Source: a virus | Reading direction: 5' to 3' (one strand) | Length of the DNA: 64,000 nt | IMG/VR virus record: IMGVR_UViG_3300035158_000293 | Span: 32,001 to 96,000 of that record | Part shown: positions 1-64,000 of the stretch, one piece after another | Layout: each line of letters begins with the position of its first letter | How positions within the stretch are numbered: the stretch's first letter is position 1 | Position numbers and translations under genes: made by a program | Notes under the pieces: generated by a model | Seen by the model: the letters and a program-made list of their open reading frames with translations, nothing else | Databases searched by the model: none | Told to the model about the DNA's origin: nothing

Positions 1-3000
1 GTAACGCTGTATGTCCGTTATCGGTTTTTGGAAGGTCTTCAAACCGGCCATGAAGGGTTCCAAGTAGTCCGCCGCCGCATCGAGGCCATAATGCAACGCA
101 ATGTTCCGCGCCTCTGTAATCCGCACAGCGTGTAACCCAAAAGGTGTGCCTTCCACCGGTACACCTCTTGCAATGTCTCCTGCCAGTTTCTTTGGTGAAA
201 TCGGTGCGTTCCCCCAATTCGCTTTGTCAAGCACACGTTTCACCACAAAACGAGGCACACCGTGCTCGGACGGAAGAGGTCCAACGGCAAGCATTGCCGC
301 GCCTTTTTGTAGTAACACGACGCCTTTCTCTTTGTCCTTCTCCTCGTAACCCAGTTTTTTGATGTCTGAAACGATGGAGGCGAAGGTCGCCGCCTTGTTT
401 GCAATCTCATACCCGGCAACACGCTGGTCAATGCCGGGTGCCTGATAAGCCCCACCAAACTCGGTGTCGAGGTACGCCTCCACGTCGTAAGGTAGTCGTG
501 TTTGCTGTGCCTCCCGCAAAGCCCTGAATATGTCTTTCGGGTATGCGTTTTCGTCGATAGGCCCTCGAAGTAAAACTTGCGCGGATTTGCGGATGTTCGC
601 AAAGTGCCCCTTCGTGTAATCGGACCTGTCGGAGGCTTTTTTGTAGTGGTCCAAGATGGCGATCAACTCGCGACCACATGCCCGCATACTCTCCGCGGCG
701 GCTTCTTGCTCTTTCTCGGTTGTGGCTTCTTGATATGCTTTAAGGTGTTTTTTGAGGCGCTTGTCAACCTCGTCGACCTCGTCAAGGGCACGCTCAATAG
801 AGCTTACCCACGCCTTGTCATCGCGAGGGTCATCCGCATCTCGAGCCTCCCGTAGTGCTTGTGAAAGGCTCACGCCCGTAACCTCGTAACACGCTTCCGA
901 CCCCGTTATCACTCTGACACCCTTGCCTTGGTGCTTCTTGATGTGCTCGTACAACGCTTCGGCATCACCCCCTTCCAACAAACTACGGTCGAAGTGATAA
1001 AAGAACGCCTCTGCATCTGGACGTGTCCCGAAGAAAGCCTCCATGACACGTTGGCGATCTTCAAAAACAACGGCTGTATCGACAACACGCGCTTGCTGAA
1101 GCGGTTTTATGTATGTTTTGATACAACCCTCGGCCTTTCGAATCAAATTACGCAGAGAGCCGCCTGCGCCGCGCACGGACTCCTCTACGGACGTGGGGCT
1201 GACCAACAGTTTTCGTCTTTCGCGGTCATAATGGAGTTCACCCGCACCACCTGAAAGCGAAATACCCACCACACCCTCCACAAACAGATCGATGTCGGTA
1301 GTCGCGATCTGTTTGTTCGGGGTGCTCGCATGCGTCACGCGCCGGTCAATAGCGTCAAGCGCGTTCCTGATGCTTTGCTGTGTTACGTCCTTGGCGCGAC
1401 CGGTAACAGACCTAGCCACCTCGCCCAAGTTAAATTCCTGCTTGACTTTACCCTTCAGGTTTTTCTCGACGTAAGCCTTGAAAACCGCAAGCGTGTGTGT
1501 CGGGACTTTCTTCGCTTTGGCGGGTCTACGACGTCGCCGTAATTGTGAAAGCAAATCGTAAGGTGCCCACGACCCTGTCGGGAAATCCATGATAATACGG
1601 GTCTTGCCGTCATGGGAAATCAACGTGATCCGATTACGGGAACCGGTGTGGAGGATGGAAGCCTTTGTGTAAACCACATCACCGATCTCAATCTGTAGAT
1701 TGTCGTACTCGTCCGACTCGGTGAGGTTGGTAACAGGCTGGTCACTCACGCCTTCTTCAAATCCGTAGTCCGGGTTGTCTTCCGGCTCTCCGGGGGACGT
1801 GAAACAATCCACCCCGCCGTTGACTGGGTACACCCCGTGGAAAAGCTCCCATTTTTCTGATAGGCCGGGGCCGGTCGGAAGCTCCAAAGTACGGTTGGTG
1901 GCAACAAGCTCCACCTCGACGACATCCACACCACGGCGCTTGACTTTTGCGGTCGCCGTATTCCGAAGCGTAGTCCCTTCAGTTGGAGACAGGATGATAC
2001 TGGACCGCTCCATCGGCCAGTACGCCTGCACAACGTCGCCGGGTTTGACTGTTTTCAGCCAACCCAAATAACGGGCCTCGTCGAAACCCTCTGTAATCCG
2101 TTCCAGAGTCATGTCTTCGTCCTCACCACTTCCTACCCTTACATCTGTCAAATCGAACCAAGTGGTATTGTAGGACGATTCTGGCAAATGCAAACCGGAC
2201 AAGGCTTCCACGATGTGCGCTCGGTGTGTAACGCCTTGCGCGTTTTGTGGATCACTTTTTGTTTTTTTCTGATCCGTAGTCCCCAAAGTCTCAAAAGTCC
2301 CGTTTCTCTCTGTGCGGCGCACGTTTTTTGACATGACCTGCTCCAAAACACTCTCGTTTGTGGCTTTCAGACTTTCCCAATCGGCTTTCAGTTCTGTCCA
2401 CGCGGTATAAAGGCGTCCATCTACCCCGCGCTTCACCTTGTCCGTCATCAATTCGGTAAATTCCTGCGGCTGGAACACCTCCCAAAAGTCCTTGCGGAAC
2501 GCCCTAAATCCAGCGTTGCCCTGCTCGAACCACTCCTGCGCTTTACCGCGCTCCTTCTCATAACGCTCGTACAAGTCCACCAACGCTTGACGAAAACGGG
2601 CGTGTACCTCGATTGGTGAATTGACATATGCAACGTCGTCAGCGTCGGTGTAGTCACTCGAGGGTTTCTTTCGGGGAGACGCTTTGGCAACAGCGGAAGC
2701 CACCCTGTCGAATTTGTCGCGCCCAAGCTCCGCAGCTTGAACATTGTGTGTAAACTCGTGAGTGAACCACTTCAAGGTTTCACGGTCGCGCAGTAGTTTG
2801 CTGAACCATTCCTTCAACGCCGCTTCTTTTTCGGCCTTGGAATCGGCTTTACGGTGCTTGCGCAGGGCGTCGACCTCCCCCGGTGCTTTGAGCAATATGG
2901 CAGGGGGTCGAGTAGTGTATGACGAGTGCCCTTTGAAAATGTTTTCGTCGAGCAAGAGTAAGTACAGTTTGCCGTCCGGCAAGTGTTCAACCAACTCGGG

Positions 3001-3198
3001 GGCCTTCTTTTTGAGCAACCTGCCCACATTGATGACGAAACTGAACATGTTGCCCCAATCGCGAACGACCCGCTTGAACGGGCCGGGGCCGGGTTGTGCA
3101 ACGCTCTCTCCTGCGGTCGGGGCGTGGCGCATTATGGTTTCGTAGACGTCGCGAGCTATGCGCACAGCTTCGACGTCCTGCTTGCGTTCGTTCAGCAT
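1..3198 (-). CDS. Giant multidomain protein (>1066 aa, 3' end beyond window) with N-terminal HExxH zincin-like domain
   Basis: Manual translation: AAAGGA RBS, ATG at 3198 (MLNERKQDVEAVR...), no stop found to base 1; THEFTHNVQ (HEFTH 2746-2760) followed by YVNSPIEVHAR. Confidence 0.8.
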   Translation of the reverse strand, partial: MLNERKQDVEAVRIARDVYETIMRHAPTAGESVAQPGPGPFKRVVRDWGNMFSFVINVGRLLKKKAPELVEHLPDGKLYLLLLDENIFKGHSSYTTRPPAILLKAPGEVDALRKHRKADSKAEKEAALKEWFSKLLRDRETLKWFTHEFTHNVQAAELGRDKFDRVASAVAKASPRKKPSSDYTDADDVAYVNSPIEVHARFRQALVDLYERYEKERGKAQEWFEQGNAGFRAFRKDFWEVFQPQEFTELMTDKVKRGVDGRLYTAWTELKADWESLKATNESVLEQVMSKNVRRTERNGTFETLGTTDQKKTKSDPQNAQGVTHRAHIVEALSGLHLPESSYNTTWFDLTDVRVGSGEDEDMTLERITEGFDEARYLGWLKTVKPGDVVQAYWPMERSSIILSPTEGTTLRNTATAKVKRRGVDVVEVELVATNRTLELPTGPGLSEKWELFHGVYPVNGGVDCFTSPGEPEDNPDYGFEEGVSDQPVTNLTESDEYDNLQIEIGDVVYTKASILHTGSRNRITLISHDGKTRIIMDFPTGSWAPYDLLSQLRRRRRPAKAKKVPTHTLAVFKAYVEKNLKGKVKQEFNLGEVARSVTGRAKDVTQQSIRNALDAIDRRVTHASTPNKQIATTDIDLFVEGVVGISLSGGAGELHYDRERRKLLVSPTSVEESVRGAGGSLRNLIRKAEGCIKTYIKPLQQARVVDTAVVFEDRQRVMEAFFGTRPDAEAFFYHFDRSLLEGGDAEALYEHIKKHQGKGVRVITGSEACYEVTGVSLSQALREARDADDPRDDKAWVSSIERALDEVDEVDKRLKKHLKAYQEATTEKEQEAAAESMRACGRELIAILDHYKKASDRSDYTKGHFANIRKSAQVLLRGPIDENAYPKDIFRALREAQQTRLPYDVEAYLDTEFGGAYQAPGIDQRVAGYEIANKAATFASIVSDIKKLGYEEKDKEKGVVLLQKGAAMLAVGPLPSEHGVPRFVVKRVLDKANWGNAPISPKKLAGDIARGVPVEGTPFGLHAVRITEARNIALHYGLDAAADYLEPFMAGLKTFQKPITDIQRY

Positions 3199-3263
3199 TT
3201 TGCGGTCCTTTAGCGGCGCTCTGTTTTATGCGGCGCGACAGCGAACAGTATTGCCGCCGTCAT

Positions 3264-3292
3264 ATTGTACCATCAGAACACAGTCTATGAAC
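3264..3292 (-). promoter_or_regulatory. Possible extended -10 promoter (TGgTACAAT) for the giant ORF
   Basis: Minus strand TTCATA-N16-TACAAT with TG dinucleotide, ~65 nt upstream of ATG 3198. Confidence 0.35.
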
Positions 3293-3345
3293 CACAAAAG
3301 TCGCTTTTTTCGTCGCGGTAGTCTTTTTGACGCTGTGTCAATGTT

Positions 3346-3430
3346 GCTTATGTGTGGAGTTCACCCCGCTTATGTGTGGAGTTCACCCCGCTTATGTGTG
3401 GAGTTCACCCCTCTTATGTGTGGAGTTCAC
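3346..3430. repeat. Tandem 22-bp direct repeat x~4 (GCTTATGTGTGGAGTTCACCCC), iteron-like
   Basis: Units at 3346, 3368, 3390 and a partial at 3412; intergenic; no spacers. Confidence 0.9.
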
Positions 3431-3750
3431 TCAGGCTTAGCTTTGAAGTGTACACAGTAAGACCCTTTGTTTGGACCCTCTGCCCAATCACTTGCAGACC
3501 CTTCGCGAACGCTTGGACAAGCGGGTTTGCGTAGTGGTTCTGTTTTCCCCGTTACCTTGTTTACGCGCTCCGTTGGAAAACGTGGATGCCCACAGCGTTG
3601 TTCAGAAGCCGTGTTAGGGTATAAGGTCGAAGGCTCATAATACCTGCACTCTGAGCACGGGCGGTGCATCCTCCGGGTTATACCGCGTAACCAAAGAAAC
3701 ACACAGCAACAAACAGCTAAACTAAGAAGCACAATTGCCGTGGTGATCAT
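3427..3750 (-). CDS. Small membrane-anchored Cys-rich hypothetical protein
   Basis: GGAGGAG RBS before MITTAIVLLSLAVCCCVFLWL hydrophobic segment; CxxC motif. Confidence 0.55.
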   Translation of the reverse strand: MITTAIVLLSLAVCCCVFLWLRGITRRMHRPCSECRYYEPSTLYPNTASEQRCGHPRFPTERVNKVTGKTEPLRKPACPSVREGSASDWAEGPNKGSYCVHFKAKPE

Positions 3751-3965
3751 CGCACTCCTCCATCCACTCTTTAACTGCGGCATAGAATTTCGCGCCGGGG
3801 GGTCGCTCCCACGGCATAAGGTCGGACTTGCGCAAACGTAGTGGTGGACCTGTTCGAGGTAACGCGAAGATGTAACCCTTGTACTGCACGACGCGAGGAC
3901 CACATAAAAACCCGTTTTTGATGCGTATGCAAGGCATTGGAAACCCCTGTCTTAAAACGTCTGAA

Positions 3966-4286
3966 TCAACCCACAGCCTCATACTCTTCAATGACAGCGG
4001 GAACCCAAACAGTCGCGTGAGACACGCTGAATCCATCGGGGTAGTGCCAGACGTAATCCACGGGTTCACCCGTTATGCGAAAGGTGATGGTACAAATGAG
4101 GCCCATACGCACAGTAACCTTGGAGCCGACATGCGGGACTACGCCACCGGGGAGGGTTATCTGTGGGTGAATGTCCAGCCGCTCATCGTCACAGTCGAGC
4201 ATCACCGCAATTTCAGTAAACTCAATGCGCATAGGGGAGGGAACAGCCTTTCGCCTTAGCTCTCTTATTAGCTTTTCTTCGTTCAT
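3966..4286 (-). CDS. Hypothetical protein
   Basis: GAGGA RBS; tight operon packing. Confidence 0.55.
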   Translation of the reverse strand: MNEEKLIRELRRKAVPSPMRIEFTEIAVMLDCDDERLDIHPQITLPGGVVPHVGSKVTVRMGLICTITFRITGEPVDYVWHYPDGFSVSHATVWVPAVIEEYEAVG

Positions 4287-4287
4287 G

Positions 4288-4881
4288 TTATTCCTCTGTT
4301 TTTACGTGTCCAATTTGTTCATCAACCCAAGCCAGAATCCTCTTGGTAGCTGCAAGGGTTTCAGCGTGGTCGTAATCGTCGTCAAGAGGGTCTTTCGTTG
4401 CCAGCCTAAAATCCTTGGAGCTACATTTAGAGTAAGCACAACACCGCAAACAAAAAACACCTCGCGGGTGAGTCTTCTCTAAGAATTTACACAAAGCACA
4501 AGGCCCGTGCCAATCAGGGCTCCATTGGTCCACACCCTTTCCTTGAGCCTCTAGAATTCCAGCCCACTTCTCTCGGACCTTCTCCCACACCTCAAGCGGC
4601 ACGTCCTTAACCCCAACCATCCTTTCCTCGGACATGTTTGACTCCTTAACTGCCCTAACAGATTCACGAAGCAGCCTGTCGGCTTCTTCCTTCGCCTCCT
4701 TGTTATCGGGGTGGAGTAAACACCTTGCGCAAAGCCCCTCGTAAGGGCCATACATACGGTTAGCGCATGTACGGCACCAGCCCAATCCCGTGAACATAGA
4801 AGCGGGAGTGCCATCCAAGCGATAATCCTTGACGTAGTTGTTCTTGTGGCTTGGCTCTAAGGTGCCTCTGTCTCTTGACAT
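4288..4881 (-). CDS. Hypothetical Cys-rich protein
   Basis: AAGGAG RBS; several CxxC pairs. Confidence 0.55.
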   Translation of the reverse strand: MSRDRGTLEPSHKNNYVKDYRLDGTPASMFTGLGWCRTCANRMYGPYEGLCARCLLHPDNKEAKEEADRLLRESVRAVKESNMSEERMVGVKDVPLEVWEKVREKWAGILEAQGKGVDQWSPDWHGPCALCKFLEKTHPRGVFCLRCCAYSKCSSKDFRLATKDPLDDDYDHAETLAATKRILAWVDEQIGHVKTEE

Positions 4882-5129
4882 TGTGTCACTCCTTTAGCTC
4901 GCTGATCCACGACAACAGCGGGAACGTAAACCACACAACATGCGTCGCCATTACCAAAGCGGTGGTACTCGTAACGCGGTGGACTATCGAGAATTTTGAG
5001 TTTTGTTGCAGGTCCATCCGGGTGGCGCATCACCGAAACCTCTGATCCAGCAACAGGGATTACGTCAACAGGCAGAGCAACACTACCCTCCTCGCACGCC
5101 AATATAACAGTAACACCCTGACGTACCAT
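4857..5129 (-). CDS. Hypothetical protein, weakly similar to 3966-4286
   Basis: GGAGGG RBS; shared V(I/V)P.(A/V)GS.V.V.M and V(Y/W)VPAV motifs. Confidence 0.5.
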   Translation of the reverse strand: MVRQGVTVILACEEGSVALPVDVIPVAGSEVSVMRHPDGPATKLKILDSPPRYEYHRFGNGDACCVVYVPAVVVDQRAKGVTQCQETEAP

Positions 5130-5564
5130 TTAGCCCTCCACGCCGAAGGGTACATCGTATATCTGCCCCTGCTCTGGACGCCACGCGATAATGCGATAGC
5201 TCGCGTTTTCACGGTCACAAGCATAATACGCCGTACCTACCTTGTTCCACAGCACCCCTGCTACGTTGCGTCGCACAGAGAGTGTTTGCCCGCCTGCGGT
5301 CAGTATCTCGAGCGCCTTCTGGCTCTCTGGCGGTTCGCCTGTACGCCAACGGCTTTGCCATTCACACGCGGCCTCGCCTCCTATTTTATACAAGCCTGTA
5401 CCGTCGAGACACAGGTGCTTTTTGTCCGCCTTGGAACAGCGCACGTAGTAAAGCGGAACATCGGCTTCGATAACCGCCGCAACCAGAGCTTTCGCTCCAC
5501 AGGAACACGGCGCAAGGTTCTCCGCAATAAAACCGTGTGTGCCCTCTCTATGACGCTGATCCAT
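5130..5564 (-). CDS. Zn-ribbon protein, Lar-like N-terminus
   Basis: LAPCSCG...YYVRCS...EAACEW pattern. Confidence 0.45.
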   Translation of the reverse strand: MDQRHREGTHGFIAENLAPCSCGAKALVAAVIEADVPLYYVRCSKADKKHLCLDGTGLYKIGGEAACEWQSRWRTGEPPESQKALEILTAGGQTLSVRRNVAGVLWNKVGTAYYACDRENASYRIIAWRPEQGQIYDVPFGVEG

Positions 5565-5942
5565 AGCCGCTTCTTTCTCAGAAGTGCGTCTCGTAGTTTT
5601 CTTCGGGATCATAAGCCCACTCCCATTCCTCTGCACGAATCCAGAAAATGTAAAGGGTATCCACGGCGGACAATGCCATAGCCCCAGTCGATTCACGGAC
5701 ATCCACCAAACGAAAGAGCAAAGCGGCTGTCCCTTCTTCTTTTTTGCTCTTCTCGCGCCAATAATAGCGACGCCCACCGTGTACGGGCGGGATGCCATCA
5801 TACCACAAACCGGGGATACCGCTGTTCAATGCTTGCCGATACGTAGCGACTTTGTCGGCCACCAATTTGCACAGCTTTTGTATTTCTCTCACCGGATCGG
5901 AATACTCCACACCACACCCCCTGAAACGGCTGCCAACACCGC

Positions 5943-6458
5943 TCACTCACACATATATTCTTCTGTTCTATACCGGTCAAGCAAAAAACACTCAATTAAA
6001 AAAACAAACAGCAAGACGCCCCCAATCGCGAACCCACGTAGCACACCACGAGGCAAGGCGAAGAAGAGCATCAAACTCGCCCCAAGTAACGCGCCGTACA
6101 CCACAAGGGTCAAAAACCAATTGCGGTCGGGTGGTGCATGTGTAAACGGGTCCGGCTTGGATCGGGCAATGTACGCCTCCGCGCTGTCGGGCATGTATTG
6201 TCCGTTGTAGTAAGCCACGCCGTGTTCACACGTCCGGCATCTTTCACGCTCTCCGCACGCCCCTGTAACGTAACGCGACCCGCCGCATACCGGACACCAA
6301 TTGTTGGTGATGTACCACGGCAGATGCTCGCGAGCCCAACTCCATGTAATACGTGGTTTTCGTGACACGGACACGATGTAACCCTCCTGTGTTGTGATAC
6401 CCTCGAGGTCCAAAGCTGTATCTCCTAAATAGGCGGCAAATCCTTCTCGTCCGCCCAA
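5943..6458 (-). CDS. Zn-finger membrane protein
   Basis: CPVCGG...CRTC followed by two hydrophobic segments; start uncertain. Confidence 0.5.
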   Translation of the reverse strand: MGGREGFAAYLGDTALDLEGITTQEGYIVSVSRKPRITWSWAREHLPWYITNNWCPVCGGSRYVTGACGERERCRTCEHGVAYYNGQYMPDSAEAYIARSKPDPFTHAPPDRNWFLTLVVYGALLGASLMLFFALPRGVLRGFAIGGVLLFVFLIECFLLDRYRTEEYMCE

Positions 6459-6991
6459 TCCACTACCTTGTCCCGCTTGACTTCAATGGTTGGTGGGAGC
6501 GTGTACCAAGTGCCGTCATCGCGCCGGTGTAATTTGGCCGGTTGACATTGTGTCAAGTTAGAGCACGCATCAACACACGGAAGCCAGTCGGAGGGATTGC
6601 CGGTTTTGAATGAGCAACCACACGCCTCACCGTCGTTCCAATAAAGCCCGTCGTAGCCGTTGTCCTGAAGCCACCGCCTGACAAGGTCCGGCAGGATGTC
6701 GTCCATATCGCGGATGTGCCTGCATTCCTTGACATCCACACAATCCCGACCAAGCACTATGCCAAGCCCGCCGGGGCCGGAGTTCAAGCCCCGTATGGAT
6801 GCCATATCGGTCACAAGCACAGCCTCGCATTGCGGACACTCACAAACATGCGTCTTGTACTGAGCGTCACCGTGTTTGCACTCGTCGTAGTCCTTCCTCT
6901 GCATCACGTATCGCAAGTGTTTCCAAACAACCTCACCGTGATACCGACAAGCGGGACAAGATACAAGCTCCAACGTCACTTTTTCACTCAT
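6425..6991 (-). CDS. Cys-rich protein (NGxDGL family)
   Basis: GGAG RBS; WLQDNGYDGL...ACGC shared with 10983-11270. Confidence 0.6.
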   Translation of the reverse strand: MSEKVTLELVSCPACRYHGEVVWKHLRYVMQRKDYDECKHGDAQYKTHVCECPQCEAVLVTDMASIRGLNSGPGGLGIVLGRDCVDVKECRHIRDMDDILPDLVRRWLQDNGYDGLYWNDGEACGCSFKTGNPSDWLPCVDACSNLTQCQPAKLHRRDDGTWYTLPPTIEVKRDKVVDWADEKDLPPI

Positions 6992-7406
6992 CGTTTTCTC
7001 CTTGGTCGGAACCACGTAACGCATCCCATATTCTCACCGCTTCCTCCTCAGAATATCGCCAAGACCCGGCTGCCCCGCAGCTACGACATTTCACTTGATA
7101 CCGCTCCTTGTCATGCGTGACGTATGTTTCAGAAGACAGGTCAGAAGACAGGCAAAAAGGGCACGGACCCGGCGTGTGCGGAAACTGAGGCAGAATCAGG
7201 TAGTGTGTGAATTTCCCTGTAACATCGGGAGGCACTTTGTGCCGGAATTCGAGCACCAGCATAGTTCTATCGACGGGATCGCGATAACCCACAATCGCAG
7301 GCCGTGGCACTTTATCCCACTCCGTGATCTCGCGCCATATACCTACGACATTTGGGTTGAATTCCAAGCCCCGCTGAGGGTTGTTTGTTTTTCGTTCCTC
7401 TGTCAT
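6984..7406 (-). CDS. Lar (restriction alleviation)-like Zn-ribbon protein
   Basis: PCPFC...YQVKCRSCGA...EEEAVRIW. Confidence 0.55.
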   Translation of the reverse strand: MTEERKTNNPQRGLEFNPNVVGIWREITEWDKVPRPAIVGYRDPVDRTMLVLEFRHKVPPDVTGKFTHYLILPQFPHTPGPCPFCLSSDLSSETYVTHDKERYQVKCRSCGAAGSWRYSEEEAVRIWDALRGSDQGENDE

Positions 7407-7490
7407 CAAACTGTCTCCGCTTTGTGTGGTATACCAAGATAAACGACGGGTGTGTCGTCAGTTTACAACACACCCGCCTGTCCTCTCGTA

Positions 7491-7733
7491 CTACCCTCGG
7501 GGAATGTGAGACCCTTTCGTGCCGTGCAACGGGCAATTGTCATCCACCGCCGGGTAGCCGCGAGCCGTCAAACCAGAGCAGGTACACTCTCTAGGCTTCT
7601 CGGCCTCCCGCTTCGCTTTCCGCGCCTCCCGCTGATCTCCTGCGGATGCGCCGCAACTCGGGCAACCCATAAACCATGCGTCACGCTCGAGTCCCATACC
7701 GTAGAGCTTTCCGCACTTTGAACACTTCGCCAT
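7491..7733 (-). CDS. Small double Zn-ribbon protein (family C, copy 1)
   Basis: MAKCSKCG..YG...CPSCG..A..QR...CTC...CPLH; paralogs at 19398 and 19714. Confidence 0.7.
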   Translation of the reverse strand: MAKCSKCGKLYGMGLERDAWFMGCPSCGASAGDQREARKAKREAEKPRECTCSGLTARGYPAVDDNCPLHGTKGSHIPRG

Positions 7734-8023
7734 GTCAATCTCCTTCCAGCGCCCGCCAAGATTAAACCGTAGTCCCGCCCGTTCCTATTCTTCCTTCTCC
7801 TCTGTATCTTCCTCGCCTTCCTCGCCTTCCTCGCCCTGTTCCTGCATAAGGCGCGTGTAACAATAGGGGCAAAGCTGTGGAAACGCCGTATGCTTCCAAC
7901 CCTTCGGAACAATGCAGCCGAAACGCTTACCGCCTTCCAGACAATTCGGGTTTGCACAACGCATGTTGCCCTCCTTACTCATTTTCCGAATACACGTCTA
8001 CGCTATCTTGAATTGCGGCACAC

Positions 8024-8431
8024 TCACACCTCTTCCTGCCGCAAATCAAAAACCTTAAAATGGCCGCTGTCGGGCATCGGGCAGTCAAAAAGCACCTCGC
8101 ACCGGAAGCGATATTCGTCCATGATCCCAAACGAGGAAAAAACCTCACCCCGAACGTCCAAAACAAGGTGCTCTTCACTACGCTCGACCTCGTGTTTTGG
8201 CTTTAGCTCGCAGTAATCGTTTCCAGCCTGAAACTGTTCTTGCAACCACTTCCCGTACACGAAGTTAGCGGCCTCGTACACATCCGTGACGCCCTTCACG
8301 TAGTACAGATGGAAAGTGTCGTACTCACCGTATTGCCCCTCGCGCACTTTGAATAGACAGTTCATTCCAACTCCTCCGGTTTTAATTGTGGTCGCAAGGG
8401 AACCCATTTGGTTTGTTTGCAGGCGATACAT
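8024..8431 (-). CDS. Hypothetical protein
   Basis: ORF in operon; true start probably at MNCLF after GGAGGAG. Confidence 0.5.
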   Translation of the reverse strand: MYRLQTNQMGSLATTIKTGGVGMNCLFKVREGQYGEYDTFHLYYVKGVTDVYEAANFVYGKWLQEQFQAGNDYCELKPKHEVERSEEHLVLDVRGEVFSSFGIMDEYRFRCEVLFDCPMPDSGHFKVFDLRQEEV

Positions 8432-8758
8432 TTCATCTGTATCTCTGCCCCTTGTTTTGTCGTCCTCACTTTCCCGTTACTTGCCATCACGTTGTGGCAC
8501 TTCGAGCATGTTAGCACCATGACTACTCCTCCTCGGGTTTTGGGACACCTCGCGCTCTTCGCAACCGATCTGTCTGCGGGTTTGCAATTACAAAGTCGTC
8601 AGGCACTCTGTGGATTGTCACCTGTGTCTCGTCGGGGGAGGGTTGATTGGGGAGGCGTCTTTCTAAAATGCTCTCGTGGTCACTCGTAACGTAAACGAGC
8701 ATCCTTGGATTTAGGAACATGTGCCGCTTCCCTTTGCTGTCCTCAACTGCTACCATCT

Positions 8759-9229
8759 TCATTTGTCGTCCTCCATGTACGTAAAAGTCAAACCCAACTC
8801 TCTTGCCAATTTGATCTCCCGCACCATCTGTTCGGTCATGTACCGGCCTTCGAGAGGCACGGTGCAAGCGTCGGTGGGTTCGGTGGCGTGTCCGTAAATC
8901 CACACCGCCGGAGGGTTACAACTCTCGCGCCCAGCCAACGGGCACGCACTACACACCCCGTCGCAACCCTTGAAAACCTCACCCGCACATGCCACCATGC
9001 GGAGCAGGTGTTCACTTATGCGTAGGCCAGCTTCCCGGTCCCTCGGGACGGTGCTGTCAAGGCACTTCCCAAACGTAAACAATTGGGGAGCAACCGGTAT
9101 ACATCCGGCGTCGATGACTTCGCGCACGGCAGAGCTGAATACACTCAAATGCGTATAAAAGCGTGCAATCCGCTCAGGATTCGTGCATTCACCCTCTGAC
9201 ACCGGGCTTATTATGTAGACGTATCTCAT
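8759..9229 (-). CDS. DUF4406/nucleoside deoxyribosyltransferase-like protein (family B, copy 1)
   Basis: YVYIISP...PVAP...REAG...VWIYG...MVREIKLARELG. Confidence 0.6.
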   Translation of the reverse strand: MRYVYIISPVSEGECTNPERIARFYTHLSVFSSAVREVIDAGCIPVAPQLFTFGKCLDSTVPRDREAGLRISEHLLRMVACAGEVFKGCDGVCSACPLAGRESCNPPAVWIYGHATEPTDACTVPLEGRYMTEQMVREIKLARELGLTFTYMEDDK

Positions 9230-10212
9230 ATGTCACCATCCCTTTCAATGGTCCACTTGCGGACTACTTGCCTCCGCCAATAAGGTTCATCCCTCTGGTC
9301 CTTAATCGTTATGGTGTCACTCTCCCGCTCAATGAGCCACTCGCGGAGTTTTTGTTGCTGCCACCGGAGTTCGTCTTCTTGGTTCGCGAGCGGCATAGCC
9401 ATCCGAGCGTAATCTGCGGCCTCAACAAGACAAGGGTGAGCAGCGGCGTAGTTACCAGACGAAGAACGACGTTCAACGCCTTTGGCCTCTTGGCAAGCCT
9501 GTGTTATAAACGGGTGATATACCCCAAAAAACAATGCCCTATCCGCAAAAGCCTCTGCCAGTTCGGTAAGTCTGTCAAGCCCGATTCTAAGCTCGCGGAT
9601 CATCCGAAGGGTATCCATAAAAGGCAACTCCGCAAGCACACGAAAATTGACTCGCTTGCGCCCTGCGAAGAGCTTGTCTACCCTCTCCTTGGGGTAATGA
9701 TCGAGTAGCGTTTCTCGTGTAACGCCCCTCCGTCGCCCTTCCCTCTTCATGAGCCACTCGCGAAGTTTTTGCTTCAACCACTCACGCTCTGCCGCCACAA
9801 CGTCTTCGACAGCGGGATTAGCAACGCTTAACTCGCGCCGCCTTCTAGGGCAATTAATCGCAGAAGCCACGACACGATTGGCGGACCTCATAACTATACG
9901 ACGCACATCGGATATTGATGCGTTGTGGGCGTCGTAGAGGCAGTCTTCTGCAATGGTGGGGCTGTACAGGCCCCCATCCCGCGTTGGACACCCGCGCTCT
10001 GCGATGTCCCTTACTAATTTCCACAGATGATCAAGGCCGATTCTGAGTTCGCAGATGAACCAGATGGCATCTTCAAAGGGCAGGTCTGCGAGCGTGCGCC
10101 AAGCTATTTTGGTGCGCCCTGCGAGAAACTTGTTTAGTTCCTCCGAAGTAAGGTTCCCCCGGTTTTCCATCAAAGTTTCACTACTAATGTACTTCACCCT
10201 TCTCACCTCCAT
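9226..10212 (-). CDS. Family A helical protein, two tandem domains
   Basis: Twice (F)AGR....R.LA.LPF.D....I.ELRIGLD.L...KLREWL..RE. Confidence 0.7.
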   Translation of the reverse strand: MEVRRVKYISSETLMENRGNLTSEELNKFLAGRTKIAWRTLADLPFEDAIWFICELRIGLDHLWKLVRDIAERGCPTRDGGLYSPTIAEDCLYDAHNASISDVRRIVMRSANRVVASAINCPRRRRELSVANPAVEDVVAAEREWLKQKLREWLMKREGRRRGVTRETLLDHYPKERVDKLFAGRKRVNFRVLAELPFMDTLRMIRELRIGLDRLTELAEAFADRALFFGVYHPFITQACQEAKGVERRSSSGNYAAAHPCLVEAADYARMAMPLANQEDELRWQQQKLREWLIERESDTITIKDQRDEPYWRRQVVRKWTIERDGDI

Positions 10213-10712
10213 TCAACATGCAGGCCCAGCTCCCGAGCCAGCTTGATCTCCCGCGCCATGCCTTCGGAGACATAACGCCCGTCGACCTCGATGGTTCTAG
10301 TGTCGGTGGGCTCGGTGACGTAGCCGTAGACCCACGCTTGGGGAGGCTTAACGGGGTTTTTTAGTTCACCCGGCGGACACAAACGATACAACCCCAAACA
10401 TTTATCAGTAGCCGGGTTTGCGGAAGCCACCAACCGCAGCATTCTAATCCCGACGCGCATGCCCATCTCCCTTTCCTCGGGGCTGTTGTCGTCGAGGTAG
10501 AGGCCAAACGCGAGCCAATGTGGGGCGATGGGGGCGTGACCGGCCTCTATGACCTCTCGGACGGCATCGCGGAAAATGAGCCTCCGCTCTCTTCTTTTTT
10601 GGGCTTCCCCGGAAATGATCACGCAGGGTAGCTCACAATCGTTCCACGCACTAGCAACGCGCGGTGTGTTATCTCCCGCTGACACCGGGCTGATAATATA
10701 GATGTATCGCAT
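10203..10712 (-). CDS. DUF4406-like protein (family B, copy 2)
   Basis: Clear paralog of 8759-9229. Confidence 0.6.
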   Translation of the reverse strand: MRYIYIISPVSAGDNTPRVASAWNDCELPCVIISGEAQKRRERRLIFRDAVREVIEAGHAPIAPHWLAFGLYLDDNSPEEREMGMRVGIRMLRLVASANPATDKCLGLYRLCPPGELKNPVKPPQAWVYGYVTEPTDTRTIEVDGRYVSEGMAREIKLARELGLHVEWR

Positions 10713-10735
10713 TTAGTCGCCCTCCTCATGTAGTT

Positions 10736-11161
10736 TCATGCGTCCCTCTCAGCTTCGTCTCGACAATCCAAAAAGCCACCGTCCGCTTCCACGCCTGTAA
10801 ACTCATAAATCGCATACAGGCTGGAGGGACCGTCCGGTCCCATCACCCGCCCACCATCCTCACCGCGACGCATTACGGACATTTGGCCGCTATCGGCCTG
10901 CACGAATAGCCAAAGATTTTTAGGCCATGAGCGTCGCAACCTCTCCAACGCCCTGATCACCTTTGCCTCTTCCGTAGACAAATCAGACTTCGGAATTAGG
11001 AGCATCGTCGCCCTCCTTCTTCGGTTGTGGAACCGTTCGATAACAGGAACACACACCCTCCGCAACGCACGCAAGACATCTCCTCTGCCCCTCTGCGCAC
11101 TCCCAGCGGTATACAGGCACGCATTTAGAAATATCGGTGTAGCATCCCATGAGGGCGTCAA
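10736..11161 (-). CDS. Hypothetical protein
   Basis: ORF in operon; true start probably MLLIPK after GGAGGG. Confidence 0.45.
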   Translation of the reverse strand: MTPSWDATPIFLNACLYTAGSAQRGRGDVLRALRRVCVPVIERFHNRRRRATMLLIPKSDLSTEEAKVIRALERLRRSWPKNLWLFVQADSGQMSVMRRGEDGGRVMGPDGPSSLYAIYEFTGVEADGGFLDCRDEAERDA

Positions 11162-11270
11162 TACCGCACGCGCACCCGGCCTCTTTATGCGCCAGCCCGT
11201 CGAATCCGTTCTCGCGCAGGTACTTCTTGACGATGTCTTTCACCGTAATGTCAGCGTTCATCTTGTTCAC
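10983..11270 (-). CDS. Cys-rich protein (NGxDGL family)
   Basis: YLRENGFDGL...CACG. Confidence 0.6.
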   Translation of the reverse strand: MNKMNADITVKDIVKKYLRENGFDGLAHKEAGCACGIDALMGCYTDISKCVPVYRWECAEGQRRCLACVAEGVCSCYRTVPQPKKEGDDAPNSEV

Positions 11271-12480
11271 CCTCCTTCGGGACGGGTTTGTAACGGACTA
11301 CGTCCTTTCTAAAGACACGGTACGTGAAAATATCAGCTTCTCCCGGCTTGCGATAACACCCATTCAGGGATTTCGCGTCGAGGTCATCGTCAAAGTAGGC
11401 CCGGATAACCCGCCCGTCGGTCAACTCAAAATCGACCCTCTCTTCTTCCTCGACGTCCTCCGGCCAGCCCTCGACCCAACCGTCAGCGTCGGCATCGCTG
11501 GTGTCGCCCTCCTTCTTCGAAACGAACTTATGGCGAACGACATCTTCCTCGTAGATGACCGGGCTGAAGGCTTTCATGTTGCTATATGGCCGACAATAGT
11601 AGCCACTTGTTGTCGGTACTGCATCGAGGGCTCCATCGTCTTCGTCTTCGTCTTCGTCTTCGGCAATAATGGTACACCGAAGAACTTGTCCGTTGGTTAG
11701 CTCAAAGTCGAAGGTAGCACCCTCTTCGATCTCTATCGGATAGCCTTCGACCCAGCCGCCCGTGTCGTCCTCGCTGGTGTCGGGTGTCGCGATGGGCCGG
11801 TAACGGACTACATCGCCTTGGTAAATGCCAGACCAATGGTTTCCCTCCTGATCGGGGCGCTGATAGCGTTTTGTCGCGTATGTGTATCCGTCCCGAGTTT
11901 GGCACCCTCGAATGATCTGCCCATCGGTCAACTCGAACTCATACCAATCTCTCTCGTCGCGCCAGTCCACCTTTTCAGGGCGTGCCGGGTATCCCTCGAC
12001 CCATCCGTCGTCCTCGCTGGTGTCGGGCATCGTGATGCCTCGGTAACGGTTTACGTCGGGCTCAAGAAAACTCCCGTCTATTATGCCATCATCTTGGACG
12101 GCTACTGGCCGGACACCGACATCGCCATCGTCCTCGGTGTCATCGGGTGTGTTGGCTTCATCTCCACCAAAGCCACATCTTTCGGTAGTCCCGACAGCGC
12201 ACCCGGCCAGTTCTTGGCAAGTGAACCTACGCACAACACCAGCCTTAACCACCACGCATCCGAAAAACCTGCTTAAAGGCTGAACGAAGTGTGCCTGATC
12301 GCGCATTTCGCGCACGCTTGCCAAGCCTTCGTATGGCCGGTAAACCACACACAGACCGTCACTTTCGTCAAGGCAGATTGCTACAATTTGGTAAACCCCT
12401 CCTTTGTAATGCACCATGACCCTATTCTGATACGTCTTGTGGAGCTTGTCGGCCACTTTGTAAGCTGATTCATCGCTCAT
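11251..12480 (-). CDS. DUF1653-like N-terminus plus three repeats of a ~70-aa 'GWVEGYP' domain
   Basis: HYKGGVYQIV...VVYRP...FVQPLSRF; 3x GWVEG(Y/W)P...FELT(D/N)G...DVVR(Y/H). Confidence 0.75.
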   Translation of the reverse strand: MSDESAYKVADKLHKTYQNRVMVHYKGGVYQIVAICLDESDGLCVVYRPYEGLASVREMRDQAHFVQPLSRFFGCVVVKAGVVRRFTCQELAGCAVGTTERCGFGGDEANTPDDTEDDGDVGVRPVAVQDDGIIDGSFLEPDVNRYRGITMPDTSEDDGWVEGYPARPEKVDWRDERDWYEFELTDGQIIRGCQTRDGYTYATKRYQRPDQEGNHWSGIYQGDVVRYRPIATPDTSEDDTGGWVEGYPIEIEEGATFDFELTNGQVLRCTIIAEDEDEDEDDGALDAVPTTSGYYCRPYSNMKAFSPVIYEEDVVRHKFVSKKEGDTSDADADGWVEGWPEDVEEEERVDFELTDGRVIRAYFDDDLDAKSLNGCYRKPGEADIFTYRVFRKDVVRYKPVPKEGEQDER

Positions 12481-12697
12481 GGTGTTTCTCCTTTACCTTC
12501 TTACTGTACTTTTTTGAGGGTCGGGGGTGTATCACACAGAACTCAACACATGCGATGTCCAGAACTTCACTACTAGGCGACGTGCAACACCCCTCGCCGG
12601 TGCGTTCATGTCGCATGAACATAGGGCAGGCTTCACAGCCCAACTTTCGGATGCGCCACTCAGGTAAAACCTTCATGTATGGCAGGTCTTGTAACAT
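12470..12697 (-). CDS. Small Cys-rich hypothetical protein
   Basis: RBS and operon packing. Confidence 0.45.
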   Translation of the reverse strand: MLQDLPYMKVLPEWRIRKLGCEACPMFMRHERTGEGCCTSPSSEVLDIACVEFCVIHPRPSKKYSKKVKEKHHER

Positions 12698-12711
12698 CCT
12701 TAGTCCTCTTG

Positions 12712-13164
12712 CTATTCTATGTATATCGTTGGCTCTTTACAGTTTTCGAGCGCCCACCTTGCCCACCACCGCAACCAGTCGAGCCTAGCCTGATTGAATT
12801 TGTCTGTGGCTTTTGCCTCCTCGATACTACTAAGCAGTTCCTCGGTGATAATCACGCACTTGTCACCTCCATCGCACTCCAGAACCTCGATCCCGATGTC
12901 TCTGATAAAATTACCCCATGCGGGATACGATGGGTATATCTCATTGCTGTAGGTAGGCTCACAATTGAGGGGGTCGTGCTGCGAATGGGGAAACGCAGGG
13001 TGCTTCGTCGTGTCCATAGGGCAGGACGGGTCCAGCGTTCGCCCATCTTCTATGCGTTGAGCATGCCCCCAGCAAAGGCGTTGCTTGAAAACGGTATCTC
13101 CATCTCCTATAAGATCAGTGTCCTTCACGATTTCGTATTCTCCGACGGTTATTCTTGTTCCCAT
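12712..13164 (-). CDS. Hypothetical phage protein
   Basis: AGGAGG RBS; ARLDWLRWWARWAL C-terminal motif. Confidence 0.6.
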   Translation of the reverse strand: MGTRITVGEYEIVKDTDLIGDGDTVFKQRLCWGHAQRIEDGRTLDPSCPMDTTKHPAFPHSQHDPLNCEPTYSNEIYPSYPAWGNFIRDIGIEVLECDGGDKCVIITEELLSSIEEAKATDKFNQARLDWLRWWARWALENCKEPTIYIE

Positions 13165-13483
13165 CTTAGTCCTCCTGTTCAGCCACCCGGTTGGAGGGTA
13201 GCACGTTCTGTTGCCCCTAAATCGATCTGACCCAGTACCTGATCCCGGTCTGTTTTTTCCAACACTTCTCGCAGATTCGAGGTTTACACACAACCTTGGA
13301 AGTATCTGTTTCCTCCACTACTACGGTGAGGTGTGACTTAGGGGGGCTATCCGTTTGCTGGGCCTCCCCGCACATTTCACACACCCACAGATAATAGGTG
13401 CGTTTTGTTTGGCCCTTGCCCTTCTGCTCGGTACCCATTTGCCCTCTCGCGTTCACTTGACACAACGTCAAAAACTGGTGTAG

Positions 13484-13954
13484 TCAATCGTCCTCACGAT
13501 TTCGATACACACGCAAAAGCTCCTCGCACACCGCTTCGCCGAGCACTTTGCACGCATCGGGAAAGCGGCGCATCAACTCGATAGGTACATCGTCAAGACA
13601 GTCTTGGCCCGTGAGAAGGCCAAAAAGCACACGAGCACCGTCTTTCGAGGCACTCCACCCGATGATTCCGATGCCTTCGTCGAGGGTGCCGTCCGTGTAG
13701 ACGCTGACTGTGGCATAGGTGGCCGTATCACCATAATCGGGAAAGGTACCTGACACCTCGACATCGCCGGTGATCCGCTTCCCATCGAGTTCGGAAAACT
13801 CGATGCTGTCCTTGTTTACGTCTACCCCGAGGTTTTCAATTAACATTTCGACGTGCATGTTGTTCTCCTTATGTGTTGGCACTCGTAGTAGGCCGGTGCC
13901 TTTTAATCTTCCTCTCGCGCAATCAACCACTCGCGAAGGCGTTGCTTCTGCCAC
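13484..13954 (-). CDS. Hypothetical acidic protein
   Basis: True start probably MHVEML after AAGGAG. Confidence 0.5.
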   Translation of the reverse strand: MAEATPSRVVDCARGRLKGTGLLRVPTHKENNMHVEMLIENLGVDVNKDSIEFSELDGKRITGDVEVSGTFPDYGDTATYATVSVYTDGTLDEGIGIIGWSASKDGARVLFGLLTGQDCLDDVPIELMRRFPDACKVLGEAVCEELLRVYRNREDD

Positions 13955-14469
13955 TCGAGTTCGGACTCGATTTCGGCTTCCTTAACAGCCTCTAAAGCAG
14001 CAAGAGAAGCGTGATACACGCAACTGGCTGTAGCGCGTGCCGTAACGATATTTGTCGTATCATCCCGGCACTCCACGAGAGCATCTGCGGCGTGCCGGGC
14101 AGCTACGCATACAGAGCCTTCTCCCTCTTTTGTATCAATGTTGTTGAGGGCATTTTGCGCTCGCGTGGCAGCAAAGTGAGCCTCGAAGCGGTCCTCCCCC
14201 CGTGCCGCCGCTACTGCCTCGTGAGGGGTGTTGTCATAGGGCCACAGGTGCAACACCCGCTCTGCGTAGTCGGCGGCCAAACCGGGCAGGTGCGCGACGC
14301 CGATTTTGAGATTGCCTATTAATCGCAGGGCTTCTGCCATCTGCAAGTCCGCCAACGACCGCAGAGCGATCCGGGTGCGTCCTGCAAGAAACTCGTCTAC
14401 AAGCTTCCTGACAAAATACCAGTACCCCTTGACTCCTGCCATCAACTGTTCTCGTGTGACGTACTTCAT
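13903..14469 (-). CDS. Family A protein with Imm5-like helical part
   Basis: FLAGRTRIALRSL...AADYAERVLHLW...PHEAVAAAR...EWQKQRLREWL. Confidence 0.7.
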   Translation of the reverse strand: MKYVTREQLMAGVKGYWYFVRKLVDEFLAGRTRIALRSLADLQMAEALRLIGNLKIGVAHLPGLAADYAERVLHLWPYDNTPHEAVAAARGEDRFEAHFAATRAQNALNNIDTKEGEGSVCVAARHAADALVECRDDTTNIVTARATASCVYHASLAALEAVKEAEIESELEWQKQRLREWLIAREED

Positions 14470-14798
14470 TTGTCCTCCAATGCGGGCGCAGTAAAATGCT
14501 TGTCGTAACGCAACGGCTTGTAAAAGTAAACCTTGTCTGCGTCATAAGGCTCCAAACCACGCGGGGTCGCCGCAAACCACCCTTCCTGTAGTTTGTGGAT
14601 TGTTACGAGCGTCCGCACACCCTGTGACTCTTTAAGGACAAGACACGCCTGATGTGAGGGGTTTGGGTTTAGGGGCAAGCGGTCTATAATCCAGCTTCCG
14701 CCCAAAACATAGAGCAGCTTCTCTAGCGGCAACTCAAATTCACTACACATCGCCTTTCTTCTCCTCAACAAGACGCTCGATAAGGCGGTGGCGGACAA
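14466..14798 (-). CDS. Hypothetical protein
   Basis: Overlapping start/stop packing; start uncertain. Confidence 0.45.
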   Translation of the reverse strand: MSATALSSVLLRRRKAMCSEFELPLEKLLYVLGGSWIIDRLPLNPNPSHQACLVLKESQGVRTLVTIHKLQEGWFAATPRGLEPYDADKVYFYKPLRYDKHFTAPALEDK

Positions 14799-15018
14799 TG
14801 TCGACCACGCACACCTGCTTATAAAATATGCTGGATACTGCGCAACTCATGGAGATGCTATATCTGTCGTCTAAATCAAGCTCTCCCTGCTCGTTTGTAG
14901 TAACTGTAACGAGGAGCCCGTTGCGCAAATTACATTCAAATCGATCCCCCGGCTGTCTTTTCTTGGGGTAGCCTTCAATCCACCTATTCGGGTCGGTGTT
15001 GGGCGTGTTGCTGTTCAT
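14743..15018 (-). CDS. Stand-alone 'WxEGYP' domain protein
   Basis: RWIEGYP...FECNLRNG...DIVRHR. Confidence 0.6.
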   Translation of the reverse strand: MNSNTPNTDPNRWIEGYPKKRQPGDRFECNLRNGLLVTVTTNEQGELDLDDRYSISMSCAVSSIFYKQVCVVDIVRHRLIERLVEEKKGDV

Positions 15019-15030
15019 GTGTCTCTCCTA

Positions 15031-15327
15031 CTAGTCTGGTACACCGAAGGGTTCTAGGTCTTCAATTTGCACGGAACAAAATCCGCAATCGGGAACGTGG
15101 ATACGCACATTCCCCTCTTCGTGAATATCAGGACCGCACACTTTCACTATCCTTCTCTGATACTCTTGCAAACACTTTGGGGGGTTCTTTGATTTCAATA
15201 CTGCGTAACCGGACGGATACGCTTCTCGTATTGCTTTCCCGGCTTCCTCCATCCACGCATTTCGCGCTTCAGACGACATGCGGTATATCACGTCGAACGG
15301 TGTGTTGACTGCCTCTTCAAGTGTCAC
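15031..15327 (-). CDS. Hypothetical protein
   Basis: AGGAGG RBS, GTG start. Confidence 0.5.
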   Translation of the reverse strand: MTLEEAVNTPFDVIYRMSSEARNAWMEEAGKAIREAYPSGYAVLKSKNPPKCLQEYQRRIVKVCGPDIHEEGNVRIHVPDCGFCSVQIEDLEPFGVPD

Positions 15328-15355
15328 GACTTACCCTCCTTGTGCCCTGTTTTGA

Positions 15356-15436
15356 CTACTTTCTCCACTCAACATCCAATCCCCACTTTTTTGCCAGTTC
15401 AATCTCCTGCGCCATACCTTCGGAGACGTACTTCAT
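15356..15436 (-). pseudogene. 26-aa remnant of a family B gene
   Basis: MKYVSEGMAQEIELAKKWGLDVEWRK matches the C-terminus of 10203-10712 (RYVSEGMAREIKLARELGLHVEWR). Confidence 0.65.
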
Positions 15437-16086
15437 TTGTCCGTCTCCCTCTCAATCAACCACTCGCGAAGGTGTTGCTTCTGCCACTCACGCTCTTTGC
15501 CTAGATCGCTGGCGTCGGTATTGGCGTCTAAATCGTAGGCACAGATGGCAGCCTCGGCAGCATTGGCAGTATCAAGAGCAGCCCCAAGATCAAGAGCAGC
15601 CCCAAGAAACGGGGTATCTGATGAATAAACAGTCTCGGCAACTTTAAGTGCATGGTCAACCGCCAAAGCAACACGCCAGATAGCCCTCGCACGTAGAGAG
15701 GTGGGATCGACGGCAAAATAGGATACATGATCACCATAGGAATAGGAAAAATAGGTAAGCGGCGCAGGCTCCTCGAGATAAGCTGAATAGGCTACATATG
15801 CGGCCTTCCCTTCCCGTATCACCGCAATTGCCTTATGAGGGCTCCTATCTTTGGGGAATCTCGTCTTCCAAAGATACAACACGCGCTCCGCAAAGTCTGC
15901 GGCCAGCGTAGGCAGGTGTTCGATCCCAATCCCGAATTTCCCAATTAACCACATAACGTCTCGCATAGGCAGGTCTACCAACGAACGCAAAGCAACCCTT
16001 GTACGCCCTGCGAGAAACTTGTCAATTCGCTCATGGTCAGAAAGGCTCATATGGGGCATGATTTGTGCTCGTGTGATATATTTCAC
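15433..16086 (-). CDS. Family A protein with Imm5-like helical part
   Basis: FLAGRTRVALRSL...AADFAERVL...PKDRSPHKAI...EWQKQHLREWL. Confidence 0.7.
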   Translation of the reverse strand: MKYITRAQIMPHMSLSDHERIDKFLAGRTRVALRSLVDLPMRDVMWLIGKFGIGIEHLPTLAADFAERVLYLWKTRFPKDRSPHKAIAVIREGKAAYVAYSAYLEEPAPLTYFSYSYGDHVSYFAVDPTSLRARAIWRVALAVDHALKVAETVYSSDTPFLGAALDLGAALDTANAAEAAICAYDLDANTDASDLGKEREWQKQHLREWLIERETDK

Positions 16087-16331
16087 TAGTCTCCCTCCTT
16101 AACTTCCCGCCACCGGACAATCGTTTTCGCTGGAAGCCAACCCTCTTTCCCGAAAACGAAATAGCGACGTGGGGTATCTACAGAGACCCATACAAGAGGC
16201 ATCCAGTTACCTGCACGTCTCTCTAAAAAACAAGACTTAACCACGACACGCTCGCCGGTTTCGGTTTCTACTTCTATCAGGTCTTTGCGGCCCAATGGGG
16301 GCACTTCATACCATTCTGACTGATTACTCAT
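16086..16331 (-). CDS. Hypothetical protein
   Basis: GGAGG RBS; overlap packing. Confidence 0.5.
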   Translation of the reverse strand: MSNQSEWYEVPPLGRKDLIEVETETGERVVVKSCFLERRAGNWMPLVWVSVDTPRRYFVFGKEGWLPAKTIVRWREVKEGD

Positions 16332-16777
16332 GGTTGCCCTCCTTCGGATACTGCATCCACTCTCTGCCGTCGAGCGTCTGATTTCACAAAGCGCCCGGTT
16401 TTAGGATCGCGCTTGCGTTGTCTGTTGTGTAAGCGGTTGTGTTCGGAAATAGTCATTAGTTTAAGGTTGGATAATCGGTTGTCGCTCCTGTCTCCATTTA
16501 TGTGGTGTATTACGTGTCCTTTGGGCAGAACATTCCCGGCTGACAACCAAACAAGTATGTGCTCTCTGACATATCCGTTTGAATCGCCTATGGGGTGTGA
16601 CGCCCCGACACGAATAAGCACATACCCCATTTGGTCGCGCAATCTACCAGAGTTCCATCGGTAGTGTTTTGAGCCTTTGGGTTTTGGACTTTTACCCCTT
16701 CCGTCCGGTAAATCTTTTACCTCACAACCCAAAGCCTTTGCTTGTTTAGCACGCCTATGTTTAGTAGATTTGCTCAC
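16328..16777 (-). CDS. HNH (homing-type) endonuclease
   Basis: GYVREHILV...IHHINGDRSDNRLSNL...EHNRLH. Confidence 0.85.
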   Translation of the reverse strand: MSKSTKHRRAKQAKALGCEVKDLPDGRGKSPKPKGSKHYRWNSGRLRDQMGYVLIRVGASHPIGDSNGYVREHILVWLSAGNVLPKGHVIHHINGDRSDNRLSNLKLMTISEHNRLHNRQRKRDPKTGRFVKSDARRQRVDAVSEGGQP

Positions 16778-16790
16778 GGGGCCAGACTTT

Positions 16791-17615
16791 CTAGCCACAG
16801 GGAACCTCCTCCCATTTACGCCCGTCGAGTTCGGGCAGCTTGTGCATTTTCCTGTCGACCATGATCTGCTTGAAAAAGAATGGGGTGCTGGACTCGACGC
16901 ATTGATCGCGCACACTACGCACCCAATCGGGGTGCATGGGTCGCGCGTTCGGCCCTGACTCGCCGCCGACGATTACCCAGTCGATGCCGTCAATGTCAAC
17001 CGGGAATTCGGTGCCGCTCCAACATGCGAGACAATCACCACATCCCCCGCAACCTGTTTCGTGGATAGAGAGCCAGCGGCGCATATCCACCGGCCCCAAC
17101 ATCGGCTCAATACTGAGAAACCGCACCGCCGCCGGTGTCTGAATCAGGTAGCGAGCCCTCTTGTCGAAGGTACCCTGATTTTCAGCGGTTGCACCCAACC
17201 AAACATTGGGGAGTGGGGATTTGCCCAACCTCCTGAAAAACCGCAACATCCGATCAGCACGTTTCGTGAGTATCTGGTAGATGTGCTGTGGTGTTTTTGA
17301 CGCAACGTCAAGAATCCGCGTTATCCACGCATCGGGAACCCGAGGGTGAAAGAGATCGCCCATCGACGAAACAAATACCCGACGGGGTTTCGTCCATCGG
17401 AGTGGTTTCTCAAGCTGGGATTCCACAAAAGTCGTTTTTCCGTTCCAACGACCGTCCGTTATAACCTCAGAATACTGGGGTGTATTGGGGTTCACGGACA
17501 AACGCTTACCGTCCCGCTCCGCGTAACAATTCTCGCACCCCTCAGAAACCTTACTACACCCTATAACCACATTCCAAGTGGCGTCCGTCCACTCAATGCG
17601 CGATTTGTCTGCCAT
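16791..17615 (-). CDS. Phage Gp37/Gp68 family protein (DUF5131)
   Basis: IEWTDATWN..GCSKVSEGCENCYAE; FVSSMGDLFH; LTKR; WVIVGGESG; PFFFKQ. Confidence 0.92.
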   Translation of the reverse strand: MADKSRIEWTDATWNVVIGCSKVSEGCENCYAERDGKRLSVNPNTPQYSEVITDGRWNGKTTFVESQLEKPLRWTKPRRVFVSSMGDLFHPRVPDAWITRILDVASKTPQHIYQILTKRADRMLRFFRRLGKSPLPNVWLGATAENQGTFDKRARYLIQTPAAVRFLSIEPMLGPVDMRRWLSIHETGCGGCGDCLACWSGTEFPVDIDGIDWVIVGGESGPNARPMHPDWVRSVRDQCVESSTPFFFKQIMVDRKMHKLPELDGRKWEEVPCG

Positions 17616-17709
17616 ACAACAGCCCCCTGCTCGTTCGGTTTGGTTGGCGTCTTGCGAGCACTACAACGGTCACTTGCCGCCCCCGCGCTCGCAAAACGGG
17701 CACAACCAG

Positions 17710-18624
17710 TCAACACCCGCTGGTTGTCTTCTCTATGATTACCCGGTGCCGGACGACATCGGCCTTGTACAAGTAGTAATCCTCGGGGAGACCTTTAGAA
17801 TTAGGTCGGCGGTATGGGCGGTCTGCAAGCACGCCTACACACGTTTGAACACCCTTAATGAGCCGCCCGTCAAGCAACTCACACTCAAGATGGACTCCCA
17901 ATTGGTGACGCGACAACCCATCTATCCAATCGGTGTACGTTTTGCCCTCCGCAAGCAGGGCTGCCAGTTTTTTGATGGCTAGCCGGTAAGCTTTGTGGCG
18001 CACGCGGTCGCTGTCGTACTCCTCCGTCACGGTGCGGCCCGTAGGTAGATGGATTGCACTGAGGCGACCTCCGGGGAGACAGTTTTCTGTGAAAGGCGTC
18101 TCGTGTCGGTAATCGGTGATGTACAAGTCAAGAGGGTCAATCGGTATCGCGGCCTCTTCCTTGGTCCAATCCCGCGCCAACCAAGCATCCCAATACGCCT
18201 TGTCCGCCTGCGCCTTTTTCCCTTTCGGCTCCACCGCCCACCAATAACCCTCATACGGGTCCACCTCGCCTCCCCAATACTCGGAGTAGTGGTCGGGGTC
18301 TTTACGCACCAGATTCGCACGATGCGAAATGTGGAGGCGCGGATCGCCCAACCAAATCGGAGGAGACGTTAATGGTGGCTTCGCATCTGTACACCACTCT
18401 TCTCTGCGCCGACTACCCTCGCAAAGGCAACAAGCCTTGTAAAAGTCCAACCAATCCTCATGCCCCCGCCACATCCTCACAATCGGATGCTGCCCCCACG
18501 GACCCTCTGGATTGGCGCAAGCTTCTCGAATTTGGTCACATTCCTTAACCTGATTCCGCAAACGCTTGTCATCGAGTACACGGGCGCACCTTGCGAAATC
18601 GCTATACGGTAGAAACGTCTGCAT
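17710..18624 (-). CDS. Pyrimidine-dimer DNA glycosylase-like (MSMEG_6728/DenV family) protein with two extra C-terminal domains
   Basis: MQTFLPY...LDDKRL.NQ..E; HP...MWRG; PIWLG...HISHRANLVRKDP.HY. Confidence 0.8.
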   Translation of the reverse strand: MQTFLPYSDFARCARVLDDKRLRNQVKECDQIREACANPEGPWGQHPIVRMWRGHEDWLDFYKACCLCEGSRRREEWCTDAKPPLTSPPIWLGDPRLHISHRANLVRKDPDHYSEYWGGEVDPYEGYWWAVEPKGKKAQADKAYWDAWLARDWTKEEAAIPIDPLDLYITDYRHETPFTENCLPGGRLSAIHLPTGRTVTEEYDSDRVRHKAYRLAIKKLAALLAEGKTYTDWIDGLSRHQLGVHLECELLDGRLIKGVQTCVGVLADRPYRRPNSKGLPEDYYLYKADVVRHRVIIEKTTSGC

Positions 18625-19007
18625 TCGTTGCCCCTTCCTTGCGGTTCACTCCCCGCCGATCTCTATACGGCGTTTCAGGAGGCACAACCGCACCATGAAT
18701 GATTTAAGTAGCCGAAGAGCCTCTAAATAAGACCTGTTGTGGTGCTCATTTTCGGGGTGCGTGACGTATAGGTCGGCTTGTGCGCATCCTTTAAGGGTGG
18801 CAATAGCCTCTTCCAAAATCTCTATCCGACGTGTTACACGCGCCAATGCAGGCTCTCTCTCGCGTTTGGCCAACGCATCTTGTGCTTGTTTTGTTTCGTT
18901 GTGGAACGCTTCCACACATTCCAGACTACAAAAATTCCGGTACTCGGTGAAACCATCCTTTATGCAAGCCCCGCAATGTACACAGGTTGATTCCATTGCA
19001 CGCCCCT

Positions 19008-19352
19008 TCAACGCCGTCGTTTGCGCCGGTACTTCCTCTGTCCGGCCACTTGTAGTTTGTCCCGGTAAGAGACTGACACCTCGTTCTCTTTGACTTTTTT
19101 GACGCGGAACGGAACGTCGGCTGTGCGGAGTGACCGTATGATCTTTTTGCCAACTTTCCTCCACCCCGCTTCTGTGAACCAGAAGAAGACCTTGTGAGTC
19201 ATCCCGTGCCCCGGCAAACGCAGACCCGCCGCTTGCATTATCTCACCGGGGGCCAAGGCACCCGCTTCACTACACTCCCAATTGACCCACATGGCGTCAC
19301 AGCCATGCCAACTCCTCATGTCCTCGTTATAAACTTCAATCCGCCGGAACAT
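19008..19352 (-). CDS. Hypothetical protein
   Basis: RBS; ORF in operon. Confidence 0.5.
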   Translation of the reverse strand: MFRRIEVYNEDMRSWHGCDAMWVNWECSEAGALAPGEIMQAAGLRLPGHGMTHKVFFWFTEAGWRKVGKKIIRSLRTADVPFRVKKVKENEVSVSYRDKLQVAGQRKYRRKRRR

Positions 19353-19397
19353 CCTCGTGTCCCCCTAATTAGGATGTGATGGCCAGTCCTTCTGGAA

Positions 19398-19631
19398 CTA
19401 CGACCCCATGTACTCGCTGTCGTCTGTCTGCCAGTCGTGTACGGGGCAATTGCTGAAAAGTGTACCGTCTCGGCAGGTGCATTTCAAAGCCTCTGCCTCC
19501 TTTGCTTCCTTCCGACGTAAGTCCCGTTGCGCTTGCGCTGACATGCCGCACTCGGGGCAACTCTGAAAGATCGCGTTGCGGTTTGCCAGCGTCAACCCGT
19601 AGAGGAAACCGCAATTTGAACACTTTGCCAT
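19398..19631 (-). CDS. Small Zn-ribbon protein (family C, copy 2)
   Basis: MAKCSNCG..YG...RNAI.Q.CPECG. Confidence 0.7.
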   Translation of the reverse strand: MAKCSNCGFLYGLTLANRNAIFQSCPECGMSAQAQRDLRRKEAKEAEALKCTCRDGTLFSNCPVHDWQTDDSEYMGS

Positions 19632-19666
19632 GACTGCACCTTTCTGGACAGTTTACGGGAAGCGTG

Positions 19667-19704
19667 AAAAGGGCCGCACCACCCTTTTCAAGAGTGGTGC
19701 GGCT
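19667..19704 (-). terminator. Probable intrinsic terminator
   Basis: GCCGCACCAC/GTGGTGCGGC stem followed by a short T tract on minus. Confidence 0.55.
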
Positions 19705-19713
19705 TGCGTGATG

Positions 19714-19983
19714 TCAATAACTCCAGCGCGGGTAATCGTCGTCGTCACGGGACCAACCATGAATTGGACAGCTCGAGTCACGACTACGTTCGCCAGCGAA
19801 ACTTCCCGGTGGGCAAGTACAGCGCGGCCCCTTGTTTCTCTGCCGCGTTTCCCGCCGCGCCTCTCGACGTATTTCGCGCTGCTCCCGTGCCGATGTGCCG
19901 CACTTGGGGCAACCCTGAAGGATCGCGTTGCGATCCGCCTTTGTCGCCCCGTAAAGATGATCGCAATTTGAACACCTCGCCAT
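19714..19983 (-). CDS. Small Zn-ribbon protein (family C, copy 3)
   Basis: MARCSNCD..YG...RNAILQGCPKCG; RBS region near-identical to copy 2. Confidence 0.7.
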   Translation of the reverse strand: MARCSNCDHLYGATKADRNAILQGCPKCGTSAREQREIRREARRETRQRNKGPRCTCPPGSFAGERSRDSSCPIHGWSRDDDDYPRWSY

Positions 19984-20087
19984 GACTACACCTTTCCGTG
20001 CCCCAAATAGGTCCGCCAATTGGTAGTACTTCCCCGCTTTCTGCTGTCCACGCTGCCCGAGGTTGCGTTTTTAGGTCCACTTGGGGA

Positions 20088-23000
20088 CTATTCCGCGTCC
20101 GCCTCTTTTATGAGCGTCGTGAGGCCCTCTGGCGCGTTAAACGGGTTCGAGCCTTCGGCAGCTTGGAACCAGACTCTCGTAGTGGCCCCTTCCACGAATT
20201 CCCGCAGGGCTGCGTCACTCTCGAACCTCGCAATTATTATATCACCGATTTTTGCCTCATACAAGTTTTTTCTCGGAAAAGATTGCAAAACAAGCAAATC
20301 GTCGGGTCCGGGGCTCTCGATACCATAAGGCCCGAAGGCACACTCTGAAAGGGATTTCAGGGCGTTGACGAACTCCATACCCTTGACCGGGAAGTCCCAC
20401 GGATCGCGTCGGCCTGCAAGCCACCGCCCGAAATACCGGAAGAACGCATTGGGGTCGTCGAAGCCGCGCAGTTTGGCGACCCGCACAATCTCTCCCGCGT
20501 GTACGCTGTACAGCACGTCCAACGTCAGCTTCACTACCTTGTCAAGGGTGGCCTTGTCTGGATTGTAAAGCGGGTGAGGCTCTTCCTCGGGTTCATAGAA
20601 CGAAGCCAGCGTATCCGCCTCCATTTGGAGCTTGCGCTCGAGCTTTTTCAGAATGCTCTCCGCCGCCGTCTTCTGTTTTGGTGTACCTGCGGGAAAGCTT
20701 CTTTTGCTCCCCTCCTGTAGTATTCCGCGGCGCTCCTCTGCAAGCACCCCGTGATGTACCTGTTCAGGGTGCAAACGTGCCACGGCGTCGCTCTCCTGCA
20801 CCTTTTTCAGGTCCACGAAACCACCACGGTCCACAAGTAGTACCTTGTTGCCGGTAACGATGACATCGCCGATTGACATGGACGTGTGATCGATGCCCTT
20901 CTGTTTGAGCAGTTTTCGCGCTTCCCCGTGCGGGCTCCACAACCGCGCCTGCATCGCTCGGAACAGCTTCTCGGGGTCGCGTTCCTTCACCTTGCCAAGC
21001 AGGATATGGGTTTTCCGCAGGTTTTTGGGGTCGGGTAGTGCGTCGTGATCCTTCGCCCAATCGAAACCCATGCCAAGGTCGCGACTCACGCCGGTTTTCA
21101 TGTACCATATTTCGGTGTCACCCTCTGCCAAACCCGGAACGTACCGTGCCGCAACATTGAGGTTGCGATACTCGGTCACTTCGTTGACGGGACTACCCTC
21201 GGCAAGAGGCACCATAACGACACCGCCAATACCGAACACCGCCGGGTGGATGTCCTCCGTGAAATGTTTCGGGAGGCCCTTGACGGGTTTTATCTGCTTG
21301 CGTTTGGGGTACAAGTACTCCGCGTAGTCAAGAAGGGTCTTGCTCAAATCCTTCTCAACGAAGAACGAAGCGCCTTTCACAATCCGACGCCCTCCTCGAC
21401 CCCTCTTAACGCGCCAACCCGCTCGAACCAAACCGCGTATCAGGTCGCGCCCTTTGAGAGGCACGCGCTTGTTCGTTCCAATACCTACGGGTACGTTAAT
21501 CCGCGTGTGCAGGTGCTTCCGTACCCGTCCCGCACGCAGAGGAGGGAACTGTTCGGCAAACCCGTCGGTGTCTTCGTAGTCGGCTTGCTTCTTTTGCTGT
21601 TCTTCCTCTTTTTCCTTCGACGTCTGCGCTTTCGCTTTTGCCGCTTCTGCCTGCGCCCTGTTGAACGCTATCTCGCCCACAAGCTGATCGACGGGCAACA
21701 ACTCCATAAATTTTGCTGGTCGGTCTGATTGTGAGATGGCTACCATGCCCTTGTCTTCGTCGTAAGCCTCCACACGTCGTATAACGGTGGGTTCCTTTGC
21801 GTCTCGGCCTGCCGCGGTTTCCCACTCGGTGCCTACATAACCGGGTTTAACGAGCTTCTTCGCCGCCGCTATGTCCCGGCCTTCTGCAAGGTCATTTGAC
21901 ATTGTGTCACTCGACTCCGCTTTCAAACCGCGTATCATGCTGTCGAGATAGCGGTTGAGTTTTGTGATGCGTAGTCCACCCTCGCGTTTCGCCAAAGCGT
22001 CAAGGTCATCTTCGGTCCAACGCGCTTTTGTTTTCACACGCGCCACAAACGTGTCCAACTGCTCCGGGGCTTTGAATTTGTAGACCGGATTCATGTCACG
22101 ATTGTTCTGTGTGAGGTTTTTGAAGAGCGCACGGGGAACATTCGCACCCCGTGTGTCCTTTGTACCGGCATAACGGGGTTTTGCCGCTTTGCCGGGGGCT
22201 GTTTTCGGCAAATCGTAGTCGACATAAAGGGCAAACTCGTCAACCACCCCGCGCCCCGGCTGCTTCGACCACTCGATTTCGATGGGTTTCCGCGCTTCGA
22301 CAATATCACATCTATTACCTTCGGTAATAGTATGTGTATTTGTCGGCACCTCAGAATCGTCCGGTTTTGACGTTGTGTCAATCGAAACACCCCGCTCGAT
22401 ACGGTCGATAATGCGGAGAATCTCCTGCACGGTGTAGTCACAATCCTCCGCCTCGCCCACCGTAACCTGCTGGTTCACGTTGCGGGCGAGTGCGTTCAGC
22501 TTGTCGAGGGTCCAGTCACGCCCCTGTGCTACGTTGAACGCAAACGCGGACGCTGTAACCTGATCCGGGAACTTGTACGTGAACTCTCGGCTGTTCTCCA
22601 ACGTAATGCGCACAACGGCTTTATCGTTTTTAATCCGCAGGATGCGTGTGCCGTCCACCCGCGCCGTCCGGTAAACATAACGGTCGGGTGCGGAGTCCTC
22701 CACCGTGAGACTCACCTCTATGGTGTTTGCATCCGGTGCAACCGCTTCTGTTTTGGCGGCTATGCGGGAGCGCGGTAGTGTGACCAACGCTTCACCCTTC
22801 TCGAGCTTCGTCATGTCGGTCTGTTTCACCGCAGGCTCGTTGCGGCCCTTGCCGATGGGATACTTGTATGCGTCCCCGCCCTGCCACGGGTAAACCGAGA
22901 GGTCCGACACGGCGGCCTGCTTCCTCACTACCTCTTCCATAAATTCAGGCAGCACGCGCTCCACCGCCTGCGTCACAGCCACCGCGTCAACGTCGGGGGA

Positions 23001-26000
23001 ATCAATCTGCACGGAGTAAACCGACGCCGTCTGCCCATCGCCCACGGCAGCGGACGCACGAATAACGGAGCCAACGACCTGCTCGCCTCGACGTATCGTC
23101 ACACCGCTTTCGTCTCTGCGAAGTGTAACGCGCTTACCGTCTCCGTAGTGAACATCCCGAGTGATTATCGGCGCACGCCACTTGGATTCCCCAAACGTGC
23201 CGCGCGAAGTCTTCAAGGCTACTTCCGGGATGTCATACTTGTGAAGCGTGCTGTTGCCTCTCGGCATCTGCCCCACATGCGCCGCGGCGCTGGTCATCGC
23301 TTGTGCAAACGTGGGGAAGGTGCTCCACAAACGATATGCGTTCACATCGTTGCCCTCATTGACATACACACGGAACGGCCCGTCGGTGGAACCGCTCTCG
23401 GTAGTGAACATGACCGACCACCCGTTTACGAGGTCGGACCCGACGTACTGCTCCTGCGGCTCCAAAAATTCGACGATGCTCTCTTGGAACGGGTTCTTAT
23501 TCCGCGGGTAGTAAATGTCCGTATCCGGGTCGTAATAGCAACCCTCGCGGGGGTCGTAATAAACCACCTTGCCCGTGGGCGTCTGGAAAGGCCCCTCGAG
23601 TCCTTGGCGCTTCTTGTACCGTGTGCGGTCAATTGTGCCAAGGCGTTTCCAGCCCTCGCCCAAGAGCCCAACGCCGTCTGTCCTATCCCCACCGTGAATC
23701 AGGTTGTACCGCGCAAGACTGTCGAGATAAACGCGCCCGTTCAAAAGCATGAACGTCGGCTGTCCCGCGTCTCCCCGGTCAACGTACACCAAGTCATCGA
23801 GACGCTCGACGGGGTGCTTGACGCGCTCCCCGATGTCCCGCAGAGCCTGCTCGGTAGTCACCTTGCCTTTTTGAACCTGCGCCGCGATAACAGCGGCCAG
23901 CTCGGGTGAGATATTTGGGAAGGCGTTGTGTACGTCCACGGCATTCGTGGCGCTTTTAAGCATGTTGTCACCCGCCTCCGTAGTCTCCTGCGCCAAACCC
24001 GCGTTCTGGCCTTGGTCGAGTGCCGCAAACCCGCGGTCTGTTGCCGGTAACGTCACCGACGTGTCTGCGGTTTTGCCTTCTTCTGTTTCCTCTGGCGGCA
24101 CAAACGGTATTTGTGCGCCGAACAGCGGATGCAGGTCAGCCGGATCGGGAGCAAACGGGGCGCTTCCGGCACCCGCCTCAATGGTAGTCATGGGCGTGGA
24201 AGCCGCGTCCTGTAAGGGGTTCAGCAGGGCGTGGCGGTAGTCGGCTCTGTGCGCCAAAATACGCCCACGTTCAACAATTCCACCCCTGAAGAACGCTAAA
24301 CTCCCTTCCACCCGCGTGAATTTTGGAAAATGTGTACCCGCCACACTCTCACACACCTCCCGTTTACGCAACACGGGCATACCGCTCACAGTCTTACCCA
24401 CAACCTCATACGCACCTGCGGCTATCCCGTACCTTCCCCGACCCATTACGCTTTCTTTCAAGCCTTCCGTACCTTTTCCCTTTCTCCTTCCTTCCTCCTC
24501 CATTGACATTGTGTCAACATCGAAACCCTGCACGCCATTTTCCGTCTCGCTGACCTCTTCCGGTAGTGTCTGTCCGCCCTCTTCTCCCTCGACCTTCACT
24601 CCCGCCTTTTTAGCAACCGTCATGGTCCACGGCGTCCAGCTCACGTACATCTCCTTCGTCGTCGAACTTATGGACACCGAACCGTAATCTCCCGACACGT
24701 TGCAGGACAACCTTCTGCTTCCACTCACGGGTTCCCAATCTGGATGTGGCGTACCTTTCACCTTCGGGTCGTAGTGCATTGCGTTTTGCTCTTTCATCCA
24801 CCGGTCAATCCTCTTTACCTCCCTGCCTCTCACGTCCAGCCTCTTCAACTCCGCGTCTGCCCAGTCACTCGGGTCGCTGTTGGGATTCGCGAGTTCCTTC
24901 TCCACCCGCTTGATAGCATCCCGTATGTACGGCTGGAGTAACTTGGGTGCTTTACCCACGTTCTTCTTCGCTTCCGCTACGAGCTTCCTGTACTGCTCCC
25001 TTTGTTCCTCCTGCGTACCGGCTCCCTCTTCCAGCCTCAGAACCTTTCGTGCGAGTTTGCCCGTCTCTCCCTTTGCTTCATGCAGATTACCCATCCCGCT
25101 TTCCTCACTCTCTTTCGCGAGTGTCGGGTCCGCCGTAATGTGATCCTCGTTGTCATTCGTGAGCAACCCGAAGCCGAGTAGTCTTTCCCTTGCACCTTCC
25201 TCTTCCGGCTCTGCGGGTTCGGGGTTCGCTTGTTTCTGCACCTTCTGGCTCTCGGGGGTTTCGGTTCCCGCATCCCTCGTGTATTCCTCAAGAAACGCTT
25301 CAATCATGGCGTCGCACTCTTCCGGCAGGTCTTCGTACATCCCGTGTATTTCCTTGACCAGACTGTGTACCTCCTCGAACGTGTTCGGCACGTCGTAAGC
25401 TTTCCCTTTGAGCACTACGAGCGTACCCGCTTCCGTCTTCTTCACTCCCCACGTTCCGAAGCGGCTTGTGATCATACCCGCCTCAATCGTACCCTGATAC
25501 GTCTCTGCGATTTCCTCAAAGTACGGCTGTTGCTTCCTCCTATCCACGCAATCGAGGCACATCGTCCGTGCTTCCTCGTCCACCACGACGGGTTCATCTT
25601 CCGCAAGCACCGTGTTGCACGACGCACACCTCTCTATGTCGAGTGGAACGTAGTCCCATGTGATTTGCGCTTTTTGCCTTTGCTCTTCCAGCTTCAACTC
25701 ACCCACCGCACGGTCGAACGCTTGCCGGAACAAGTCTGTGAAATACTCCTCGTCCTCTATTTGCGGCATGTGCATCCACGCCGCTCTCGCAAGCTGTTTT
25801 GTGAGCGCCACACCCTCGTTGTTCCTTGCCGCGTAGTTCGTTGCTTCCCTTTGGAGCTTGGGGGACAGCTTCTCGGTTGTGTCCTTCCGATACAGCTTTG
25901 CTATTTCATCCCCGAAGCGTTTCTGTTTGCTCTCGGAAACTACTGTACTTTCGTTCGGTTCATTTATTGACATTGTGTCAAACTCCCTTCGGTGGGTTTG

Positions 26001-29000
26001 ATTGTGCTCGTTTTTACCCTCTGAGAACGCACATGCGCGTCCATGCGCGTTTTTCTTTCGTGGGTTGGTGCCTCGTGTCATGTCGATGTCGAAAATGCTT
26101 TCTCGCGCATCCTCGTTCGTTTTTCGTTTTTGGGTGGTTTGCGCCTCGATCTCCGTACCGAAAACGTGCTGTGTAAAGGCGGATTCACCTAAAACCTCGG
26201 CCTTTACACGCTCCACATTACGGAAGTTTGTCTTCTTGAGAACGTCTACCCCGCCATGTCCGAGGGCTTTTTCACACCCCGCGGCAATTGCTCGGGCATT
26301 GCCGTACACGGGAAGAACGTAGTCGTCGCGATCTTTACCGAAGATAACCGCCGCCCCGACAATCTTGTTTGCACCTCGGAATGTAATGGGCTCTGTCACT
26401 CTGACATTCGGGTACTGGCTCTGCAAGGCGGTTGTCGTTGGACGATTCAAAACAGGACCGAGCTTGTCCACAAGGGCCTCAAGCTCCTTCCTGATTTTCG
26501 GGTTGTGTTGGTCGGTACGTCCCGGCCCTTCGTAGTTACGAACCCACGCTTTGAGGAAGTCCTTTATCTCTTTCTCCGCGGTCCTCCTGATCTTGACAGG
26601 GTCCACGTTTTGTGACGCGGCCATGCGCTCTATGTACTTCGCCACAAAACCCTCAAACGTATCCCGCCTTTGTGCCAACGCTTTGTCACGTTCACCTTCG
26701 ATATACTCACGCTCCCAATCTGCAAGGTCCGGGTCTTGGTAGTTGTACCGGGCCTCGAACTCTTCGTCGGGTTCGGGGTCAAATTCCTTAACCGTGTACT
26801 TCGTAATCGCCATGCCTGCCGGTGCAGCCATTACTGCAACCGATCCGGGGTCGGGAAGCTGGTCTTCGTCGGTTTTTGCTGTGCGCGTTTCTATTTGCAC
26901 GGCGAAAAGCATAGGGTCTCCGCCGAATTTGTTTGTGGCGTCCCTCGCGGAACTCAATGCTGTGAGGAAGTTTTGTGTGAAGTAGTTACCATCAAGACTT
27001 GCGAGGGCTTGATTCTTCTGATCCCAAACTTTCTGCTTCTGATTGAGTTTGAAGCCTTGTTTTAGAATCGACCTCCCAAACTTGGTAGTGGTACCGTGGA
27101 AGTACAACGCCTTGGCTTCGGTTAGATTTGACGTTGTGTCAAAACCCTCCCAAAAGTCGTCATCGAACTCGATTTCGATCTCCATACCCGGAAGCTCAAT
27201 TTCAATCTCGTTGTCATCCTCGTCTTCGTCGCCGTCTTCTCCGTCGGGATTTGTACCCTCTGGACTCGTGTATTTCCCGGTCAACAGATAGCCGTCGGAC
27301 GATGGCATTGTCGATGAATCTCCCTTTACAATGGCGTCCTTTCCGGGATGCGTAGTTGTGATACTGTGCTCCGGGTGTTCGCCTGCGCAAGTCTCCTCCT
27401 CTTCGGCTGCTTCATCGGACTCCGTTACCGGTATCTTCGTTCGGGCCAACGCATCTGCAAACGTGGCAAACCTTGCCACCTCAACCTCGCCTTGCATCAC
27501 CACAAAAGGCTCGTCCCCGTACTCCTTTACGTCGATGCTGTACTCTGTCTGTTCCTTTTCTTTCTTAGTCTGGAACAGCCCTTTGTCGCGTTCTGAATCC
27601 TTGTCCGCAAAACGCTCGCGTTTTTGGTATGATCCTGTCCTTATGCTCCGCAATTTTGTACGAAGGTTCTGTAGCTTCTCCGCGAAGTCATCCAAAACAG
27701 AGTAAGTGTAATAGACAGTTTGTCCGGTTTTCCTGCCCGTCTCAACATTACGGCGTATGCTAGCCAAAGCCTCGCGAGCATACGCGCTGGTTTCAAAGGC
27801 CGTCACCACGTCATCTTCTTGGTCGTCGGAAACGAAGAACACCTTTACGGGACCATCCACGCCTGCGGGCATGATCGCTTTGTCATACTCGACACCAGCA
27901 ATCACGACCCCTGCGTCGAACACTTCGTAGTTGTCGAGGTCTTCGCCATATATGAACTCGTGTTTGCCGTAAACAGGGTAATACGGCAACGCTTCTTCTG
28001 TATCGTCGGCTTCTGTCACACTCTCGTTCATGCGGGCCTTGATCCAGCTCTTGAAGCGGCTGTTCTTATCCTTTGCGGACACGATCTCTATTGTGTAGTC
28101 GGACTCGAGCTTTTTGATCTCTTTGAGGAGGTCCGCCTTTTCATCCCAAGTATCTCCATCTAAAGCGTGTTTCATTCTCAAAATGTCGGGCCACTCTTCC
28201 GACGGTTTGTCTCGCCACTCCATGTAATTGGTTACGTCCTCAAGCTGACTGATCCCTATGAGCAATTCGGACCCTTTGGGAATCTTCAAATCCCGATCTT
28301 TTATAATCCACTCGCCCTCGTTCTTGTAAACCTGTCCAATGAGCTTCAATCCCTCTGTTATTTTGCGCTCAAGCTCTTTCATAGGGACTTCGTCCAAAGC
28401 ATCGGCGAAGCGCTTGTAAGTGTAGTCCTCCTCACGAAGCTTTGGAATGCCGACCTTCTTCAACCACTTTGCAATATCTCGCGGTCCTCGGATTTTCTTG
28501 GGCGGGTTTTTTCGGGCTACGTCCGCCAACTTGCTGTGGCCAGCTATGTGTCGATTTTCCATCACAAGTGTTTTGTATTTCGAATCACTCTTGAACGCCT
28601 CTATCATGTATTCGAACACGTTGCGGTAAACCTGTGTTAAACCTATCGGGGTCTTGCTCGCGTCAAACAAACGGTAGAGCGCGTCACAATTCTTGGCGGT
28701 GAGATACATGGGGTTATCGTACATAACGCGGCTAACGGCGTTCTCTTCAACAAACGCACGCCCCGGCATCTTCAACGCGGCTGACTTGTTGAACAAGTAT
28801 TGGATGTCCTCGGAGCTACTGACACCCGCAGCGCCTTCGAGCCGTCTCTTTTTCAATGACTCAAGGTGAGACGGCTTGTACACGTCGAACGACAGGTAGA
28901 AAAATTCCGGTATGTCCGCGTCGGTGTAAGACGCCTCGACCAATGGCCGACCTGCAAACGTGGCCGTGTGCTCGTTTGTATCACCGTTAGGTAAACCCTT

Positions 29001-30902
29001 CATGTTCGTCTCTCCCAATTTATTGGTGCCACTCTCCAAAAGACCACGCTCTTTCAGTTTGTTGTAAGCCTCGTCCCCCAGCTTGTTTGCGATACTGTAC
29101 GGCATGTTCTTGAACACGTCGTTAATTATGTAGCCGGGTTCGGCTGCACCCCGCGAACGTCGGAAGAATGGGAGAAGCTGATCCAGTATGCCGTCTACTG
29201 TGTGCCACTTATTACTGCTGGGTTTTTCTTTTTTGATCCGCTTGGCAAGCTCGGCAAGTGTGGCCTTGCGTACTTCCTGCGGCTCAAAGAACTGGTAGTC
29301 GAGAAGGCCCGTACCGGAACCCTCGCCGTACTCCTCTATGAACTCCTCACGAGTCATAGGTACAAACTGTCCGTAACGCTCACCTCTGACGTAAACCTTC
29401 GTGATCTGACGAGGTGACACCCGCCCAATGAACAACGCTTGAGGCTCCTGACCCTTGTCCAGTAGTCCGAACGAAACACTCGGTCGGAAAGACTTGGGGT
29501 ACGACTTCCTCCAAAGATCGTCCTCGCGTTCCTGTTCTGCCGGGTTTTGACTGAACAGGTCTTTACCCTGCACCGTGAACCGCAGGATAACGGGTCCGAA
29601 CTTTTCGGCTGTTTTGTAGTCCGGCGCGACAAACAACCCACGGTCAAGCCGCTTGCCTCCTGAATAGTGCGGGTAAAGACGGTGTGTTGGCTTGGTGGCG
29701 TCGACGCCTTTGCGGACAAACTCCAAGGCGGTTTTTTGGTCTGTGCCGTGGAACAGTTGGAGTTTGGTGTTGGGCCGTAGCCGTGCGATGCTTCCGCGCT
29801 TGCCTTCATGGAGAGCTTCGGATTCCTCCATCCGCTCCCGCGTTCCAACGCCCTCATTCACCAGCCGTAGTTCGCCATGAGGCACGTCAAACGGGTTGTC
29901 GTAACCTTTGTCAACCGTTCGGAACCAAACACGCCTGTCAGAGCCTTCGGCAAACCGTTTGATAGCCGCATCTGTCTTTGCCACGGCCACTACCTTGTCA
30001 CCTTCCCTGACGTTGTACAGGTATTTGCCACGGTGTGTCTGCGTAATAATGTAATCACCGGGTGCGGGTGACGACCACCCTTGTGTACTCTCAATTTTGA
30101 GGTTCCTCTGCGCAAGTTCCTTCATGTGTGCCTGCGTCAACTTTTTTCTGCGGGATCGGCGTTTGCGCGGTTTCATGCCGGGTCGCGCATGGCTCATAGG
30201 CACTACCTGCACGTCGGTGATACCGCTTTTCTTCAACCAATTCTTAACACGGGACACCATGTTCTGATCAAGCACCAGCACCTTGTCCAACCATTCAGGA
30301 CGAAACTTGAAATCCCCTCCCCGCAACCATTCGTCTTCTTCCGCGTACTGTTCCATGAAAGCGTCGAGCATCATACCGCGCTTGACGTCCCAAAAATCAC
30401 CGACGAGGTAGTCCTCATATTCTTCCTCTTCGAACGGCTCCCCATCTTCATCAAACACACCTCCCTGAGCAGCGGCGGACGCCAACTCGTCGGGGGTTTC
30501 AATAACCCCGCCCTCCGCGTCAAAAAACTCCTCATACGGGAAGGTATCCATAGCCATGCCGTATGCTTGCTCCGCAGCAACATCGGTCATTTCGGGAGAC
30601 TGTGCGAGGACGTATTCAACAGCCGTTGGGTTTTCGTCAAACCAGTCCTCGGTGTAGTGGACCTCTGTAAAGTGTGATTCGAGTGGTTTGCGATGGAACG
30701 CTAAAATCACATCGTGATGTGTCCCGAACATCCCACCTTCAAGCGGATAAGTCGAAAGGCTGACGAAAGCGGGTCCGCCCATGTATGATGCGTTGGCTTT
30801 CAACGTCCGGGATTTGAGGATGTCCCTGAGAGCTTTGTAGTGTGTGGTGTGAAAGAAGTGCTTGGTCTGCGCTTCGAACAGAGAAATTCCGCTGTTACCC
30901 AT
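20088..30902 (-). CDS. 3604-aa polyvalent, probably virion-associated protein with multiple ART-like domains and a YodL-like domain
   Basis: FFHTT..FVSLS..EEDEW; LFHGT..GLFVAP; FYLSF..GVSSS..NEGEW; YFHGTT..GNYFT; HTSMSIGDVIV. Confidence 0.8.
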   Translation of the reverse strand: MGNSGISLFEAQTKHFFHTTHYKALRDILKSRTLKANASYMGGPAFVSLSTYPLEGGMFGTHHDVILAFHRKPLESHFTEVHYTEDWFDENPTAVEYVLAQSPEMTDVAAEQAYGMAMDTFPYEEFFDAEGGVIETPDELASAAAQGGVFDEDGEPFEEEEYEDYLVGDFWDVKRGMMLDAFMEQYAEEDEWLRGGDFKFRPEWLDKVLVLDQNMVSRVKNWLKKSGITDVQVVPMSHARPGMKPRKRRSRRKKLTQAHMKELAQRNLKIESTQGWSSPAPGDYIITQTHRGKYLYNVREGDKVVAVAKTDAAIKRFAEGSDRRVWFRTVDKGYDNPFDVPHGELRLVNEGVGTRERMEESEALHEGKRGSIARLRPNTKLQLFHGTDQKTALEFVRKGVDATKPTHRLYPHYSGGKRLDRGLFVAPDYKTAEKFGPVILRFTVQGKDLFSQNPAEQEREDDLWRKSYPKSFRPSVSFGLLDKGQEPQALFIGRVSPRQITKVYVRGERYGQFVPMTREEFIEEYGEGSGTGLLDYQFFEPQEVRKATLAELAKRIKKEKPSSNKWHTVDGILDQLLPFFRRSRGAAEPGYIINDVFKNMPYSIANKLGDEAYNKLKERGLLESGTNKLGETNMKGLPNGDTNEHTATFAGRPLVEASYTDADIPEFFYLSFDVYKPSHLESLKKRRLEGAAGVSSSEDIQYLFNKSAALKMPGRAFVEENAVSRVMYDNPMYLTAKNCDALYRLFDASKTPIGLTQVYRNVFEYMIEAFKSDSKYKTLVMENRHIAGHSKLADVARKNPPKKIRGPRDIAKWLKKVGIPKLREEDYTYKRFADALDEVPMKELERKITEGLKLIGQVYKNEGEWIIKDRDLKIPKGSELLIGISQLEDVTNYMEWRDKPSEEWPDILRMKHALDGDTWDEKADLLKEIKKLESDYTIEIVSAKDKNSRFKSWIKARMNESVTEADDTEEALPYYPVYGKHEFIYGEDLDNYEVFDAGVVIAGVEYDKAIMPAGVDGPVKVFFVSDDQEDDVVTAFETSAYAREALASIRRNVETGRKTGQTVYYTYSVLDDFAEKLQNLRTKLRSIRTGSYQKRERFADKDSERDKGLFQTKKEKEQTEYSIDVKEYGDEPFVVMQGEVEVARFATFADALARTKIPVTESDEAAEEEETCAGEHPEHSITTTHPGKDAIVKGDSSTMPSSDGYLLTGKYTSPEGTNPDGEDGDEDEDDNEIEIELPGMEIEIEFDDDFWEGFDTTSNLTEAKALYFHGTTTKFGRSILKQGFKLNQKQKVWDQKNQALASLDGNYFTQNFLTALSSARDATNKFGGDPMLFAVQIETRTAKTDEDQLPDPGSVAVMAAPAGMAITKYTVKEFDPEPDEEFEARYNYQDPDLADWEREYIEGERDKALAQRRDTFEGFVAKYIERMAASQNVDPVKIRRTAEKEIKDFLKAWVRNYEGPGRTDQHNPKIRKELEALVDKLGPVLNRPTTTALQSQYPNVRVTEPITFRGANKIVGAAVIFGKDRDDYVLPVYGNARAIAAGCEKALGHGGVDVLKKTNFRNVERVKAEVLGESAFTQHVFGTEIEAQTTQKRKTNEDARESIFDIDMTRGTNPRKKNAHGRACAFSEGKNEHNQTHRREFDTMSINEPNESTVVSESKQKRFGDEIAKLYRKDTTEKLSPKLQREATNYAARNNEGVALTKQLARAAWMHMPQIEDEEYFTDLFRQAFDRAVGELKLEEQRQKAQITWDYVPLDIERCASCNTVLAEDEPVVVDEEARTMCLDCVDRRKQQPYFEEIAETYQGTIEAGMITSRFGTWGVKKTEAGTLVVLKGKAYDVPNTFEEVHSLVKEIHGMYEDLPEECDAMIEAFLEEYTRDAGTETPESQKVQKQANPEPAEPEEEGARERLLGFGLLTNDNEDHITADPTLAKESEESGMGNLHEAKGETGKLARKVLRLEEGAGTQEEQREQYRKLVAEAKKNVGKAPKLLQPYIRDAIKRVEKELANPNSDPSDWADAELKRLDVRGREVKRIDRWMKEQNAMHYDPKVKGTPHPDWEPVSGSRRLSCNVSGDYGSVSISSTTKEMYVSWTPWTMTVAKKAGVKVEGEEGGQTLPEEVSETENGVQGFDVDTMSMEEEGRRKGKGTEGLKESVMGRGRYGIAAGAYEVVGKTVSGMPVLRKREVCESVAGTHFPKFTRVEGSLAFFRGGIVERGRILAHRADYRHALLNPLQDAASTPMTTIEAGAGSAPFAPDPADLHPLFGAQIPFVPPEETEEGKTADTSVTLPATDRGFAALDQGQNAGLAQETTEAGDNMLKSATNAVDVHNAFPNISPELAAVIAAQVQKGKVTTEQALRDIGERVKHPVERLDDLVYVDRGDAGQPTFMLLNGRVYLDSLARYNLIHGGDRTDGVGLLGEGWKRLGTIDRTRYKKRQGLEGPFQTPTGKVVYYDPREGCYYDPDTDIYYPRNKNPFQESIVEFLEPQEQYVGSDLVNGWSVMFTTESGSTDGPFRVYVNEGNDVNAYRLWSTFPTFAQAMTSAAAHVGQMPRGNSTLHKYDIPEVALKTSRGTFGESKWRAPIITRDVHYGDGKRVTLRRDESGVTIRRGEQVVGSVIRASAAVGDGQTASVYSVQIDSPDVDAVAVTQAVERVLPEFMEEVVRKQAAVSDLSVYPWQGGDAYKYPIGKGRNEPAVKQTDMTKLEKGEALVTLPRSRIAAKTEAVAPDANTIEVSLTVEDSAPDRYVYRTARVDGTRILRIKNDKAVVRITLENSREFTYKFPDQVTASAFAFNVAQGRDWTLDKLNALARNVNQQVTVGEAEDCDYTVQEILRIIDRIERGVSIDTTSKPDDSEVPTNTHTITEGNRCDIVEARKPIEIEWSKQPGRGVVDEFALYVDYDLPKTAPGKAAKPRYAGTKDTRGANVPRALFKNLTQNNRDMNPVYKFKAPEQLDTFVARVKTKARWTEDDLDALAKREGGLRITKLNRYLDSMIRGLKAESSDTMSNDLAEGRDIAAAKKLVKPGYVGTEWETAAGRDAKEPTVIRRVEAYDEDKGMVAISQSDRPAKFMELLPVDQLVGEIAFNRAQAEAAKAKAQTSKEKEEEQQKKQADYEDTDGFAEQFPPLRAGRVRKHLHTRINVPVGIGTNKRVPLKGRDLIRGLVRAGWRVKRGRGGRRIVKGASFFVEKDLSKTLLDYAEYLYPKRKQIKPVKGLPKHFTEDIHPAVFGIGGVVMVPLAEGSPVNEVTEYRNLNVAARYVPGLAEGDTEIWYMKTGVSRDLGMGFDWAKDHDALPDPKNLRKTHILLGKVKERDPEKLFRAMQARLWSPHGEARKLLKQKGIDHTSMSIGDVIVTGNKVLLVDRGGFVDLKKVQESDAVARLHPEQVHHGVLAEERRGILQEGSKRSFPAGTPKQKTAAESILKKLERKLQMEADTLASFYEPEEEPHPLYNPDKATLDKVVKLTLDVLYSVHAGEIVRVAKLRGFDDPNAFFRYFGRWLAGRRDPWDFPVKGMEFVNALKSLSECAFGPYGIESPGPDDLLVLQSFPRKNLYEAKIGDIIIARFESDAALREFVEGATTRVWFQAAEGSNPFNAPEGLTTLIKEADAE

Positions 30903-31007
30903 TGTTTTGTCCTTCCGTAAAGTGCGGCGGCTTCACCGGAAGGGCCGTTCAAAAAGGACCGTTTCACGGAAGTTACGACCGCGTTCGTGGAATTCGTTTA
31001 CCGGTTG

Positions 31008-34000
31008 TTATGCGAGCATGCCGTAGCCGTCACCAACCTCCAAATCACCTTCAGCCGAAACCATCATGGTTCCGCATTTGGGGCACTCCATGCCCCGCGC
31101 GGTTGACTGTTTCGGTCCTGTGGAGTAACCACAGCCCGGACACCGCATGAGCCCCACAGACATCGCAAAACCACCGCTGGAGAAACCACCCGTGCTCGCA
31201 GTTGTAGTGACTTCCTTGAGCCTTTTTGCGGTCTTGCCTGTGAAGCCGCTCTCTTGATACTTCTTGTACGCCAACTTGTCGAACTTGCCTTTCTTGGCTT
31301 CCCTCTCAAACTGATCCCGCATCATCTCTGCGGCTCTCTGACGTATCTGTGGAGTAACGTCGAGATAAGGAATGCCTACAACCTTGGAGGCACCTTTGTA
31401 CGCCGCATTGGACAGAGTGAGAAACTTCTTCACCGCCTGCTCGCGGTCGTAGTCACCTTTGGCGACGTGGTTGATCATCGACCTGCAAGCTTGCTGCCAT
31501 GCGGGTTCCGCGGCCATTTGAATCGTTTTGACAATGAAGTCCGCCATCTTCTTACCATACGGCGTTTCTTCATCGCCTTCTCCTTCATCGAGGTGTTCCA
31601 CGCTCTCCATGAACATGCGGACCTTGCGCTGTATCTCCGCCAACCGTGCTGTTTTGTCTAATTTGAAATTGTCGTCCTCTTCATCCTCGTCGGGGTCGTA
31701 CTTAGGGCGCGTAGCCTTGATAACAGCCATTAAGTCAACCGCCTCGTTCAACGCTTCGGGAAACAACTCACGACGTCGTGCTTTGACCCGTTCTATCATA
31801 GGCTCCCATGAACCATATCCGGGATCAAGACGCTCACCATACTGACGCAACGTGTCGGGTGTCATGTACCTTTCTTGTCCGCGCTCTTCAAAGCGTAGTA
31901 ACACGCGGCAATCACTCCCGTCGCTCTCGTTTGGGCCGTTTACAAACAACAGACCGACACTCTCCAAATGCACCGACGATTCCCCGATGATTTGCATAGG
32001 CCAATTCTGCTTGACGATGGGCAAGTAAACACCCTCGCTGGTTGAAGCGTTTGCACCAAACGATACCTGATTGAACGGCACCGGCTTGTGTCGGCTAAGG
32101 TGTGCAACCTGCCTTGCGAGTTTGGTCTGTTTCGGGGTTGAGTAGTCGAACGTCTCTTGGAGATTTGACACAACGTCAAACCCTTCAACCACGTAATCTT
32201 TCGGCTTATGTGTGTAAGGGGATAAACCAACAGGCAATCCGGTGGGAGGTACGAATGCGTCAGGGTTGTTGCTCAAATACTCCTCCATGTCCTTGCGTAG
32301 TATCTTCATCAAACCCCTCTTGTCGCCATCCTTTTCAGGGTCTGTTATTTGATCGTTGAAAACCTCCATGAAACGCTGCGCCCACCAAGGGTTCTGAGGC
32401 ACGGTAAAGAGTGTTTGCTTCTTGGGGTCGTTCAACGCCCGCCCTATTTCTGCAATGCTGTAATTATTCAACTGCGCAGACTCACCGAATAACTCTTGCA
32501 AATACGATAGGTAGTTTTGTACCTCTGGTTTAAGCCCTTTGAACTTCTCCACGGACTCCAAGTAGCTCTCTTTATCGGTCCGCCCTATTTCTTCAATCTT
32601 GTTACCGCCCTCGCTACTAACCTTAACCAACCAAATTTTTTCGTTCCCCTCGGCATCAACTGCGGCGTAATATGCTTTGCGGTATAATTTCCCTTTGTGT
32701 TTACCTACGCCTTCTGTTTCCTCGTACTTCTCTATGGTATCGAAGGTTAGGTTTTTCAAATCCTCAACCGTTCTACTCACACGGTCAGGAATTACAGGGC
32801 TCGACGGCGGCGCGGGAGGGGCCTCTGTAACGGTAGGCTCAGAATCCAAACCCTCACCGGTGATTTTCTTCTTAATCTTAGCATACCACTCACGAACCTG
32901 ATCAAAACCTTCTTTTACATCGTTGCCATAGGTAACATACTCGGCAGCACCTTGATCTATATACCCACCGCGATCCTCAACCTCCTTCAACAAGTCTTCA
33001 TTATTCCACGGATAGGTCAACGTAAGATTGAACCCTTCCTTGGACCCTGTCGATTTGGTTGCGCTGCGCTGTACTCCCTCGTCTGTAGTGTAAATCCCAA
33101 AGTAAATGCTCGCCGCGTCTAACCGACCTTGATTAACGGCGTTCAACAACTTTGTAAGGTTGACACTAATACCCGCAGGACCAACCTTTGACGTAAATGC
33201 TTTAGGCTTTGAATCGCTGGGAGAGAGTTTCAAAGCCCCTTTAACGGTGAAGCCGCCCTCGTTTACTACCTGCTCCTTCGGGATGTTGTTCTTGACCCAC
33301 TCGCGCAGCTCAAGGATTTTAGGATCGGTGGCCGCTTCCTTGGAGTCTTTGACAAACTCCGTGTAAACCTTACCCACGGCTTTCATGGCTTCCTTGAAAG
33401 CCTTAACACTCGGCACCGCCTCTATACCCTCGGACTTGAGGTATTCCTCAACCTGCTTTTCAGTCACAACCATTACATCGCCGTCTGGAACTTCAAAGGC
33501 GAACACACGGTGTACCAAATCAAATCCGCCACCATATGTAGGTAAGTCCTCGACCTGCAAACCCGCCCACTTCAACGAGAAGTCGCGGCCTGCCTCTTCA
33601 CTTTTCAAACCCATGCCTTCAACCGCATCACCAGAGATGATCTTCACGTTGACTACAGGCTTGACTATGGGAACCCCGTAATTTGAGAACTCTTGTGTTG
33701 TAGCCTGAGTCTCCCCGTACTGAGAAGCAAACTCCGCTATCTTGACTTGCTTTTCGTCCGTATAGGTATCGGCTTCTTGATCTGCCGGTTTTTCGGCTTC
33801 TGTATCTGCCATAGCGTCGTCTTGTGTAGCGCCGGGTTCCAGATCAGGCTCCCCGGTTTCTTCGGGCGTTGGAATGTCCAACTGTTGCTCTCCGGGTACG
33901 CCTTCGACGGGCCACATGTCACCGTCCTCATACATATCGAGCAACTGATCATCCCAAACGTGGGTCAGCGTGTCCTGCCCAAGTAGATACAGCAAATAGA

Positions 34001-35837
34001 GAGGATCACCGTCAGGGTCGTTAATGACCGCGTAGATGTACGCCTTATTACCCGACGTATCGGTAACGTAATCCTTCAATTTGACCGGGCTTCCGTTCGC
34101 TTTGGCTGCCTTTGCAAAGTCGGTAGTGTGGATATTAACCATCTCAACACCGGCTTCAGCAATGTCTTGCAATTCCGGCTGTGTCGCCACGTAAGCTTCG
34201 ACCTCTGTACGACGGATGTCGTCAGAAGGAACGTCAACCTCTGTCTCGGGGACCGCGGAACTGGGTAGAGAAGCCCCGACGTAATCACCCCACTCGGTGA
34301 CAACTTTGTTCGTCAACTTCGACAGGCTGTGAATGTACTTTTTCAGAACGGCTTTGATGGACTTCTCGCTCGGCATGACCATCCAATCGCCAAGCTTGTC
34401 CTGCCATTTGCCGTTGGCCTGCACCGTATAGGTTGCGAAAGGTTTCCCCTGCTCCACACCGAAGCCACGAGTCTCCACCGTCATGGTGTTGTACATCTCG
34501 CCGGTAGCTCTCACAAGGAACTCAACGCGCAGATGTGGGAGCCCGACGCCCGGACCATAACCGGGGTCTTTTTGTGGTTCAACGTAAGCCACAAGCACCG
34601 CTGTGTCGGGTTGCCCTCCGGTTTTCGTAGTGTTCGTTTTTTCCACCGCCACAATAACGGGGAAGGAACCACCCAACTTGATCGTGTCGGGAATGTTTCC
34701 AGACTGGGCAAGTCGATCAGCCACGGGCTTCAACGCCTTGCGTAACGCGGGTTTGTATCGCGCCAAGAGCTTTTCCAACTCTTTCACGGTGTACTTCTTT
34801 TTAAGCCCTTGTTTGCGACGGTGTTTCGTCTTGAAGTAGTACTTCTTGGGGAACTTCTTGGCCTTGGCTTCATACAACGCAACAAGATCAGACCTGTCGT
34901 ACAGACTTTCACAAATGCGAGCCTTTGCACGAGTCAATTGCGTGCTTGACATTGAGTCAAACCGCTCCCGCAGACGCTCTATGTCTTCTGTAAGCGGTGT
35001 CCAATTCTCTGCGTCCGTAGTCACCCATCGAACCTTTTGGGCATCCTCTGCCACCACCCTGATTCGACCACCTATACGATGAAGCTGTGCTTGTTCCAAA
35101 TCCACGTCGAAGAGGTGCTCCACAAGCTTGCCAGCGAGCACCTTTTCAACCACGGCCTCCTCATATTTCTTCATGGTGTCTTTCGCCAACTCCGGCTCTT
35201 TTTCTGGCTTCTTGTCTTCTTCCTCCTCTTCGCTACCTTTGTCTTTCTTTTTTGTCGCGGGTCCGGGACGTCCACCCTTGACGGGCTTGCCTTCAAGGAT
35301 AACCACATCAGACACCACCCCGTCTTCGGGAGCCACCGAACCACCATTCACCAGCATATCGAAGGTTGCGATGCTGCTCGTAGTGCTTCTCAGACGCTCA
35401 AACTCCATATCAGACCACTTGCCCTCGAAAATAGCGAGGAAGGAACTACTTCCGGGGCGTACCTGCGTCTCCACGAATTTCTCATACAGGTCACGACGCT
35501 TGGTTAAAAGAAAGGTTTCAAATTCCAGAGCGGCCATGCCGGTGTCAGAGTTGGTGTACGTGGCGTCCTTCTCTATGAATTTCTTGGCAAACTCACGAGC
35601 ATCGACGCTCCCCAAAGCAACCGCTGTCTCCGTGATCAGATCAATATATGCCGCCGGATGTGCAACCGTCTCGCCCGTGATTGTAGTGGGAAGGTCAAGC
35701 CTGTCCCGCATGTCAGCGATGCGATCATAGAGAGAAACGTCGAGCTTGTCCACAAGGTCCGCCTCCAAGCGGCCTTCTTCAAGAGCTTGACGCAGACGTT
35801 TGCCTGAATACAGCGTGCATTTGGGTTGGGCCTTCAT
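31008..35837 (-). CDS. 1609-aa multidomain protein with C-terminal Zn ribbon
   Basis: GGAGG RBS; long ORF; CPGC...CPKC at C-terminus; LxE[AG] linkers. Confidence 0.8.
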   Translation of the reverse strand: MKAQPKCTLYSGKRLRQALEEGRLEADLVDKLDVSLYDRIADMRDRLDLPTTITGETVAHPAAYIDLITETAVALGSVDAREFAKKFIEKDATYTNSDTGMAALEFETFLLTKRRDLYEKFVETQVRPGSSSFLAIFEGKWSDMEFERLRSTTSSIATFDMLVNGGSVAPEDGVVSDVVILEGKPVKGGRPGPATKKKDKGSEEEEEDKKPEKEPELAKDTMKKYEEAVVEKVLAGKLVEHLFDVDLEQAQLHRIGGRIRVVAEDAQKVRWVTTDAENWTPLTEDIERLRERFDSMSSTQLTRAKARICESLYDRSDLVALYEAKAKKFPKKYYFKTKHRRKQGLKKKYTVKELEKLLARYKPALRKALKPVADRLAQSGNIPDTIKLGGSFPVIVAVEKTNTTKTGGQPDTAVLVAYVEPQKDPGYGPGVGLPHLRVEFLVRATGEMYNTMTVETRGFGVEQGKPFATYTVQANGKWQDKLGDWMVMPSEKSIKAVLKKYIHSLSKLTNKVVTEWGDYVGASLPSSAVPETEVDVPSDDIRRTEVEAYVATQPELQDIAEAGVEMVNIHTTDFAKAAKANGSPVKLKDYVTDTSGNKAYIYAVINDPDGDPLYLLYLLGQDTLTHVWDDQLLDMYEDGDMWPVEGVPGEQQLDIPTPEETGEPDLEPGATQDDAMADTEAEKPADQEADTYTDEKQVKIAEFASQYGETQATTQEFSNYGVPIVKPVVNVKIISGDAVEGMGLKSEEAGRDFSLKWAGLQVEDLPTYGGGFDLVHRVFAFEVPDGDVMVVTEKQVEEYLKSEGIEAVPSVKAFKEAMKAVGKVYTEFVKDSKEAATDPKILELREWVKNNIPKEQVVNEGGFTVKGALKLSPSDSKPKAFTSKVGPAGISVNLTKLLNAVNQGRLDAASIYFGIYTTDEGVQRSATKSTGSKEGFNLTLTYPWNNEDLLKEVEDRGGYIDQGAAEYVTYGNDVKEGFDQVREWYAKIKKKITGEGLDSEPTVTEAPPAPPSSPVIPDRVSRTVEDLKNLTFDTIEKYEETEGVGKHKGKLYRKAYYAAVDAEGNEKIWLVKVSSEGGNKIEEIGRTDKESYLESVEKFKGLKPEVQNYLSYLQELFGESAQLNNYSIAEIGRALNDPKKQTLFTVPQNPWWAQRFMEVFNDQITDPEKDGDKRGLMKILRKDMEEYLSNNPDAFVPPTGLPVGLSPYTHKPKDYVVEGFDVVSNLQETFDYSTPKQTKLARQVAHLSRHKPVPFNQVSFGANASTSEGVYLPIVKQNWPMQIIGESSVHLESVGLLFVNGPNESDGSDCRVLLRFEERGQERYMTPDTLRQYGERLDPGYGSWEPMIERVKARRRELFPEALNEAVDLMAVIKATRPKYDPDEDEEDDNFKLDKTARLAEIQRKVRMFMESVEHLDEGEGDEETPYGKKMADFIVKTIQMAAEPAWQQACRSMINHVAKGDYDREQAVKKFLTLSNAAYKGASKVVGIPYLDVTPQIRQRAAEMMRDQFEREAKKGKFDKLAYKKYQESGFTGKTAKRLKEVTTTASTGGFSSGGFAMSVGLMRCPGCGYSTGPKQSTARGMECPKCGTMMVSAEGDLEVGDGYGMLA

Positions 35838-35968
35838 AAAAAATACCTCCCACGTAAATGGTTTAGCGTAGAAGGTATTTTACTATGTGCCGTCCCGTAT
35901 TCAACCTCTTTCGGAGCTTTCGCCGCGCCCCCTCTCCAATTCAAGCCACACTCTTCTGAGGGGAAACG

Positions 35969-36877
35969 CTAGTCCCACTCCACCTGTTCCGTCTTGTCCA
36001 TGAAGGTCACGCCAGCAGGCCACTTTTCGGGGACCATTATCATGTAGTCCGTGAAAACTCGCGGGGAAAGAACATCGTCTTTCAACGCCACCTGCACGGC
36101 CTCGAACAGGTGAAACGCTTGGCAATTCCCCAAGGTGTCGGCATGCTCCCACACAAACAACCGACGTGTAGACATACGGCCTCGCCCCGCCGACCGGCTA
36201 AGGTCGAACATGTGGATGATGGCTTCCCACAGAGCATCCAAATCGGCGTAGGTAAAGCCTGTGTCTGCGGCGAGCATGGGGTTGACGAAACCTTCTGCGA
36301 CGTACAAACCGTAAGGGATCGTGTACTTGGAACCCATCTCCGTCTCGCTTTTGTGCGAGTCCGTTTTCTCCTGCGTAGTGTACGCCACCCGCGTGATCAT
36401 GTGGTTTTTGATCAGAACACGGCTCACCGACCGAGCATCTGTTATCTGTACCGGCCCTGTAACTTGTCCGTTGTTGAACGCCGTAGTGCTCATTACCGCA
36501 CCGAACGCCCGTACATCGAAAAAGTTTGCGCACATCCAATCCCGCGCCTGCGCAATGTCGTCCTTTGTGGCTTTCTCGGGGTCGATTTTCAAATTATCGT
36601 AGGACATCCTCTGACGACTCTCGAGAGCGTGCCCCGCCAGCACGAAGATGTCCTGCCCCTTTTCGACTTTACCGCCTTGCGAGTGCTTGTAGTAGTGAAA
36701 GTCCCGTATCTTGCGCTTCAGGCTTCCGTTGGAAACAAGCCCTTGAAATGTTTCCGGGTCCGTCCGTGGAGCGTTGTTGAAATCGGGATCACCGTTGGGG
36801 TTTCCGTCCACACAATCGAACATGATGAGAAAATCGTACCGCCGGTCAACTACCTTGTCACGTTTGGCGTCTGCCAT
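35969..36877 (-). CDS. cas7: Type I-C Cas7 (Csd2)
   Basis: RYDF...GNPNGDPD..NAPR.DPET..GLVS...LKRKIRD; FFDVRAFGAVM; GPVQ; MGSKYTIPYGLY. Confidence 0.97.
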   Translation of the reverse strand: MADAKRDKVVDRRYDFLIMFDCVDGNPNGDPDFNNAPRTDPETFQGLVSNGSLKRKIRDFHYYKHSQGGKVEKGQDIFVLAGHALESRQRMSYDNLKIDPEKATKDDIAQARDWMCANFFDVRAFGAVMSTTAFNNGQVTGPVQITDARSVSRVLIKNHMITRVAYTTQEKTDSHKSETEMGSKYTIPYGLYVAEGFVNPMLAADTGFTYADLDALWEAIIHMFDLSRSAGRGRMSTRRLFVWEHADTLGNCQAFHLFEAVQVALKDDVLSPRVFTDYMIMVPEKWPAGVTFMDKTEQVEWD

Positions 36878-36932
36878 TTTGTGATCCTTTCGTTTTTTGT
36901 TTGTTTCAACCTTTTTTTTTCAACATAACCCG

Positions 36933-37403
36933 TTTTCAATCCGCGCACATGTGCGAGTGTTACTGTTGGTGCGAGTGTTGGATTTGAACCCTTCACAGTT
37001 TTCAATCCGCGCACATGTGCGAGTGTTACCTCACCCATGCGATGGGCTGTGGCAGAATGTTTTCAATCCGCGCACATGTGCGAGTGTTACCCGGTATGAT
37101 CCGTCTCTCCCTTTCAATCCGCGCACATGTGCGAGTGTTGCTGTGATAAACTATCGGTCTGATCCTGTCTTTCAATCCGCGCACATGTGCGAGTGTTACC
37201 ACCTGACCGCTTTTCCTTTTTTCAATCCGCGCACATGTGCGAGTGTTACCAATGGACGCTCATCCAGCTTGCAGTTTTTCAATCCGCGCACATGTCCAAG
37301 CGTTACTTTATTTTCAATCCGCGCACATGTACGAGTGTTGTCATGTCCTCCATGATCGGCTCAACTTTGTGTCTTTCAATCCGCGCACATGTGCGAGTGT
37401 TAC
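36933..37403 (-). CRISPR. Type I-C-like array: 9 repeats (GTAACACTCGCACATGTGCGCGGATTGAAA), 8 irregular spacers
   Basis: 30-nt cores start (+) at 36934, 37000, 37061, 37112, 37170, 37220, 37277, 37312, 37374; GGATTGAAA 3' end typical of I-C; spacers in transcription order 32, 5, 27, 20, 28, 21, 31, 36 nt. Confidence 0.95.
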
Positions 37404-37825
37404 TGGCTTTCGGTAGTTTCCGTTTCGGCCTCCTTTCTGGCGATAGCTTCCTCTGCCTGCTGTCGATCATGGGCTTTTTGGTGGTAAAAACCGACGGCGA
37501 AAAGCGCCTGATCTTCCGGGCTTTGCTGTGTCGGGAACCGCTCTATTCGATTCATTACGTCTGTCACCCGCTGGTCAATCGCGTGGCCTGCCGCCACAAT
37601 CGCGGGGTTGCGTGATCTCTTGAGTTTCGCAATGTGGTAGCGAGCCTTCGGGTTCATCTCGGAAAAAGCTTGATCCGGTACGACCGCGGCGTTACGGAAA
37701 AACTGCTCGGCAACCGTCCGCTGTATCTTGAAAATGGCTTTGTACTGCAAAGTGTCGTAGATAGCCAGCAAACGCCCACACAGGTAGGCGGGGTGGTTAT
37801 TGTTGTGGTCCAATTGCGCTTCCAC
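37400..37825 (-). CDS. cas11: Cas11c small subunit from internal in-frame start in cas8c
   Basis: GAGGAGG SD (37831-37837) 5 nt before in-frame GTG, just ahead of LD..N.HPAYLCGRL, where I-C Cas11 is known to start. Confidence 0.75.
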   Translation of the reverse strand: MEAQLDHNNNHPAYLCGRLLAIYDTLQYKAIFKIQRTVAEQFFRNAAVVPDQAFSEMNPKARYHIAKLKRSRNPAIVAAGHAIDQRVTDVMNRIERFPTQQSPEDQALFAVGFYHQKAHDRQQAEEAIARKEAETETTESQ

Positions 37826-39244
37826 GTTGCCCTCCTCTAAATCATTCAAACATACCCGCAGAAGTGCAAGTTTCTGTGACGCCCTCTGCATAGGGTCAGT
37901 ACAAAAAATCCTTTCCAACAACCGTGAGAGCACTCGTCGGTCGAGCGGTTCGTTGAACAGCGCCCGCCACACCAAACTCTGCTGGATGTGGTCCTCTGGA
38001 CTTTTACCTTTTGTCGCCGCACCCTCCATTGCGGGGTCTGCAAGTGTTTTTTGTAGTTTCCACAATGCGGGCGCTCGAACAAAGCGTCCGCTGTAGGGGC
38101 TCTGAACTCGCACGTCGTGGAACCATTGCCACACGTTTTCGTATATCTCCCCTATGGTGTTGTCATCGTACCGCCGCACGATCATGCGGGACATGTTCGC
38201 TGTAACGGTAAGTGAGTGAAAGCGCAAATCCGTAACCTGTGGTAGTGGTTCCGATTCTGTTCCTGCACCAAAAACTTGACACAACGTCAAACCCTGCTTC
38301 GGAGCATCCAGAACAGCACTTACAATGTCCGGGTCGGGGTTGTTCACGAACTCCATCGGAGGGTGTAAAACAGGTTCGTCGGTCCAGCACAGTAGTGCCG
38401 CGCCCCGGATATTGTATCGCGTTCGCACCTCTTTCTCGGACCTGTACCGGAGCAGATCGTTCAACGCCATAACATACGCTTTGGATGCTCGTATGCTCAT
38501 CGGGCAGTTTTGATTTTGTTTCCATCCAAACGACTCGAACGCCGCACGATTAAACGATATGAGCGATACACCCGAAGGCATACCCCCGATATTGGTGCAA
38601 TGTTTGATTTTATCGTGCGTCCGCGACAACGGTCCATACTCCCCCGTCACAATACAGTATCCGTGCCCCGCGGAAGCGTGGCGTTCGAAAACACCCTCCT
38701 CGTAGTAATCTGCCCAATACTGTCGCAGGGCCTCACGCTCGACCACAGGTTCAGGTGAAGTGCTTCCGGGGATTGCGCAGTATAACGCCAACCGATTGTT
38801 GGCTACAACACCTCGTTCAACAGCTAACTCTCTGGCCTTTTTGACCACTTCGGGGTCCGCATAGAACGCCACACACGCCTTAACCGCTGGATCGTCGGTA
38901 ACGTCTGCGATTGTATTCCACAATTCAACCGAGGCAACGTGACGTTCGTTGTGATTTCGCTCTTTACCTTCCGGTGTCCATGCGGGGTCCGCCCCCAAAA
39001 TATACTGCACCGCGTCGCACCCCGGTAGTGGGTACAACCCGCCGGACCTGTGGTGCGGAGATTTGGGGGCTGAAAGGGTTGTTTGACCTTCCGGTGCAAT
39101 ATCTTCAAAAGGCATAATGTCCACAAGCCCGCCTTTTGCATCGAGAGCAACTACGAAGTGTACCAAACCCTCTTCAAACGCTGGGTTGTTCAACTCGTCA
39201 GACAGGTTGCTTTCCGCATAGGCACACAAAGCCTTCAAATACAT
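37400..39244 (-). CDS. cas8c: Type I-C Cas8c (Csd1)
   Basis: CIVTGE....RTHDKIK; SLISFNRAAFESFG..QN.N.P; AYVMALNDLL; AYLCGRLLA; FAVGFYHQ. Confidence 0.95.
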   Translation of the reverse strand: MYLKALCAYAESNLSDELNNPAFEEGLVHFVVALDAKGGLVDIMPFEDIAPEGQTTLSAPKSPHHRSGGLYPLPGCDAVQYILGADPAWTPEGKERNHNERHVASVELWNTIADVTDDPAVKACVAFYADPEVVKKARELAVERGVVANNRLALYCAIPGSTSPEPVVEREALRQYWADYYEEGVFERHASAGHGYCIVTGEYGPLSRTHDKIKHCTNIGGMPSGVSLISFNRAAFESFGWKQNQNCPMSIRASKAYVMALNDLLRYRSEKEVRTRYNIRGAALLCWTDEPVLHPPMEFVNNPDPDIVSAVLDAPKQGLTLCQVFGAGTESEPLPQVTDLRFHSLTVTANMSRMIVRRYDDNTIGEIYENVWQWFHDVRVQSPYSGRFVRAPALWKLQKTLADPAMEGAATKGKSPEDHIQQSLVWRALFNEPLDRRVLSRLLERIFCTDPMQRASQKLALLRVCLNDLEEGNVEAQLDHNNNHPAYLCGRLLAIYDTLQYKAIFKIQRTVAEQFFRNAAVVPDQAFSEMNPKARYHIAKLKRSRNPAIVAAGHAIDQRVTDVMNRIERFPTQQSPEDQALFAVGFYHQKAHDRQQAEEAIARKEAETETTESQ

Positions 39245-39945
39245 CGCAATTCCCCCCACGCCTTCCTGTCCAAAACCACGAAGGGGTCTGTATTGATGAC
39301 CCCATCACGCATGACCGCTCGGTAGAACACGGGCGTGTTGTGGCCGTTTTCCCTGTAGACGATGCCGTACAACATTGTCCCCAAATCCTTCGTGACAGGA
39401 ATGGGGGTGCCTTCATCGCCTGTCAGACACGTTATGTTTGCGGCATACTCTCGACATCCGAGGTACGGTTGGTGAAACTGTTGCCCCTCCCGTAAGCGAC
39501 GCAGGAACATCTCCTTGTATTTGGTCGGTCTGCTCTGTTTGTCCGCTCGATGAACCTTCGGATATGCCGTCACAATGTAGTCAACGTCCCGCAAGATTCG
39601 CCCTGTGCGGTTTGTTGTGTGCCTCGCTTGTCCCGCACCGCCCGGCTGTGGTCGGTAGGTGGAGGGGTCGCCCATCCACCGCTTTACCGTGCGCGGAGCA
39701 ACTTTATTGAGGAGTTCGTTCGTCGCAAAGCTCTGCCATTTGATGGGTTTCAACACCGCAATGCTGGTGATTATCCAAATGAATTCGGGCTTCCCGAGGA
39801 TAGCCCGCAGAGCACCGCGTAGTGCAGACGGTGTCGGCACCTCGTAGGATACTCGTTCAGCCTTCCCCTCGGGTCGTGTGAAACACGCCAAAGCCCCTCT
39901 GATCCTCACCGTTACGCTCGCGTGTTTTTGTCTTGTGGTAGTCAT
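39235..39945 (-). CDS. cas5: Type I-C Cas5 (Cas5d)
   Basis: G..ACFTRPE.K.ERVSYEVPTPSA.RG; LRDVDY; FHQPYLGCREY; DLGTMLY; start reassigned to ATG 39945 (AAGGGGG RBS). Confidence 0.96.
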   Translation of the reverse strand: MTTTRQKHASVTVRIRGALACFTRPEGKAERVSYEVPTPSALRGALRAILGKPEFIWIITSIAVLKPIKWQSFATNELLNKVAPRTVKRWMGDPSTYRPQPGGAGQARHTTNRTGRILRDVDYIVTAYPKVHRADKQSRPTKYKEMFLRRLREGQQFHQPYLGCREYAANITCLTGDEGTPIPVTKDLGTMLYGIVYRENGHNTPVFYRAVMRDGVINTDPFVVLDRKAWGELRCI

Positions 39946-39967
39946 GCACACCCCCTTTTTTATTTTT

Positions 39968-39996
39968 AGTTTACCCGGTGGAGCGAGTTTTGTCAA
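39968..39996 (-). promoter_or_regulatory. Sigma70-type promoter of the cas operon
   Basis: TTGACA-N17-TAAACT with T-rich upstream element. Confidence 0.8.
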
Positions 39997-40037
39997 GAAA
40001 AAGCAAGAAAAAAATTTAGGCGCACATGCAATCACGG

Positions 40038-40472
40038 TCAATAAGTGCGTTCCTGAAAGGTTTGGCGCATTCTATCTACGACAAATTGGATAACGTGCTC
40101 CATTAAAGAACGTATAACCAACTGTCCGTGCTCCTCCAACAGCTCTTTGGCGGCTTGTGACACAATTTCGCTACCCCAACTGCCAACGCTCGCACCCCCA
40201 CTCGTACCTTCGCTATCCAAGTACTCCTTAACAGCTTCCTTGAAGTAGTCTCGCACCTCTTCCTTGATCATTTCCCGTAAAAGTGAAGGCTTGCTCTCAC
40301 CGCCTTTTTTGCGGGGCTTGGTGAATTCTTCGATCTCTTGCTGGATTATCTGGTTCCGAGTGTCTTCGTCCATCGTTTCAACAAGGCTCTCGCGAATTGC
40401 TGCTTTCACACGAGAAGACCACACATCCGCAAGGTCTGGTTTAACATTGTAACCCATGACTACCTCCTTCAT
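40038..40472 (-). CDS. Hypothetical helical protein
   Basis: AGGAGG RBS near start. Confidence 0.6.
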   Translation of the reverse strand: MKEVVMGYNVKPDLADVWSSRVKAAIRESLVETMDEDTRNQIIQQEIEEFTKPRKKGGESKPSLLREMIKEEVRDYFKEAVKEYLDSEGTSGGASVGSWGSEIVSQAAKELLEEHGQLVIRSLMEHVIQFVVDRMRQTFQERTY

Positions 40473-40503
40473 GTTTGTTCCACAAAACGCGCACAGCCGT
40501 AGC

Positions 40504-40872
40504 TCACGTTGTTTTCTTGGGTCTTATGATGCGTTTCTTGCCCGGTCGTTTGCCGATGCGTTTTACGACCTTCTGTGGCTTTTTTGGTTTCTTCGGTTTC
40601 TTCGGTTTTCTAATCCGTTTTTTAGCGCGGTGAAGGTTATCGTACCGGTCAACGTGCAGTTTGCCGTCAGCATCTTTGACTTGGCAACATACCTTACTTT
40701 TGCCTGCACGCCCCACGAGGGTACCTGATCGTCTTACTACCTCCCCCGAGGCCCGGTCAAAAAACGTGAAGAGAACGCGGTCGCCCGGTCTAAAGCCGTG
40801 TGTATCAAAGGCTTCACCCGCCATTGTCTTCTCCATCGGCCTCTTGAGCACCCGACAACCGAGCCAACGCAA
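40504..40872 (-). CDS. Basic protein with Lys/Pro-rich tail
   Basis: FRPGDRV N-terminal motif; KPKKPKKPKKP; true start probably MAGEAF. Confidence 0.5.
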   Translation of the reverse strand: MRWLGCRVLKRPMEKTMAGEAFDTHGFRPGDRVLFTFFDRASGEVVRRSGTLVGRAGKSKVCCQVKDADGKLHVDRYDNLHRAKKRIRKPKKPKKPKKPQKVVKRIGKRPGKKRIIRPKKTT

Positions 40873-41080
40873 GGGTCAAGCTCCGCGCCGTGTAGCCCTC
40901 ATTCTCCACTACCACATGCGACAACGCATCCACCGCACTATCAACCGCATTTTCCAGCGCGACGGCATCCCCTGCCTCAACCAACGCCCGAAAGTGATCT
41001 GCGGTAACACCACAAAATACCCGTACCAGCGTCGTGTCACCGAGTTTGATCTCAGCATAAAGATCGGAAGAGTAGTCCAT
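40814..41080 (-). CDS. Hypothetical protein downstream of a strong promoter
   Basis: GGGGG RBS before MDYSSDL. Confidence 0.5.
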   Translation of the reverse strand: MDYSSDLYAEIKLGDTTLVRVFCGVTADHFRALVEAGDAVALENAVDSAVDALSHVVVENEGYTARSLTLALARLSGAQEADGEDNGG

Positions 41081-41158
41081 CTTGCTGCCCCCAGTCAGTT
41101 TAACCGGTTTGTCATGTCGCGATGCCATCACAGCCCCCTGAACAATGTGTGTTTCTTC

Positions 41159-41187
41159 ATTATACCTTACGAAGGCAGTTCTTGCAA
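41159..41187 (-). promoter_or_regulatory. Sigma70-type promoter
   Basis: TTGCAA-N17-TATAAT. Confidence 0.7.
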
Positions 41188-41403
41188 AGTTTTTTTCGCG
41201 TTTCTTCGCTCACAGGGAGAATCTTTCTTATTTTCCCTGTGAGATAACAGGTTGTAGTCACCCGATCCCCCACCCCCACTTCCTCTTCGGTTATGAGGTG
41301 GAGAACACCTTTATTACTGTAAGTGTAAAGACTTACGATTTTGTACCCTGTTAAATCCGTCTGTTGCGCTTCGTTGTCTGCTACACGTATTTTTGACATT
41401 GTG

Positions 41404-42675
41404 TCACACCCCCAAACGTACAAGCGGAATTCTTGCTCGTGCTTGTGCAATTTTTGCACTTCCCAAATCTTTCTCAATTAACACAAAGTCGTACTCCAAA
41501 CGCTGGGCCGCAAGTCCTGTTGTTCCTGAACCGGCAAACGGGTCCAAAAGCAAACCGCCCTCGGGAGGTTGTACGAGCTTACACAAATACTCCATGAGTG
41601 CAAGCGGCTTGACTGTTGGATGTTTGTTGACTACACGACCATCGTCTGTGCGTTCCTTTCGTGAGGCTTTCGCGCAGTAAAAGAACCGCGCAGCACTACC
41701 TTCGTCCCCGAACGTGTCCGTCGCGACCGTATCAGGCTTCCATTCCCCGTACACATTCTTTCCAGCACTCTCGGACATCTGCCTGCGCGTCCCTTTCTTC
41801 ATGAACCCGCTTTTTGTGTTCGGGAAGTGTTGTAGAACCTCAGCGCTCCCGTCGTGGATCAGGTTGGCGGGGAAGCGGCCTTTTTTGGAAGCACGCAACC
41901 CTCCTTGTGCAGTAGGATCACCCTTACCCACTAGCCCCATAAACTTATCCGACATAAAACCAGCGCCAGAGGCACCATCCTGCCTAACCCAACCCGGACC
42001 ATCCACTCTACATCCGTCTATGTTTAAGCCAGCTACACCATGCTCAAGTGCGTTTTGTGCGTATGTTCCATCGAGCGGTTTCATGCAAAGCCACCAACAT
42101 TCTACGGATGGCTTGAGTGCCGTCCCCCAGCCATCCCAAAGTTGGGCAGCGTGAGTGGCGGGGGCGGTGATGTCCAGCACGTTCTCGCCCTTTTGGTATT
42201 CCCCCGGACGATAGTTGTGATCTTTGGCGTTACTACGATTGAGGTGCTCTGTGCCACCACCTTTCCTTCGAACTTTAGCAATCACCTCCCGCTCCGCACC
42301 AGCGGCCTTGTCTAGTGCCTTTGAGATGTCATGGTTTTTGGGGAACCCCTGTCCTGTAACGTAGTAAACACAATCCCTTACAACAAAACCTGCGTCCTCT
42401 AATCCCATAGCGGTCCAATGGCTCGTGCGAGGGAGCGCCCAACACAGACAATGTGCGCCGGGTTTTAGAACCCGCAGGACTTCCCCCATAACAAGTGTCA
42501 ACCACTCAATCCATTTGTCCCTACCTCCTTTGTTTGAATCCCATTGCTTGCCCATGAATGAGATTCCGGCGGGAGGGTCGGTGACACATGCGGTGAATGT
42601 GTTGTCCGGGAGCCGCTTCAAGACATCCAAGCAGTCTCCGTTGACTACGGTGTTTTTTATGTCATGGAGAATCAT
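41404..42675 (-). CDS. DNA methyltransferase, N6A/N4C beta class
   Basis: VTDPPAG; GFPKNHD; GWGTALKP; HPTVKP; LDPFAGSGTTG. Confidence 0.92.
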   Translation of the reverse strand: MILHDIKNTVVNGDCLDVLKRLPDNTFTACVTDPPAGISFMGKQWDSNKGGRDKWIEWLTLVMGEVLRVLKPGAHCLCWALPRTSHWTAMGLEDAGFVVRDCVYYVTGQGFPKNHDISKALDKAAGAEREVIAKVRRKGGGTEHLNRSNAKDHNYRPGEYQKGENVLDITAPATHAAQLWDGWGTALKPSVECWWLCMKPLDGTYAQNALEHGVAGLNIDGCRVDGPGWVRQDGASGAGFMSDKFMGLVGKGDPTAQGGLRASKKGRFPANLIHDGSAEVLQHFPNTKSGFMKKGTRRQMSESAGKNVYGEWKPDTVATDTFGDEGSAARFFYCAKASRKERTDDGRVVNKHPTVKPLALMEYLCKLVQPPEGGLLLDPFAGSGTTGLAAQRLEYDFVLIEKDLGSAKIAQARARIPLVRLGV

Positions 42676-43187
42676 TCCGAACCCTCTTGTGTGCTTGGTA
42701 TCACCAGCTTTGCGTCAAGAGCCTCTAATTCTTGCAAGCATTGAACCACACGGCTCATTCGTTGGAGATTGTCCAACCCCGCGCTTGCATTCAAAATCTC
42801 AACACCCGCAGATGGGAGGAACCCAAGGACGAACTTGCTACACCCGACACACTTGTACGACCGCAGGAAACAGACCCTATCAGGTTTAGCTATCCCCTTG
42901 CTGATAGCCCATTGGTTTGTGGCCGTATGATAGCGGGATGCAACACCGTAGCGCTGCAACACTTCCTCGACCTTCCGTTGCATCTCAGGTTGTACAGCGC
43001 GGGGATGACCGCTGTCAGCCGAAACCTGATCAAGGTCAACTGGCCCCTCTGTATGTCCCTTTTCAGTCATGCCGCGCCTCCTGCCCGTGTTTTGATCCCG
43101 CTTTGTTGCCCCAACTCTCGTGCCAGTAACGCGCAACTGGCCATAGGGCCGCACGACACCGACCACCCTTGTACCTATAAAATACAA
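42672..43187 (-). CDS. Hypothetical protein
   Basis: Overlap packing; true start probably MTEKG after AGGAGG. Confidence 0.45.
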   Translation of the reverse strand: MYFIGTRVVGVVRPYGQLRVTGTRVGATKRDQNTGRRRGMTEKGHTEGPVDLDQVSADSGHPRAVQPEMQRKVEEVLQRYGVASRYHTATNQWAISKGIAKPDRVCFLRSYKCVGCSKFVLGFLPSAGVEILNASAGLDNLQRMSRVVQCLQELEALDAKLVIPSTQEGSE

Positions 43188-43407
43188 TCCAAAAGTGCGT
43201 ACCTACCTGCACAGCGTGTGGTAGGGACTCAAATCTGGCCTTGGCTATTTGACACACTACGCCGACCCCTTCAGGGCCTATAAATTCAACATACCAATCC
43301 GCCCCGTTTGCAGCCTCGCCCTTAACCTCTGCATCGTAAGATTCAACCACTTCGGTCAGGTGTTCGGGGTATTTCCACGCAAACTTCTCCTCACCTGCGT
43401 TTTTCAT
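43063..43407 (-). CDS. Hypothetical protein
   Basis: GAGGAGG RBS. Confidence 0.55.
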   Translation of the reverse strand: MKNAGEEKFAWKYPEHLTEVVESYDAEVKGEAANGADWYVEFIGPEGVGVVCQIAKARFESLPHAVQVGTHFWIVFYRYKGGRCRAALWPVARYWHESWGNKAGSKHGQEARHD

Positions 43408-43422
43408 ACGACCTCCTCGAGA

Positions 43423-43683
43423 CTAATCGTAAACAAGCTTTGGAATGCGCAGGCGTGTATCGGCTGGCCGTGTGGACATCTCTAACCGGAGAGTCGTAAG
43501 TTCCGCCTCTATTTGGCGTAACCTTTCCTCTATCCATTCATTGTTGGGTGTCCAGTCGGTGCGCTTGTAAAGCCTAACCTCCCGACAGTCACAAGAACCT
43601 ACGGGACACTTACCTTCCCGGTTCCATAGACATTCAGAACATTCGTGGTGAATGTCTTTGGCCAGTTTGTTGTGGTGAAACAT
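43423..43683 (-). CDS. Small Cys-rich protein
   Basis: GGAGGGAG RBS; CSEC...CP...CDC. Confidence 0.5.
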   Translation of the reverse strand: MFHHNKLAKDIHHECSECLWNREGKCPVGSCDCREVRLYKRTDWTPNNEWIEERLRQIEAELTTLRLEMSTRPADTRLRIPKLVYD

Positions 43684-43703
43684 CTCTCCCTCCCTACCGG
43701 GGG

Positions 43704-45507
43704 CTAACAGAAACGCACAAGCGGAACCTGCACTCTGTTCTGTGCCACGCGAGCGCTGTTCAACTCTTTCTCAATCAACACAAAGTCGCAACCCACACTA
43801 CGAGCCGCGAGCCCTGTTGTTCCTGAACCGGCAAACGGATCGAGGATAATCCCGCCAGTCGGCGTCCGTACCAATTTGCACAAATACTCCATAAGTGCAA
43901 GCGGCTTGACTGTTGGATGCTTGTTGACTACGCGGCCATTGTCTGTGCGCTCTTTTTTATTTACCTTGGCACAATAGAAGAACCGCGTTGTGTTCTGCGA
44001 ATGGTACGGGCACGGGTCCATGTCCTTCACCTTCTTGAACATGCCCTCGCTTTGCTGTTTAGTCAAAGGAGGATCACACGTACCGTCCGCTTCTCGCCAT
44101 GCACAGTTAGCGCACGAGGGTTCGACGTCGGGATCACATTGCTGGAAAAATCTTGATGCTCCACCCTTGTCGCCATGTTGGTTATGTGGACCGCCCTCAC
44201 CACGAATAAACCCTGTTATGCCATCACTACTGTAACCGCCAACCTTGCGCTTCATAGCACCTGATTGTGTGACACCACTCTGGTCGTCCAACAGACGTAC
44301 CGGGCAATCAGGGTGGCACTCCCACACCTCCACCGTTTCTTTGCCGTCAGCGTCGCCGTGACAAGGGCCACACGGTTCTTTTCCGCCTTTTTCGGCTCCC
44401 ACGTTGGCAAAGCCGCCCGGACGCTTTCCTGAGCCTCCTGCGCGTTTGTCACCTCTCACTTGTGTAGTCCCTCTGCAACGACACGCTGGGTGGTGTGTGA
44501 GAATTATGTTGGCTGGCCAACGACCTTGTTTGTGGGCTCCTGTCGGTATCGCGTTTGTCTCGGGACGATCTTCTCGACCTTCCGCCGTTCGCCACGCATT
44601 GAAATTACGACCGCCGCCCGGAACGGGTGATCCGGGGTTGATTCTACACCCGTCAATGTTCAGACCAGCTACACCATGCTCAAGCGCATTTTGAGCGTAT
44701 GTCCCATCGAGCGGTTTCATCGCCACAATCACGCTTTCCCATGCTGGTTTGAGTGCTGTCCCCCATCCGTCCCAAAGCTGGGCAGCGTCGGTGGAGGCTT
44801 CGTATACATTCCCGCTGTGTGCCAACCCGTAGATCGTCCCGTCGCCCCGTCTATCAGTCTTGACGCCTCTTCGTGTGAGGCGCAAGTCCTCTGCTCGAAC
44901 TCTGTCCCTCCACTTTGGCGACACTCCCAACCGATCAACAAGGATGTTGTATGCTTCAAGAGACGGAACACGAAAGCCGTGATCGGTTCTTTCCCAGTTG
45001 TCTGTCACATAACCGTACTGAGGGAACCACCCCTTCAATTCCCGGCGCGACACACCCGCTTGTTCGCGGCACATCCGTATTTCTTTAGCCAGCTCTTTTC
45101 TCGCTTGTAGGTGTAGAGCCGACCGACCTCCCGCCTTGTCAATCGCCTTCGCAATGTCATGGTTTTTGGGGAAGCTAACCAGAGCCATACAGCCACATAA
45201 TGCAATCGCGGATTTCGAAACCCGCATCTTCGATTGCACATGTCAGCCGATGGCTCGTTCTGGTCCCTCCGAAGGCCAGTAGATGTCCGCCGGGCTTGAG
45301 TACACGGAGAACCTCTTTCCAGTAAGTCTCCCCCGGCACGCCGTGATCCCAATCCTTACTCATAAAAAATAATCCATATGGCGGGTCTGTTACACAAGCA
45401 TCAATACAAGCGTCAGGAAGACGCTTCAAAACCTCCAAGCAATCTCCATTGACTACGGTATTCAAAACATCGTTAAAGCACACCGTTGACAACCTCCTAT
45501 CGGCCAC
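43704..45507 (-). pseudogene. Frameshifted beta-class DNA methyltransferase with internal HTH domain
   Basis: DPPY half (45175-45507) ends WLYGSG*; FPKNHD...HPTVKP...DPFAGSG half continues in another frame; 4 extra nt (TAGC, 45174-45177). Confidence 0.85.
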
Positions 45508-45814
45508 CTCGCTTAACAGCCCTACAAAGCCGACCGCAAATACCTTGGCCTTTGGGAGATAGAACGATAAGGCTCGCGGCTCTGTGTTTCACTTTGACTG
45601 CATCGACACGTTCATTTGCCTCGTCGTGATCTGCATAGAACTCCACGACGTTCAAACCTTTAAGCAAGCGATCTGCGTCCACCTCGATGTAACGAAATGG
45701 CAAGGGTGAGAAGTCGGAAGTTACGACGTAAACTTGAGGTAGCCCTTCTATGAGAAAGAAAGAGTAAAGGAGTCCCGAGTAGGATTCGGGTTCTTTTTGT
45801 GAAGTCAGTCGCAT
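45497..45814 (-). CDS. Hypothetical protein
   Basis: Operon packing. Confidence 0.45.
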   Translation of the reverse strand: MRLTSQKEPESYSGLLYSFFLIEGLPQVYVVTSDFSPLPFRYIEVDADRLLKGLNVVEFYADHDEANERVDAVKVKHRAASLIVLSPKGQGICGRLCRAVKRGGR

Positions 45815-45817
45815 GGC

Positions 45818-46114
45818 TCACATGTCCTCAAATGTTAAGGGCTGTGTGCTCGAGGTGTCGCACGCTGTACACCCCGAAGTATTGACCTCTCTCGGGCGTC
45901 TACGTCTGTTTGAACGAATAATTGCCGCACGCCCAAGTTTTTTTGCAGTTACTACGAAGGGAGGTATCTTGGCTTTGGATTGGCACTTACTGCACACATC
46001 AACATTACAACGAAAACATACCCCATAAGACCAAGCTTCCACCTCCACCAAGTGACGCATGACGTTTTCCTCTGCGCCGCAGTAATCGCAGTACCTTACC
46101 AAACGCTCTCCCAT
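45818..46114 (-). CDS. Zn-finger hypothetical protein
   Basis: CDYC..CFRC..CSKC..CTAC. Confidence 0.5.
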   Translation of the reverse strand: MGERLVRYCDYCGAEENVMRHLVEVEAWSYGVCFRCNVDVCSKCQSKAKIPPFVVTAKKLGRAAIIRSNRRRRPREVNTSGCTACDTSSTQPLTFEDM

Positions 46115-46139
46115 GTTGCTTACCTTTCAAGCGTGTCAA

Positions 46140-46212
46140 AGCTGGGGATGGGAATTGAACCCACAACCCCCGGTTTACAAAACCGGCGCTCTGCCAATTG
46201 AGCTACCCCAGC
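46140..46212 (-). tRNA. tRNA-Thr (TGT), CCA not encoded
   Basis: GCTGGGG/CCCCAGC acceptor stem, TAGCTCAATTGGCAGAGC D arm, CCGGT-TTTGTAA-ACCGG anticodon arm, GGTTCAATTCC T loop. Confidence 0.95.
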
Positions 46213-46222
46213 GTGGTGCAAT

Positions 46223-47209
46223 TTATGCAGGAGGACTCCACCTAGCGGCGCTGTAACCTAGCGGCGCTTGGACGCCCATACAGGCACTACCATAACAGTC
46301 CCCTTGCGGGAATGAGGTCCACGTTGGCAGAAAGACGGTATATACTCCTAACACCAACGACGCCTTAAGGCTGTATTGATCATTAACACCGACCAAGACA
46401 CCATCCCCTACGTTATTCTCGTCTCGGTAAATACGCAAGCCAAGGTCCGGGATCACACCCGCGAGACTACACCAACTGTCTGATGTGAGGTCGCCGGGAC
46501 TTTCTGATGGGATGAACCGCTCGCCAAAAGCGTCTTGGATTTGGAGGCAAACCTCTGGACAAGCGAGGGCCCAATGCCCGCACGTATGACGTGTTCGGAT
46601 GCAGAGACTACTTTGCGCACCCTCCAACACAGAGACCATGTCGTTCCCCGTCTCAAAGTCGCGCTTCCCGATACCTCGAAGTGCTTCCTCGAACACGCAC
46701 CGTCCAACTAACTCAACTAGACTGTCGGTGCTCACGGTTTCCAAAGATTTACCCTGTGGCGGTCTTAGATGTGTCTGTCGGGTTGTTATGTTATCGCTTC
46801 CGATTCCCAAATCGACACTCGGTTCGCCCGTCTCGCTTTGATAGGTCCGGTACGTCGCGTAGACTACCGGTGCATACCACGGCCTTACTGTAGGCTGGAT
46901 CGAGAACAGAGCAGCTAGAGGACTTAACATTAAAACACGGGTGGTGACATCAAAAATCTGTTCCGGCGTTAGACCTCCAAACTGTTTATCTGCTTCCTGC
47001 AACTCGATAATGCTTGGACCCCTCTGCTGTAACGTCCTTTTTGTATTCTCAAGAATAAGTGCTACTGCCGAAGGTGAGAGCAAACTTACTTCCTCGTGCG
47101 GCTCCACGAACTCCCGCCAACCCCCTTGTTCCACGCTCATCTGTGCCAGCTTTGCCCCTGTTTCTGAAAGTGGGGTGTACGCGCCAACCGCTTTGCTTAC
47201 CAATTTCAT
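46223..47209 (-). CDS. Divergent T4 gp23/gp24-like capsid protein paralog (tentative)
   Basis: VALILENT...LQEA...LFSIQPT echoes the gp23 N-terminal A.LLEN...VQP pattern. Confidence 0.45.
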   Translation of the reverse strand: MKLVSKAVGAYTPLSETGAKLAQMSVEQGGWREFVEPHEEVSLLSPSAVALILENTKRTLQQRGPSIIELQEADKQFGGLTPEQIFDVTTRVLMLSPLAALFSIQPTVRPWYAPVVYATYRTYQSETGEPSVDLGIGSDNITTRQTHLRPPQGKSLETVSTDSLVELVGRCVFEEALRGIGKRDFETGNDMVSVLEGAQSSLCIRTRHTCGHWALACPEVCLQIQDAFGERFIPSESPGDLTSDSWCSLAGVIPDLGLRIYRDENNVGDGVLVGVNDQYSLKASLVLGVYTVFLPTWTSFPQGDCYGSACMGVQAPLGYSAARWSPPA

Positions 47210-47225
47210 ACTACCTCCTGCTTTT

Positions 47226-47720
47226 TCAGCTTTCGCCTAAACGCTCTTCCCAGCGCTCAAGACATGTGATGATTTCGTTGATCTTCTGGCTGAGGAAGCC
47301 GCTCCCCTGACACTTCTCAGGCACACCCACGCCCTGTGGACGTAGTTCTTCGGAGTCTTGGGCTTCTGACTCGGCACAGGCTTCGTTTTGTTTTTTAAGC
47401 TTTGCGGCGGCCTCCTGTGCCGCTTCTTTCTCCGCGTACTCTTCGCATAGGCCGTGGACCTCATTCATGAGACTTATCCACTCCCCAGCGTCTGCTTCGG
47501 GGCCGTTTTCGATAAAGGGATCAATCTCGAAGTCGAACAAGGCGTTGACTACACCTGTAATCTCTTTGAGAAGAGTGGTACGCCGTTTGAACTCCCTGAG
47601 AATCTTGACCAGTCGCTCGTCCGCGCCGTCGGCAGCGATCTGGCTTGAACACTTTGTGCAAACCCCTCCGCAACATTTGGCCAACTCGCCACAGATCGAG
47701 CACCTCGTTAGCATAGTCAT
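47226..47720 (-). CDS. Hypothetical protein (Zn finger plus coiled coil)
   Basis: AGGAG RBS; CSIC..CTKC. Confidence 0.55.
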   Translation of the reverse strand: MTMLTRCSICGELAKCCGGVCTKCSSQIAADGADERLVKILREFKRRTTLLKEITGVVNALFDFEIDPFIENGPEADAGEWISLMNEVHGLCEEYAEKEAAQEAAAKLKKQNEACAESEAQDSEELRPQGVGVPEKCQGSGFLSQKINEIITCLERWEERLGES

Positions 47721-47789
47721 CAGAACGCTCCTGCTTGCTTGGCTGTTTCCAACTTTCGGAGGATTTCCTGCACAGCTATTGACACAATG

Positions 47790-48569
47790 TCAATCCTCAG
47801 CCTCTGCCACTTGTAGTCTACGGAGGATTTCGTCTCTCCCCGGCTTGCAAACGTCCTGCAAAGGCGTCACCTCGGCAAAAGACAAAACTGCGCAGGTGTG
47901 ACACTTGCGGTCTTCATCATACAAACACGCGGGACAGTCCGGGTTGCACACAACCGGAGTAGGGGCAGTTACAGGTTTGGTGTGTTTGGTTATCTCCATC
48001 TTCTTCCCGCCGTTGATCTCCACCTTCATGGTGAAACTCACACCAGCATAATCCGCCAAACCTCCTGTAGTCAGTTGCTTTTGTACGGGTGTATGCGGGG
48101 TTTGTTGTGCAGGCCCTCGCGGAGCAGGTGCAGTATGGCGCATACAACGATTATCGAGGTAAACACGTATGTTCGAAGAGTGACACTCGGGGCAAGCCCG
48201 TTTTGCCGCTTCTGTTTCTTCAACCGTTTCCTTCTCCCACCAAACGGTGACTGTTTCACAATCTGCACAGTCCGTTCGAAAAAGCTTTTTGCTCTGCGGC
48301 ATCACCATACTCCAATCCACGTCTTCCAACAGCAAGTAGTAAGCACAGTCAGGGTTATGGGGTCCGGCATCGTCGTAATCCCAATCGTAACCGGGCTTCT
48401 TTATTGCACAACTGCCGCAATAGCGCTCCTGCTCACACCAATACGCTGTCTGTTCTGTCACAATGCGCTTACACCCGTCGCCAGCACACTTGTACAACCG
48501 CTTGTGTTTAGGATCGGTCACTACCCTCGCTGTCTCGTTCTTCTTCCGATCCGGTTTCGGGTTCCCCAT
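47790..48569 (-). CDS. Cys-rich multi-Zn-ribbon protein
   Basis: Multiple CxxC pairs. Confidence 0.55.
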   Translation of the reverse strand: MGNPKPDRKKNETARVVTDPKHKRLYKCAGDGCKRIVTEQTAYWCEQERYCGSCAIKKPGYDWDYDDAGPHNPDCAYYLLLEDVDWSMVMPQSKKLFRTDCADCETVTVWWEKETVEETEAAKRACPECHSSNIRVYLDNRCMRHTAPAPRGPAQQTPHTPVQKQLTTGGLADYAGVSFTMKVEINGGKKMEITKHTKPVTAPTPVVCNPDCPACLYDEDRKCHTCAVLSFAEVTPLQDVCKPGRDEILRRLQVAEAED

Positions 48570-49068
48570 CAGTCTCGTTCCTCTCTTCCTTAATCACAAG
48601 GGTATCAGTTACGCCCTCTGAAGCCTCTGTTGGGGTTTGTGTGGGCTCTGGCGGTGTTTCTTCCTCGTGCGAAGCCACCGCCTCAACCCTTCGAAACCGC
48701 TTGGCCAGAGCTACCGCATCGTCAATACGGCTGTGAAGCGTGGGGTCCGTAGTCTTTTTCAGTTTCTCTGCGGCGTCTGCGAGTCCTTCATCGGTGGCAG
48801 GAAGCTCGTTTATGACGTTTTCAGTATGCAACGCCATCATAATAACGCCCTTGTGCAGGTCGTTGCGCACGTTGCTCTTGAGTCCTAAGTACGCATCAAA
48901 TTGAGGTGAACGCAGGACGCCTATCAACATGGGTAGAGTTTTTGATAACTCATTGAGCATCATGAAAGCCTGTTGACAGATTTGACCGACTTGTTGATCG
49001 GGTCTTAATTGTTGTGGTTCAGGGTTCTGTGGTTGCACTATGTCCTCCTTAAAGGTTCTGTAATACAA
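48508..49068 (-). CDS. Hypothetical protein
   Basis: AAGGAGG RBS before GTG (VQPQN); acidic tail. Confidence 0.55.
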   Translation of the reverse strand: MYYRTFKEDIVQPQNPEPQQLRPDQQVGQICQQAFMMLNELSKTLPMLIGVLRSPQFDAYLGLKSNVRNDLHKGVIMMALHTENVINELPATDEGLADAAEKLKKTTDPTLHSRIDDAVALAKRFRRVEAVASHEEETPPEPTQTPTEASEGVTDTLVIKEERNETDGEPETGSEEERDSEGSDRS

Positions 49069-49687
49069 AAGCTATGTCGCCTTGGACACCTTCAGCCTCC
49101 AAAATCATGCGACTCCACACTTCGTAAGTTTCTGGTTTGGCTCTACACTCCGACCACAAAGCCTCCATAGAGAGCCATTCTGCGGAAAGGGTTTCCGGTT
49201 CCGCAACCGCCACGTTTCCGGGCTCCACTACAACGAGGTGAACCAACCCAAAGTGAACTTGCCCCACAGCATTAGATTCATCATTCAAGGTACCTAACAA
49301 AACGGGCTCACCCCCAACGTAAGGAGCCGCGAGTGACAACTCTTCCCTCAACTCTCGCTGTATCCCGTAGTGAATAATATCAAACGGTGTCTGTTGCTCG
49401 GACTGATCCCCCGGATTGATGTGCCCTCCGGCACCAATGCTGTGGAAGCCGTGGAGACGCGCCTCACCACCGCCTTTCTTGCGAGTCATCCGCAACACCT
49501 GCCGTTTAGTATTTGCTACAAGGGTGTACGGTATGATTTGTTTGAACGCAGGGTCATGCTCCGCGTAATCGCGCTCGATAAAGAACATAATACCCAACGG
49601 GGGATACACGTTACCGCGGGAAAACCCATTAGGAGCACAACCGTGGCCAAAAATGAACTGGCGTTTTGTGACGTAAATAAACTCCAT
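49049..49687 (-). CDS. Nudix-family phosphoesterase (COG4112-like)
   Basis: AEHDPAFKQIIPY; GEARLHG..SIGAGGHINP; RELREEL; VGQVHFGLV. Confidence 0.85.
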   Translation of the reverse strand: MEFIYVTKRQFIFGHGCAPNGFSRGNVYPPLGIMFFIERDYAEHDPAFKQIIPYTLVANTKRQVLRMTRKKGGGEARLHGFHSIGAGGHINPGDQSEQQTPFDIIHYGIQRELREELSLAAPYVGGEPVLLGTLNDESNAVGQVHFGLVHLVVVEPGNVAVAEPETLSAEWLSMEALWSECRAKPETYEVWSRMILEAEGVQGDIAFVLQNL

Positions 49688-49700
49688 CTCAAAACCTCTG

Positions 49701-50558
49701 TTAGAGGGGTTTATGGACGATTACACCGCGCTCCCGATCTACAACCATATCGCAGAAAACCGAGGGCACAAGAATATGGAACGCTTCGAGAAGATCAAGC
49801 GCCATACTGCGAATTTCCCATTGGGCGTGCTTCTCTCCGCGTAGTTTGAAAATGTGCCGCCACTCCCGCAAGTTTGTGGTGAACGTAATCTCCGAGCACG
49901 TCGCGTTAGGCAAAACAAAGCGAGCATCCTCGTTTTTCAACCCCATATCCTGCAAACGTATGTACAAGTCCCGCGTTGCATCCATGTGGGCTGTAAAAAG
50001 CTCCAACGCTTCAGGGCGCTCTTTAATTGCTGGGGGTGTAACGTAGCGGAAGCTATCTTCGTTGACGTACCTCTGGCTTTGCTGTGTAATACTCGCCAAC
50101 CGGTGACGCACGAATTGGTGTGTGAACGCACGCGACCCGCCGCGAACGCGCACCGTCGCGGAAGCGTGCTCGAGAACGGATTCATGCCCACGCTTTATGA
50201 CCATGCGAATGAATTTCTCCGCAGAGTCTCTGTACGCGGCTACAATCTCGTAAACACGCCCGTCGTGCGCAAGTTGCTTCCCCAACAGGGCCTCAAGGTC
50301 TGCAATAACCCACGACACCTTAGCGGACACCACACCGCTGTCCACCAATATATCTCTGTGTTCTGAGTTTTCCCACAGTAGTTGGTGTAACAACGGTCGC
50401 TCCACCGACGCTGACTCCTCATTCGATGTTGACGAAATGAAACGGAGCTTGAAGATGGGATGGGAAGTCTGTTTGTCGAATGACAAGTACGCTGTTCGTC
50501 CGCACTCCTCAATGACCTCTTCAGCGTTTGGTGTTAGCGCGATTACTTCAACGTCCAT
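49701..50558 (-). CDS. thyX: Flavin-dependent thymidylate synthase
   Basis: GHESVLEHA; RHRLASITQQSQRYV; EDARFVLP; NLREWRH; HAQWEIR. Confidence 0.96.
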   Translation of the reverse strand: MDVEVIALTPNAEEVIEECGRTAYLSFDKQTSHPIFKLRFISSTSNEESASVERPLLHQLLWENSEHRDILVDSGVVSAKVSWVIADLEALLGKQLAHDGRVYEIVAAYRDSAEKFIRMVIKRGHESVLEHASATVRVRGGSRAFTHQFVRHRLASITQQSQRYVNEDSFRYVTPPAIKERPEALELFTAHMDATRDLYIRLQDMGLKNEDARFVLPNATCSEITFTTNLREWRHIFKLRGEKHAQWEIRSMALDLLEAFHILVPSVFCDMVVDRERGVIVHKPL

Positions 50559-50599
50559 TTTGCCCCCTTAAAAACTGCGGTTGCTGTGGTTAAGTACAC

Positions 50600-50640
50600 A
50601 AAAAACCTCCCCTCCGCTACACTCTTAGAGAAGGGGAGGA
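50600..50640 (-). terminator. Intrinsic terminator after HU gene
   Basis: CCTCCCCT/AGGGGAGG stem plus T6. Confidence 0.65.
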
Positions 50641-50650
50641 ATTTGCAAGA

Positions 50651-50926
50651 TCAACCCGCGACGCTGTCCTTGAGTGTTTTGCCCGGTCGGAACTTGGGCA
50701 CGGTAGTCGCCGGAATCTGCATGGTCTCACCTGTGTGAGGATTCCGTCCGGCTCGCGCTTTCCGCTCCTGCACCTCGAATGCCCCGAAACCAACAATCTG
50801 CACACGCCTACCTTCAGCCAATGCCTCGGTCACGACATCGACGAAAGCATCGAGCATTCGGCCCGCTTCCACTTTTGTTGTGTCCGCGCGGACAGCAATA
50901 CCTTCAATTAGCTCTCTCTTCTGCAT
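50651..50926 (-). CDS. hup: HU/IHF-family DNA-binding protein
   Basis: VQIVGFGAF....RKARAGRNPHTGE...IPA...PKFRPGKTLKD. Confidence 0.96.
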   Translation of the reverse strand: MQKRELIEGIAVRADTTKVEAGRMLDAFVDVVTEALAEGRRVQIVGFGAFEVQERKARAGRNPHTGETMQIPATTVPKFRPGKTLKDSVAG

Positions 50927-50950
50927 TGTAACCTCCTTGAAAAAAGTATG

Positions 50951-51490
50951 TTACCGCCTGCAACACTTCTTGAATTTTTTTCCACTACCGCAAGGACAAG
51001 GAGCATTCGCCCCGACCTTCTTACGTTTGCGTTGAAAAGTGTCCACGTCCGGGTCAACCCATACCATGTTTCCATCGAGTAGTAGTTGCGCCGCCATGTA
51101 CACCAAATTGTGATCCTGCCAATCGTCGGAATCCTCGGAAGTAAAGACGACTTCAGGCTTCCCGTGTAACGTGTAATGCACAGTCAAACGACGGTACACC
51201 GGAACAAGCAAATGTCGTTGTTGCTTATACACCCGGACCCGCCGCTTGTATTCAGGGGACGAACCCGCCTCGGGGTAGACAGCAAGGTTGTAAACTGGCG
51301 CTTGAACCACACCGGGGATGTGCAGGTACGCAATGCGTTCGAGCCGACCCACCTGAGTGGTTGTAAGGATTTGAGCACCTTCCTTCTTCGCCAACCGCAT
51401 GAGAGGTTTGGCAACGCTCTCATAGATGTCTGCGTCGCTTGTGGTTGTATCAAAGGTTTGCTGGCCCAAGGTCTTATCCGTAAACCTCAT
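50951..51490 (-). CDS. SEC-C motif protein
   Basis: KVGANAPCPCGSGKKFKKCC; GGAG RBS before MRFTDK. Confidence 0.8.
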   Translation of the reverse strand: MRFTDKTLGQQTFDTTTSDADIYESVAKPLMRLAKKEGAQILTTTQVGRLERIAYLHIPGVVQAPVYNLAVYPEAGSSPEYKRRVRVYKQQRHLLVPVYRRLTVHYTLHGKPEVVFTSEDSDDWQDHNLVYMAAQLLLDGNMVWVDPDVDTFQRKRKKVGANAPCPCGSGKKFKKCCRR

Positions 51491-51504
51491 TATGTGTATC
51501 TCCC

Positions 51505-52068
51505 CTATTGGTGGCCGGTAGCCTTGATCACACTCATAACCCGCTCTACAACCTTCGCAGGAGAGTCGTGTGTCCACCACTCTGCACCCTCATTCCACGG
51601 CTGTGGGAAGAGGAGCGCGTGACCGTGCGAACGAAAGTTGAAAACATTGGCGGGTTTGTCATCGATCAAAAGAGCCGTTGGGCTTGCGCACAAGTGTTTT
51701 TTGTTGGTTATGATGAAATCACGGAAGTCTCGCCCAAAAACATCCTCTAACCAGAGCTTTTTCCCGACAAGGGAAGTTACGTCCCACGAAGGGGATGTGA
51801 GAAAGGCAAACTCGTAGTCACTCTCAATCAACGTCTCCCATAAAAGACGCGCCCACGGGTATTCAGGAACGTAACGCCAAAAGTCAACTCCCGCGGCATC
51901 AATGACTTTCCAAAAAGTACTGGAATCCAGCCCGAGCACTTTCTCAGCAGACCACTCCCCCTTCGGCCACGTATCGTAGAGGTCTTCTCGTCCATGCGCT
52001 TTGAGCATCGCCCGTGGGGTGTCCAAAAGGACACCATCAATGTCACAGAACACTTTGGTTATAGGCAT
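51505..52068 (-). CDS. HAD-family 5'(3')-deoxyribonucleotidase
   Basis: VFCDIDGVLLD; FLTSP; GKKLWL; LLIDD; FPQPWN. Confidence 0.85.
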   Translation of the reverse strand: MPITKVFCDIDGVLLDTPRAMLKAHGREDLYDTWPKGEWSAEKVLGLDSSTFWKVIDAAGVDFWRYVPEYPWARLLWETLIESDYEFAFLTSPSWDVTSLVGKKLWLEDVFGRDFRDFIITNKKHLCASPTALLIDDKPANVFNFRSHGHALLFPQPWNEGAEWWTHDSPAKVVERVMSVIKATGHQ

Positions 52069-52411
52069 TAGCCCCCCTTGATTGTCTACCCAAAGTGTAC
52101 CGCATGAATCAGCCCGTGTCAAGCATTTTCTATTTTTTTATCCCGGTCAGAGGAATATCGGAGGTTTTTCATCCCTCCGGGCTTGATTCGCTTGCCCTTG
52201 AACCTGTGAGGCCGCTGTTTTCTTAATCGCTTGCCTGCTTCTGTTTCGTAGTTCTTACCTATTGGAACCTCTCGCGGGTCGTCACAACACCGCAACTCCA
52301 CCAACTCGGACAAGGTAAAAAGCGTTCGCGTGGTTACAGGCATAGCTGCATAGCTCGCGTATGTGCATTGCATCTGCTTCACCCCCACCGGGACTCAAAC
52401 CCTCTACAAGA

Positions 52412-52440
52412 AGTGTACAGCATGATTCACACATGTGCAA
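52412..52440 (-). promoter_or_regulatory. Possible sigma70-type promoter
   Basis: TTGCAC-N17-TACACT with TG extension. Confidence 0.45.
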
Positions 52441-52509
52441 CCATAAAATCTACTTTTTACAGCATGGCCGGGGTGATATGCAAATAATACATTGACGTTG
52501 TGTCAACAT

Positions 52510-52543
52510 AAAAAGACGCCGTTGGTCGGGCAACCAACGGCGC
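52510..52543 (-). terminator. Probable intrinsic terminator
   Basis: CGCCGTTGGT/ACCAACGGCG stem followed by TCTTTT. Confidence 0.6.
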
Positions 52544-52620
52544 GGCGGACCTATTTCTACCGTAACGAGCTTGTGGTGCTGTCTCCTGTGAGGAGATGCA
52601 GAGCCAACATATATAATATA

Positions 52621-53274
52621 TCACATCCAACGGGGTTTGTCAAGTGGAGGACTTAGTAAATGGAAGGTTTCGCCGTGAGGTCTATCCCACGCCTTATCAT
52701 AAGTAAAGAAGGCGTAAAGGGTTGAGTCAACTTTACCATCTCCGGTAAAAGATGGTCTTTTTGACACAAACGCCATGTGTCTTGGGAATATCTCCTCTTC
52801 GTGGAACTTACGGCGCGAATCAGACTCCATCCACGCAGCTCGTAACAGCAGTAGCACCACGCCGTCGTCTTTCGTAACAGCAAGGCACTTACGAACGAAA
52901 GGCAAAAGAATTTCGGAAGAGTACGGGGGATTGGTAGCTACAACATCGAACTTGAATTCCGGGGGTGCCCACTTCAAAAAGTCTGTGCAGGTGTCACAAA
53001 CGTCGAACAGCCCTTTTGGAGGGGACACCTCTCGAACATCCACACCACGCACTTCGCACGAGGGCCAACGTGTCTTAACCACTTGTGCAAAAGGTGCGTG
53101 ATCACCACACCCCGGCTCCAAAAATTTTTCGGGTGCGGTTTGTAGAGGAAAAGCATCGAAGAAGGACTGAACCAACGCCAACGGCGTCTGGTAATTGTCA
53201 TTGGCTATGCGTTTGCGCTTGGGTTCTTTCTTAACAGGTTTCTTGACCCGCTTAGGTCTTTTGTGTACGCGCAC
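52621..53274 (-). CDS. Small DNA adenine methyltransferase
   Basis: DNYQTP; FLEPGCGD; VATNPPYS; RPSF. Confidence 0.85.
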   Translation of the reverse strand: MRVHKRPKRVKKPVKKEPKRKRIANDNYQTPLALVQSFFDAFPLQTAPEKFLEPGCGDHAPFAQVVKTRWPSCEVRGVDVREVSPPKGLFDVCDTCTDFLKWAPPEFKFDVVATNPPYSSEILLPFVRKCLAVTKDDGVVLLLLRAAWMESDSRRKFHEEEIFPRHMAFVSKRPSFTGDGKVDSTLYAFFTYDKAWDRPHGETFHLLSPPLDKPRWM

Positions 53275-53318
53275 ATCGCCCCCTTTTGTCTTTTGAACTC
53301 CTACGTCTGTAGGTTTGG

Positions 53319-55259
53319 TTACGCTTGTACTCGTTCGAGTAATTCTACCCGCTCGGTTAATTCCTTGATCGCTTGAATAAGCACGGGGATGAGCTTCTGT
53401 GGCTTCATTCCCCACGTTTCACAATCCTCATCCTTCGGCTTATGAACCACCTCCGGGATGTGTTTGTAGACGTCTTGTGCAATGAGTCCGATCTGCTCTT
53501 TCCTATGTGGTTCATCAACGACCAAATGGTCATCCTCAACGTGCCAATCGTGTATCTTGAACCGCTTGGGCTCCAATGCGCAGATGGTTTCGAGTCCGTA
53601 GTTCAAGGCTCTAATGTCACTCTTAATCCTGCGGTCCGAAGCAACCGCCCACGACAACGTACCCGACCCGTTCGTCGTAAGCTGGTCGCCGTCATCGCCG
53701 TCGGCATCCGGCAAGACCCAAATCTGATCGGCTGTCAAAGCGGGGGCTTCAAACCCAACGTAATTGGAAGAACCCGAATCATAGAAGCGCAACTCCTTAC
53801 GATTCCACAAGGCTGCGTAGTTTTGTGCTACTGTAAAAGCGAGTGCGCCGTTAAAACCAACGGAAAATGTGTCGGCACCCGGAGCCGTGAGTTTCGCGAC
53901 GTTACTAGTACCACTCCCAAACACAAACGTATTGTCATTAGCCCCTGTGTCAACATACTGCCCTATGGCACAGGACACCTCTCCAGCAGCAATCGCGTAG
54001 TGGCCGAAGGCCAGAGCCCGATCACTTGTCGCATCCGAATAATAACCATAGGCAAATGACTGGTTCGCTGTTGAATCACACGCATTGCCTCCCGCAAACG
54101 ATCCGCTGCCTGTTGCGGTACAACTCCTTCCGAAACCAACGGAGTACGCACCTATTGACCCCAAGGCGGATGCAGGACACCACATAGCCCGAAAAGCTCC
54201 GTAATCCGTAGTGTCATTGTAAAACCGCAGGTATAAGTCATTCGTGGTGTCCTCGGCTTCGAAGCCTGAAGAGCCATCAGACATCTGGATTGCATACTGT
54301 GAACCAGTAGAGGAACCGCCCCCAGCGTCTTCCCATGAAAGAGTACCATCGCCTGCGGTTGTTAGAACCTGCCCATTTGACCCGTCAGAGTCGGGCAAGA
54401 CCCAAATCTGATCGGCTGTCAAAGCAGGGGCTTCAAACCCAACGTAGTTGGAATTATCGGAGTCGTACCAACGGAATTCATTGGCGTTCCAGAGACAAGC
54501 GTACCCCTCTGCAACAGTAAAGTCCGGCTTGTCAACATTACCTTTGTTGAAACCAACGGAAAATGTCGAAGCCGCCGGTGCCTTGCACCGCTGCGTACTG
54601 GAAACGCCCTGCCCGAGGATAAGCGCGTTGTTATAGGCGGAGGTCACATACTGCCCGATCCCGCAGGAATAGTCACCGGAAACAGTATTGTGCCGTCCAA
54701 ACGCCGCCGAGTACTCACCGCTAACGCTGAGCGAGCTACCTGCGCCAAACGCGCTCTCACCGCTGACTGTGCTGTGCGAGCCAAGGCAAACTGCCCGTGC
54801 CTCACTCGCGGTACAGTTATATCCTCCTGCAAACGAATTAGCGCCAGTAGCATCTGTGCTCTCACCACACGCAAACGCCGATAACCCTGTGGCATTCGTG
54901 CGAGTACCACAAGCGAACGAGGCCCATCCCGAGGCTTCCGTATCGTGGCCGGTGGCAAAAGATCGATGTCCGATAGTCCCTAAACCATTAGGGAAGTACC
55001 CTACACGGAAAGCGCCGTCGTTTGTTGTGTTGTTGTAGCAACGGAAGTAAATATCGTTCGCAGTATCTTCGGAGTCGAGACCTCCCGATCCGTCCGATAT
55101 TGGAACAGCGTATTGAGAGCCGCTACCAACCACGTCCAATCGTCTCCACACAGCCCCGTCATAACCCCGGAAATTGGTACCGTCAAACTTTACCAACCCC
55201 GCGTAAGCGGCTGAAGTGTTTGCGTATGCGATAACACCTTTGCGTCGTCTGAAAGCCAT
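53319..55259 (-). CDS. Tail fibre/adhesin with YadA-like repeats and C-terminal peptidase S74 chaperone
   Basis: 14-aa A.G..S.A.G repeats; SDRRIKSDI; IGLIAQDV...IPEVV; LIQAIKEL. Confidence 0.88.
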   Translation of the reverse strand: MAFRRRKGVIAYANTSAAYAGLVKFDGTNFRGYDGAVWRRLDVVGSGSQYAVPISDGSGGLDSEDTANDIYFRCYNNTTNDGAFRVGYFPNGLGTIGHRSFATGHDTEASGWASFACGTRTNATGLSAFACGESTDATGANSFAGGYNCTASEARAVCLGSHSTVSGESAFGAGSSLSVSGEYSAAFGRHNTVSGDYSCGIGQYVTSAYNNALILGQGVSSTQRCKAPAASTFSVGFNKGNVDKPDFTVAEGYACLWNANEFRWYDSDNSNYVGFEAPALTADQIWVLPDSDGSNGQVLTTAGDGTLSWEDAGGGSSTGSQYAIQMSDGSSGFEAEDTTNDLYLRFYNDTTDYGAFRAMWCPASALGSIGAYSVGFGRSCTATGSGSFAGGNACDSTANQSFAYGYYSDATSDRALAFGHYAIAAGEVSCAIGQYVDTGANDNTFVFGSGTSNVAKLTAPGADTFSVGFNGALAFTVAQNYAALWNRKELRFYDSGSSNYVGFEAPALTADQIWVLPDADGDDGDQLTTNGSGTLSWAVASDRRIKSDIRALNYGLETICALEPKRFKIHDWHVEDDHLVVDEPHRKEQIGLIAQDVYKHIPEVVHKPKDEDCETWGMKPQKLIPVLIQAIKELTERVELLERVQA

Positions 55260-55299
55260 GCCATCTCCGCACGAAACAAGGGAAATTCACACAGCTATT

Positions 55300-55824
55300 C
55301 TAGCCCTCGCTCGCCGCAATGTCAACATCTGTTGGAGGATGTGCTTGTACTGGTGCGGTAATCGCTACGAAAGTCTTGTAAGGGTTCTTGAAGCCCAACC
55401 GCCGAAAAAGAAACGCCAACGGTGTTTTCCAAAACATGAAGGAAATAAAGCGCGTAAGCCAACCGAAGGTGTTTATCAGAAAATCGACATCCACCAACCG
55501 TTCCCCGGAAGGCACTTGTGCCTGTACTTGCGCATAGACACGAGTGAACACAAGCTCGGAAACTACGCGGTTTCTTACTGCTTTCAACCGATTCGTTGCA
55601 GAAGCGTCGCTGGACGCCGCGATTTTCTGTTCGAGAGCATCTCGCGCTTCAGCCAACGGGTAGTCTGCAAACTCTTGCGCTTCCTCGGGCAACCCTTCCA
55701 ATTCCCCCAAGGTTTCGTAAACTCTCACACGGCCTCCTAATCCCGGTCCTGACTCCACTTGCAAGCGGGGCACACTTTTCGATCTTCGTCGTCCAAATGC
55801 AACGGCGCACCACACGCAGGACAC
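55300..55824 (-). CDS. Hypothetical protein
   Basis: AGGAGG RBS before GTG (VRVYET); ORF-track start too far upstream. Confidence 0.5.
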   Translation of the reverse strand: MSCVWCAVAFGRRRSKSVPRLQVESGPGLGGRVRVYETLGELEGLPEEAQEFADYPLAEARDALEQKIAASSDASATNRLKAVRNRVVSELVFTRVYAQVQAQVPSGERLVDVDFLINTFGWLTRFISFMFWKTPLAFLFRRLGFKNPYKTFVAITAPVQAHPPTDVDIAASEG

Positions 55825-58013
55825 AAGCCGTGCTCTGCGTCGCGCAGTTTGAAGAGAATAGCGTGATTGTCTACCTTCGCCGCGTTGTCCTCAATGAACC
55901 GACGAAGTACATGCGCTATACCATCCACACACGAGCGCACCGGCCCAAATTCAGGGTCCATACCCATTTTAGGGCATTGAATGCCCTCAATCTGGTCTAG
56001 TACTTCCTCGGGGCGTACACCACACCGCAACGCGAGTGAGATCAAACGCCCGAACGCCTGATTTTGAGAAGCCAAACACCCACCAGCCTTACCTACGTTT
56101 GCGAATACCTCAAACGCAGCACCACCAATGTGATTGATGGTCACAAACATGCTCCCACAACCCGTCTTGATTTTCGTAGTCTCCCCCAAGACCTTGGCGG
56201 GTCGAGGCAAAGGCTCGGGACATTGAACCTCCTGATCATCGTCCTCTTTGTCCTTCAACGCCATAGGCTGATCAGGGTAACTACCATTGCGATAAACGGT
56301 AACGCCCTTGACGCCCAACTCAATCGCGAGCTTGAACACCTTAGCGATGTCTTCCTCTGACGCCACAAACGGGAAATTGACCGTTTTTGAAACCGCGTTG
56401 TCAACGTGATGTTGAAAAGCTGCTTGCATCCTGACGTGCCACTCGGGACTGACATCGTGAGCACAAACGAAAAGTGCCTTTATATCAGGGGGAACCTCTT
56501 CGATGTGCTGTAACGAACCTTCTTCGTAGATGCGCTCAAAAAGCTCCTCACTCGCAAAGCCGTGTTGCACCGCCACAGATTTGAAGAACGGGTGTACCTC
56601 CATGATTTGCTGGTCTTTTTCGAGGATGTTCCGTTTGAACACGAAACTGAATAGCGGCTCAATTCCCGATGAACAACCTGCGATGATAGAGATTGTGCCC
56701 GTCGGAGCTATGGTCGTAATCGTGGCGTTCCGCATCGTAGTCCCTTTGTAAATGGACTTGTCAATGTTGGGAAACGGCCCTTTCTCCTTGCCTAACGCCT
56801 TCGACACCTCGTGGCCCCGCGTATTGATAAACTCCATAACCTCCTCGGCCAGCTTCGTAGCGGCACGCGAGTTATAGGGCAACTTCAAATAAAACAGAAG
56901 GTCAGCCCAACCCATGACGCCGAGCCCGATTTTACGGTTGCCGCGCACCATTTCCTGTATCTCAGGAAGCGGGAATTTCCCCATCGTCACCACGTTGTCG
57001 AGGAAGCGCACCGCAGTTTCCACGGCTATGTCCAAACTATCCCAGTCTATGCCGTCTGTTTCGGGATCGTAGAACTTGCTCAGGTTTATCGATCCCAAAT
57101 TGCACGCCTCGTAAGGCAGGAGAGGTTGCTCCCCACATGGGTTGGTGGCACAAATCTTTCCCACCTTGGGGGTTGGATTATCCTTATTGATCCTATCAAT
57201 AAAGATGACCCCCGGCTCACCTCGATTCCATGCACAAGCCACAATCAGGTCAAACACCGCCTGCGCAGATAACTTCCCTTCTGCTTTTTTCGTTCGCGGG
57301 TTGATCAAATCGTAGTCCTGCCCCTTTTCCAATGCCTCGAGAAACTTGTCGGTTACGGCAACCGACAAGTTGAAGTTGTTCATCTTGGTCAAGTCCTGCT
57401 TGATCCCTATGAACTCAATTATGTCGGGGTGGTCTACTCGCATGACGCCCATATTGGCACCGCGGCGAAACCCTCCCTGATTGATGCTATCGGTAGCTTG
57501 GTTGAATACTGCCATGAAAGGAAGCGGCCCTGAAGAGGTACCGTGCGACGTTGAAACTGTGTCACCTTTAGGACGTAGGCATGAAAAATCAAAACCCGTA
57601 CCCCCACCGGACTTATGGACCTTGGCACCGTTCGTAACCCCGAGGAAAATGTCGTCCACCGAGTCACCTAACGGGAGCACAAAACACCCCGCGAGTTGCT
57701 GAAGCGTCCGTCCCGCGTTCATGAGCGTGGGCGAATTGGGCATAAACTCACATCGCGCCATAGCATTGTAAAACCGCACCGCCCACTCCAACACTACCTC
57801 GTTGGCCTTCTCACTCTTGCGATCCTTTTCAGGAACCTCCGCAGACGCAATGTTGTAAGCGACCCGCCAAAACATATCTTCTGGCGTCTCATTCGCTTTT
57901 TTGTACTGGTCCTTCTTCAGGTAACGCTCCCGAAGGACGCTCACAGCGTTCTCTGTCAGGTTGACTTTCGCTAAACGCTTTTTGTACTTCTCCGGCAAAT
58001 CTTCGCGCAACAT
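55737..58013 (-). CDS. nrdJ: Class II (B12-dependent) ribonucleotide reductase with TSCPD domain
   Basis: MPNSPTLMNAG; QLAGCFV; RRGANM; TNPCGEQPL; ACNLGS; TIAPTGTISI; TGCGSMFVTIN. Confidence 0.95.
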   Translation of the reverse strand: MLREDLPEKYKKRLAKVNLTENAVSVLRERYLKKDQYKKANETPEDMFWRVAYNIASAEVPEKDRKSEKANEVVLEWAVRFYNAMARCEFMPNSPTLMNAGRTLQQLAGCFVLPLGDSVDDIFLGVTNGAKVHKSGGGTGFDFSCLRPKGDTVSTSHGTSSGPLPFMAVFNQATDSINQGGFRRGANMGVMRVDHPDIIEFIGIKQDLTKMNNFNLSVAVTDKFLEALEKGQDYDLINPRTKKAEGKLSAQAVFDLIVACAWNRGEPGVIFIDRINKDNPTPKVGKICATNPCGEQPLLPYEACNLGSINLSKFYDPETDGIDWDSLDIAVETAVRFLDNVVTMGKFPLPEIQEMVRGNRKIGLGVMGWADLLFYLKLPYNSRAATKLAEEVMEFINTRGHEVSKALGKEKGPFPNIDKSIYKGTTMRNATITTIAPTGTISIIAGCSSGIEPLFSFVFKRNILEKDQQIMEVHPFFKSVAVQHGFASEELFERIYEEGSLQHIEEVPPDIKALFVCAHDVSPEWHVRMQAAFQHHVDNAVSKTVNFPFVASEEDIAKVFKLAIELGVKGVTVYRNGSYPDQPMALKDKEDDDQEVQCPEPLPRPAKVLGETTKIKTGCGSMFVTINHIGGAAFEVFANVGKAGGCLASQNQAFGRLISLALRCGVRPEEVLDQIEGIQCPKMGMDPEFGPVRSCVDGIAHVLRRFIEDNAAKVDNHAILFKLRDAEHGLCPACGAPLHLDDEDRKVCPACKWSQDRD

Positions 58014-58054
58014 GACAACCCCCTAATCGACTCGATTGGTGTAGTTATTATGGT

Positions 58055-58315
58055 TTACAGCGGGCAGTTTCCATTCGGGCACTCTGGTCCGCTGAAACTG
58101 TCTGCCCCTGCGTTGAAAGGTTTGTGCTTACCGTTTTTACCGTTGGTTCCGTTGGTTCTGTACACGCCGTTGGTGCCGCCTATACGGGCCAAACGGTTCT
58201 CAGGCAAACGAAGTGCTCCAAACGCCTCCAACCATTGATACAATGCGGACAACTCCTCGTCCGCTACGTCGTAAGTGTAAGTGCCACCGTCACTTTTGAT
58301 TGTAACCTCTGCCAT
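58055..58315 (-). CDS. Hypothetical protein
   Basis: AGGAG RBS; ends CPNGNCPL. Confidence 0.5.
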   Translation of the reverse strand: MAEVTIKSDGGTYTYDVADEELSALYQWLEAFGALRLPENRLARIGGTNGVYRTNGTNGKNGKHKPFNAGADSFSGPECPNGNCPL

Positions 58316-58318
58316 CTG

Positions 58319-58600
58319 TTACTCCTGTTCTTTTTTAGGTAGTCGTATTTCACCTTGTCCTGTTTGCAAGTATTGCTTGGCCCGTTCGTTTTCCAAACGT
58401 CGACGCTCTAACCACACCAAACCGCAGTCGACACAGTAAACGTACTGCTTGGAGGATCGACCTGTACCCTCCCGCACTTCGAGGCGGCGCACGCTAATCT
58501 CGGCACCGCACTCGTCGCAAGCTTTACGCATTCTTGAATTGACGGCTCTCACCTCTACACGTCGAGGTCCATGCCATAATCCGGGCTTGCGTCGACCCAT
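58319..58600 (-). CDS. Zn-ribbon hypothetical protein
   Basis: CDEC...YCVDC. Confidence 0.55.
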   Translation of the reverse strand: MGRRKPGLWHGPRRVEVRAVNSRMRKACDECGAEISVRRLEVREGTGRSSKQYVYCVDCGLVWLERRRLENERAKQYLQTGQGEIRLPKKEQE

Positions 58601-58642
58601 ACTATCACCGTCCTCATATTGCTGAAAAAGTGAAATGCCGCG

Positions 58643-58996
58643 TTACGAGGTTTCTTCGTTGTGTTCACGGATTTCATCGTAGGTCGCCGGTGTTGGAGGG
58701 GTAACTGTCCCCGCCTCCAAACCCTGATAGGTTGTGACCACCGTATGAGTAGCGTAACCCCAATCTTGGATTAACTCCCACACGGTTTTTCCAACCCAAT
58801 CGCCGGGAACCCAAGTGTTGCCGGATTCGTCGGCCAACTTCTCCACCGCAGTAGTCATATCTGTTGAAGTGGGAATGCACACCCCAGCATCTTGCCTGCG
58901 CATAGGGTACAATTTCAACAATGCCCGTGTTACGGTATCGTTCGGCCCTGCAAAGCCCGGATCACGAAATATGTTTGTTGCCACCGTTACCCTCAC
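58643..58996 (-). CDS. Hypothetical protein
   Basis: ORF in operon. Confidence 0.5.
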   Translation of the reverse strand: MRVTVATNIFRDPGFAGPNDTVTRALLKLYPMRRQDAGVCIPTSTDMTTAVEKLADESGNTWVPGDWVGKTVWELIQDWGYATHTVVTTYQGLEAGTVTPPTPATYDEIREHNEETS

Positions 58997-59555
58997 GTTC
59001 GCGTTCGTGTTGCTTGGCCCTCAAAATCCACAATGCTCGGTCCACCGCGTCCGCCGCTCTCTTCTTACCACTTTTCAACCCGTTACTACACAGGACGTCG
59101 TCGGCCTGCTCCAAAAACTGTTCCACGATAAAAAGCGACTGTGTTACCACGTCCACTACCTCGCGGGGTGATACACACGGCTCTTCATCGCCACGACTTT
59201 CCACCAACGCCTTGAACAACAGATGGTCGTCCTGCGCTCCTGCGCTTTTGTTGGGTTTGTGGACTCTCTGATAGTACGCCACAGCGTCCATAATCCCCTC
59301 AACAACCTCTCTGCGTTCAAACGCGCACCGACCAGCATAATACCGGAGGGTCGGTAGTGCAAGAGGATCATCCCCGCAGAGGATAAAATAAGGCCATTCC
59401 GGGGGGTGCCCATCACGCCCAAATACTGCGTGATCAAACACCTGCGTCACTCTCTGGTTCATCGACATCTTTCTCATCCAAAGGTAGTTCTTCCTTTTTC
59501 GTCTCCGCACCTTCTTCATGCGCGGCCCCCGCCAACGTAGGCAGGGTCTTCCCAA
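58962..59555 (-). CDS. Hypothetical protein
   Basis: PYFILCGDDPLALPTLRYYA phage-like motif; start uncertain. Confidence 0.5.
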   Translation of the reverse strand: MGRPCLRWRGPRMKKVRRRKRKNYLWMRKMSMNQRVTQVFDHAVFGRDGHPPEWPYFILCGDDPLALPTLRYYAGRCAFERREVVEGIMDAVAYYQRVHKPNKSAGAQDDHLLFKALVESRGDEEPCVSPREVVDVVTQSLFIVEQFLEQADDVLCSNGLKSGKKRAADAVDRALWILRAKQHEREREGNGGNKHIS

Positions 59556-60072
59556 ACATTTCCTGCAAAGTCTCGGGCGTCAAGGACATAAACTCACCAC
59601 CCAATGATTCCCCGGTGTAGCCCGCGGCCTCCTTCATACGGCCTATTGCCTTTTCAATCGCCGCCTCGATAACCTCGGGGCTGAAGTGGTCGGCAACGTC
59701 GACGCCCTCTGTACGATCCGCAATACGCTTAACAAGCTCCGTAGCGGACTGCAAAGCTGTGCGTTTAGCCACGAAGTAATGCCCGAAGTCTTCCGGCTCC
59801 AATTTACCCTGCGCCTCCAATGCCTTGTGTGCTTTCTTCTGTGCCTTGAAGTAGTTGTGGTAAACATTCGTGACTGCACCCTCGGCCCACTCTTCCAACC
59901 TGTCGCGCAGATACAGGTAAAACCGCTCTTTCCGGTCTTGTGTGGAATCCAACTGTTCACGGGTGTCTTTTCGCCACCGTGCCCACCAACGACTCCCACC
60001 CAACACAACCCATAAAAAGACTACGACGTAAGCCAGAATTTGTACCCACGCGCTATTCAAAAACTCTTCCAT
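59434..60072 (-). CDS. Single-TM membrane protein, holin (LL-H-like) candidate
   Basis: N-terminal TM then basic patch; AEGAV; IEAAIEKAIGRMK. Confidence 0.45.
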   Translation of the reverse strand: MEEFLNSAWVQILAYVVVFLWVVLGGSRWWARWRKDTREQLDSTQDRKERFYLYLRDRLEEWAEGAVTNVYHNYFKAQKKAHKALEAQGKLEPEDFGHYFVAKRTALQSATELVKRIADRTEGVDVADHFSPEVIEAAIEKAIGRMKEAAGYTGESLGGEFMSLTPETLQEMFGKTLPTLAGAAHEEGAETKKEELPLDEKDVDEPESDAGV

Positions 60073-60410
60073 CACCCGCTCCTTTGTTTCTTGTCCGGCA
60101 CGATACCACACCGGCCTGAAATTTTGGTCGTGTACTCTTTACACCGGTTATACACGTCTGACAACATTGACGTTGTGTCAAAAAACTCTGGTGGCACCGG
60201 ATAACCCTCTGTCAAATCTCGAAACATCGTCACCGTGATCTTCGTCCAATGTTTGAAGTTCGCGGTAGTGAAGAAACATAAACCTTCTGTTGGGCTGAAC
60301 GCCAAGTGGCACGCCCCATTACCATCCAAAACGTCGAATACGATGATCACATGGTCGGCCATCGCTGGACAGTAAGGAGCCAAGAAGTAACCTATGATGC
60401 GAGCATTCAT
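60072..60410 (-). CDS. Hypothetical protein
   Basis: Overlap packing. Confidence 0.5.
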   Translation of the reverse strand: MNARIIGYFLAPYCPAMADHVIIVFDVLDGNGACHLAFSPTEGLCFFTTANFKHWTKITVTMFRDLTEGYPVPPEFFDTTSMLSDVYNRCKEYTTKISGRCGIVPDKKQRSG

Positions 60411-60778
60411 TCTTCATCGTTTGGTTTTGTGGTGTTTGTAGGGTTGTCAACCTCGCGCAGAGTGCAACCAAGTTCATTGGCCATGTGTTCCAGATTGGTA
60501 AGCAACCCGGTGTGTACTGTGTTAAGCACCTGAACAGCTACCGCGATTGCGCCTGCAAGGGTTTTTCGATACCCTTTCTTCTCCGCCTCTTCAACATACT
60601 CTGGTAAGGTTTCCCTCACCATGACTTCAAAAGCCACGCGCCCGTAGTCAGGCGACAGCCGAAAGAGTTTTATGCGTTGACTCTCTGCACTCTTTCTAGC
60701 GTGCTGGTCCCTGCGGACCTTTAGGTTTGGGACGTCGATTGGGGTCAGGTCTTGCTTCGGGCGTTGCTCTTCCATCAC
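60407..60778 (-). CDS. Hypothetical protein
   Basis: AAAGGTG RBS. Confidence 0.55.
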   Translation of the reverse strand: MMEEQRPKQDLTPIDVPNLKVRRDQHARKSAESQRIKLFRLSPDYGRVAFEVMVRETLPEYVEEAEKKGYRKTLAGAIAVAVQVLNTVHTGLLTNLEHMANELGCTLREVDNPTNTTKPNDEE

Positions 60779-61358
60779 CTTTCCTTTTCTTCACTTCCTC
60801 AAGTTTACGCAAAAGCTCTAACCGCTTACCTTGCAGTTCATCGTGCGTAGAAGCTTCCGGCATAGAAGGTGCAGACGCGGCTTCACTCTGTTCTGGTTCT
60901 GGTCGGTTTGCGTCTTGGCGGGCGTCGAATGCTCCTATGTACTTTTTGTGCTTTTCCTTGTAGTCTCTAACCGCGCCTTTTATGGCATTCGCCGTGTCCT
61001 GCACGCCTTGTTTAACATTTGCAAACGTCAAGTCCACAAAACGATGCAACGCGCCTGTACGACAAGGTACATGGAAACCCTTTTGTTCAAGCTTACGCCC
61101 AACTACATTGACGCTTGAATCGTCTTCGGACAGCCTTGGCTTTGGTCCAGACTGCACTTGTTGTGGATCGTATTTCGGCGCTTCCTTTTCCGGCACGACG
61201 TACACGCTTCTAGGGAATACCCTGCGGACACGATAGACTGCATCCACTACCAAAGAATCGGGGTCATCCAACTTCGTTGGCCCAACGAAACGCAACCGGA
61301 GTCCGGGATACAACTGATCAAGCGCCAGCGCCATCAACGTCCTCCAAACCGGGAACAC
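60696..61358 (-). CDS. Hypothetical protein
   Basis: True start probably MALALDQ after GGAGG. Confidence 0.5.
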   Translation of the reverse strand: MFPVWRTLMALALDQLYPGLRLRFVGPTKLDDPDSLVVDAVYRVRRVFPRSVYVVPEKEAPKYDPQQVQSGPKPRLSEDDSSVNVVGRKLEQKGFHVPCRTGALHRFVDLTFANVKQGVQDTANAIKGAVRDYKEKHKKYIGAFDARQDANRPEPEQSEAASAPSMPEASTHDELQGKRLELLRKLEEVKKRKGDGRATPEARPDPNRRPKPKGPQGPAR

Positions 61359-61701
61359 TCTGGTCGTCGAGGGTGTCCAAAGCCTGCTCTGCTTGCTTCA
61401 AGGCGTCCTCGTCGATTTCTGAAAACTCTGCGTACATTCCGGGGGCCGCACAAGGGATTTGACGGTCGTCATCAATATACGCCACAAGGTCTACAACCTC
61501 CTCGATAGGATAGTAACGAAGACCCAAACGATCTCCCCCCTCGGAATCCTTAACCACAGTTATCAGAGGCAAATTAGCCAAGTTACCTTCGGCGTGTAAA
61601 GGCAGAGCCGTAGTGTGTACACGCCCATAAACTGTTTCTTGACTTGGCCCGTGCGTGAAACACACCTCGACATAAAGCAAATCGTCCACTACATCCCCCA
61701 A
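61318..61701 (-). CDS. Hypothetical acidic protein
   Basis: ORF in operon. Confidence 0.45.
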   Translation of the reverse strand: MGDVVDDLLYVEVCFTHGPSQETVYGRVHTTALPLHAEGNLANLPLITVVKDSEGGDRLGLRYYPIEEVVDLVAYIDDDRQIPCAAPGMYAEFSEIDEDALKQAEQALDTLDDQSVPGLEDVDGAGA

Positions 61702-61868
61702 TCTGCACAGAGACTTGTGGCGTCCCGATACATATTTGGTTTTGTTGGGAGTTAGCCCGTTGACATGTTTTTTCAGCGTTGCATGTCGCGTAGCCCGGAA
61801 ACGTGCTCGTTACTCCCGCGGTCCATTTAATAGTATAGCACGGATTTCGACGAGTGCAAGTTGAACCC

Positions 61869-62255
61869 CTATTTTTTATGCCTATCTTCACACTCCCACC
61901 CGTCCAAAGTACACCTCAAAACCTTGCCACACCAACAGTTACCGCGTACCGGCAAACGATAAAACGACGTTTCGCGATAACCCTCCTCACCTGACGCAAT
62001 AGACGGCTCTGGAAGGCGTTCTTTTAGGTTTTCGATAACGGACACCACATCAGGCATCAAAATCGCTTCTGCGGGCGCTGGTGGGCTTTCTTCGGGCGTT
62101 GTGACGAAGGCTTCCGGTTCCCATGTCACACCCGGCATCTCACGTAGTCGAATACCGCCGGTGTGTTTCTCCACTTCCGAAATGACAAAAGCCCCGGCAC
62201 CGTAACGCTCACGGTCGCTGGGGCTTTGGAAAAACACTCGGTCTCCGGGCCTCAT
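61869..62255 (-). CDS. Hypothetical protein
   Basis: ATGA overlap with upstream gene. Confidence 0.55.
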   Translation of the reverse strand: MRPGDRVFFQSPSDRERYGAGAFVISEVEKHTGGIRLREMPGVTWEPEAFVTTPEESPPAPAEAILMPDVVSVIENLKERLPEPSIASGEEGYRETSFYRLPVRGNCWCGKVLRCTLDGWECEDRHKK

Positions 62256-62749
62256 TCCTTCGCCTCGAATTTGACCCGAACACTCTTCGTCGGCTTGGTG
62301 CTCGCTTTCACGTTGGCCGCGAAAACCTCGGCGTCGAACACTTCACCCCGCAAGGTAGCGAGAGCCTCTGCGAGGTCCATAGCCTCACCCTTCCACGAGG
62401 GGCGACGCTGTTCCGTTTCCAGCACCTTGACGGCAAAATTGCCGTCCTCGAAGTCCCCGCCTGCCGCATGGACAGCTTTGGCGTGCGCCTCCAGACGCTT
62501 GAGGGCGGTCTTGGCCTCCGACAAGAGCCTCACAAGGTCCAGCCCGAAACGCGCCTGATCCTGCGTCACGCGCGTTTCTGACTCGTCGAGCGAGGCAGTA
62601 AGTTGCTGTGCCCGTTCTTGCAGAAGGTCGGTTAGTCCCGCGAGGGAAGGTAGAGCTTCGTTAGCGACAGGAGGTGTAAAAAGGCTCGGGCTCGACGTCG
62701 CCGGTTTTTTGGCCTTCTTGGGCCTTGGCTTCCTCTTTTTCTTCGCCAT
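62252..62749 (-). CDS. Hypothetical protein with basic N-terminus
   Basis: GGGAAG RBS; RRPSWK motif. Confidence 0.6.
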   Translation of the reverse strand: MAKKKRKPRPKKAKKPATSSPSLFTPPVANEALPSLAGLTDLLQERAQQLTASLDESETRVTQDQARFGLDLVRLLSEAKTALKRLEAHAKAVHAAGGDFEDGNFAVKVLETEQRRPSWKGEAMDLAEALATLRGEVFDAEVFAANVKASTKPTKSVRVKFEAKE

Positions 62750-62774
62750 TCTCTTCCCTTTCGTTGTCGTTCAG

Positions 62775-62806
62775 AAAAAAGGCCCGGTCGGTGGGGAACC
62801 GGGCCT
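62775..62806 (-). terminator. Intrinsic terminator
   Basis: GGCCCGGT/ACCGGGCC stem plus T6. Confidence 0.8.
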
Positions 62807-62828
62807 CGAACATGCCGGGGGGTCGAGA

Positions 62829-63239
62829 TCAGAAACCCGGCACGGTGTAGAGCCTGTTGATGCACTCCGCGAGGGCGTCTGCGTCGTTCTCGGGAACGGC
62901 CTCGGGGCTGAGGGCGGCGAGCAGGCCGCGTGCCTTGACGACCAACTGCCACGTAAGCACGACAACGGGGGTGTCCTCGGAGGAGGCGGCGAACTCGACG
63001 AGCCTCTTAGCGGCGAAGATGTATGCCGCTTTCCTCATTTGGAGCGTGGGGGCGTCACCGGCGGCGTACTTGATCTGCCGGTACTCGTCGTAGCTGGCGG
63101 GGTCTCTTGTCTGAAGCACCTCGACCGGGGTACGCCGGATTTCGCGCACCATTGCCTCGGCCACGGTCACGACATGATACTCGCCATCGACCTCGTGAAA
63201 CGGATTGACAGCTTCGTTCAGCGCAGTCTTGTAATCCAT
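62829..63239 (-). CDS. Hypothetical early protein (136 aa)
   Basis: AAGGGA RBS before MDYKTAL; between perfect promoter and terminator. Confidence 0.7.
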   Translation of the reverse strand: MDYKTALNEAVNPFHEVDGEYHVVTVAEAMVREIRRTPVEVLQTRDPASYDEYRQIKYAAGDAPTLQMRKAAYIFAAKRLVEFAASSEDTPVVVLTWQLVVKARGLLAALSPEAVPENDADALAECINRLYTVPGF

Positions 63240-63326
63240 GTCTTGTCCCTTCTCCGAGCGACGATTCAAAAAAGGCGGAGCCGGTCGTCGTCGCCCAACC
63301 AGCCCGTTTTTCAAGTCTTCACCCAT

Positions 63327-63355
63327 ATTATACCCGATGGATCGCGGGGTGTCAA
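63327..63355 (-). promoter_or_regulatory. Perfect consensus sigma70 promoter
   Basis: TTGACA-N17-TATAAT with AT-rich UP element at ~63359-63375. Confidence 0.92.
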
Positions 63356-63411
63356 GCGAATTTCAAAAAAAATTTCCGGGACCGGCGGGAATTACACGGT
63401 AAAATCTGGCC

Positions 63412-63627
63412 TCACCTGTATTTATCGCGACCTGTGCGTCGGACAATTTTCAGATTCCCCGCCTCGATCCACTTCACGAACCGGTACGCCTCACACCGCT
63501 CCGCGCAGTATTTGCGCAGGATGTTCCGCTCCCCGCCTGCCTCCAAATCCTGTATCGCCTGCCACACACGACAGCCGGAGAGACTACAGTACTCCCGTAA
63601 GAATTTATGCGATTGGGCGTCGCTCAC
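63412..63627 (-). CDS. Small hypothetical protein
   Basis: GTGA overlap with upstream gene. Confidence 0.45.
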   Translation of the reverse strand: MSDAQSHKFLREYCSLSGCRVWQAIQDLEAGGERNILRKYCAERCEAYRFVKWIEAGNLKIVRRTGRDKYR

Positions 63628-63893
63628 TTTTCGTTCTCGCGCTTATCCGTGGCCTCCGTGGACTCGTCGGCTTTCCCGTCCGGGGTTTTCGGTCGGATCA
63701 CCGGCGCACCGGTTTTCTTGTCCACACCGCCTATCACGGTGGCGTCCTCTACAAGTGGACCGGCCAATTTGCCTTTCCCTTTGCATTTGGGGCAAGGGAT
63801 GCACTCACCATCCGATAACCTGATGACTTTTTCGCCTTTGCATTTGTCACACAGCATACTACCGCCGTCCTTTCCTCGTTGACATTGTGTCAA
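63624..63893 (-). CDS. Small DnaJ-type Zn-finger protein
   Basis: CDKCKGEK...CPKCKGKG; true start probably MLCDK. Confidence 0.55.
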   Translation of the reverse strand: MTQCQRGKDGGSMLCDKCKGEKVIRLSDGECIPCPKCKGKGKLAGPLVEDATVIGGVDKKTGAPVIRPKTPDGKADESTEATDKRENEK

Positions 63894-63907
63894 ACGTCAA
63901 ACCTAGA

Positions 63908-63943
63908 AGAAAAACCGGGGGGCGACATACAGCCGTCCCCCGG
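63908..63943 (-). terminator. Probable intrinsic terminator
   Basis: CCGGGGG/CCCCCGG stem followed by T tract on minus. Confidence 0.6.
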
Positions 63944-64000
63944 CCACGGAAAAGGGTTATCCTTCTTTCCAAATTTTCGTTGTTTCCTCGCTGAACCGCT

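What the first reader, a model, noticed from the sequence alone, without database searches (positions are those of the whole stretch)
3327..63893. Window-wide 15-bp quasi-palindrome (at least 17 copies) imprinted on coding sequences
Seen: TTGAC(A/G)TTGTGTCA(A/C) or its reverse complement, 15 copies matching this consensus and 2 with one change; 13 forward, 4 reverse, on average one per ~4 kb. Most are inside genes in different frames (peptides FDTTS, DTMS, LTQCQ, LTLCQ, FDVVS), including five in the 3604-aa gene and one in cas8c, so conservation is at the DNA level. Chance expectation at uniform base composition is ~5e-4 copies per window. The asymmetric centre is also conserved. Inference: a dimeric-protein site for genome-scale function (like matS, SlmA/Noc sites or parS): segregation, compaction, packaging, self-marking or recombination, rather than an ordinary operator.
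Basis: partly seen in the sequence, partly recalled or inferred. Interest (0 to 1): 0.85.

Follow-up and report, generated by a model that had tools for sequence, protein, structure and literature searches.

The report
Phage-wide docking sites, probably for ParB
A large uncultured phage repeats one 15-letter near-palindrome about every 5 kb along its genome, even inside genes, most likely as docking sites for its own partner-less ParB-type DNA clamp, which would make this a plasmid-style genome-wide control system in a large phage that shows no sign of lysogeny.

Summary

**Counts.** TTGACRTTGTGTCAM occurs 18 times in the window at ≤1 mismatch, against 0.02 expected. It occurs 30 times in the 124-kb virus record, and 16 times in a 96-kb record that abuts it, so about 46 sites in about 219 kb.

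**DNA-level signal.** Sites lie in two reading frames and both orientations. The third frame is a TGA stop.

**Placement.** Sites are enriched between genes and are spaced more evenly than chance.

**Relatives.** Related phages carry their own versions at similar density, for example TTGACAYTGTGTTAA and ATTTACGCWGCGTAAAT.

**Candidate reader.** These phages share an orphan ParB-family protein, with no ParA and no integrase found. Its fold matches ParB, Noc and KorB. In 7 of 12 ParB lineages, a copy of that lineage's palindrome sits in the parB promoter.

**Promoters.** In this phage, six sites overlap the −35 and spacer of strong sigma70-type promoters, parB's included.

**Best reading (about 0.55).** These are KorB/Noc-like docking sites for the phage ParB clamp. 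Binding is not shown.

**Prior art.**
- The closest published cases are KorB–OB on plasmid RK2 and the unexplained 17-bp dyad repeats of Cluster O mycobacteriophages.
- Earlier reports of this scan describe the same arrangement on other phage DNA.

The parts
3327..3341 (+). Motif copy with 1 mismatch (TTGACGCTGTGTCAA). Intergenic, 129 nt upstream of the start of the 3524-aa gene and 5 nt from a 4 x 22-bp tandem array.
3346..3430 (.). Iteron-like tandem array, 3.9 copies of a 22-bp unit, directly beside the site at 3327. Its link to the motif system is unknown.
4875..4889 (+). Exact motif copy at the junction of two small ORFs (4288-4881 and 4857-5129).
6542..6556 (+). Exact motif copy inside a 199-aa ORF, frame 0 (LTQCQ).
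13457..13471 (-). Exact motif copy, intergenic (between ORFs ending at 13484 and starting at 13293 on the - strand).
17297..17311 (-). Motif copy with 1 mismatch, inside the DUF5131 gene (LDVASK).
21896..21910 (+). Exact copy in the 3604-aa gene (SDTMSN).
22367..22381 (+). Exact copy in the 3604-aa gene (IDTTSK).
24503..24517 (+). Exact copy in the 3604-aa gene (VDTMSM).
25967..25981 (+). Exact copy in the 3604-aa gene (FDTMSI).
27128..27142 (+). Exact copy in the 3604-aa gene (FDTTSN).
32165..32179 (-). Exact copy in the 1609-aa gene (FDVVSN).
34946..34960 (+). Copy with 1 mismatch in the 1609-aa gene (FDSMSS).
38276..38290 (-). Exact copy inside cas8c (Cas_Csd1), frame 0 (LTLCQ).
41393..41407 (+). 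Exact copy overlapping the 3' end of the N6_N4 DNA methylase gene (41404-42675).
47779..47793 (-). Exact copy overlapping the 3' end of ORF 47790-48569, 59 nt upstream of the next gene's start.
52492..52506 (+). Exact copy, intergenic, just after a hairpin plus T-run that looks like a terminator.
60167..60181 (+). Exact copy in a 112-aa ORF (FDTTSM).
63879..63893 (+). Exact copy, intergenic, about 22 nt upstream of a Shine-Dalgarno sequence plus ATG on the - strand.

Best explanation
The 15-mer TTGAC(A/G)T-T-GTGTCAA is a near-palindromic (7-1-7) DNA site read by a phage-encoded dimeric DNA-binding protein.

The most likely reader is the phage's single, partner-less ParB-family protein. It is 440 aa and lies outside the window at contig 111135-112457, which would be window coordinate 79135-80457.

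Proposed mechanism (inferred, not shown):
1. ParB is made early from a strong sigma70-type promoter whose -35 hexamer TTGACA is the left arm of a site.
2. ParB binds there and at five more promoters of the same build. This shuts them down, its own included, in the manner of class-I KorB operators.
3. The other ~40 sites are evenly spaced, about one per 4.7 kb, and are written into coding sequence where no intergenic DNA is available. They act as loading points from which CTP-bound ParB clamps slide over the whole ~219-kb genome.
4. This gives a genome-wide effect: long-range silencing, compaction, or marking of phage DNA.

Shown here: the sites, their statistics, their lineage-specific variants, their position in parB promoters, and the ParB fold and motifs.

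For: **Real, DNA-level signal.**
- 18 sites in the window against 0.02 expected; 30 in the contig; 16 in the abutting record G001.
- Both orientations and two frames are used.
- The 15 positions are nearly invariant and the flanks are random.
- Motif-derived 10-mers are the commonest 10-mers in G000, G011 and G008.

**Lineage-specific versions at similar density.**
- G011: TTGACAY-T-GTGTTAA, about 40 in 95 kb.
- G012: TRACAC-W-GTGTYA, 21 in 143 kb.
- G009: TTGACAC-S-GTGTCAA.
- L148/L149: TTGACAC-W-GTGTCAA.
- G008: ATTTACGC-W-GCGTAAAT, 14 at ≤1 mismatch and 20 at ≤2, in 74 kb.

**Shared ParB.** All of these encode an orthologue of the same ParB.

**Site in the parB promoter.**
- This holds in 7 of 12 distinct ParB lineages.
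- The joint chance is 2.5e-8, or 2.4e-4 after allowing for intergenic enrichment.
- Among 16 genes shared by four genomes, parB scores highest: 3 of 4 automatically, 4 of 4 by eye.

**Protein family.**
- ParB_N plus HTH_ParB above Pfam cut-offs.
- TIGR00180 at 75 bits against a cut-off of 58.
- Profile hits to Noc (8.8e-29), ParB (9.4e-29) and KorB (1.6e-14).
- AF2 model with residues 47-250 at pLDDT about 90. It matches ParB-parS 6t1f (TM 0.74), the KorB-KorA-DNA complex 8qa9 (0.71) and Noc 7nfu (0.64).
- GxRR and ENxxxxR motifs are present.

**Orphan status.** There is one ParB, no ParA and no integrase or resolvase in G000, G001, G008, G011 or G012, which is 98% complete.

**Promoter class.** Six sites share UP-like tract, TTGACA-site and TGnTATACT.

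**Genome-scale placement.**
- Gap CV is 0.67, 0.58 and 0.55 against about 0.95 expected (P 0.003, 0.0002, 0.004).
- Sites are enriched outside ORF cores in all four genomes.
- No positional conservation in orthologues.

**Positive control.** The same palindrome scan recovers canonical parS clusters next to parB in L298, L308 and L310.
Against: - No binding data exist. The ParB link is association only.
- In 5 of 12 ParB lineages (G013, G014, G015, L152/153, L160) I found no repeated palindrome in 14-21 kb.
- polA also has a site about 180-210 nt upstream in 3 of 4 genomes. Constant placement upstream of parB is therefore not unique, and parB could simply belong to another regulator's regulon.
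- The fraction of sites with a -10 box (7 of 46) is no higher than for any TTGACR hexamer on the sense strand (P 0.12).
- The conserved asymmetry (RT versus AC next to the centre; perfect palindromes are almost absent, 1 in 219 kb) is not expected for a symmetric ParB dimer.
- In G012, 19 of 21 sites have the same central base on the sense strand, and 12 of 21 sit within 45 nt of a ribosome-binding site. That looks more like a stoperator or a transcript-linked signal.
- G000's CTP-pocket motif is GFRR, not GERR.
- The recognition-helix comparison (H in the TGACA-type lineages, N in G008) cannot be told apart from plain phylogeny.
- The host is unknown, so a host protein is not excluded.
Confidence: 0.55

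Rival explanations
1. The sites are read by a different phage-encoded repressor, not ParB. This would be a global operator or roadblock network like the L5 stoperators or the Cluster O dyad repeats, and parB would merely be one regulated gene.
For: - Half the sites are intergenic.
- Six overlap promoters.
- polA is as constantly site-associated as parB in one test.
- G012 shows an orientation bias of 19 of 21 and sites next to ribosome-binding sites.
- 5 of 12 ParB lineages show no motif.
- Most early genes have no recognisable family, so an unknown reader is possible.
- Stoperators are documented in PMC9283540 (Introduction passages).
Against: - No other DNA-binding family was found among about 60 proteins scanned. 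The one exception is a weak, below-cut-off HTH_31 match on a methylase.
- In G000/G001 site orientation is unrelated to transcription (20 same, 26 opposite), unlike stoperators.
- No integrase was found, so there is no sign of lysogeny to maintain.
- parB is the only shared gene with a site upstream in all four genomes.
Confidence: 0.2
2. The motif is a binding site of a host protein (a transcription factor, nucleoid protein or uptake-type signal) that the phage has accumulated.
For: The host is unidentified, so its genome could not be scanned. The left arm equals the sigma70 -35 consensus TTGACA.
Against: - Relatives with 53-65% GC carry different versions, including the unrelated ATTTACGCWGCGTAAAT. 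This fits a reader that co-evolves within each phage.
- A scan of IMG/VR found only the sister record with more than two copies among 110 stretches.
Confidence: 0.07
3. The motif is simply a promoter element: the -35 plus spacer of an early promoter class read by host RNA polymerase, possibly with a phage factor.
For: - Six sites share a full strong-promoter build.
- 7 of 46 have TAnnnT at 16-18 nt in the sense direction and 0 of 46 in the antisense direction.
- The parB promoters of relatives use the site as their -35.
Against: - 39 of 46 sites have no -10.
- About half are deep inside genes.
- G008's version overlaps the -10, not the -35, and does not resemble a promoter hexamer.
- Even spacing is not expected of promoters.
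Confidence: 0.05
4. The motif acts in RNA, as a 6-bp hairpin with a 3-nt loop that marks processing, stability or translation control.
For: - It is palindromic, so it folds in transcripts of either orientation.
- In G012, 12 of 21 sites lie just upstream of a ribosome-binding site, and the loop base is biased.
Against: - The A/G choice at position 6 is equally common in the orientation that gives G·U and the one that gives A·C in the sense RNA (9 versus 13).
- In G012 the commonest form, TAACAC..GTGTCA, has an A·C mismatch (10 of 21).
- Promoter-overlapping sites lie upstream of the transcript start.
- Nothing in Rfam matched in the 60 kb scanned except tRNAs.
Confidence: 0.03
5. The sites are targets of an enzyme acting on DNA, for restriction-modification, nicking, recombination, replication initiation or packaging.
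For: - Every site contains GAC-N5-GTC.
- Two N6/N4 methylase genes lie in the window.
- ParB sits in the replication and recombination module, next to recA, sbcCD-like genes and polA.
- One site adjoins four 22-bp iterons.
Against: - Modification or restriction targets are usually avoided, not accumulated, and are shorter.
- Mixed orientation argues against strand-specific nicks.
- Headful T4-like packaging needs no repeated site (recalled knowledge).
Confidence: 0.05

Closest known systems
KorB and its 12 OB operators on IncP-1 plasmid RK2
   Same: - A ParB-family protein with an odd-length palindromic site (6-1-6 there; 7-1-7 or 8-1-8 here).
- About one site per 5 kb, scattered over the replicon.
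- Some sites overlap promoter -35 regions and others are far from any promoter.
- KorB is a CTP-dependent sliding clamp that silences at a distance.
- My model matches the KorB-KorA-DNA complex 8qa9 at TM 0.71.

Source: PMC11790492, abstract and passages plus a reference-list title naming '12 binding sites'. The classes of OB position are recalled, not read.
   Different: - The replicon is a ~219-kb phage with T4-type portal, RecA, PolA and RNR, not a plasmid.
- No ParA/IncC was found.
- No KorA or TrbA-like clamp-locker was identified (not searched for).
- There are ~46 sites, half of them inside genes.
- The site is asymmetric next to its centre.
- Sequence similarity to KorB is lower than to chromosomal ParB or Noc.
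[quoted passage not shown]
   Same: An orphan ParB paralogue that acts without ParA, with a palindromic site scattered over the replicon, coding regions included. It is the best profile hit in the PDB (7nfu, 8.8e-29). The number and placement of Noc sites are recalled.
   Different: - It scores far below the Noc equivalog cut-off (65 against 315 bits).
- The N-terminus is a lysine-rich, low-confidence tail (pLDDT below 50), not a recognisable amphipathic membrane helix.
- There is no evidence of a link to cell division.
17-bp dyad repeats of Cluster O mycobacteriophages (Corndog)
   Same: - More than 30 copies of a 7-3-7 inverted repeat throughout a phage genome.
- About one third lie inside genes, and most are not at promoters.
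- There is no orientation rule, no integrase and no parAB.
- A ParB-like domain protein is encoded.
- The authors predict a dimeric binder and call the function unknown.

Source: PMC4351075, passages.
   Different: - Different sequence, host and phage type (a ~70-kb siphovirus).
- The authors considered their ParB-like protein unlikely to serve genome stability, and proposed no reader.
- Here the comparative evidence points to ParB, and spacing is shown to be more even than chance.
Stoperators of Cluster A mycobacteriophages (L5 gp71)
   Same: More than twenty copies of a 13-mer spread over the phage genome, both at promoters and in short intergenic gaps, silencing transcription (PMC9283540, Introduction). 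G012's placement next to gene starts, with one orientation, looks similar.
   Different: - Stoperators are asymmetric and read by a monomer.
- They work only in one orientation relative to transcription.
- They belong to temperate phages.
- Here the site is a dyad, orientation is mixed in G000/G001, G011 and G008, and no integrase is present.
Canonical ParABS centromeres; dispersed IR centromere sites of phage-plasmid N15
   Same: A ParB HTH reading palindromic sites with copies near parB. N15 has four natural IR sites (10.1101/862136, Methods passage); that they are dispersed over the N15 genome is recalled. My scan recovers canonical parS clusters beside parB in L298, L308 and L310.
   Different: - No ParA partner.
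- Tens of sites over the whole genome, not a cluster.
- Odd-length sites unrelated to TGTTNCACGTGAAACA.
- No sign of plasmid or prophage maintenance.

Membership tests
ParB/Spo0J/Noc/KorB protein family (the candidate reader) | ParB N-terminal (CTP-binding) domain | tested here: met
   PF02195 at 39.4 bits (cut-off 26.3). TIGR00180 at 75.2 bits (cut-off 58.45). Foldseek match to 6t1f, 7nfu and 8qa9.
ParB/Spo0J/Noc/KorB protein family (the candidate reader) | Arginine patch GxRRxR and ENxxR box in the nucleotide pocket | tested here: met
   GFRRHA in G000, GERR in 9 orthologues and GARR in one. ENSQDSR / ENSEDGR align to GERRWRAA and ENVQR of Caulobacter ParB. The E-to-F change is unusual; KorB has GARRYR (PMC11790492).
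ParB/Spo0J/Noc/KorB protein family (the candidate reader) | Central helix-turn-helix DNA-binding domain | tested here: met
   PF17762 at 26.6 bits (cut-off 22.6). The model has pLDDT above 90 over residues 150-250.
ParB/Spo0J/Noc/KorB protein family (the candidate reader) | CTP binding and hydrolysis, with clamp closure on the cognate site | not testable with these tools
   Needs biochemistry.
ParB/Spo0J/Noc/KorB protein family (the candidate reader) | C-terminal dimerisation domain | tested here: inconclusive
   Residues 266-377 are helical and conserved in the clade (W-x-G-x-R-E-K, LLW-D/E-RGD). They have pLDDT 55-80 and no match in the PDB or the Atlas.
KorB-OB type global control system | Many copies of one palindromic site spread over the replicon, some overlapping promoters and some distant | tested here: met
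   46 sites in 219 kb. Six are in one promoter class at the -35 and spacer; about 24 are deep in genes.
KorB-OB type global control system | The regulator's own gene is under a site (autoregulation) | tested here: met
   A site lies in the parB promoter in 7 of 12 lineages. Repression itself was not tested.
KorB-OB type global control system | Partner ParA (IncC) for partition | tested here: not met
   PF13614 was absent from G000, G001, G008, G011 and G012, while the 14 control genomes all rang. Only this one ParA-type model was searched.
KorB-OB type global control system | Clamp-locking co-repressor (KorA or TrbA) | not tested
   No search was made.
Noc-NBS nucleoid occlusion | Noc equivalog score and N-terminal amphipathic membrane-targeting helix | tested here: not met
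   TIGR04285 at 64.8 bits against a cut-off of 315. The N-terminus MAKKKKSPKKGKKK is basic and modelled as disordered.
Stoperator system (Cluster A mycobacteriophages) | Asymmetric site whose orientation follows the direction of transcription | tested here: not met
   G000/G001: 20 same, 26 opposite. G011: 24 and 16. G008: 8 and 6. Only G012 is biased, at 19 of 21.
Stoperator system (Cluster A mycobacteriophages) | Temperate phage with an immunity repressor | tested here: not met
   No tyrosine or serine recombinase in five records, one of them 98% complete. A repressor of the L5 type was not searched for.
matS/MatP | 13-bp GTGACRNYGTCAC read by MatP and confined to one macrodomain | not tested
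   The half-site likeness (TGAC/GTCA) is recalled only. The spacing differs, and the sites here cover the whole genome. No MatP search was made.

The most novel reading that the evidence does not exclude
A clade of large (about 140-220 kb) T4-portal-type phages, with no sign of lysogeny, runs a plasmid-style control system. An orphan ParB CTP clamp loads at evenly spaced, lineage-specific palindromes written even into coding sequence, and coats the entire phage chromosome. It switches off early promoters and also organises, compacts or marks phage DNA as 'self' during infection. Similar lattices in unrelated ParB-bearing phages (L198: 21 sites in 20.5 kb; L208; L168) would make this a widespread, undescribed use of ParB in phage biology. 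It might also explain the Cluster O dyad repeats.
Probability: 0.4. Interest if true: 0.8.

Novelty: new variant of a known kind. Interest (0 to 1): 0.62.

Why it matters
ParB-family CTP clamps are known from chromosome and plasmid partition (ParABS), nucleoid occlusion (Noc) and plasmid gene silencing (KorB).

A partner-less ParB with tens of evenly spaced loading sites over a jumbo-size phage genome would add a fourth setting: control or organisation of a viral chromosome during infection.

It would also offer a testable reader for the dyad repeats of Cluster O mycobacteriophages, which PMC4351075 (2015) leaves as of unknown function.

The system comes with natural specificity variants: three or more site versions paired with ParB orthologues. 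These could be used to map how ParB HTH domains change specificity, or serve as orthogonal DNA-labelling pairs.

Tried and rejected
**15-bp in-frame insertion (mini mobile element).** In three orthologue alignments that span a site, two show no 5-residue insertion and one lies in an indel-rich stretch. Rejected as the general origin.

**Second palindrome, CGCACATGTGCG.** It is only the stem of the type I-C CRISPR repeat.

**Link between the CRISPR array and the motif.** None was seen.

**Host identification through the CRISPR repeat.**
- The 30-mer gave 0 hits in genome contigs.
- A 21-mer gave one single-copy hit in a Pedobacter contig with no array. I treat this as chance.

**Near matches.** None in the phage or plasmid collections. 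The best portal match among named phages is 27% identical.

**ParB searches.**
- ParB alone found no relatives in viral contigs.
- The word-based protein search found 3 weak hits.
- The metagenome scan with the ParB alignment gave only 1 true orthologue among the 80 loci kept.

**De novo motif search in five ParB lineages** (G013, G014, G015, L152/153, L160). Nothing convincing was found. TCGCGCNNCGCG in L155 was dismissed as GC-rich noise.

**C-terminal domain of ParB.** No informative match.

**Rfam on 60 kb of G001.** Only 12 tRNAs.

**First orthologue-group control.** My ORF caller dropped parB in two GC-rich genomes, so I redid the control with tblastn. Its polA result (3 of 4) is kept and reported.

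**Literature.** Searches for a phage ParB with dispersed sites found no description. They cover only the held open-access library, and supplements were not opened.

Full report
**1. The observation**

A search for TTGACRTTGTGTCAM with up to one mismatch finds 18 copies in the 64-kb window: 15 exact and 3 with one change, 13 forward and 5 reverse. One hundred dinucleotide-preserving shuffles gave a mean of 0.02 and never more than 1. The coordinates, the five copies in the 3604-aa gene and the copy in cas8c are all right.

The window is bases 32001-96000 of a 123,798-base virus record. That record holds 30 copies at ≤1 mismatch, spread from end to end.

Over the 46 sites of G000 and G001 together (section 2), all 15 positions are nearly invariant. 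The exceptions are R at position 6 (22 A, 22 G, 2 T) and A or C at position 15. The five bases on either side show no conservation.

Coding copies read xD(T/V/I/S)(T/M/V)Sx in one frame and (L/V)T(Q/L/H)(C/R/S)(Q/H) in another. The third frame never occurs, because it reads TGA in both orientations.

**2. The genome**

Only one other record had several copies: a 95,753-base contig (G001) with 16 copies.

G001 is not an independent relative:
- Its first 141 bases equal the last 141 of the window's contig at 100% identity.
- Its last 499 bases match the contig's first 499 at 87%.
- Nothing else is shared, and both have 52.6% GC.

I read the two records as the two halves of one ~219-kb genome, or of two very close strains. 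This is an inference; CheckV's completeness figures (75% and 47%) do not add up neatly. Together they hold 46 sites, one per 4.7 kb.

Nearly all genes are on the - strand. Pfam finds:
- a T4-type portal, a probable large terminase with an intein, SbcCD-like proteins, a flap nuclease, RecA and PolA;
- class II-type RNR, ThyX and thymidylate kinase;
- a cas5-cas8c-cas7 set with no cas3 in the window, and two N6/N4 DNA methylases;
- three proteins of 3298-3604 aa.

No tyrosine or serine recombinase was found in G000, G001 or three relatives.

**3. Relatives carry their own versions**

The portal protein led to five related contigs at 46-52% identity. An alignment of ParB orthologues led to more. 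A de novo count of inverted repeats and k-mers gave these results:

| Genome | Size, GC | Site | Copies |
|---|---|---|---|
| G011 | 95 kb, 60% GC | TTGACAY-T-GTGTTAA | about 40 |
| G012 | 143 kb, 98% complete | T(A/G)ACAC-W-GTGT(C/T)A | 21 |
| G009 | 24 kb | TTGACAC-S-GTGTCAA | 3-4 |
| L148/L149 | 6-7.5 kb | TTGACAC-W-GTGTCAA | 3 and 5 |
| G008 | 74 kb, 63% GC | ATTTACGC-W-GCGTAAAT | 14 at ≤1 mismatch, 20 at ≤2 |

G008's palindrome is quite different from the others.

Words derived from the motif are the most frequent 10-mers in G000, G011 and G008.

The general form is an odd-length palindrome (7-1-7 or 8-1-8). The G000 site is a derived, asymmetric version: its left half is TTGACRT and its right half is TTGACAC. 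The perfect palindrome occurs once in 219 kb.

After removing duplicates (L158 = G012, L148 = L149, L151 = L154, L152 = L153), the ParB clade has 12 distinct lineages. Seven have such a site. In five (G013, G014, G015, L152/153, L160) I found none in the 14-21 kb available.

**4. The candidate reader**

The window's contig encodes one ParB-family protein (440 aa, contig 111135-112457, outside the window).

Family evidence:
- It has ParB_N and HTH_ParB above Pfam's cut-offs.
- It passes TIGR00180 but not the Noc equivalog.
- It matches PHROG 'ParB-like partition protein' families over most of its length.
- A profile of 11 orthologues hits Noc (8.8e-29), Caulobacter ParB (9.4e-29), Spo0J and KorB (1.6e-14) in the PDB.

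An AlphaFold2 model built on that alignment has pLDDT around 90 for residues 47-250. Foldseek aligns it to three structures:
- ParB-parS, 6t1f, TM 0.74;
- the KorB-KorA-DNA complex, 8qa9, TM 0.71;
- Noc, 7nfu, TM 0.64.

The nucleotide-pocket motifs are present: GFRR here, GERR in nine orthologues and GARR in one, plus ENSxxxR. KorB itself has GARRYR (PMC11790492, passage).

The N-terminus is a lysine-rich, disordered tail. The C-terminus has a conserved helical domain with no known relative, followed by an acidic tail.

No ParA (PF13614) is present in five records, including the 98%-complete G012. The control genomes all rang.

**5. Link between ParB and the sites**

In every one of the seven motif-bearing lineages, a copy lies in the promoter of parB.

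- In G000, G009, G011, G012, L149 and L242 the left arm TTGACA is the -35 hexamer. A TAnnnT or CATACT -10 follows 16-17 nt later.
- In G008 a near-copy covers the -10 and the start site of a TTGACA/TATTAT promoter.

The joint chance of this placement is 2.5e-8 from site density alone. It is 2.4e-4 if each lineage's intergenic enrichment is allowed for.

As a control, I asked how often a site lies upstream of each of 16 genes shared by four genomes:
- parB scored 3 of 4 automatically, and 4 of 4 on inspection of G008.
- No other gene exceeded 2 of 4.
- An earlier, cruder version of this control gave polA 3 of 4, with sites about 180-210 nt upstream. parB is therefore the most constant target, but not the only one.

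The first residue of the recognition helix is H in the five TGACA-type lineages and N in G008. This agrees with the ParB link, but it cannot be separated from phylogeny.

The same palindrome scan finds canonical parS clusters beside parB in three unrelated metagenome loci. This shows the approach recovers true ParB sites.

**6. Placement**

*Promoter class.* Six sites share a strong promoter build: G001 5390, 28391, 28812, 31798 and 41591, and the parB site at G000 112520. The build is an A/T-rich upstream tract, TTGACA-TTGTGTCAA, then (G/A)CGTGTGG-TATACT. Four of them also share a ~65-nt leader. The genes they drive have no recognisable family.

*-10 boxes.* Overall, 7 of 46 sites have a -10 in the sense direction and 0 of 46 in the antisense direction. 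That share is no higher than for any TTGACR hexamer (P 0.12).

*Intergenic enrichment.* Sites are enriched outside ORF cores in all four large genomes:

| Genome | Sites outside ORF cores | Non-core share of genome |
|---|---|---|
| G000+G001 | 18 of 46 | 12.6% |
| G011 | 23 of 40 | 15.1% |
| G012 | 17 of 21 | 11.1% |
| G008 | 7 of 14 | 11.4% |

*Spacing.* Gaps between sites are more regular than random in three of four genomes: CV 0.67, 0.58 and 0.55 against about 0.95 (P 0.003, 0.0002, 0.004). G008 is not significant.

*Position in orthologues.* Sites are not at matching positions in orthologous genes of relatives. In two of three testable cases they are not 15-bp insertions.

*Orientation.* Orientation is unrelated to transcription in G000/G001 (20 same, 26 opposite), G011 (24 and 16) and G008 (8 and 6). 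In G012, however, 19 of 21 sites have T at the centre on the sense strand (P 2e-4), and 12 of 21 lie within 45 nt of a ribosome-binding site plus start codon. I cannot explain that difference.

**7. RNA or DNA?**

If the hairpin mattered in RNA, the G variant at position 6 should prefer the orientation that gives G·U over the one that gives A·C. It does not: 9 against 13. In G012 the commonest form has an A·C mismatch. Sites at the -35 lie outside the transcript. I conclude that the signal is read in DNA.

**8. Mechanism proposed**

The best-supported reading is a KorB/Noc-like system:
- The orphan ParB binds the palindromes.
- It represses a set of strong early-type promoters, including its own.
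- It loads at evenly spaced sites so that sliding clamps can reach the whole chromosome.

What that achieves is not known. Long-range silencing, compaction, separation from host DNA and self-marking are all possible.

Every step after 'the sites exist and parB carries one' is inference. I put the ParB reading at about 0.55. The main rival, an unidentified phage repressor with parB merely in its regulon, stands at about 0.2.

**9. What is known**

- KorB of RK2 is a ParB-family CTP clamp with an odd-length palindromic operator. It reaches promoters up to 1.5 kb away (PMC11790492, abstract and passages). A title in that paper's reference list names 12 binding sites.
- L5-type repressors bind more than twenty asymmetric 13-mers throughout the genome, oriented with transcription (PMC9283540, Introduction).
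- Cluster O mycobacteriophages carry more than 30 copies of a 17-bp dyad repeat throughout their genomes. About a third lie in genes, and the phages have a ParB-like domain protein but no integrase or parAB. The authors call the function unknown (PMC4351075, passages).
- Full-text searches for a phage ParB with dispersed sites found no description. They cover only the held library, and supplements were closed.
- Earlier follow-up reports of this scan describe the same arrangement on several other phage genomes. I did not test those. My own scan of more distant ParB-bearing viral loci found three further candidates: L198 with 21 copies of TGATTTA-S-TAAATCA in 20.5 kb, L208 and L168.

**10. Verdict**

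It is a new variant of a known kind. The kind has been seen on plasmids (KorB), on chromosomes (Noc) and, unexplained, in Cluster O phages.

Noticed in passing
window 3346-3430: Four tandem 22-bp units (GCTTATGTGTGGAGTTCACCCC, 3.9 copies, 98% matches) lie 5 nt from the motif copy at 3327, in the gap upstream of the 3524-aa gene. They look like iterons (an origin or a second regulator's array). A TGgTACAAT extended -10 lies downstream.
   Followed up: partly
window 35969-40041: A phage-borne type I-C cas7, cas8c and cas5 set (Pfam E 2e-84, 7e-93, 2.5e-24). A short array of 30-nt repeats (7 copies at ≤2 mismatches, 36934-37403) sits between cas7 and cas8c. No cas3 was seen among the proteins scanned. 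The repeat was not found as an array in 185,579 species genomes.
   Followed up: partly
G001 (L120, L121, L119): contig 28391, 28812, 31798, 41591, 5390: Five near-identical strong promoters (A/T tract, TTGACA, TGnTATACT). Four have a shared ~65-nt leader ending in GGAGAAGGGAGC, and they drive small genes of unknown function with zinc-ribbon-like N-termini. There was no Rfam match for the leader.
   Followed up: partly
G001 (L119) 3811-7496: A cluster of 12 tRNA genes on the - strand.
   Followed up: no
window 1-3198, 20088-30902, 31008-35837; G001 77615-87511: Four very large genes (3524, 3604, 1609 and 3298 aa) in one phage. They were not analysed here.
   Followed up: no
window 41404-42675 and 43704-45239: Two N6/N4 DNA methylase genes. 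The second has a weak N-terminal HTH_31 match (below cut-off). A motif copy overlaps the 3' end of the first.
   Followed up: no
L198 (IMG/VR contig of 69 kb), L208, L168: Unrelated ParB-bearing viral contigs with their own dense odd palindromes: TGATTTA-S-TAAATCA, 21 copies in 20.5 kb; ATTGCT-RTTTY-AGCAAT, 5 copies in 20.5 kb; TGATT-N4-AATCA, 10 copies in 19 kb.
   Followed up: partly
G012 whole record: 19 of 21 sites have the same central base on the sense strand, and 12 of 21 sit within 45 nt of a ribosome-binding site. The other three genomes do not show this, and it is unexplained.
   Followed up: partly
L126 4610-7489 (contig 100610-103489): A 959-aa protein next to the portal, probably the large terminase, has a weak intein-splicing-domain match (E 9.5e-5, below cut-off).
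   Followed up: no

Follow-up and report, generated by a model that had tools for sequence, protein, structure and literature searches.

The locus described here is tentatively read as a phage-borne, self-contained and nuclease-free type I-C Cascade that would carry out RNA-guided DNA binding. This assignment is given a chance somewhat short of even, and a binding-only Cascade agrees best with what could be tested. The locus lies in a window of 64,000 nucleotides, the whole stretch of DNA described, which comes from a 123,798-bp linear IMG/VR record of a large uncultured phage rated ~75% complete by CheckV. On the minus strand, a sigma70-like promoter is followed by cas5c, cas8c, nine type I-C-like repeats and cas7, with the following features in window coordinates:

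39968 to 39996, minus strand: sigma70-like promoter, TTGACA-17 nt-TAAACT, matching the consensus at 10/12 positions; presumptive function
39235 to 39945, minus strand: cas5c, 236 aa from the ATG at 39945; matches PF09704, TIGR01876 (1.2e-38) and PADLOC Cas5c (1.8e-55)
37400 to 39259, minus strand: cas8c large subunit, 619 aa (614 aa in the public gene call); full-length match to TIGR01863 (1.6e-93)
37400 to 37825, minus strand: putative cas11c, probably translated internally, 141 aa from the GTG at V479 with GGAGG upstream
36933 to 37403, minus strand: leaderless array of 9 repeats of 31 nt, core GTAACACTCGCACATGTGCGCGGATTGAAA then A or G
35969 to 36877, minus strand: cas7 backbone subunit, 302 aa; matches TIGR02589 (2e-83)
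~35838 to 35887, minus strand: long hairpin with A-run and U-run flanks, from the MFE fold of 35830-35975 (z = -2.05)

The proposed mechanism is inferred throughout, from transcription and processing through assembly to binding-only action and the class of targets. Host RNA polymerase would produce a single RNA carrying cas5c, cas8c (with cas11), the array and cas7 from the sigma70-like promoter. Cleavage of the repeats by Cas5c would free the crRNAs and separate the cas7 message, and Cas5c, Cas8c, Cas11 and Cas7 would assemble on crRNAs bearing the 11-nt handle CGGAUUGAAA(A/G). The resulting complexes would bind PAM-flanked DNA, where partial or unlocked R-loops could block transcription or replication rather than lead to degradation, and genes of the host or of competing mobile elements would be the likely targets. 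Binding without degradation is proposed because most guides are below the canonical I-C length and no Cas3 is encoded nearby.

Operon structure and genomic setting

The anatomy proposed by the sequence-only reading (a promoter, cas5, cas8c with an internal SD/GTG, nine repeats and cas7) is borne out by profile matches and by start-signal and repeat analysis. The promoter is the top-scoring promoter-like site across 35700-40700 and occupies the 92-nt gap upstream of cas5c; this region holds 10 promoter-like sites, compared with 3.5 +/- 1.8 in shuffles. At the opposite end, the hairpin lies between cas7 and a 1609-aa gene, whose SD and start it overlaps. It may act as the operon terminator, and a terminator scan did not flag it. 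Each of the three cas genes matches its family over the full length and scores well above the curated cut-off, PADLOC agrees, and the three Cascade proteins look intact as judged from their sequences. The phage Cas7 shares 53-62% identity with the 119 other I-C Cas7 proteins listed, and its ATG follows repeat 9 by just 55 nt.

Cas5c is presumed to be the pre-crRNA endonuclease and 5'-handle binder. Its open reading frame spans 39235-40041, and the ATG at 39945, with GGGGG ahead of it as a ribosome-binding site, is the likely start. The catalytic-triad positions are L/K/Y, with the invariant catalytic Lys kept, a pattern close to the L/K/F triad of N. lactamica Cas5, a functional protein whose Cascade structure is solved (8g9t), as given in the available part of PMC8524198. 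The Trp neighbouring the first triad position, described in the same part of that paper as stacking on the crRNA handle, is replaced by Gly in the phage protein.

For Cas8c, the nearest relative has just 36% identity. Among 64 near-invariant columns, 52 are kept and 12 are changed, compared with 0-5 changes in 20 of 21 relatives. Type I-C Cas11 is reportedly made by internal translation within cas8c. In the phage gene, an in-frame GTG (V479, window 37825) with GGAGG sits at the point from which the D. vulgaris Cas11 chain of known structure aligns; residues 4-113 of 7kha_K align to Cas8c query positions 484-595, and the Cas11 chains 7kha_K and 8g9s_H cover ~483-595.

Phage genes flank the operon on both sides (T4-like portal, PolA, RecA, RNR and ThyX), and the two DNA methylases that adjoin it upstream fit a counter-defence neighbourhood. 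An assembly chimera was considered for the operon and rejected on the basis of its phage-like codon use (r = 0.83 against phage genes) and of a 15-bp palindrome found genome-wide (18 copies in the window versus 0.01 expected), one copy of which lies within cas8c. Because of these two features, the operon is taken to be a long-term resident of the phage.

The array and its guides

The array is co-oriented with the cas genes between cas8c and cas7, the cas8c stop codon (37402-37400) falls within repeat 1, and no further repeat copies occur elsewhere in the 123.8-kb record. Six of the nine repeats are identical across the 30-nt core, and all nine 31-nt repeats terminate in GGATTGAAA(A/G). The I-C repeat of Xanthomonas oryzae (PMC8916207) has equal length and the same GGATTGAAA handle, and an I-C repeat end of ATTGAAA (motif, PMC8482600) plus one base gives an 11-nt 5' handle (crRNA scheme, PMC8916207).

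The spacers measure, in order, 31, 4, 26, 19, 27, 20, 30 and 35 nt. Four of the seven usable ones are 19-27 nt long and only one is within the canonical I-C range of 33-37 nt. When type I-E spacers are shortened by 6, 12 or 18 nt, R-loops form with no locking and no Cas3 cleavage (available part of PMC6859484), and type I-C Cas3 docks on the full R-loop state only, according to the accessible portion of bioRxiv 2023.08.05.552134. By analogy, the 19-27 nt spacers would be too short to license Cas3, while the other three, at 30, 31 and 35 nt, may have sufficient length for licensing. Repeat periods below 60 nt make up 5/8 of those in the phage array versus 1/223 across the ten arrays examined at nine further viral I-C loci, and an array between cas8c and cas7 was found in none of 13 other viral cas5-cas8c-cas7 loci.

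The 4-nt 'spacer', the two degenerate repeats on either side of it and a partial repeat copy within spacer 8 resemble scars of rearrangement. Processing of the crRNAs is not assured, because the repeats form only a weak hairpin (4 bp plus a tetraloop at -4.7 kcal/mol, not better than shuffles) and because Cas5c has Gly in place of the handle-stacking Trp. Along with the irregular spacers, the excess of Cas8c conserved-column changes over 20 of 21 relatives and the lack of spacer targets in the databases searched, the scars and the weak hairpin would suit a decaying relic, in which cas3 has been lost from a formerly complete phage I-C system, the array is eroding and little or no function is left. 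This outcome is regarded as quite unlikely, however, given three long intact reading frames with full-length family matches, a Cas7 that stays 53-62% identical to bacterial Cas7, six repeats still identical over 30 nt, and a promoter, ribosome-binding sites and internal Cas11 start that appear undamaged at the nucleotide level. Codon use and the phage-wide motif further point to long residence without disruption.

Spacer targets were sought at several scales. Within the 124 kb, there is no match at <=20% mismatches and no PAM-plus-seed match above chance. Searches of the spacers against 50,697 phage and 72,556 plasmid records returned chance-level matches only (E>=2), and exact searches, which covered spacers S1, S7 and S5 in IMG/VR and S7 in JGI contigs, returned none. 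The earlier proposal of a DNA-binding complex repurposed for silencing stands in part: the lack of Cas3, helicase and adaptation genes, the intact Cascade and the short spacers support it, but no spacer target was found.

No array with the phage repeat turned up in 185,579 species genomes or in JGI metagenome contigs. A 20-mer of the repeat core has one chance match in the species genomes, in a coding region, and an 18-mer has 26 single non-array matches in JGI contigs, one of which was read and confirmed as coding. No close relative was found. These results leave the suggestion that the phage complex poisons host Cascade unsupported. They likewise weigh against anti-CRISPR mimicry, in which phage subunits or crRNA-like transcripts would load onto a host I-C complex, or the phage Cascade would soak up host crRNAs, to give dead-end complexes. 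The 5'-handle motif is common to I-C repeats, sub-length guides would yield defective complexes, and repeat-based RNA anti-CRISPRs are known (available parts of PMC10651486 and PMC11656645). Mixed assembly with a host I-C complex is nevertheless disfavoured because of the wide divergence of the phage subunits from all known systems; in addition, a full intact Cascade exceeds what a decoy needs, and Cas proteins are apparently not widely recruited as inhibitors, as far as the accessible text of the review PMC11656645 indicates. Mimicry is accordingly rated very unlikely. A viral mini-array or solitary repeat unit (Racr) was rejected as a classification, the locus having its own Cascade genes and no host array with a matching repeat having been found.

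Absent genes and the possible supply of Cas3

The lack of cas3, cas1, cas2, cas4 and transposase genes, first claimed for the window, extends across the 123.8-kb record. In this ~75% complete record, there are no matches to Cas3 HD, Cas3 core, Helicase_C or ResIII, none at E<=1 to Cas1 (TIGR00287), Cas2 (PF09827) or Cas4 (PF01930), and none to TniQ (PF06527) or rve (PF00665). The absence searches were run at E<=1, except that the Cas3 HD search reports E<=0.001 only. For transposition, TniQ and rve were the families searched. The Cas7 family, used as a positive control, was matched at 7.7e-86. Domain searches of the genes neighbouring the operon found no helicase domain.

Since the record is ~75% complete, the part it lacks could encode Cas3 or another effector. 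The operon might then be a normal interference module supplied with Cas3 in trans, either from the missing ~25% of the phage genome or from a host I-C system, and its targets would be degraded, at least with the longer guides. The linear, incomplete record and the near-canonical 30, 31 and 35 nt spacers agree with this. Cas8c retains a hydrophobic segment in alignment with the 'recruit loop' for Cas3 of N. lactamica, and since this segment has not been deleted, the phage Cascade may use Cas3 supplied in trans. Moreover, nine of 13 other viral cas5-cas8c-cas7 records carry cas3. In those nine records, however, cas3 lies within a few kb of cas8c, whereas the record reaches ~68 kb to the left of the phage Cascade operon and ~52 kb to its right, so any cas3 would be far from the operon. 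Cross-talk with a host Cas3 is doubtful because Cas8c is <=36% identical to any known Cas8c. The genome and metagenome searches gave no array with the phage repeat, and four of the seven guides would, by analogy, be too short for licensing. Supply of Cas3 in trans is therefore considered unlikely, and the binding-only Cascade is kept as the preferred reading.

Relation to known systems and significance

The Desulfovibrio vulgaris and Neisseria lactamica Cascades (PDB 7kha, 8dex, 8g9s-8g9u) serve as canonical type I-C references. The phage locus shares with them the Cas5c-Cas8c-Cas7 order, a Cas11-like Cas8c C-terminus with an internal start signal, a 31-nt repeat ending in GGATTGAAA plus one base and the lack of Cas6. 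It differs in having no cas3, cas4, cas1 or cas2 in 124 kb, in placing its array inside the operon with no leader rather than at the flank of the cas genes, in its spacers of 4-35 nt instead of a uniform ~33-37 nt, in its weak repeat hairpin and in a Cas8c <=36% identical to any relative.

The notion of nuclease-less and adaptation-less phage CRISPR systems that silence genes is already published. In the available text of Al-Shayeb et al. (2020; PMC7162821), huge-phage systems of this kind are described and repression without cleavage is proposed for them, and a 'type I-C variant' has a helicase in place of Cas3. Judged against that text, the present locus is similarly phage-encoded, lacks Cas1, Cas2 and Cas3, and has a compact array and a Cas5d-like processing subunit with altered active-site residues (here L/K/Y). 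Unlike the helicase-bearing variant, its record contains no SF2 helicase (no Helicase_C or ResIII matches), and it further departs from the huge-phage systems in its operon-embedded array, shortened guides and genome of ~124 kb or more versus >200 kb.

Other Cas3-less systems were compared using the accessible portions of the sources. Type I CRISPR-associated transposons and type IV-A systems (PMC11656645) likewise use a Cascade-type effector without Cas3 for DNA recognition without cutting. The former class was rejected because the record has no TniQ and no rve-type transposase, and the latter because it has no DinG-like or other SF2 helicase and the subunits are clearly I-C. With crlRNA/CreA-type guides (bioRxiv 2024.12.27.630466), the locus shares short or partial-match guides that lead an otherwise cutting-competent effector to bind and repress. 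Those guides, however, belong to complete CRISPR-Cas systems of hosts, where their own promoters or defence promoters are the usual sites of action, whereas the phage spacers have no self-target or seed match beyond chance in 124 kb.

A more specific proposal, which is somewhat doubtful, is that the locus serves a large phage of virulent type as a natural, self-contained CRISPR-interference device, with Cascade genes and a leaderless array in one transcript. Processing would couple guide output to cas7 expression, the 19-31 nt guides would have been selected for binding-only silencing of host or rival-element genes without nuclease or motor, and guides would be acquired other than by the Cas1-Cas2 ruler.

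Should the missing quarter of the genome prove to hold cas3, the locus would be an ordinary interference-only phage CRISPR system with a scrambled array. If the complex forms and binds, it would be a natural CRISPRi that a phage has built purely from type I-C components, lacking a transposase and also the helicase seen in the known phage I-C variant. With three genes and an array, the locus would then offer a compact model for the effects of short guides on I-C Cascade stoichiometry and R-loop locking, for how an array within a cas mRNA affects subunit balance and for guide acquisition by phages that have no adaptation module. The locus would also be relevant to the puzzle, raised in PMC11656645, of why Cas proteins are so rarely taken up by phages.

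Operon layout and the internal array

The operon lies on the minus strand, and every element that the sequence-only reading had listed (promoter, cas5, cas8c with an internal Cas11 Shine-Dalgarno sequence and GTG, nine repeats and cas7) is present.

Features of the type I-C operon, in window coordinates
39996..39968, minus strand: promoter-like site TTGACA-17-TAAACT, 10 of 12 matches
39235-40041, minus strand: ORF containing cas5c (TIGR01876, 1.2e-38); likely start ATG at 39945, preceded by GGGGG
37400-39259, minus strand: cas8c (TIGR01863, 1.6e-93)
37825, minus strand: in-frame GTG (V479) inside cas8c, preceded by GGAGG; putative Cas11 start
35969-36877, minus strand: cas7 (TIGR02589, 2e-83)

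The cas5c, cas8c and cas7 products are full-length matches to their I-C families, each far over the curated cut-off, and PADLOC gives concordant calls. The promoter-like site is the top-scoring one in the region and falls within the 92-nt gap 5' of cas5c. V479 coincides with the point from which D. vulgaris and N. lactamica Cas11, each solved as a separate chain, can be aligned; McBride et al. reportedly found in 2020 that Cas11 of type I-C is a product of internal translation. The stretch between cas7 and the gene for a 1609-aa protein can fold into a long hairpin bordered by runs of A and U (~35838-35887, minus strand), which encloses the Shine-Dalgarno sequence and start codon of the latter gene (fold z = -2.05).

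Nine direct repeats stand between cas8c and cas7 in the same operon. Each is 31 nt long in the minus-strand reading and consists of the core GTAACACTCGCACATGTGCGCGGATTGAAA plus a final A or G; the core is identical in six of the nine and altered in repeats 2, 3 and 6, and no further copies occur elsewhere in the record. The array has no leader, because the cas8c stop codon falls inside repeat 1, and the cas7 ATG follows repeat 9 after only 55 nt. The spacers, numbered S1 to S8 in transcript order, measure 31, 4, 26, 19, 27, 20, 30 and 35 nt, and the 35-nt spacer contains a 12-nt copy of the 5' part of the repeat. Repeat periods below 60 nt account for 5 of 8 here versus 1 of 223 in ten arrays of nine other viral I-C loci.

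The repeat itself folds into a weak hairpin with a 4-bp stem and a tetraloop (-4.7 kcal/mol), not better than that of shuffled sequence. A 12-nt repeat core is a perfect palindrome, folding of the entire array transcript exceeds that of shuffles (z = -3.7), and an Rfam search returned no relevant match. The repeat is like the X. oryzae I-C repeat (PMC8916207) in length, GT start and GGATTGAAA end. For X. oryzae, that study sets out a scheme with a 5' handle of 11 nt, a spacer of 33-37 nt and a stem-loop of 20 nt, and another study (PMC8482600) treats ATTGAAAC as the common handle motif. Given the single-transcript layout, repeat cleavage by Cas5c would also sever the mRNA ahead of cas7. The 5' end of the cas7 leader (36878-36932, the 55 nt after the last repeat) would bear an 11-nt crRNA handle once processed. 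Conceivably, a Cas5-Cas7 filament assembled on the leader could reach the cas7 ribosome-binding site and thereby exert feedback on Cas7 synthesis.

Subunit condition and the missing nuclease

Cas7 is 53-62% identical to 119 other listed I-C Cas7 proteins. Cas8c is far more diverged, its best relative being 36% identical; 44 proteins, the window's own counted in, reached E<=0.001 among the 8000 candidates scored. It retains 52 of the 64 columns that are near-invariant across 21 relatives and deviates at 12, versus 0-5 deviations in 20 of those relatives and 17 in the most distant one. The residue aligned to the D. vulgaris glutamine wedge is Met; loss of the wedge was rejected as a defect, with Q in 16, M in 3 (the phage included), L in 2 and R in 1 of 22 Cas8c proteins at this column. 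In Cas5c, the catalytic Lys of the triad is retained and the remaining two positions are Leu and Tyr. This L/K/Y triad was not accepted as proving the enzyme inactive; N. lactamica Cas5 is L/K/F, with Leu and Phe at the two non-Lys positions, and according to PMC8524198 only the Lys is invariant. The adjacent residue, a Trp that stacks on the crRNA handle, is replaced by Gly in the phage protein. These features neither disqualify the complex nor prove its activity. That the locus is a decaying relic, a reading favoured by the deviating Cas8c columns but opposed by the full-length family matches, is improbable.

Across the whole 123.8-kb record, profiles for Cas3 core, Cas1, Helicase_C, ResIII, TniQ, Cas4, Cas2 and rve gave no match at E<=1, and Cas3 HD gave none in a search that reports E<=0.001 only; as a positive control, the same search found Cas7 at 7.7e-86. 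The sequence-only reading had claimed that cas3, cas1, cas2, cas4 and transposase genes are lacking and had proposed a genome-wide HMM check. With that check run for Cas3 HD, Cas3 core, TniQ and rve without a match, the claim is borne out over the whole record, which is ~75% complete. Supply of Cas3 in trans is a rather unlikely explanation. It bears on this reading that the N. lactamica Cas8c 'recruit loop' (A276-P297) grips Cas3 (bioRxiv 2023.08.05.552134); the aligned phage segment is present and still hydrophobic, in a stretch where the alignment is weak.

Phage setting and spacer targets

The window corresponds to bases 32001-96000 of an IMG/VR virus record that is linear, 123,798 bp long and 75% complete by CheckV estimate, leaving about a quarter of the genome missing. 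The Cascade genes are well inside the record, with about 68 kb on one side and 52 kb on the other, and their layout is therefore no contig-end artefact. Almost all genes share one strand, and phage genes are found on both sides: a T4-like portal (at most ~30% identical to that of any cultured phage), SbcCD-like proteins, a flap endonuclease, ParB, RecA, a family A polymerase with UDG, ribonucleotide reductase, ThyX and two DNA methylases. Codon use of the cas genes resembles that of the phage genes (r = 0.83, inside the phage range of 0.57-0.97). The 15-bp quasi-palindrome TTGACACAAYGTCAA, allowing at most 1 mismatch, has 18 sites in the window (3327-63893) versus 0.01 expected from shuffles; copies are on both strands and mostly within genes, and an exact one is in cas8c at 38276-38290. 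The matching codon use and the palindrome copy in cas8c together mark the operon as a long-resident part of the phage and not an assembly chimera.

Neither the 1609-aa product immediately downstream nor the nearest upstream proteins (144, 122, 105 and 105 aa) could be assigned to an informative family in Pfam, PHROGs, PADLOC or the Atlas. Directly downstream of the operon are giant ORFs of 3604 aa (20088-30902), 1609 aa (31008-35837) and 3524 aa (L002:6624-17198; L001 to L003 are pieces of the same record outside the window), for all of which Pfam and PHROGs give essentially no family assignment; the C-terminus of the 1609-aa protein is a zinc-ribbon-like CxxC...CxxC. Elsewhere in the record are an orphan ParB gene (L003:17135-18457), a 516-aa protein with a Tad6 (anti-Thoeris) domain (L002:1071-2621, 4.5e-27) and a 1101-aa protein with a Zeta-toxin/AAA_33 kinase-like domain (L001:1255-4560, 6e-15). 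A 959-aa protein adjoining the T4-like portal (L003:6610-9489) has a weak, below-cut-off match to an intein-splicing domain (9.5e-5) and is possibly an intein-containing terminase.

Self-targeting was rejected, as the rest of the 124 kb contains no match to any spacer with <=20% mismatches, and seed runs next to a TTC PAM reach at most 7 counted positions there, the chance level. A blastn search with the whole array gave matches only at E>=2, in 5 of 50,697 GenBank phage records and 3 of 72,556 PLSDB plasmid records. Exact searches, tolerating no mismatch, gave none for the first 24 nt of S1, S5 and S7 in IMG/VR or for 22 nt of S7 in JGI contigs; S3, S4, S6 and S8 were covered by the search of the record itself and by the array blastn. 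For the repeat, a 24-mer had no match in IMG/VR, and a 20-mer had one among genomes of 185,579 species (one per species), which belongs to a tandem repeat within a coding region of a Saprospiraceae MAG. An 18-mer had 26 matches in JGI contigs, all single-copy, versus ~29 by chance (a rough estimate with an assumed collection size); none of the 26 has a second repeat copy, and the best look-alike, the metagenome contig L030 and the sole one examined closely, has its copy in a coding gene. No CRISPR array with the phage repeat was thus found in IMG/VR, the 185,579 species' genomes or the JGI contigs.

Related loci and mode of action

Close relatives of Cas8c and the 1609-aa neighbour are lacking in IMG/VR, a Cas8c profile search yielded one contig with a canonical cas3-cas5-cas8c, and the Cas7 matches among GenBank phage records are four small unannotated gut fragments. 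The Cas7 profile recovered 15 loci in IMG/VR, 13 with cas5-cas8c-cas7. This synteny comparison, also suggested from the sequence alone, found an array between the genes in none of the 13 other viral operons; cas3 is nearby in nine, and two are cut next to the operon. Two near-identical fragments (L035 and L036, 21.7 and 26.4 kb) carry I-C cas5-cas8c-cas7-cas1 and a regular 19-repeat array, with no cas3 core match despite ~14 kb upstream of cas5 and, in L035, where it was tested, no Helicase_C. Two IMG/VR records (L040 and L041, 112-119 kb; large phage or provirus) encode a divergent I-C Cascade with a divergently oriented cas3 and no cas1; their two arrays have different repeats and periods of 57-82 nt plus one of 140 nt, less regular than bacterial-type arrays.

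The remaining two of the 15 loci are proviruses, both rated 100% complete, with a lone cas7 (L044:7974-8822, PF05107 7.7e-69; L043:2535-3284) and no detectable cas5, cas8c, cas3, cas1 or array in the record. Such a cas7 might encode a mimic of a Cas subunit or belong to a system not yet recognised. For the present operon, with its three subunit genes and array, an anti-CRISPR role by mimicry has little probability.

Binding of DNA without cutting is the best-supported mechanism, because the 124 kb yielded neither Cas3 nor a helicase and guides of 19-27 nt make up four of the seven usable ones; it is put forward as a plausible but tentative reading. In type I-E, shortening the spacer by 6, 12 or 18 nt still permits R-loop formation but neither locking nor Cas3 cleavage (PMC6859484). 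The bound complex would hinder transcription or replication as a roadblock at sites in the host or in rival elements. The sequence-only proposal of an RNA-guided silencing complex is partly supported: the observation itself is confirmed, and the short guides and missing nuclease fit binding only, but the searches run found no spacer target.

In the searched literature, taken as open-access main texts, no phage Cascade-only I-C operon with an internal array was found. Al-Shayeb et al. (PMC7162821) propose repression without cleavage for nuclease-less phage systems and describe a phage I-C variant in which a helicase replaces Cas3. Compared with that variant as described there, the present locus lacks a helicase, has truncated guides and carries its array internally and without a leader; it is a variation on already described nuclease-less phage CRISPR.

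Follow-up and report, generated by a model that had tools for sequence, protein, structure and literature searches.

The DNA analysed here is a 64,000-nt window (positions 32,001 to 96,000 of IMG/VR record IMGVR_UViG_3300035158_000293; coordinates below count from its first letter) within a 123.8-kb phage contig whose completeness is estimated by CheckV at 75%. We identified in this window a type I-C operon without adaptation genes, arranged in the order cas5c, cas8c (with an internal cas11c), array, and cas7. In transcription order, its parts are:

39968..39996, minus strand: promoter-like TTGACA, 17 nt, TAAACT site a short way upstream of cas5c, called on a consensus match alone (10/12)
39235..39945, minus strand: cas5c, 236 aa, ATG at 39945; NCBIfam TIGR01876 133 bits (cut-off 85), Pfam Cas_Cas5d positions 3-215 of 217
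37400..39259, minus strand: cas8c/csd1, 619 aa; TIGR01863 314 bits (cut-off 219), Pfam Cas_Csd1 positions 2-556 of 559
37400..37825, minus strand: internal cas11c frame with a GTG start (37825-37823) 5 nt after GAGGAGG
36934..37403, minus strand: leaderless array of nine repeats between cas8c and cas7
35969..36877, minus strand: cas7/csd2, 302 aa; TIGR02589 280 bits (cut-off 182), Pfam Cas_Cas7 positions 2-247 of 249

Cascade genes and missing partners

Cas5c, Cas8c, and Cas7 all score above the NCBI curated cut-offs for type I-C, with Pfam and PADLOC in agreement, and all align from end to end with the solved D. vulgaris complex. The phage Cas7 keeps 91 of the 99 columns that are near-invariant in its relatives and Cas8c keeps 79 of 98; relative to the identity level of Cas7, both Cas8c and Cas5c are unusually diverged. 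Residues 484-595 of Cas8c match Cas11c where it is a separate chain (7kha_K, E 1.8e-11), and the internal ribosome-binding site and start of Cas11c are retained within cas8c, from which its translation is predicted. The TAA stop of cas8c (37402-37400) falls within repeat 1, and cas7 begins 56 nt after the last repeat (R9) with an AAGGA ribosome-binding site of its own.

In canonical type I-C systems Cas5c is the pre-crRNA endonuclease. The phage protein aligns over its full length to Cas5c of D. vulgaris (8DEX, 7KHA; E 4e-38), and 15 of its 57 near-invariant columns are altered, clustered in the helix that holds the equivalents of B. halodurans Y46 and W47, residues taken from PMC5965381 and PMC3973291. 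A tryptophan conserved in 48 of 48 relatives is glycine here, and the identity of the Y46 equivalent is uninformative because that column is cysteine in 43 of 49 relatives. Given this remodelled helix around the catalytic position, processing of the repeats by the phage Cas5c is not assured.

Profile searches of the contig returned 0 matches to Cas3 (TIGR01587, Cas3 core; PF18019, Cas3 HD) and to Cas1 (PF01867). With Pfam-verified queries, tblastn gave no Cas3 match below E 0.7 and no Cas4, Cas1, or Cas2 match below E 0.5 in the contig. A second array is likewise absent from the 123.8 kb; at the estimated completeness, such an array or a Cas3 gene could lie in the missing part. At least some of the array RNAs are probably used, because the cas genes are intact and the array is the only one in the contig. 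There were also 0 matches in the contig to TniQ (PF06527) and rve (PF00665), which counts against CAST homing guides, a parallel drawn from the sequence beforehand, in which a Cas3-less Cascade is linked to Tn7-like transposition genes (TniQ, TnsB).

Repeats, spacers, and unit lengths

A search allowing up to 3 mismatches located nine copies of a 30-nt repeat, all on one strand and within 470 nt (36934-37403), against 0 copies in 100 dinucleotide shuffles; further copies are absent from the whole 123,798-bp contig. Six of the nine are identical and the other three carry 1-3 changes, which confirms the well-conserved repeats of the sequence-only reading. Start-to-start distances in ascending coordinate order are 66, 61, 51, 58, 50, 57, 35, and 62 nt. 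Read on the minus strand, on which the repeat has the 3' end ...GGATTGAAA, the spacers measure 32, 5, 27, 20, 28, 21, 31, and 36 nt, exactly the irregular series reported in that reading. In every copy the 30-nt core has a purine on either side, so the repeat may be 31-32 nt long and the spacers 1-2 nt shorter still. In transcription order the array comprises:

37374-37403, minus strand: repeat R1
37342..37373, minus strand: spacer 1, 32 nt, near canonical
37312-37341, minus strand: R2, 3 mismatches
37307-37311, minus strand: spacer 2, 5 nt; with R2 and R3 a degenerate unit (37277..37341)
37277-37306, minus strand: R3, 3 mismatches
37250..37276, minus strand: spacer 3, 27 nt
37220-37249, minus strand: R4
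37200..37219, minus strand: spacer 4, 20 nt
37170-37199, minus strand: R5
37142..37169, minus strand: spacer 5, 28 nt; 15-nt core in common with spacer 6
37112-37141, minus strand: R6, 1 mismatch
37091..37111, minus strand: spacer 6, 21 nt; the common core is set 6 nt deeper than in spacer 5
37061-37090, minus strand: R7
37030..37060, minus strand: spacer 7, 31 nt, near canonical
37000-37029, minus strand: R8
36964..36999, minus strand: spacer 8, 36 nt, a composite of 19 nt (36981-36999), 12 nt from the 5' end of the repeat (36969-36980), and a final 5 nt (36964-36968)
36934-36963, minus strand: R9

Type I-C arrays normally flank the cas genes and combine a repeat of ~32-37 nt, which forms a stable hairpin and ends 3' in ...GGATTGAAAC, with spacers of ~33-36 nt. 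The type I-C repeat 3' end is present here (GGATTGAAA plus A or G); otherwise the array departs from the canonical pattern in its weak hairpin, short units, and embedded position. As a baseline we used 43 distinct type I-C arrays located next to related cas8c genes in the fetched loci, which yielded 1205 repeat-to-repeat units anchored on the same 3' end and with a modal length of 65-68 nt. Units of 62 nt or less account for 7 of 8 in the phage against 5 of 1205 in the baseline, and units of 58 nt or less for 5 of 8 against 3 of 1205 (Fisher p ~8e-15). Four of the eight phage spacers are 20-28 nt long, to which the 19-nt true part of spacer 8 can be added, and the lengths do not fall into clean 6-nt steps.

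The predicted repeat hairpin reaches −4.7 kcal/mol, no better than shuffled sequence, versus −14.3 and −17.5 kcal/mol in two relatives, and no CRISPR-DR family of Rfam reaches its gathering score. The repeat shares its handle half, GCGGATTGAAA, with several cellular type I-C repeats, and its stem is unlike that of all 43 cellular arrays seen. The GC content of the operon (0.53-0.56) matches that of the other phage genes (0.535, sd 0.02), which, together with the fully diverged repeat stem, suggests long residence in the phage rather than a fresh, decaying capture.

Substitutions and length changes are distributed differently. Not one of the 9 copies varies in the last 18 nt of the repeat, and the 7 substitutions are all confined to its first 11 nt, for which chance gives (11/30)^7 = 9e-4. 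Under a simple model, subject to survivorship, seven deletions of the observed sizes would all fall inside spacers with p ~1.3e-4, a figure weakened because deletions do hit the array and destroyed repeats would count as spacer. The repeats look constrained and spacer length does not.

Parts of the array bear signs of loss. Spacer 8, the only one of full length, aligns locally to the repeat with a score of 11 (maximum 9 in 300 shuffles) and is best explained by a deletion in which a former repeat lost its 3' part and most of a former spacer went with it. R2 retains a hairpin by way of a G-U pair (−4.6 kcal/mol), and R3 has lost it (−2.5 kcal/mol, none in the centroid structure). The composite spacer 8 and the unit of R2, 5-nt spacer, and R3 look like deletion debris, and not every array unit need work. 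A separate reading of spacer 8 as a tRNA 3' end is not supported, as its T-stem would be left unpaired and what would serve as acceptor stem is the fragment of the repeat. The core common to spacers 5 and 6 agrees at 13 of 15 positions with one gap and is equalled in score by 14 of 20000 shuffles, which is borderline given 42 comparisons; such a core would look like what is expected of guides directed against variants of one target.

Relatives and targets

No relative of this phage, or of its Cas8c above 39% identity, was found in our searches, and the nearest Cas8c in a search of 5.8 billion proteins is 36% identical. In IMG/VR, queries with Cas8c alone and with a Cas8c alignment returned one distant, truncated locus, and a Cas7 alignment returned 13 loci, of which two match Cas7 alone, one matches just Cas5 and Cas7, and most show the canonical cas layout or retain a Cas3 match; an array between cas8c and cas7 occurs in none of the 13, nor do short spacers. 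Against metagenomes, the Cas8c alignment recovered 80 loci. Both cas8c and cas7 are present and adjacent in 76 of them, and the gap between the two genes is 112 nt or less in 76 of 76, none with an embedded array. A 19-mer of the repeat had 0 matches in IMG/VR; among 185,579 GTDB species genomes it had two single matches, which we take as chance, and no array.

The phage locus resembles canonical type I-C systems (D. vulgaris Cascade, 8DEX and 7KHA; the 76 metagenomic loci) in its Cas5c, its Cas8c with internal Cas11c, and its Cas7. It differs in residing on a phage contig without detected Cas3, Cas1, Cas2, or Cas4, in placing its array between cas8c and cas7, in its weak hairpin, and in spacers of 5-36 nt versus about 33-36 nt. 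Two IMG/VR contigs, L099 and L100 (112 and 119 kb), are also phage-borne with I-C-like cas5, cas8, and cas7 and no Cas1, Cas2, or Cas4 match in the fetched stretch. Unlike the present phage, they encode Cas3 next to cas5, and their arrays (units of 57-82 nt, mostly 69-78 nt) lie in flanking positions, with none embedded.

Variants of type I-C in huge phages, as described in parts of Al-Shayeb et al. (2020, PMC7162821), lack Cas1 and Cas2, have compact arrays, and encode a Cas5 closest to Cas5d with altered proposed active-site residues. The present system is similar in being phage-borne, in having no detected Cas1 or Cas2, in its compact array, and in its remodelled Cas5. It differs in that theirs have a helicase replacing Cas3 and none was detected here; those parts do not mention embedded arrays or short spacers (PMC7162821). 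A phage type I-C operon with an embedded short-spacer array is not described in the literature we found, of which Table S2 of the Cracr study (10.1101/2024.10.29.618823) and the tables of Al-Shayeb et al. may hold similar loci.

Target searches yielded matches at the level of chance. Ungapped best matches of seven spacers to the 123.8-kb contig were not above those of shuffles. PAM-proximal prefixes of at least 9 nt, and any common 12-mer, occurred in the contig at chance level and none with TTC, the phage's own cas promoter included. In the 99 fetched loci (1.06 Mb), spacer prefixes of at least 10 nt were likewise at chance level, with no TTC-PAM prefix match. Here the matches of spacer 8 to locus L098 come from one 10-mer inside that locus's 86-copy repeat, and those of spacer 4 in cas8c genes from a purine-rich 10-mer coding Lys-Glu-Lys that has no TTC PAM. 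A blastn search of the array against INPHARED phages and PLSDB plasmids (E up to 10) gave noise alone, and exact 23-mers of spacers 1 and 7 had 0 matches in IMG/VR. Among 401 bacterial genomes of one phylum, chosen by availability, the best match to the array DNA had an E value of 0.006 per genome, and none of six inspected matches was a tRNA gene.

Possible roles of the array

Because the array sits in an intact type I-C Cascade module on a contig where Cas3 was not detected, the most economical reading gives the short guides a binding-only role. We hypothesize, with roughly even confidence, that a phage Cascade limited to binding receives hard-wired short guides from the array, which would be similar to CreR, CreA, and Cracr guides but served by the phage's own effector. 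The sequence-only reading had suggested that the guides might be tuned for repression; the intact, Cas3-less Cascade favours the binding-only part of that claim, whereas "tuned" is too strong for every unit because the repeat fragment in spacer 8 and the degenerate R2 and R3 around the 5-nt spacer are signs of deletion decay.

Under this hypothesis the array would be the only visible source of guides for a complex of Cas5c, Cas8c, internal Cas11c, and Cas7, and the leaderless array would be transcribed within the cas5c-cas8c-array-cas7 mRNA. Canonical type I-C cutting of the repeats would then release crRNA-like RNAs with an 11-nt 5' handle, a spacer of ~18-32 nt, and a weak 3' hairpin, and on these short RNAs fewer Cas7 subunits would assemble than the seven of a canonical complex. 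The short-guide Cascade would bind DNA and, most plausibly, repress transcription of host or rival-element genes. Taken as a whole, the locus would form a self-sufficient, multiplexed counterpart of regulatory guides of the CreR/CreA/Cracr type.

Nuclease-less phage CRISPR systems are already known, and so, separately, are short regulatory guides (CreR, CreA, Cracr). Parts of Al-Shayeb et al. (2020, PMC7162821) propose that the former repress without cleaving. For type I-F, parts of Liu et al. (10.1101/2024.10.29.618823) give spacer-like lengths of mostly 17-21 nt for viral Cracrs and 23-27 nt for host CreA/CreR, and report that these short guides form shorter complexes with fewer Cas7-family subunits. 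The same parts describe Cracrs as hijacking host Cas proteins, define them by similarity to CreA/CreR and by location outside CRISPR-Cas loci, and record Cracr arrays of 2-3 guides, nine of them for type I-C. The phage array is like these guides (17-27 nt) in its short spacer-like parts, its partly degenerate repeats, and the presence of several per predicted transcript, and like CreR and CreA it is located in a CRISPR-Cas locus (10.1101/2024.10.29.618823). Unlike the Cracrs described there, it has eight spacers within a phage-owned Cascade operon rather than 2-3 outside cas loci. Guides of all three kinds have PAM-proximal complementarity to a cas or toxin promoter; for the phage spacers no such match turned up within the contig, its own cas promoter included, or the 99 loci. 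Spacer 2, at 5 nt, is too short for the CreR/CreA/Cracr range (about 17-27 nt), and spacers 1 and 7 are near canonical.

A more specific version of this hypothesis is put forward tentatively. The phage might carry a self-sufficient natural multiplex CRISPRi device, in which a nuclease-free type I-C Cascade and fixed, leaderless, sub-canonical guides share one mRNA and silence several host-defence or rival-element promoters without a compatible host CRISPR. The small complexes might also escape Cas3 licensing or Cascade-directed inhibitors.

The array may instead be eroded, which we consider unlikely but a serious contender. It would have been captured with canonical 34-35-nt spacers that deletions later shortened, leaving only spacers 1 and 7 at work, or none, and the short spacers as junk. 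The repeat fragment in spacer 8 and the degenerate repeats on either side of the 5-nt spacer are expected of such a history, as are spacer lengths without 6-nt quantisation and the lack of spacer targets in the databases searched. Lost spacers would also be irreplaceable because the phage has no detected Cas1, Cas2, or Cas4. Against erosion, length has changed at least 8 times, yet the 270 nt of repeat carry only 7 substitutions, every one of them in the 5' 11 nt, and the handle half does not vary in any of the nine repeats. Mostly dead guides are hard to reconcile with a Cascade whose genes, along with the internal Cas11c start, are intact, and there are no merged, over-long spacers of the sort that equally frequent hits on repeats and spacers would be expected to leave.

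In a second alternative the repeats are Cas5c cleavage sites that split the cas8c/cas7 mRNA and the spacers are mere linkers free to shrink, which would let the supply of Cas7, required in several copies, differ from that of Cas5c and Cas8c, of which one copy each is enough. The leaderless array accords with this, as do the cas8c stop inside repeat 1, the start of cas7 shortly past repeat 9 with its own ribosome-binding site, the absence of any cas8c-cas7 gap above 112 nt in the 76 related loci, and the pairing of conserved repeats with free spacer length. One or two sites would suffice for this purpose, however, rather than nine, and we judge it improbable as the sole explanation. Such processing could add to guide function but could not replace it, because Cascade needs guides and no other array is seen.

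The sequence-only reading had also suggested a Cas-sequestering RNA anti-CRISPR, that is, a Racr-like decoy whose repeat-rich transcript soaks up host type I-C Cas5c, Cas7, and Cas8c and so blocks immunity. Racrs are phage-encoded CRISPR repeat mimics, and RacrIC1 is a precedent for inhibition by a type I-C mimic in parts of Camara-Wilpert et al. (2023, PMC10651486). Identity of the handle half with several cellular repeats fits this model, and the 5-nt unit would yield an almost repeat-only RNA. The comparison fails on architecture, since the same parts describe Racrs as solitary repeat units that are not cas-associated (arrays were excluded by the pipeline), and here nine repeats are clustered between cas8c and cas7 within a complete Cascade operon. 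The distinct repeat stem and the failure of the repeat 19-mer to find an array in GTDB species genomes also count against a decoy, which we regard as very unlikely. Finally, a collapsed or chimeric assembly, conceivable for a metagenome-derived contig, is a most improbable source of the odd spacing, since mis-joins would sit in identical repeats and drop or reorder whole units rather than truncate spacers, cas8c runs in frame cleanly into repeat 1 with cas7 intact after the array, and seven different short lengths would take seven separate errors.

The viral short guides described so far come in twos or threes and depend on Cas proteins borrowed from the host. If the array does supply short guides to a binding-only Cascade, phages can run RNA-guided repression unaided, with their own binding complex and an eight-unit short-guide array in one transcript, and the locus would offer a compact natural template for multiplex CRISPRi, with effector and guides in ~4 kb. 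The locus is relevant to how short a type I-C spacer can become and yet load, and to whether embedding an array in a cas mRNA sets subunit ratios. Should the short spacers be only deletion scars, it would be a rare snapshot of an adaptation-less array eroding while its repeats are kept.

The neighbourhood of the operon would suit a host-takeover or counter-defence region, in favour of the short-guide hypothesis. Methyltransferase genes lie upstream, and downstream are the genes of two giant proteins that belong to no known family. A 1609-aa downstream gene has no family match, no helicase was found, and its protein as a query returned no relatives. A look-up of the phage RNR protein gives a weak lead to the host, pointing to Chloroflexota or Thermodesulfobacteriota.

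Organization of the array and its cas operon

The array lies within a cas operon on the minus strand, the strand that carries all long reading frames of the window:

39235–39945, minus strand: cas5c, upstream of cas8c
37400–39259, minus strand: cas8c, directly before the array
36934–37403, minus strand: array of nine 30-nt repeats (R1 to R9 in transcription order)
35969–36877, minus strand: cas7, after the array

Along their whole length, Cas5c, Cas8c, and Cas7 score above the type I-C thresholds curated by NCBI, with Pfam and PADLOC in agreement, and they align with subunits of the solved D. vulgaris I-C Cascade. Inside cas8c, a GAGGAGG followed after 5 nt by GTG (37825–37823) is retained, and the residues beyond this GTG can be aligned with Cas11c, which is a separate chain in 7KHA. 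Positioned between cas8c and cas7, the array is not free-standing, and it is leaderless since the cas8c stop codon (37402–37400) falls within repeat 1. A promoter-like site was found upstream of cas5c, cas7 starts 56 nt beyond repeat 9 with its own ribosome-binding site, and a site scan of the minus strand detected nothing terminator-like from the array to cas7. The cas8c–cas7 gap is 523 nt, compared with ≤112 nt in all 76 related loci having both genes.

Six repeats are identical and the others differ by one, three, and three changes, in agreement with an earlier sequence-only reading. No such 30-nt repeat arose in 100 shuffles, and the 123,798-bp contig contains neither further copies nor a second array. 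On the minus strand the repeat ends at its 3′ side in GCGCGGATTGAAA plus a purine, the type I-C handle. Repeat starts are separated, in rising coordinates, by 66, 61, 51, 58, 50, 57, 35, and 62 nt, and spacers in transcription order measure 32, 5, 27, 20, 28, 21, 31, and 36 nt, exactly as first listed. Purines flank the repeat core at both sides in every copy, so a 32-nt repeat is possible, with spacers of 30, 3, 25, 18, 26, 19, 29, and 34 nt. About 22 nt past the last repeat (36903–36911), the minus strand reads GGTTGAAAC, preceded by a run of nine A; given its likeness to GGATTGAAAC, the canonical repeat end, this may be a tenth-repeat remnant or a chance match.

Our comparison set comprised 80 metagenomic loci with Cas8c relatives, 13 IMG/VR loci with I-C-like Cas7, and three GenBank 'Bacteriophage sp.' fragments, in which anchoring on GGATTGAAA recovered 43 distinct arrays with 1205 units. 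Unit length in these arrays has its mode at 65–68 nt, with five units ≤62 nt and three ≤58 nt. Seven of the eight units in the window array are ≤62 nt (Fisher p ~8e-15), making the shortness of the spacers, already singled out from the sequence, a strong anomaly among I-C arrays.

Features suggesting constraint or erosion in the module

Several features point to constraint. The final 18 nt of the repeat (3′ stem arm plus handle) are invariant in all nine copies, and the seven repeat substitutions all fall within the first 11 nt ((11/30)^7 = 9e-4). The repeats are free of indels, yet the spacers span 5–36 nt; a simple model gives a probability of ~1.3e-4 that seven deletions, sized as observed, would all land inside spacers. 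The phage proteins retain most near-invariant columns of their relatives (91/99 in Cas7, 79/98 in Cas8c). The GC content of the cas genes matches the phage's own and the repeat stem differs from all 43 cellular repeats compared, so the module looks like a long-standing resident. Given intact effector genes and no other array on the contig, at least some of the array's RNAs are probably used, judging from the sequence.

Other features point to erosion; the main rival explanation, which we consider unlikely, is that a captured array has been neutrally eroded. The 36-nt spacer 8 is a composite in which 19 nt are followed by 12 nt copied from the repeat 5′ end (score 11, shuffle maximum 9) and then by 5 nt. 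This is best read as a deletion that took the rest of one repeat and most of one spacer. Deletions thus hit repeats as well, and a destroyed repeat is then tallied as spacer, which softens the 1.3e-4 figure. The repeats on either side of the 5-nt spacer, R2 and R3, carry three changes apiece, and R3 has lost its predicted hairpin. The consensus hairpin is itself weak (−4.7 kcal/mol, no better than shuffles), compared with −14.3 and −17.5 in two relatives. In Cas5c, 15 of 57 near-invariant columns are altered, clustered in the helix with the equivalents of Y46 and W47, the B. halodurans Cas5c residues used as reference (PMC5965381, PMC3973291). Five near-invariant columns of 49 relatives in this helix (A, D, W, M, R) read L, R, G, F, and I in the phage, the Gly replacing a Trp found in 48/48 relatives. 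At a given Cas7 identity, phage Cas8c and Cas5c show greater divergence than is seen in cellular pairs (Cas8c/Cas7 identity ratio 0.54–0.66 vs 0.70–0.87). The remodelled Cas5c may reflect co-evolution with an odd, weak-hairpin repeat, or impaired processing or lost endonuclease activity.

Proposed guide role and known systems

The most economical explanation, and one we hold with about even confidence, is that the array provides a phage Cascade that only binds with fixed guides, most of them of sub-canonical length. Neither Cas3 core, Cas3 HD, nor Cas1 had a profile match in the contig (75% complete by CheckV), and Pfam-verified tblastn queries for Cas3, Cas4, Cas1, and Cas2 found none there. 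The earlier proposal of repression-tuned guides finds partial support, in that the short guides would serve a Cascade on a contig where no Cas3 was detected. Spacers 5 and 6 (37091–37169) have in common a 15-nt core, with 13 matching positions and one gap, that begins at the first position of spacer 5 and the seventh of spacer 6, a 6-nt offset equal to one Cas7 step. Its score was equalled in 14 of 20000 shuffles (~0.03 after 42 comparisons, borderline), and these spacers could be guides to variants of a single target. Protospacers were detected neither in any collection searched nor in the operon's own promoter.

The repeats may also act in cis, their processing separating the cas7 message from that of cas5c and cas8c, which would add to a guide role and cannot replace it. 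The alternative first raised alongside repression, an RNA anti-CRISPR (Racr), fails: Racrs are described as solitary repeat units without cas association (PMC10651486), and here nine repeats sit inside a cas operon. CAST identity was likewise rejected, the contig having neither TniQ nor rve.

Related systems have been described in phages. Al-Shayeb et al. (PMC7162821) report I-C variants in huge phages and propose that these repress without cleaving; Cas1 and Cas2 are missing, a helicase takes the place of Cas3, and the Cas5 active site has altered residues. The Cracr preprint (10.1101/2024.10.29.618823) describes viral arrays, including nine for I-C, with two or three crRNA-like RNAs each; spacer-like parts in I-F are mostly 17–21 nt in viral Cracr vs 23–27 nt in host CreA/CreR, and such RNAs form complexes that are shorter and repress the promoters of cas or toxin genes. 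The present locus differs from these accounts in its phage-owned effector and in an eight-unit array that is probably fused into the cas mRNA.

The searches recovered no relative of this phage. Among 5.8 billion proteins, the closest Cas8c is 36% identical, and that of the best metagenomic locus 39%. Among the other viral I-C-like loci, most have a canonical layout or retain a match to Cas3, and embedded arrays or short spacers are absent throughout. Two IMG/VR contigs (L099 and L100, 112 and 119 kb) carry a phage-borne I-C-like module at ~1800–11300 of each locus, with a divergently oriented Cas3 followed by cas5-cas8-cas7, arrays flanking both sides (units 57–82 nt), and no Cas1, Cas2, or Cas4 match in the fetched stretch.

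Genomic surroundings

The contig is a viral record, linear according to IMG/VR, encoding a tail fibre, ribonucleotide reductase, thymidylate synthase, and methyltransferases. Features around the operon include:

31008–35837: giant 1609-aa gene, directly downstream of cas7
20088–30902: giant 3604-aa gene, likewise directly downstream of cas7
41404–42675, 43704–45239, and 52621–53415: three DNA methyltransferase genes
3355–3420, and contig ~5185–5300 (26.8 kb ahead of the window start): tandem repeats

Searches with the 1609-aa protein gave no significant match in Pfam, PHROGs, NCBIfam, or PADLOC, nor did they recover a relative from IMG/VR. Two of the methyltransferase genes are close upstream of the cas operon, and one has a weak helix-turn-helix match; this suggests an anti-restriction neighbourhood. 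The tandem repeats, from a k-mer array scan, are short (~22 and ~24 nt) and not CRISPR-like. Five phage tRNA genes (Thr, Leu, Phe, Lys, Gln) are located at window 46140–46212 and contig 121329–122027, with four forming a cluster close to the end of the contig.
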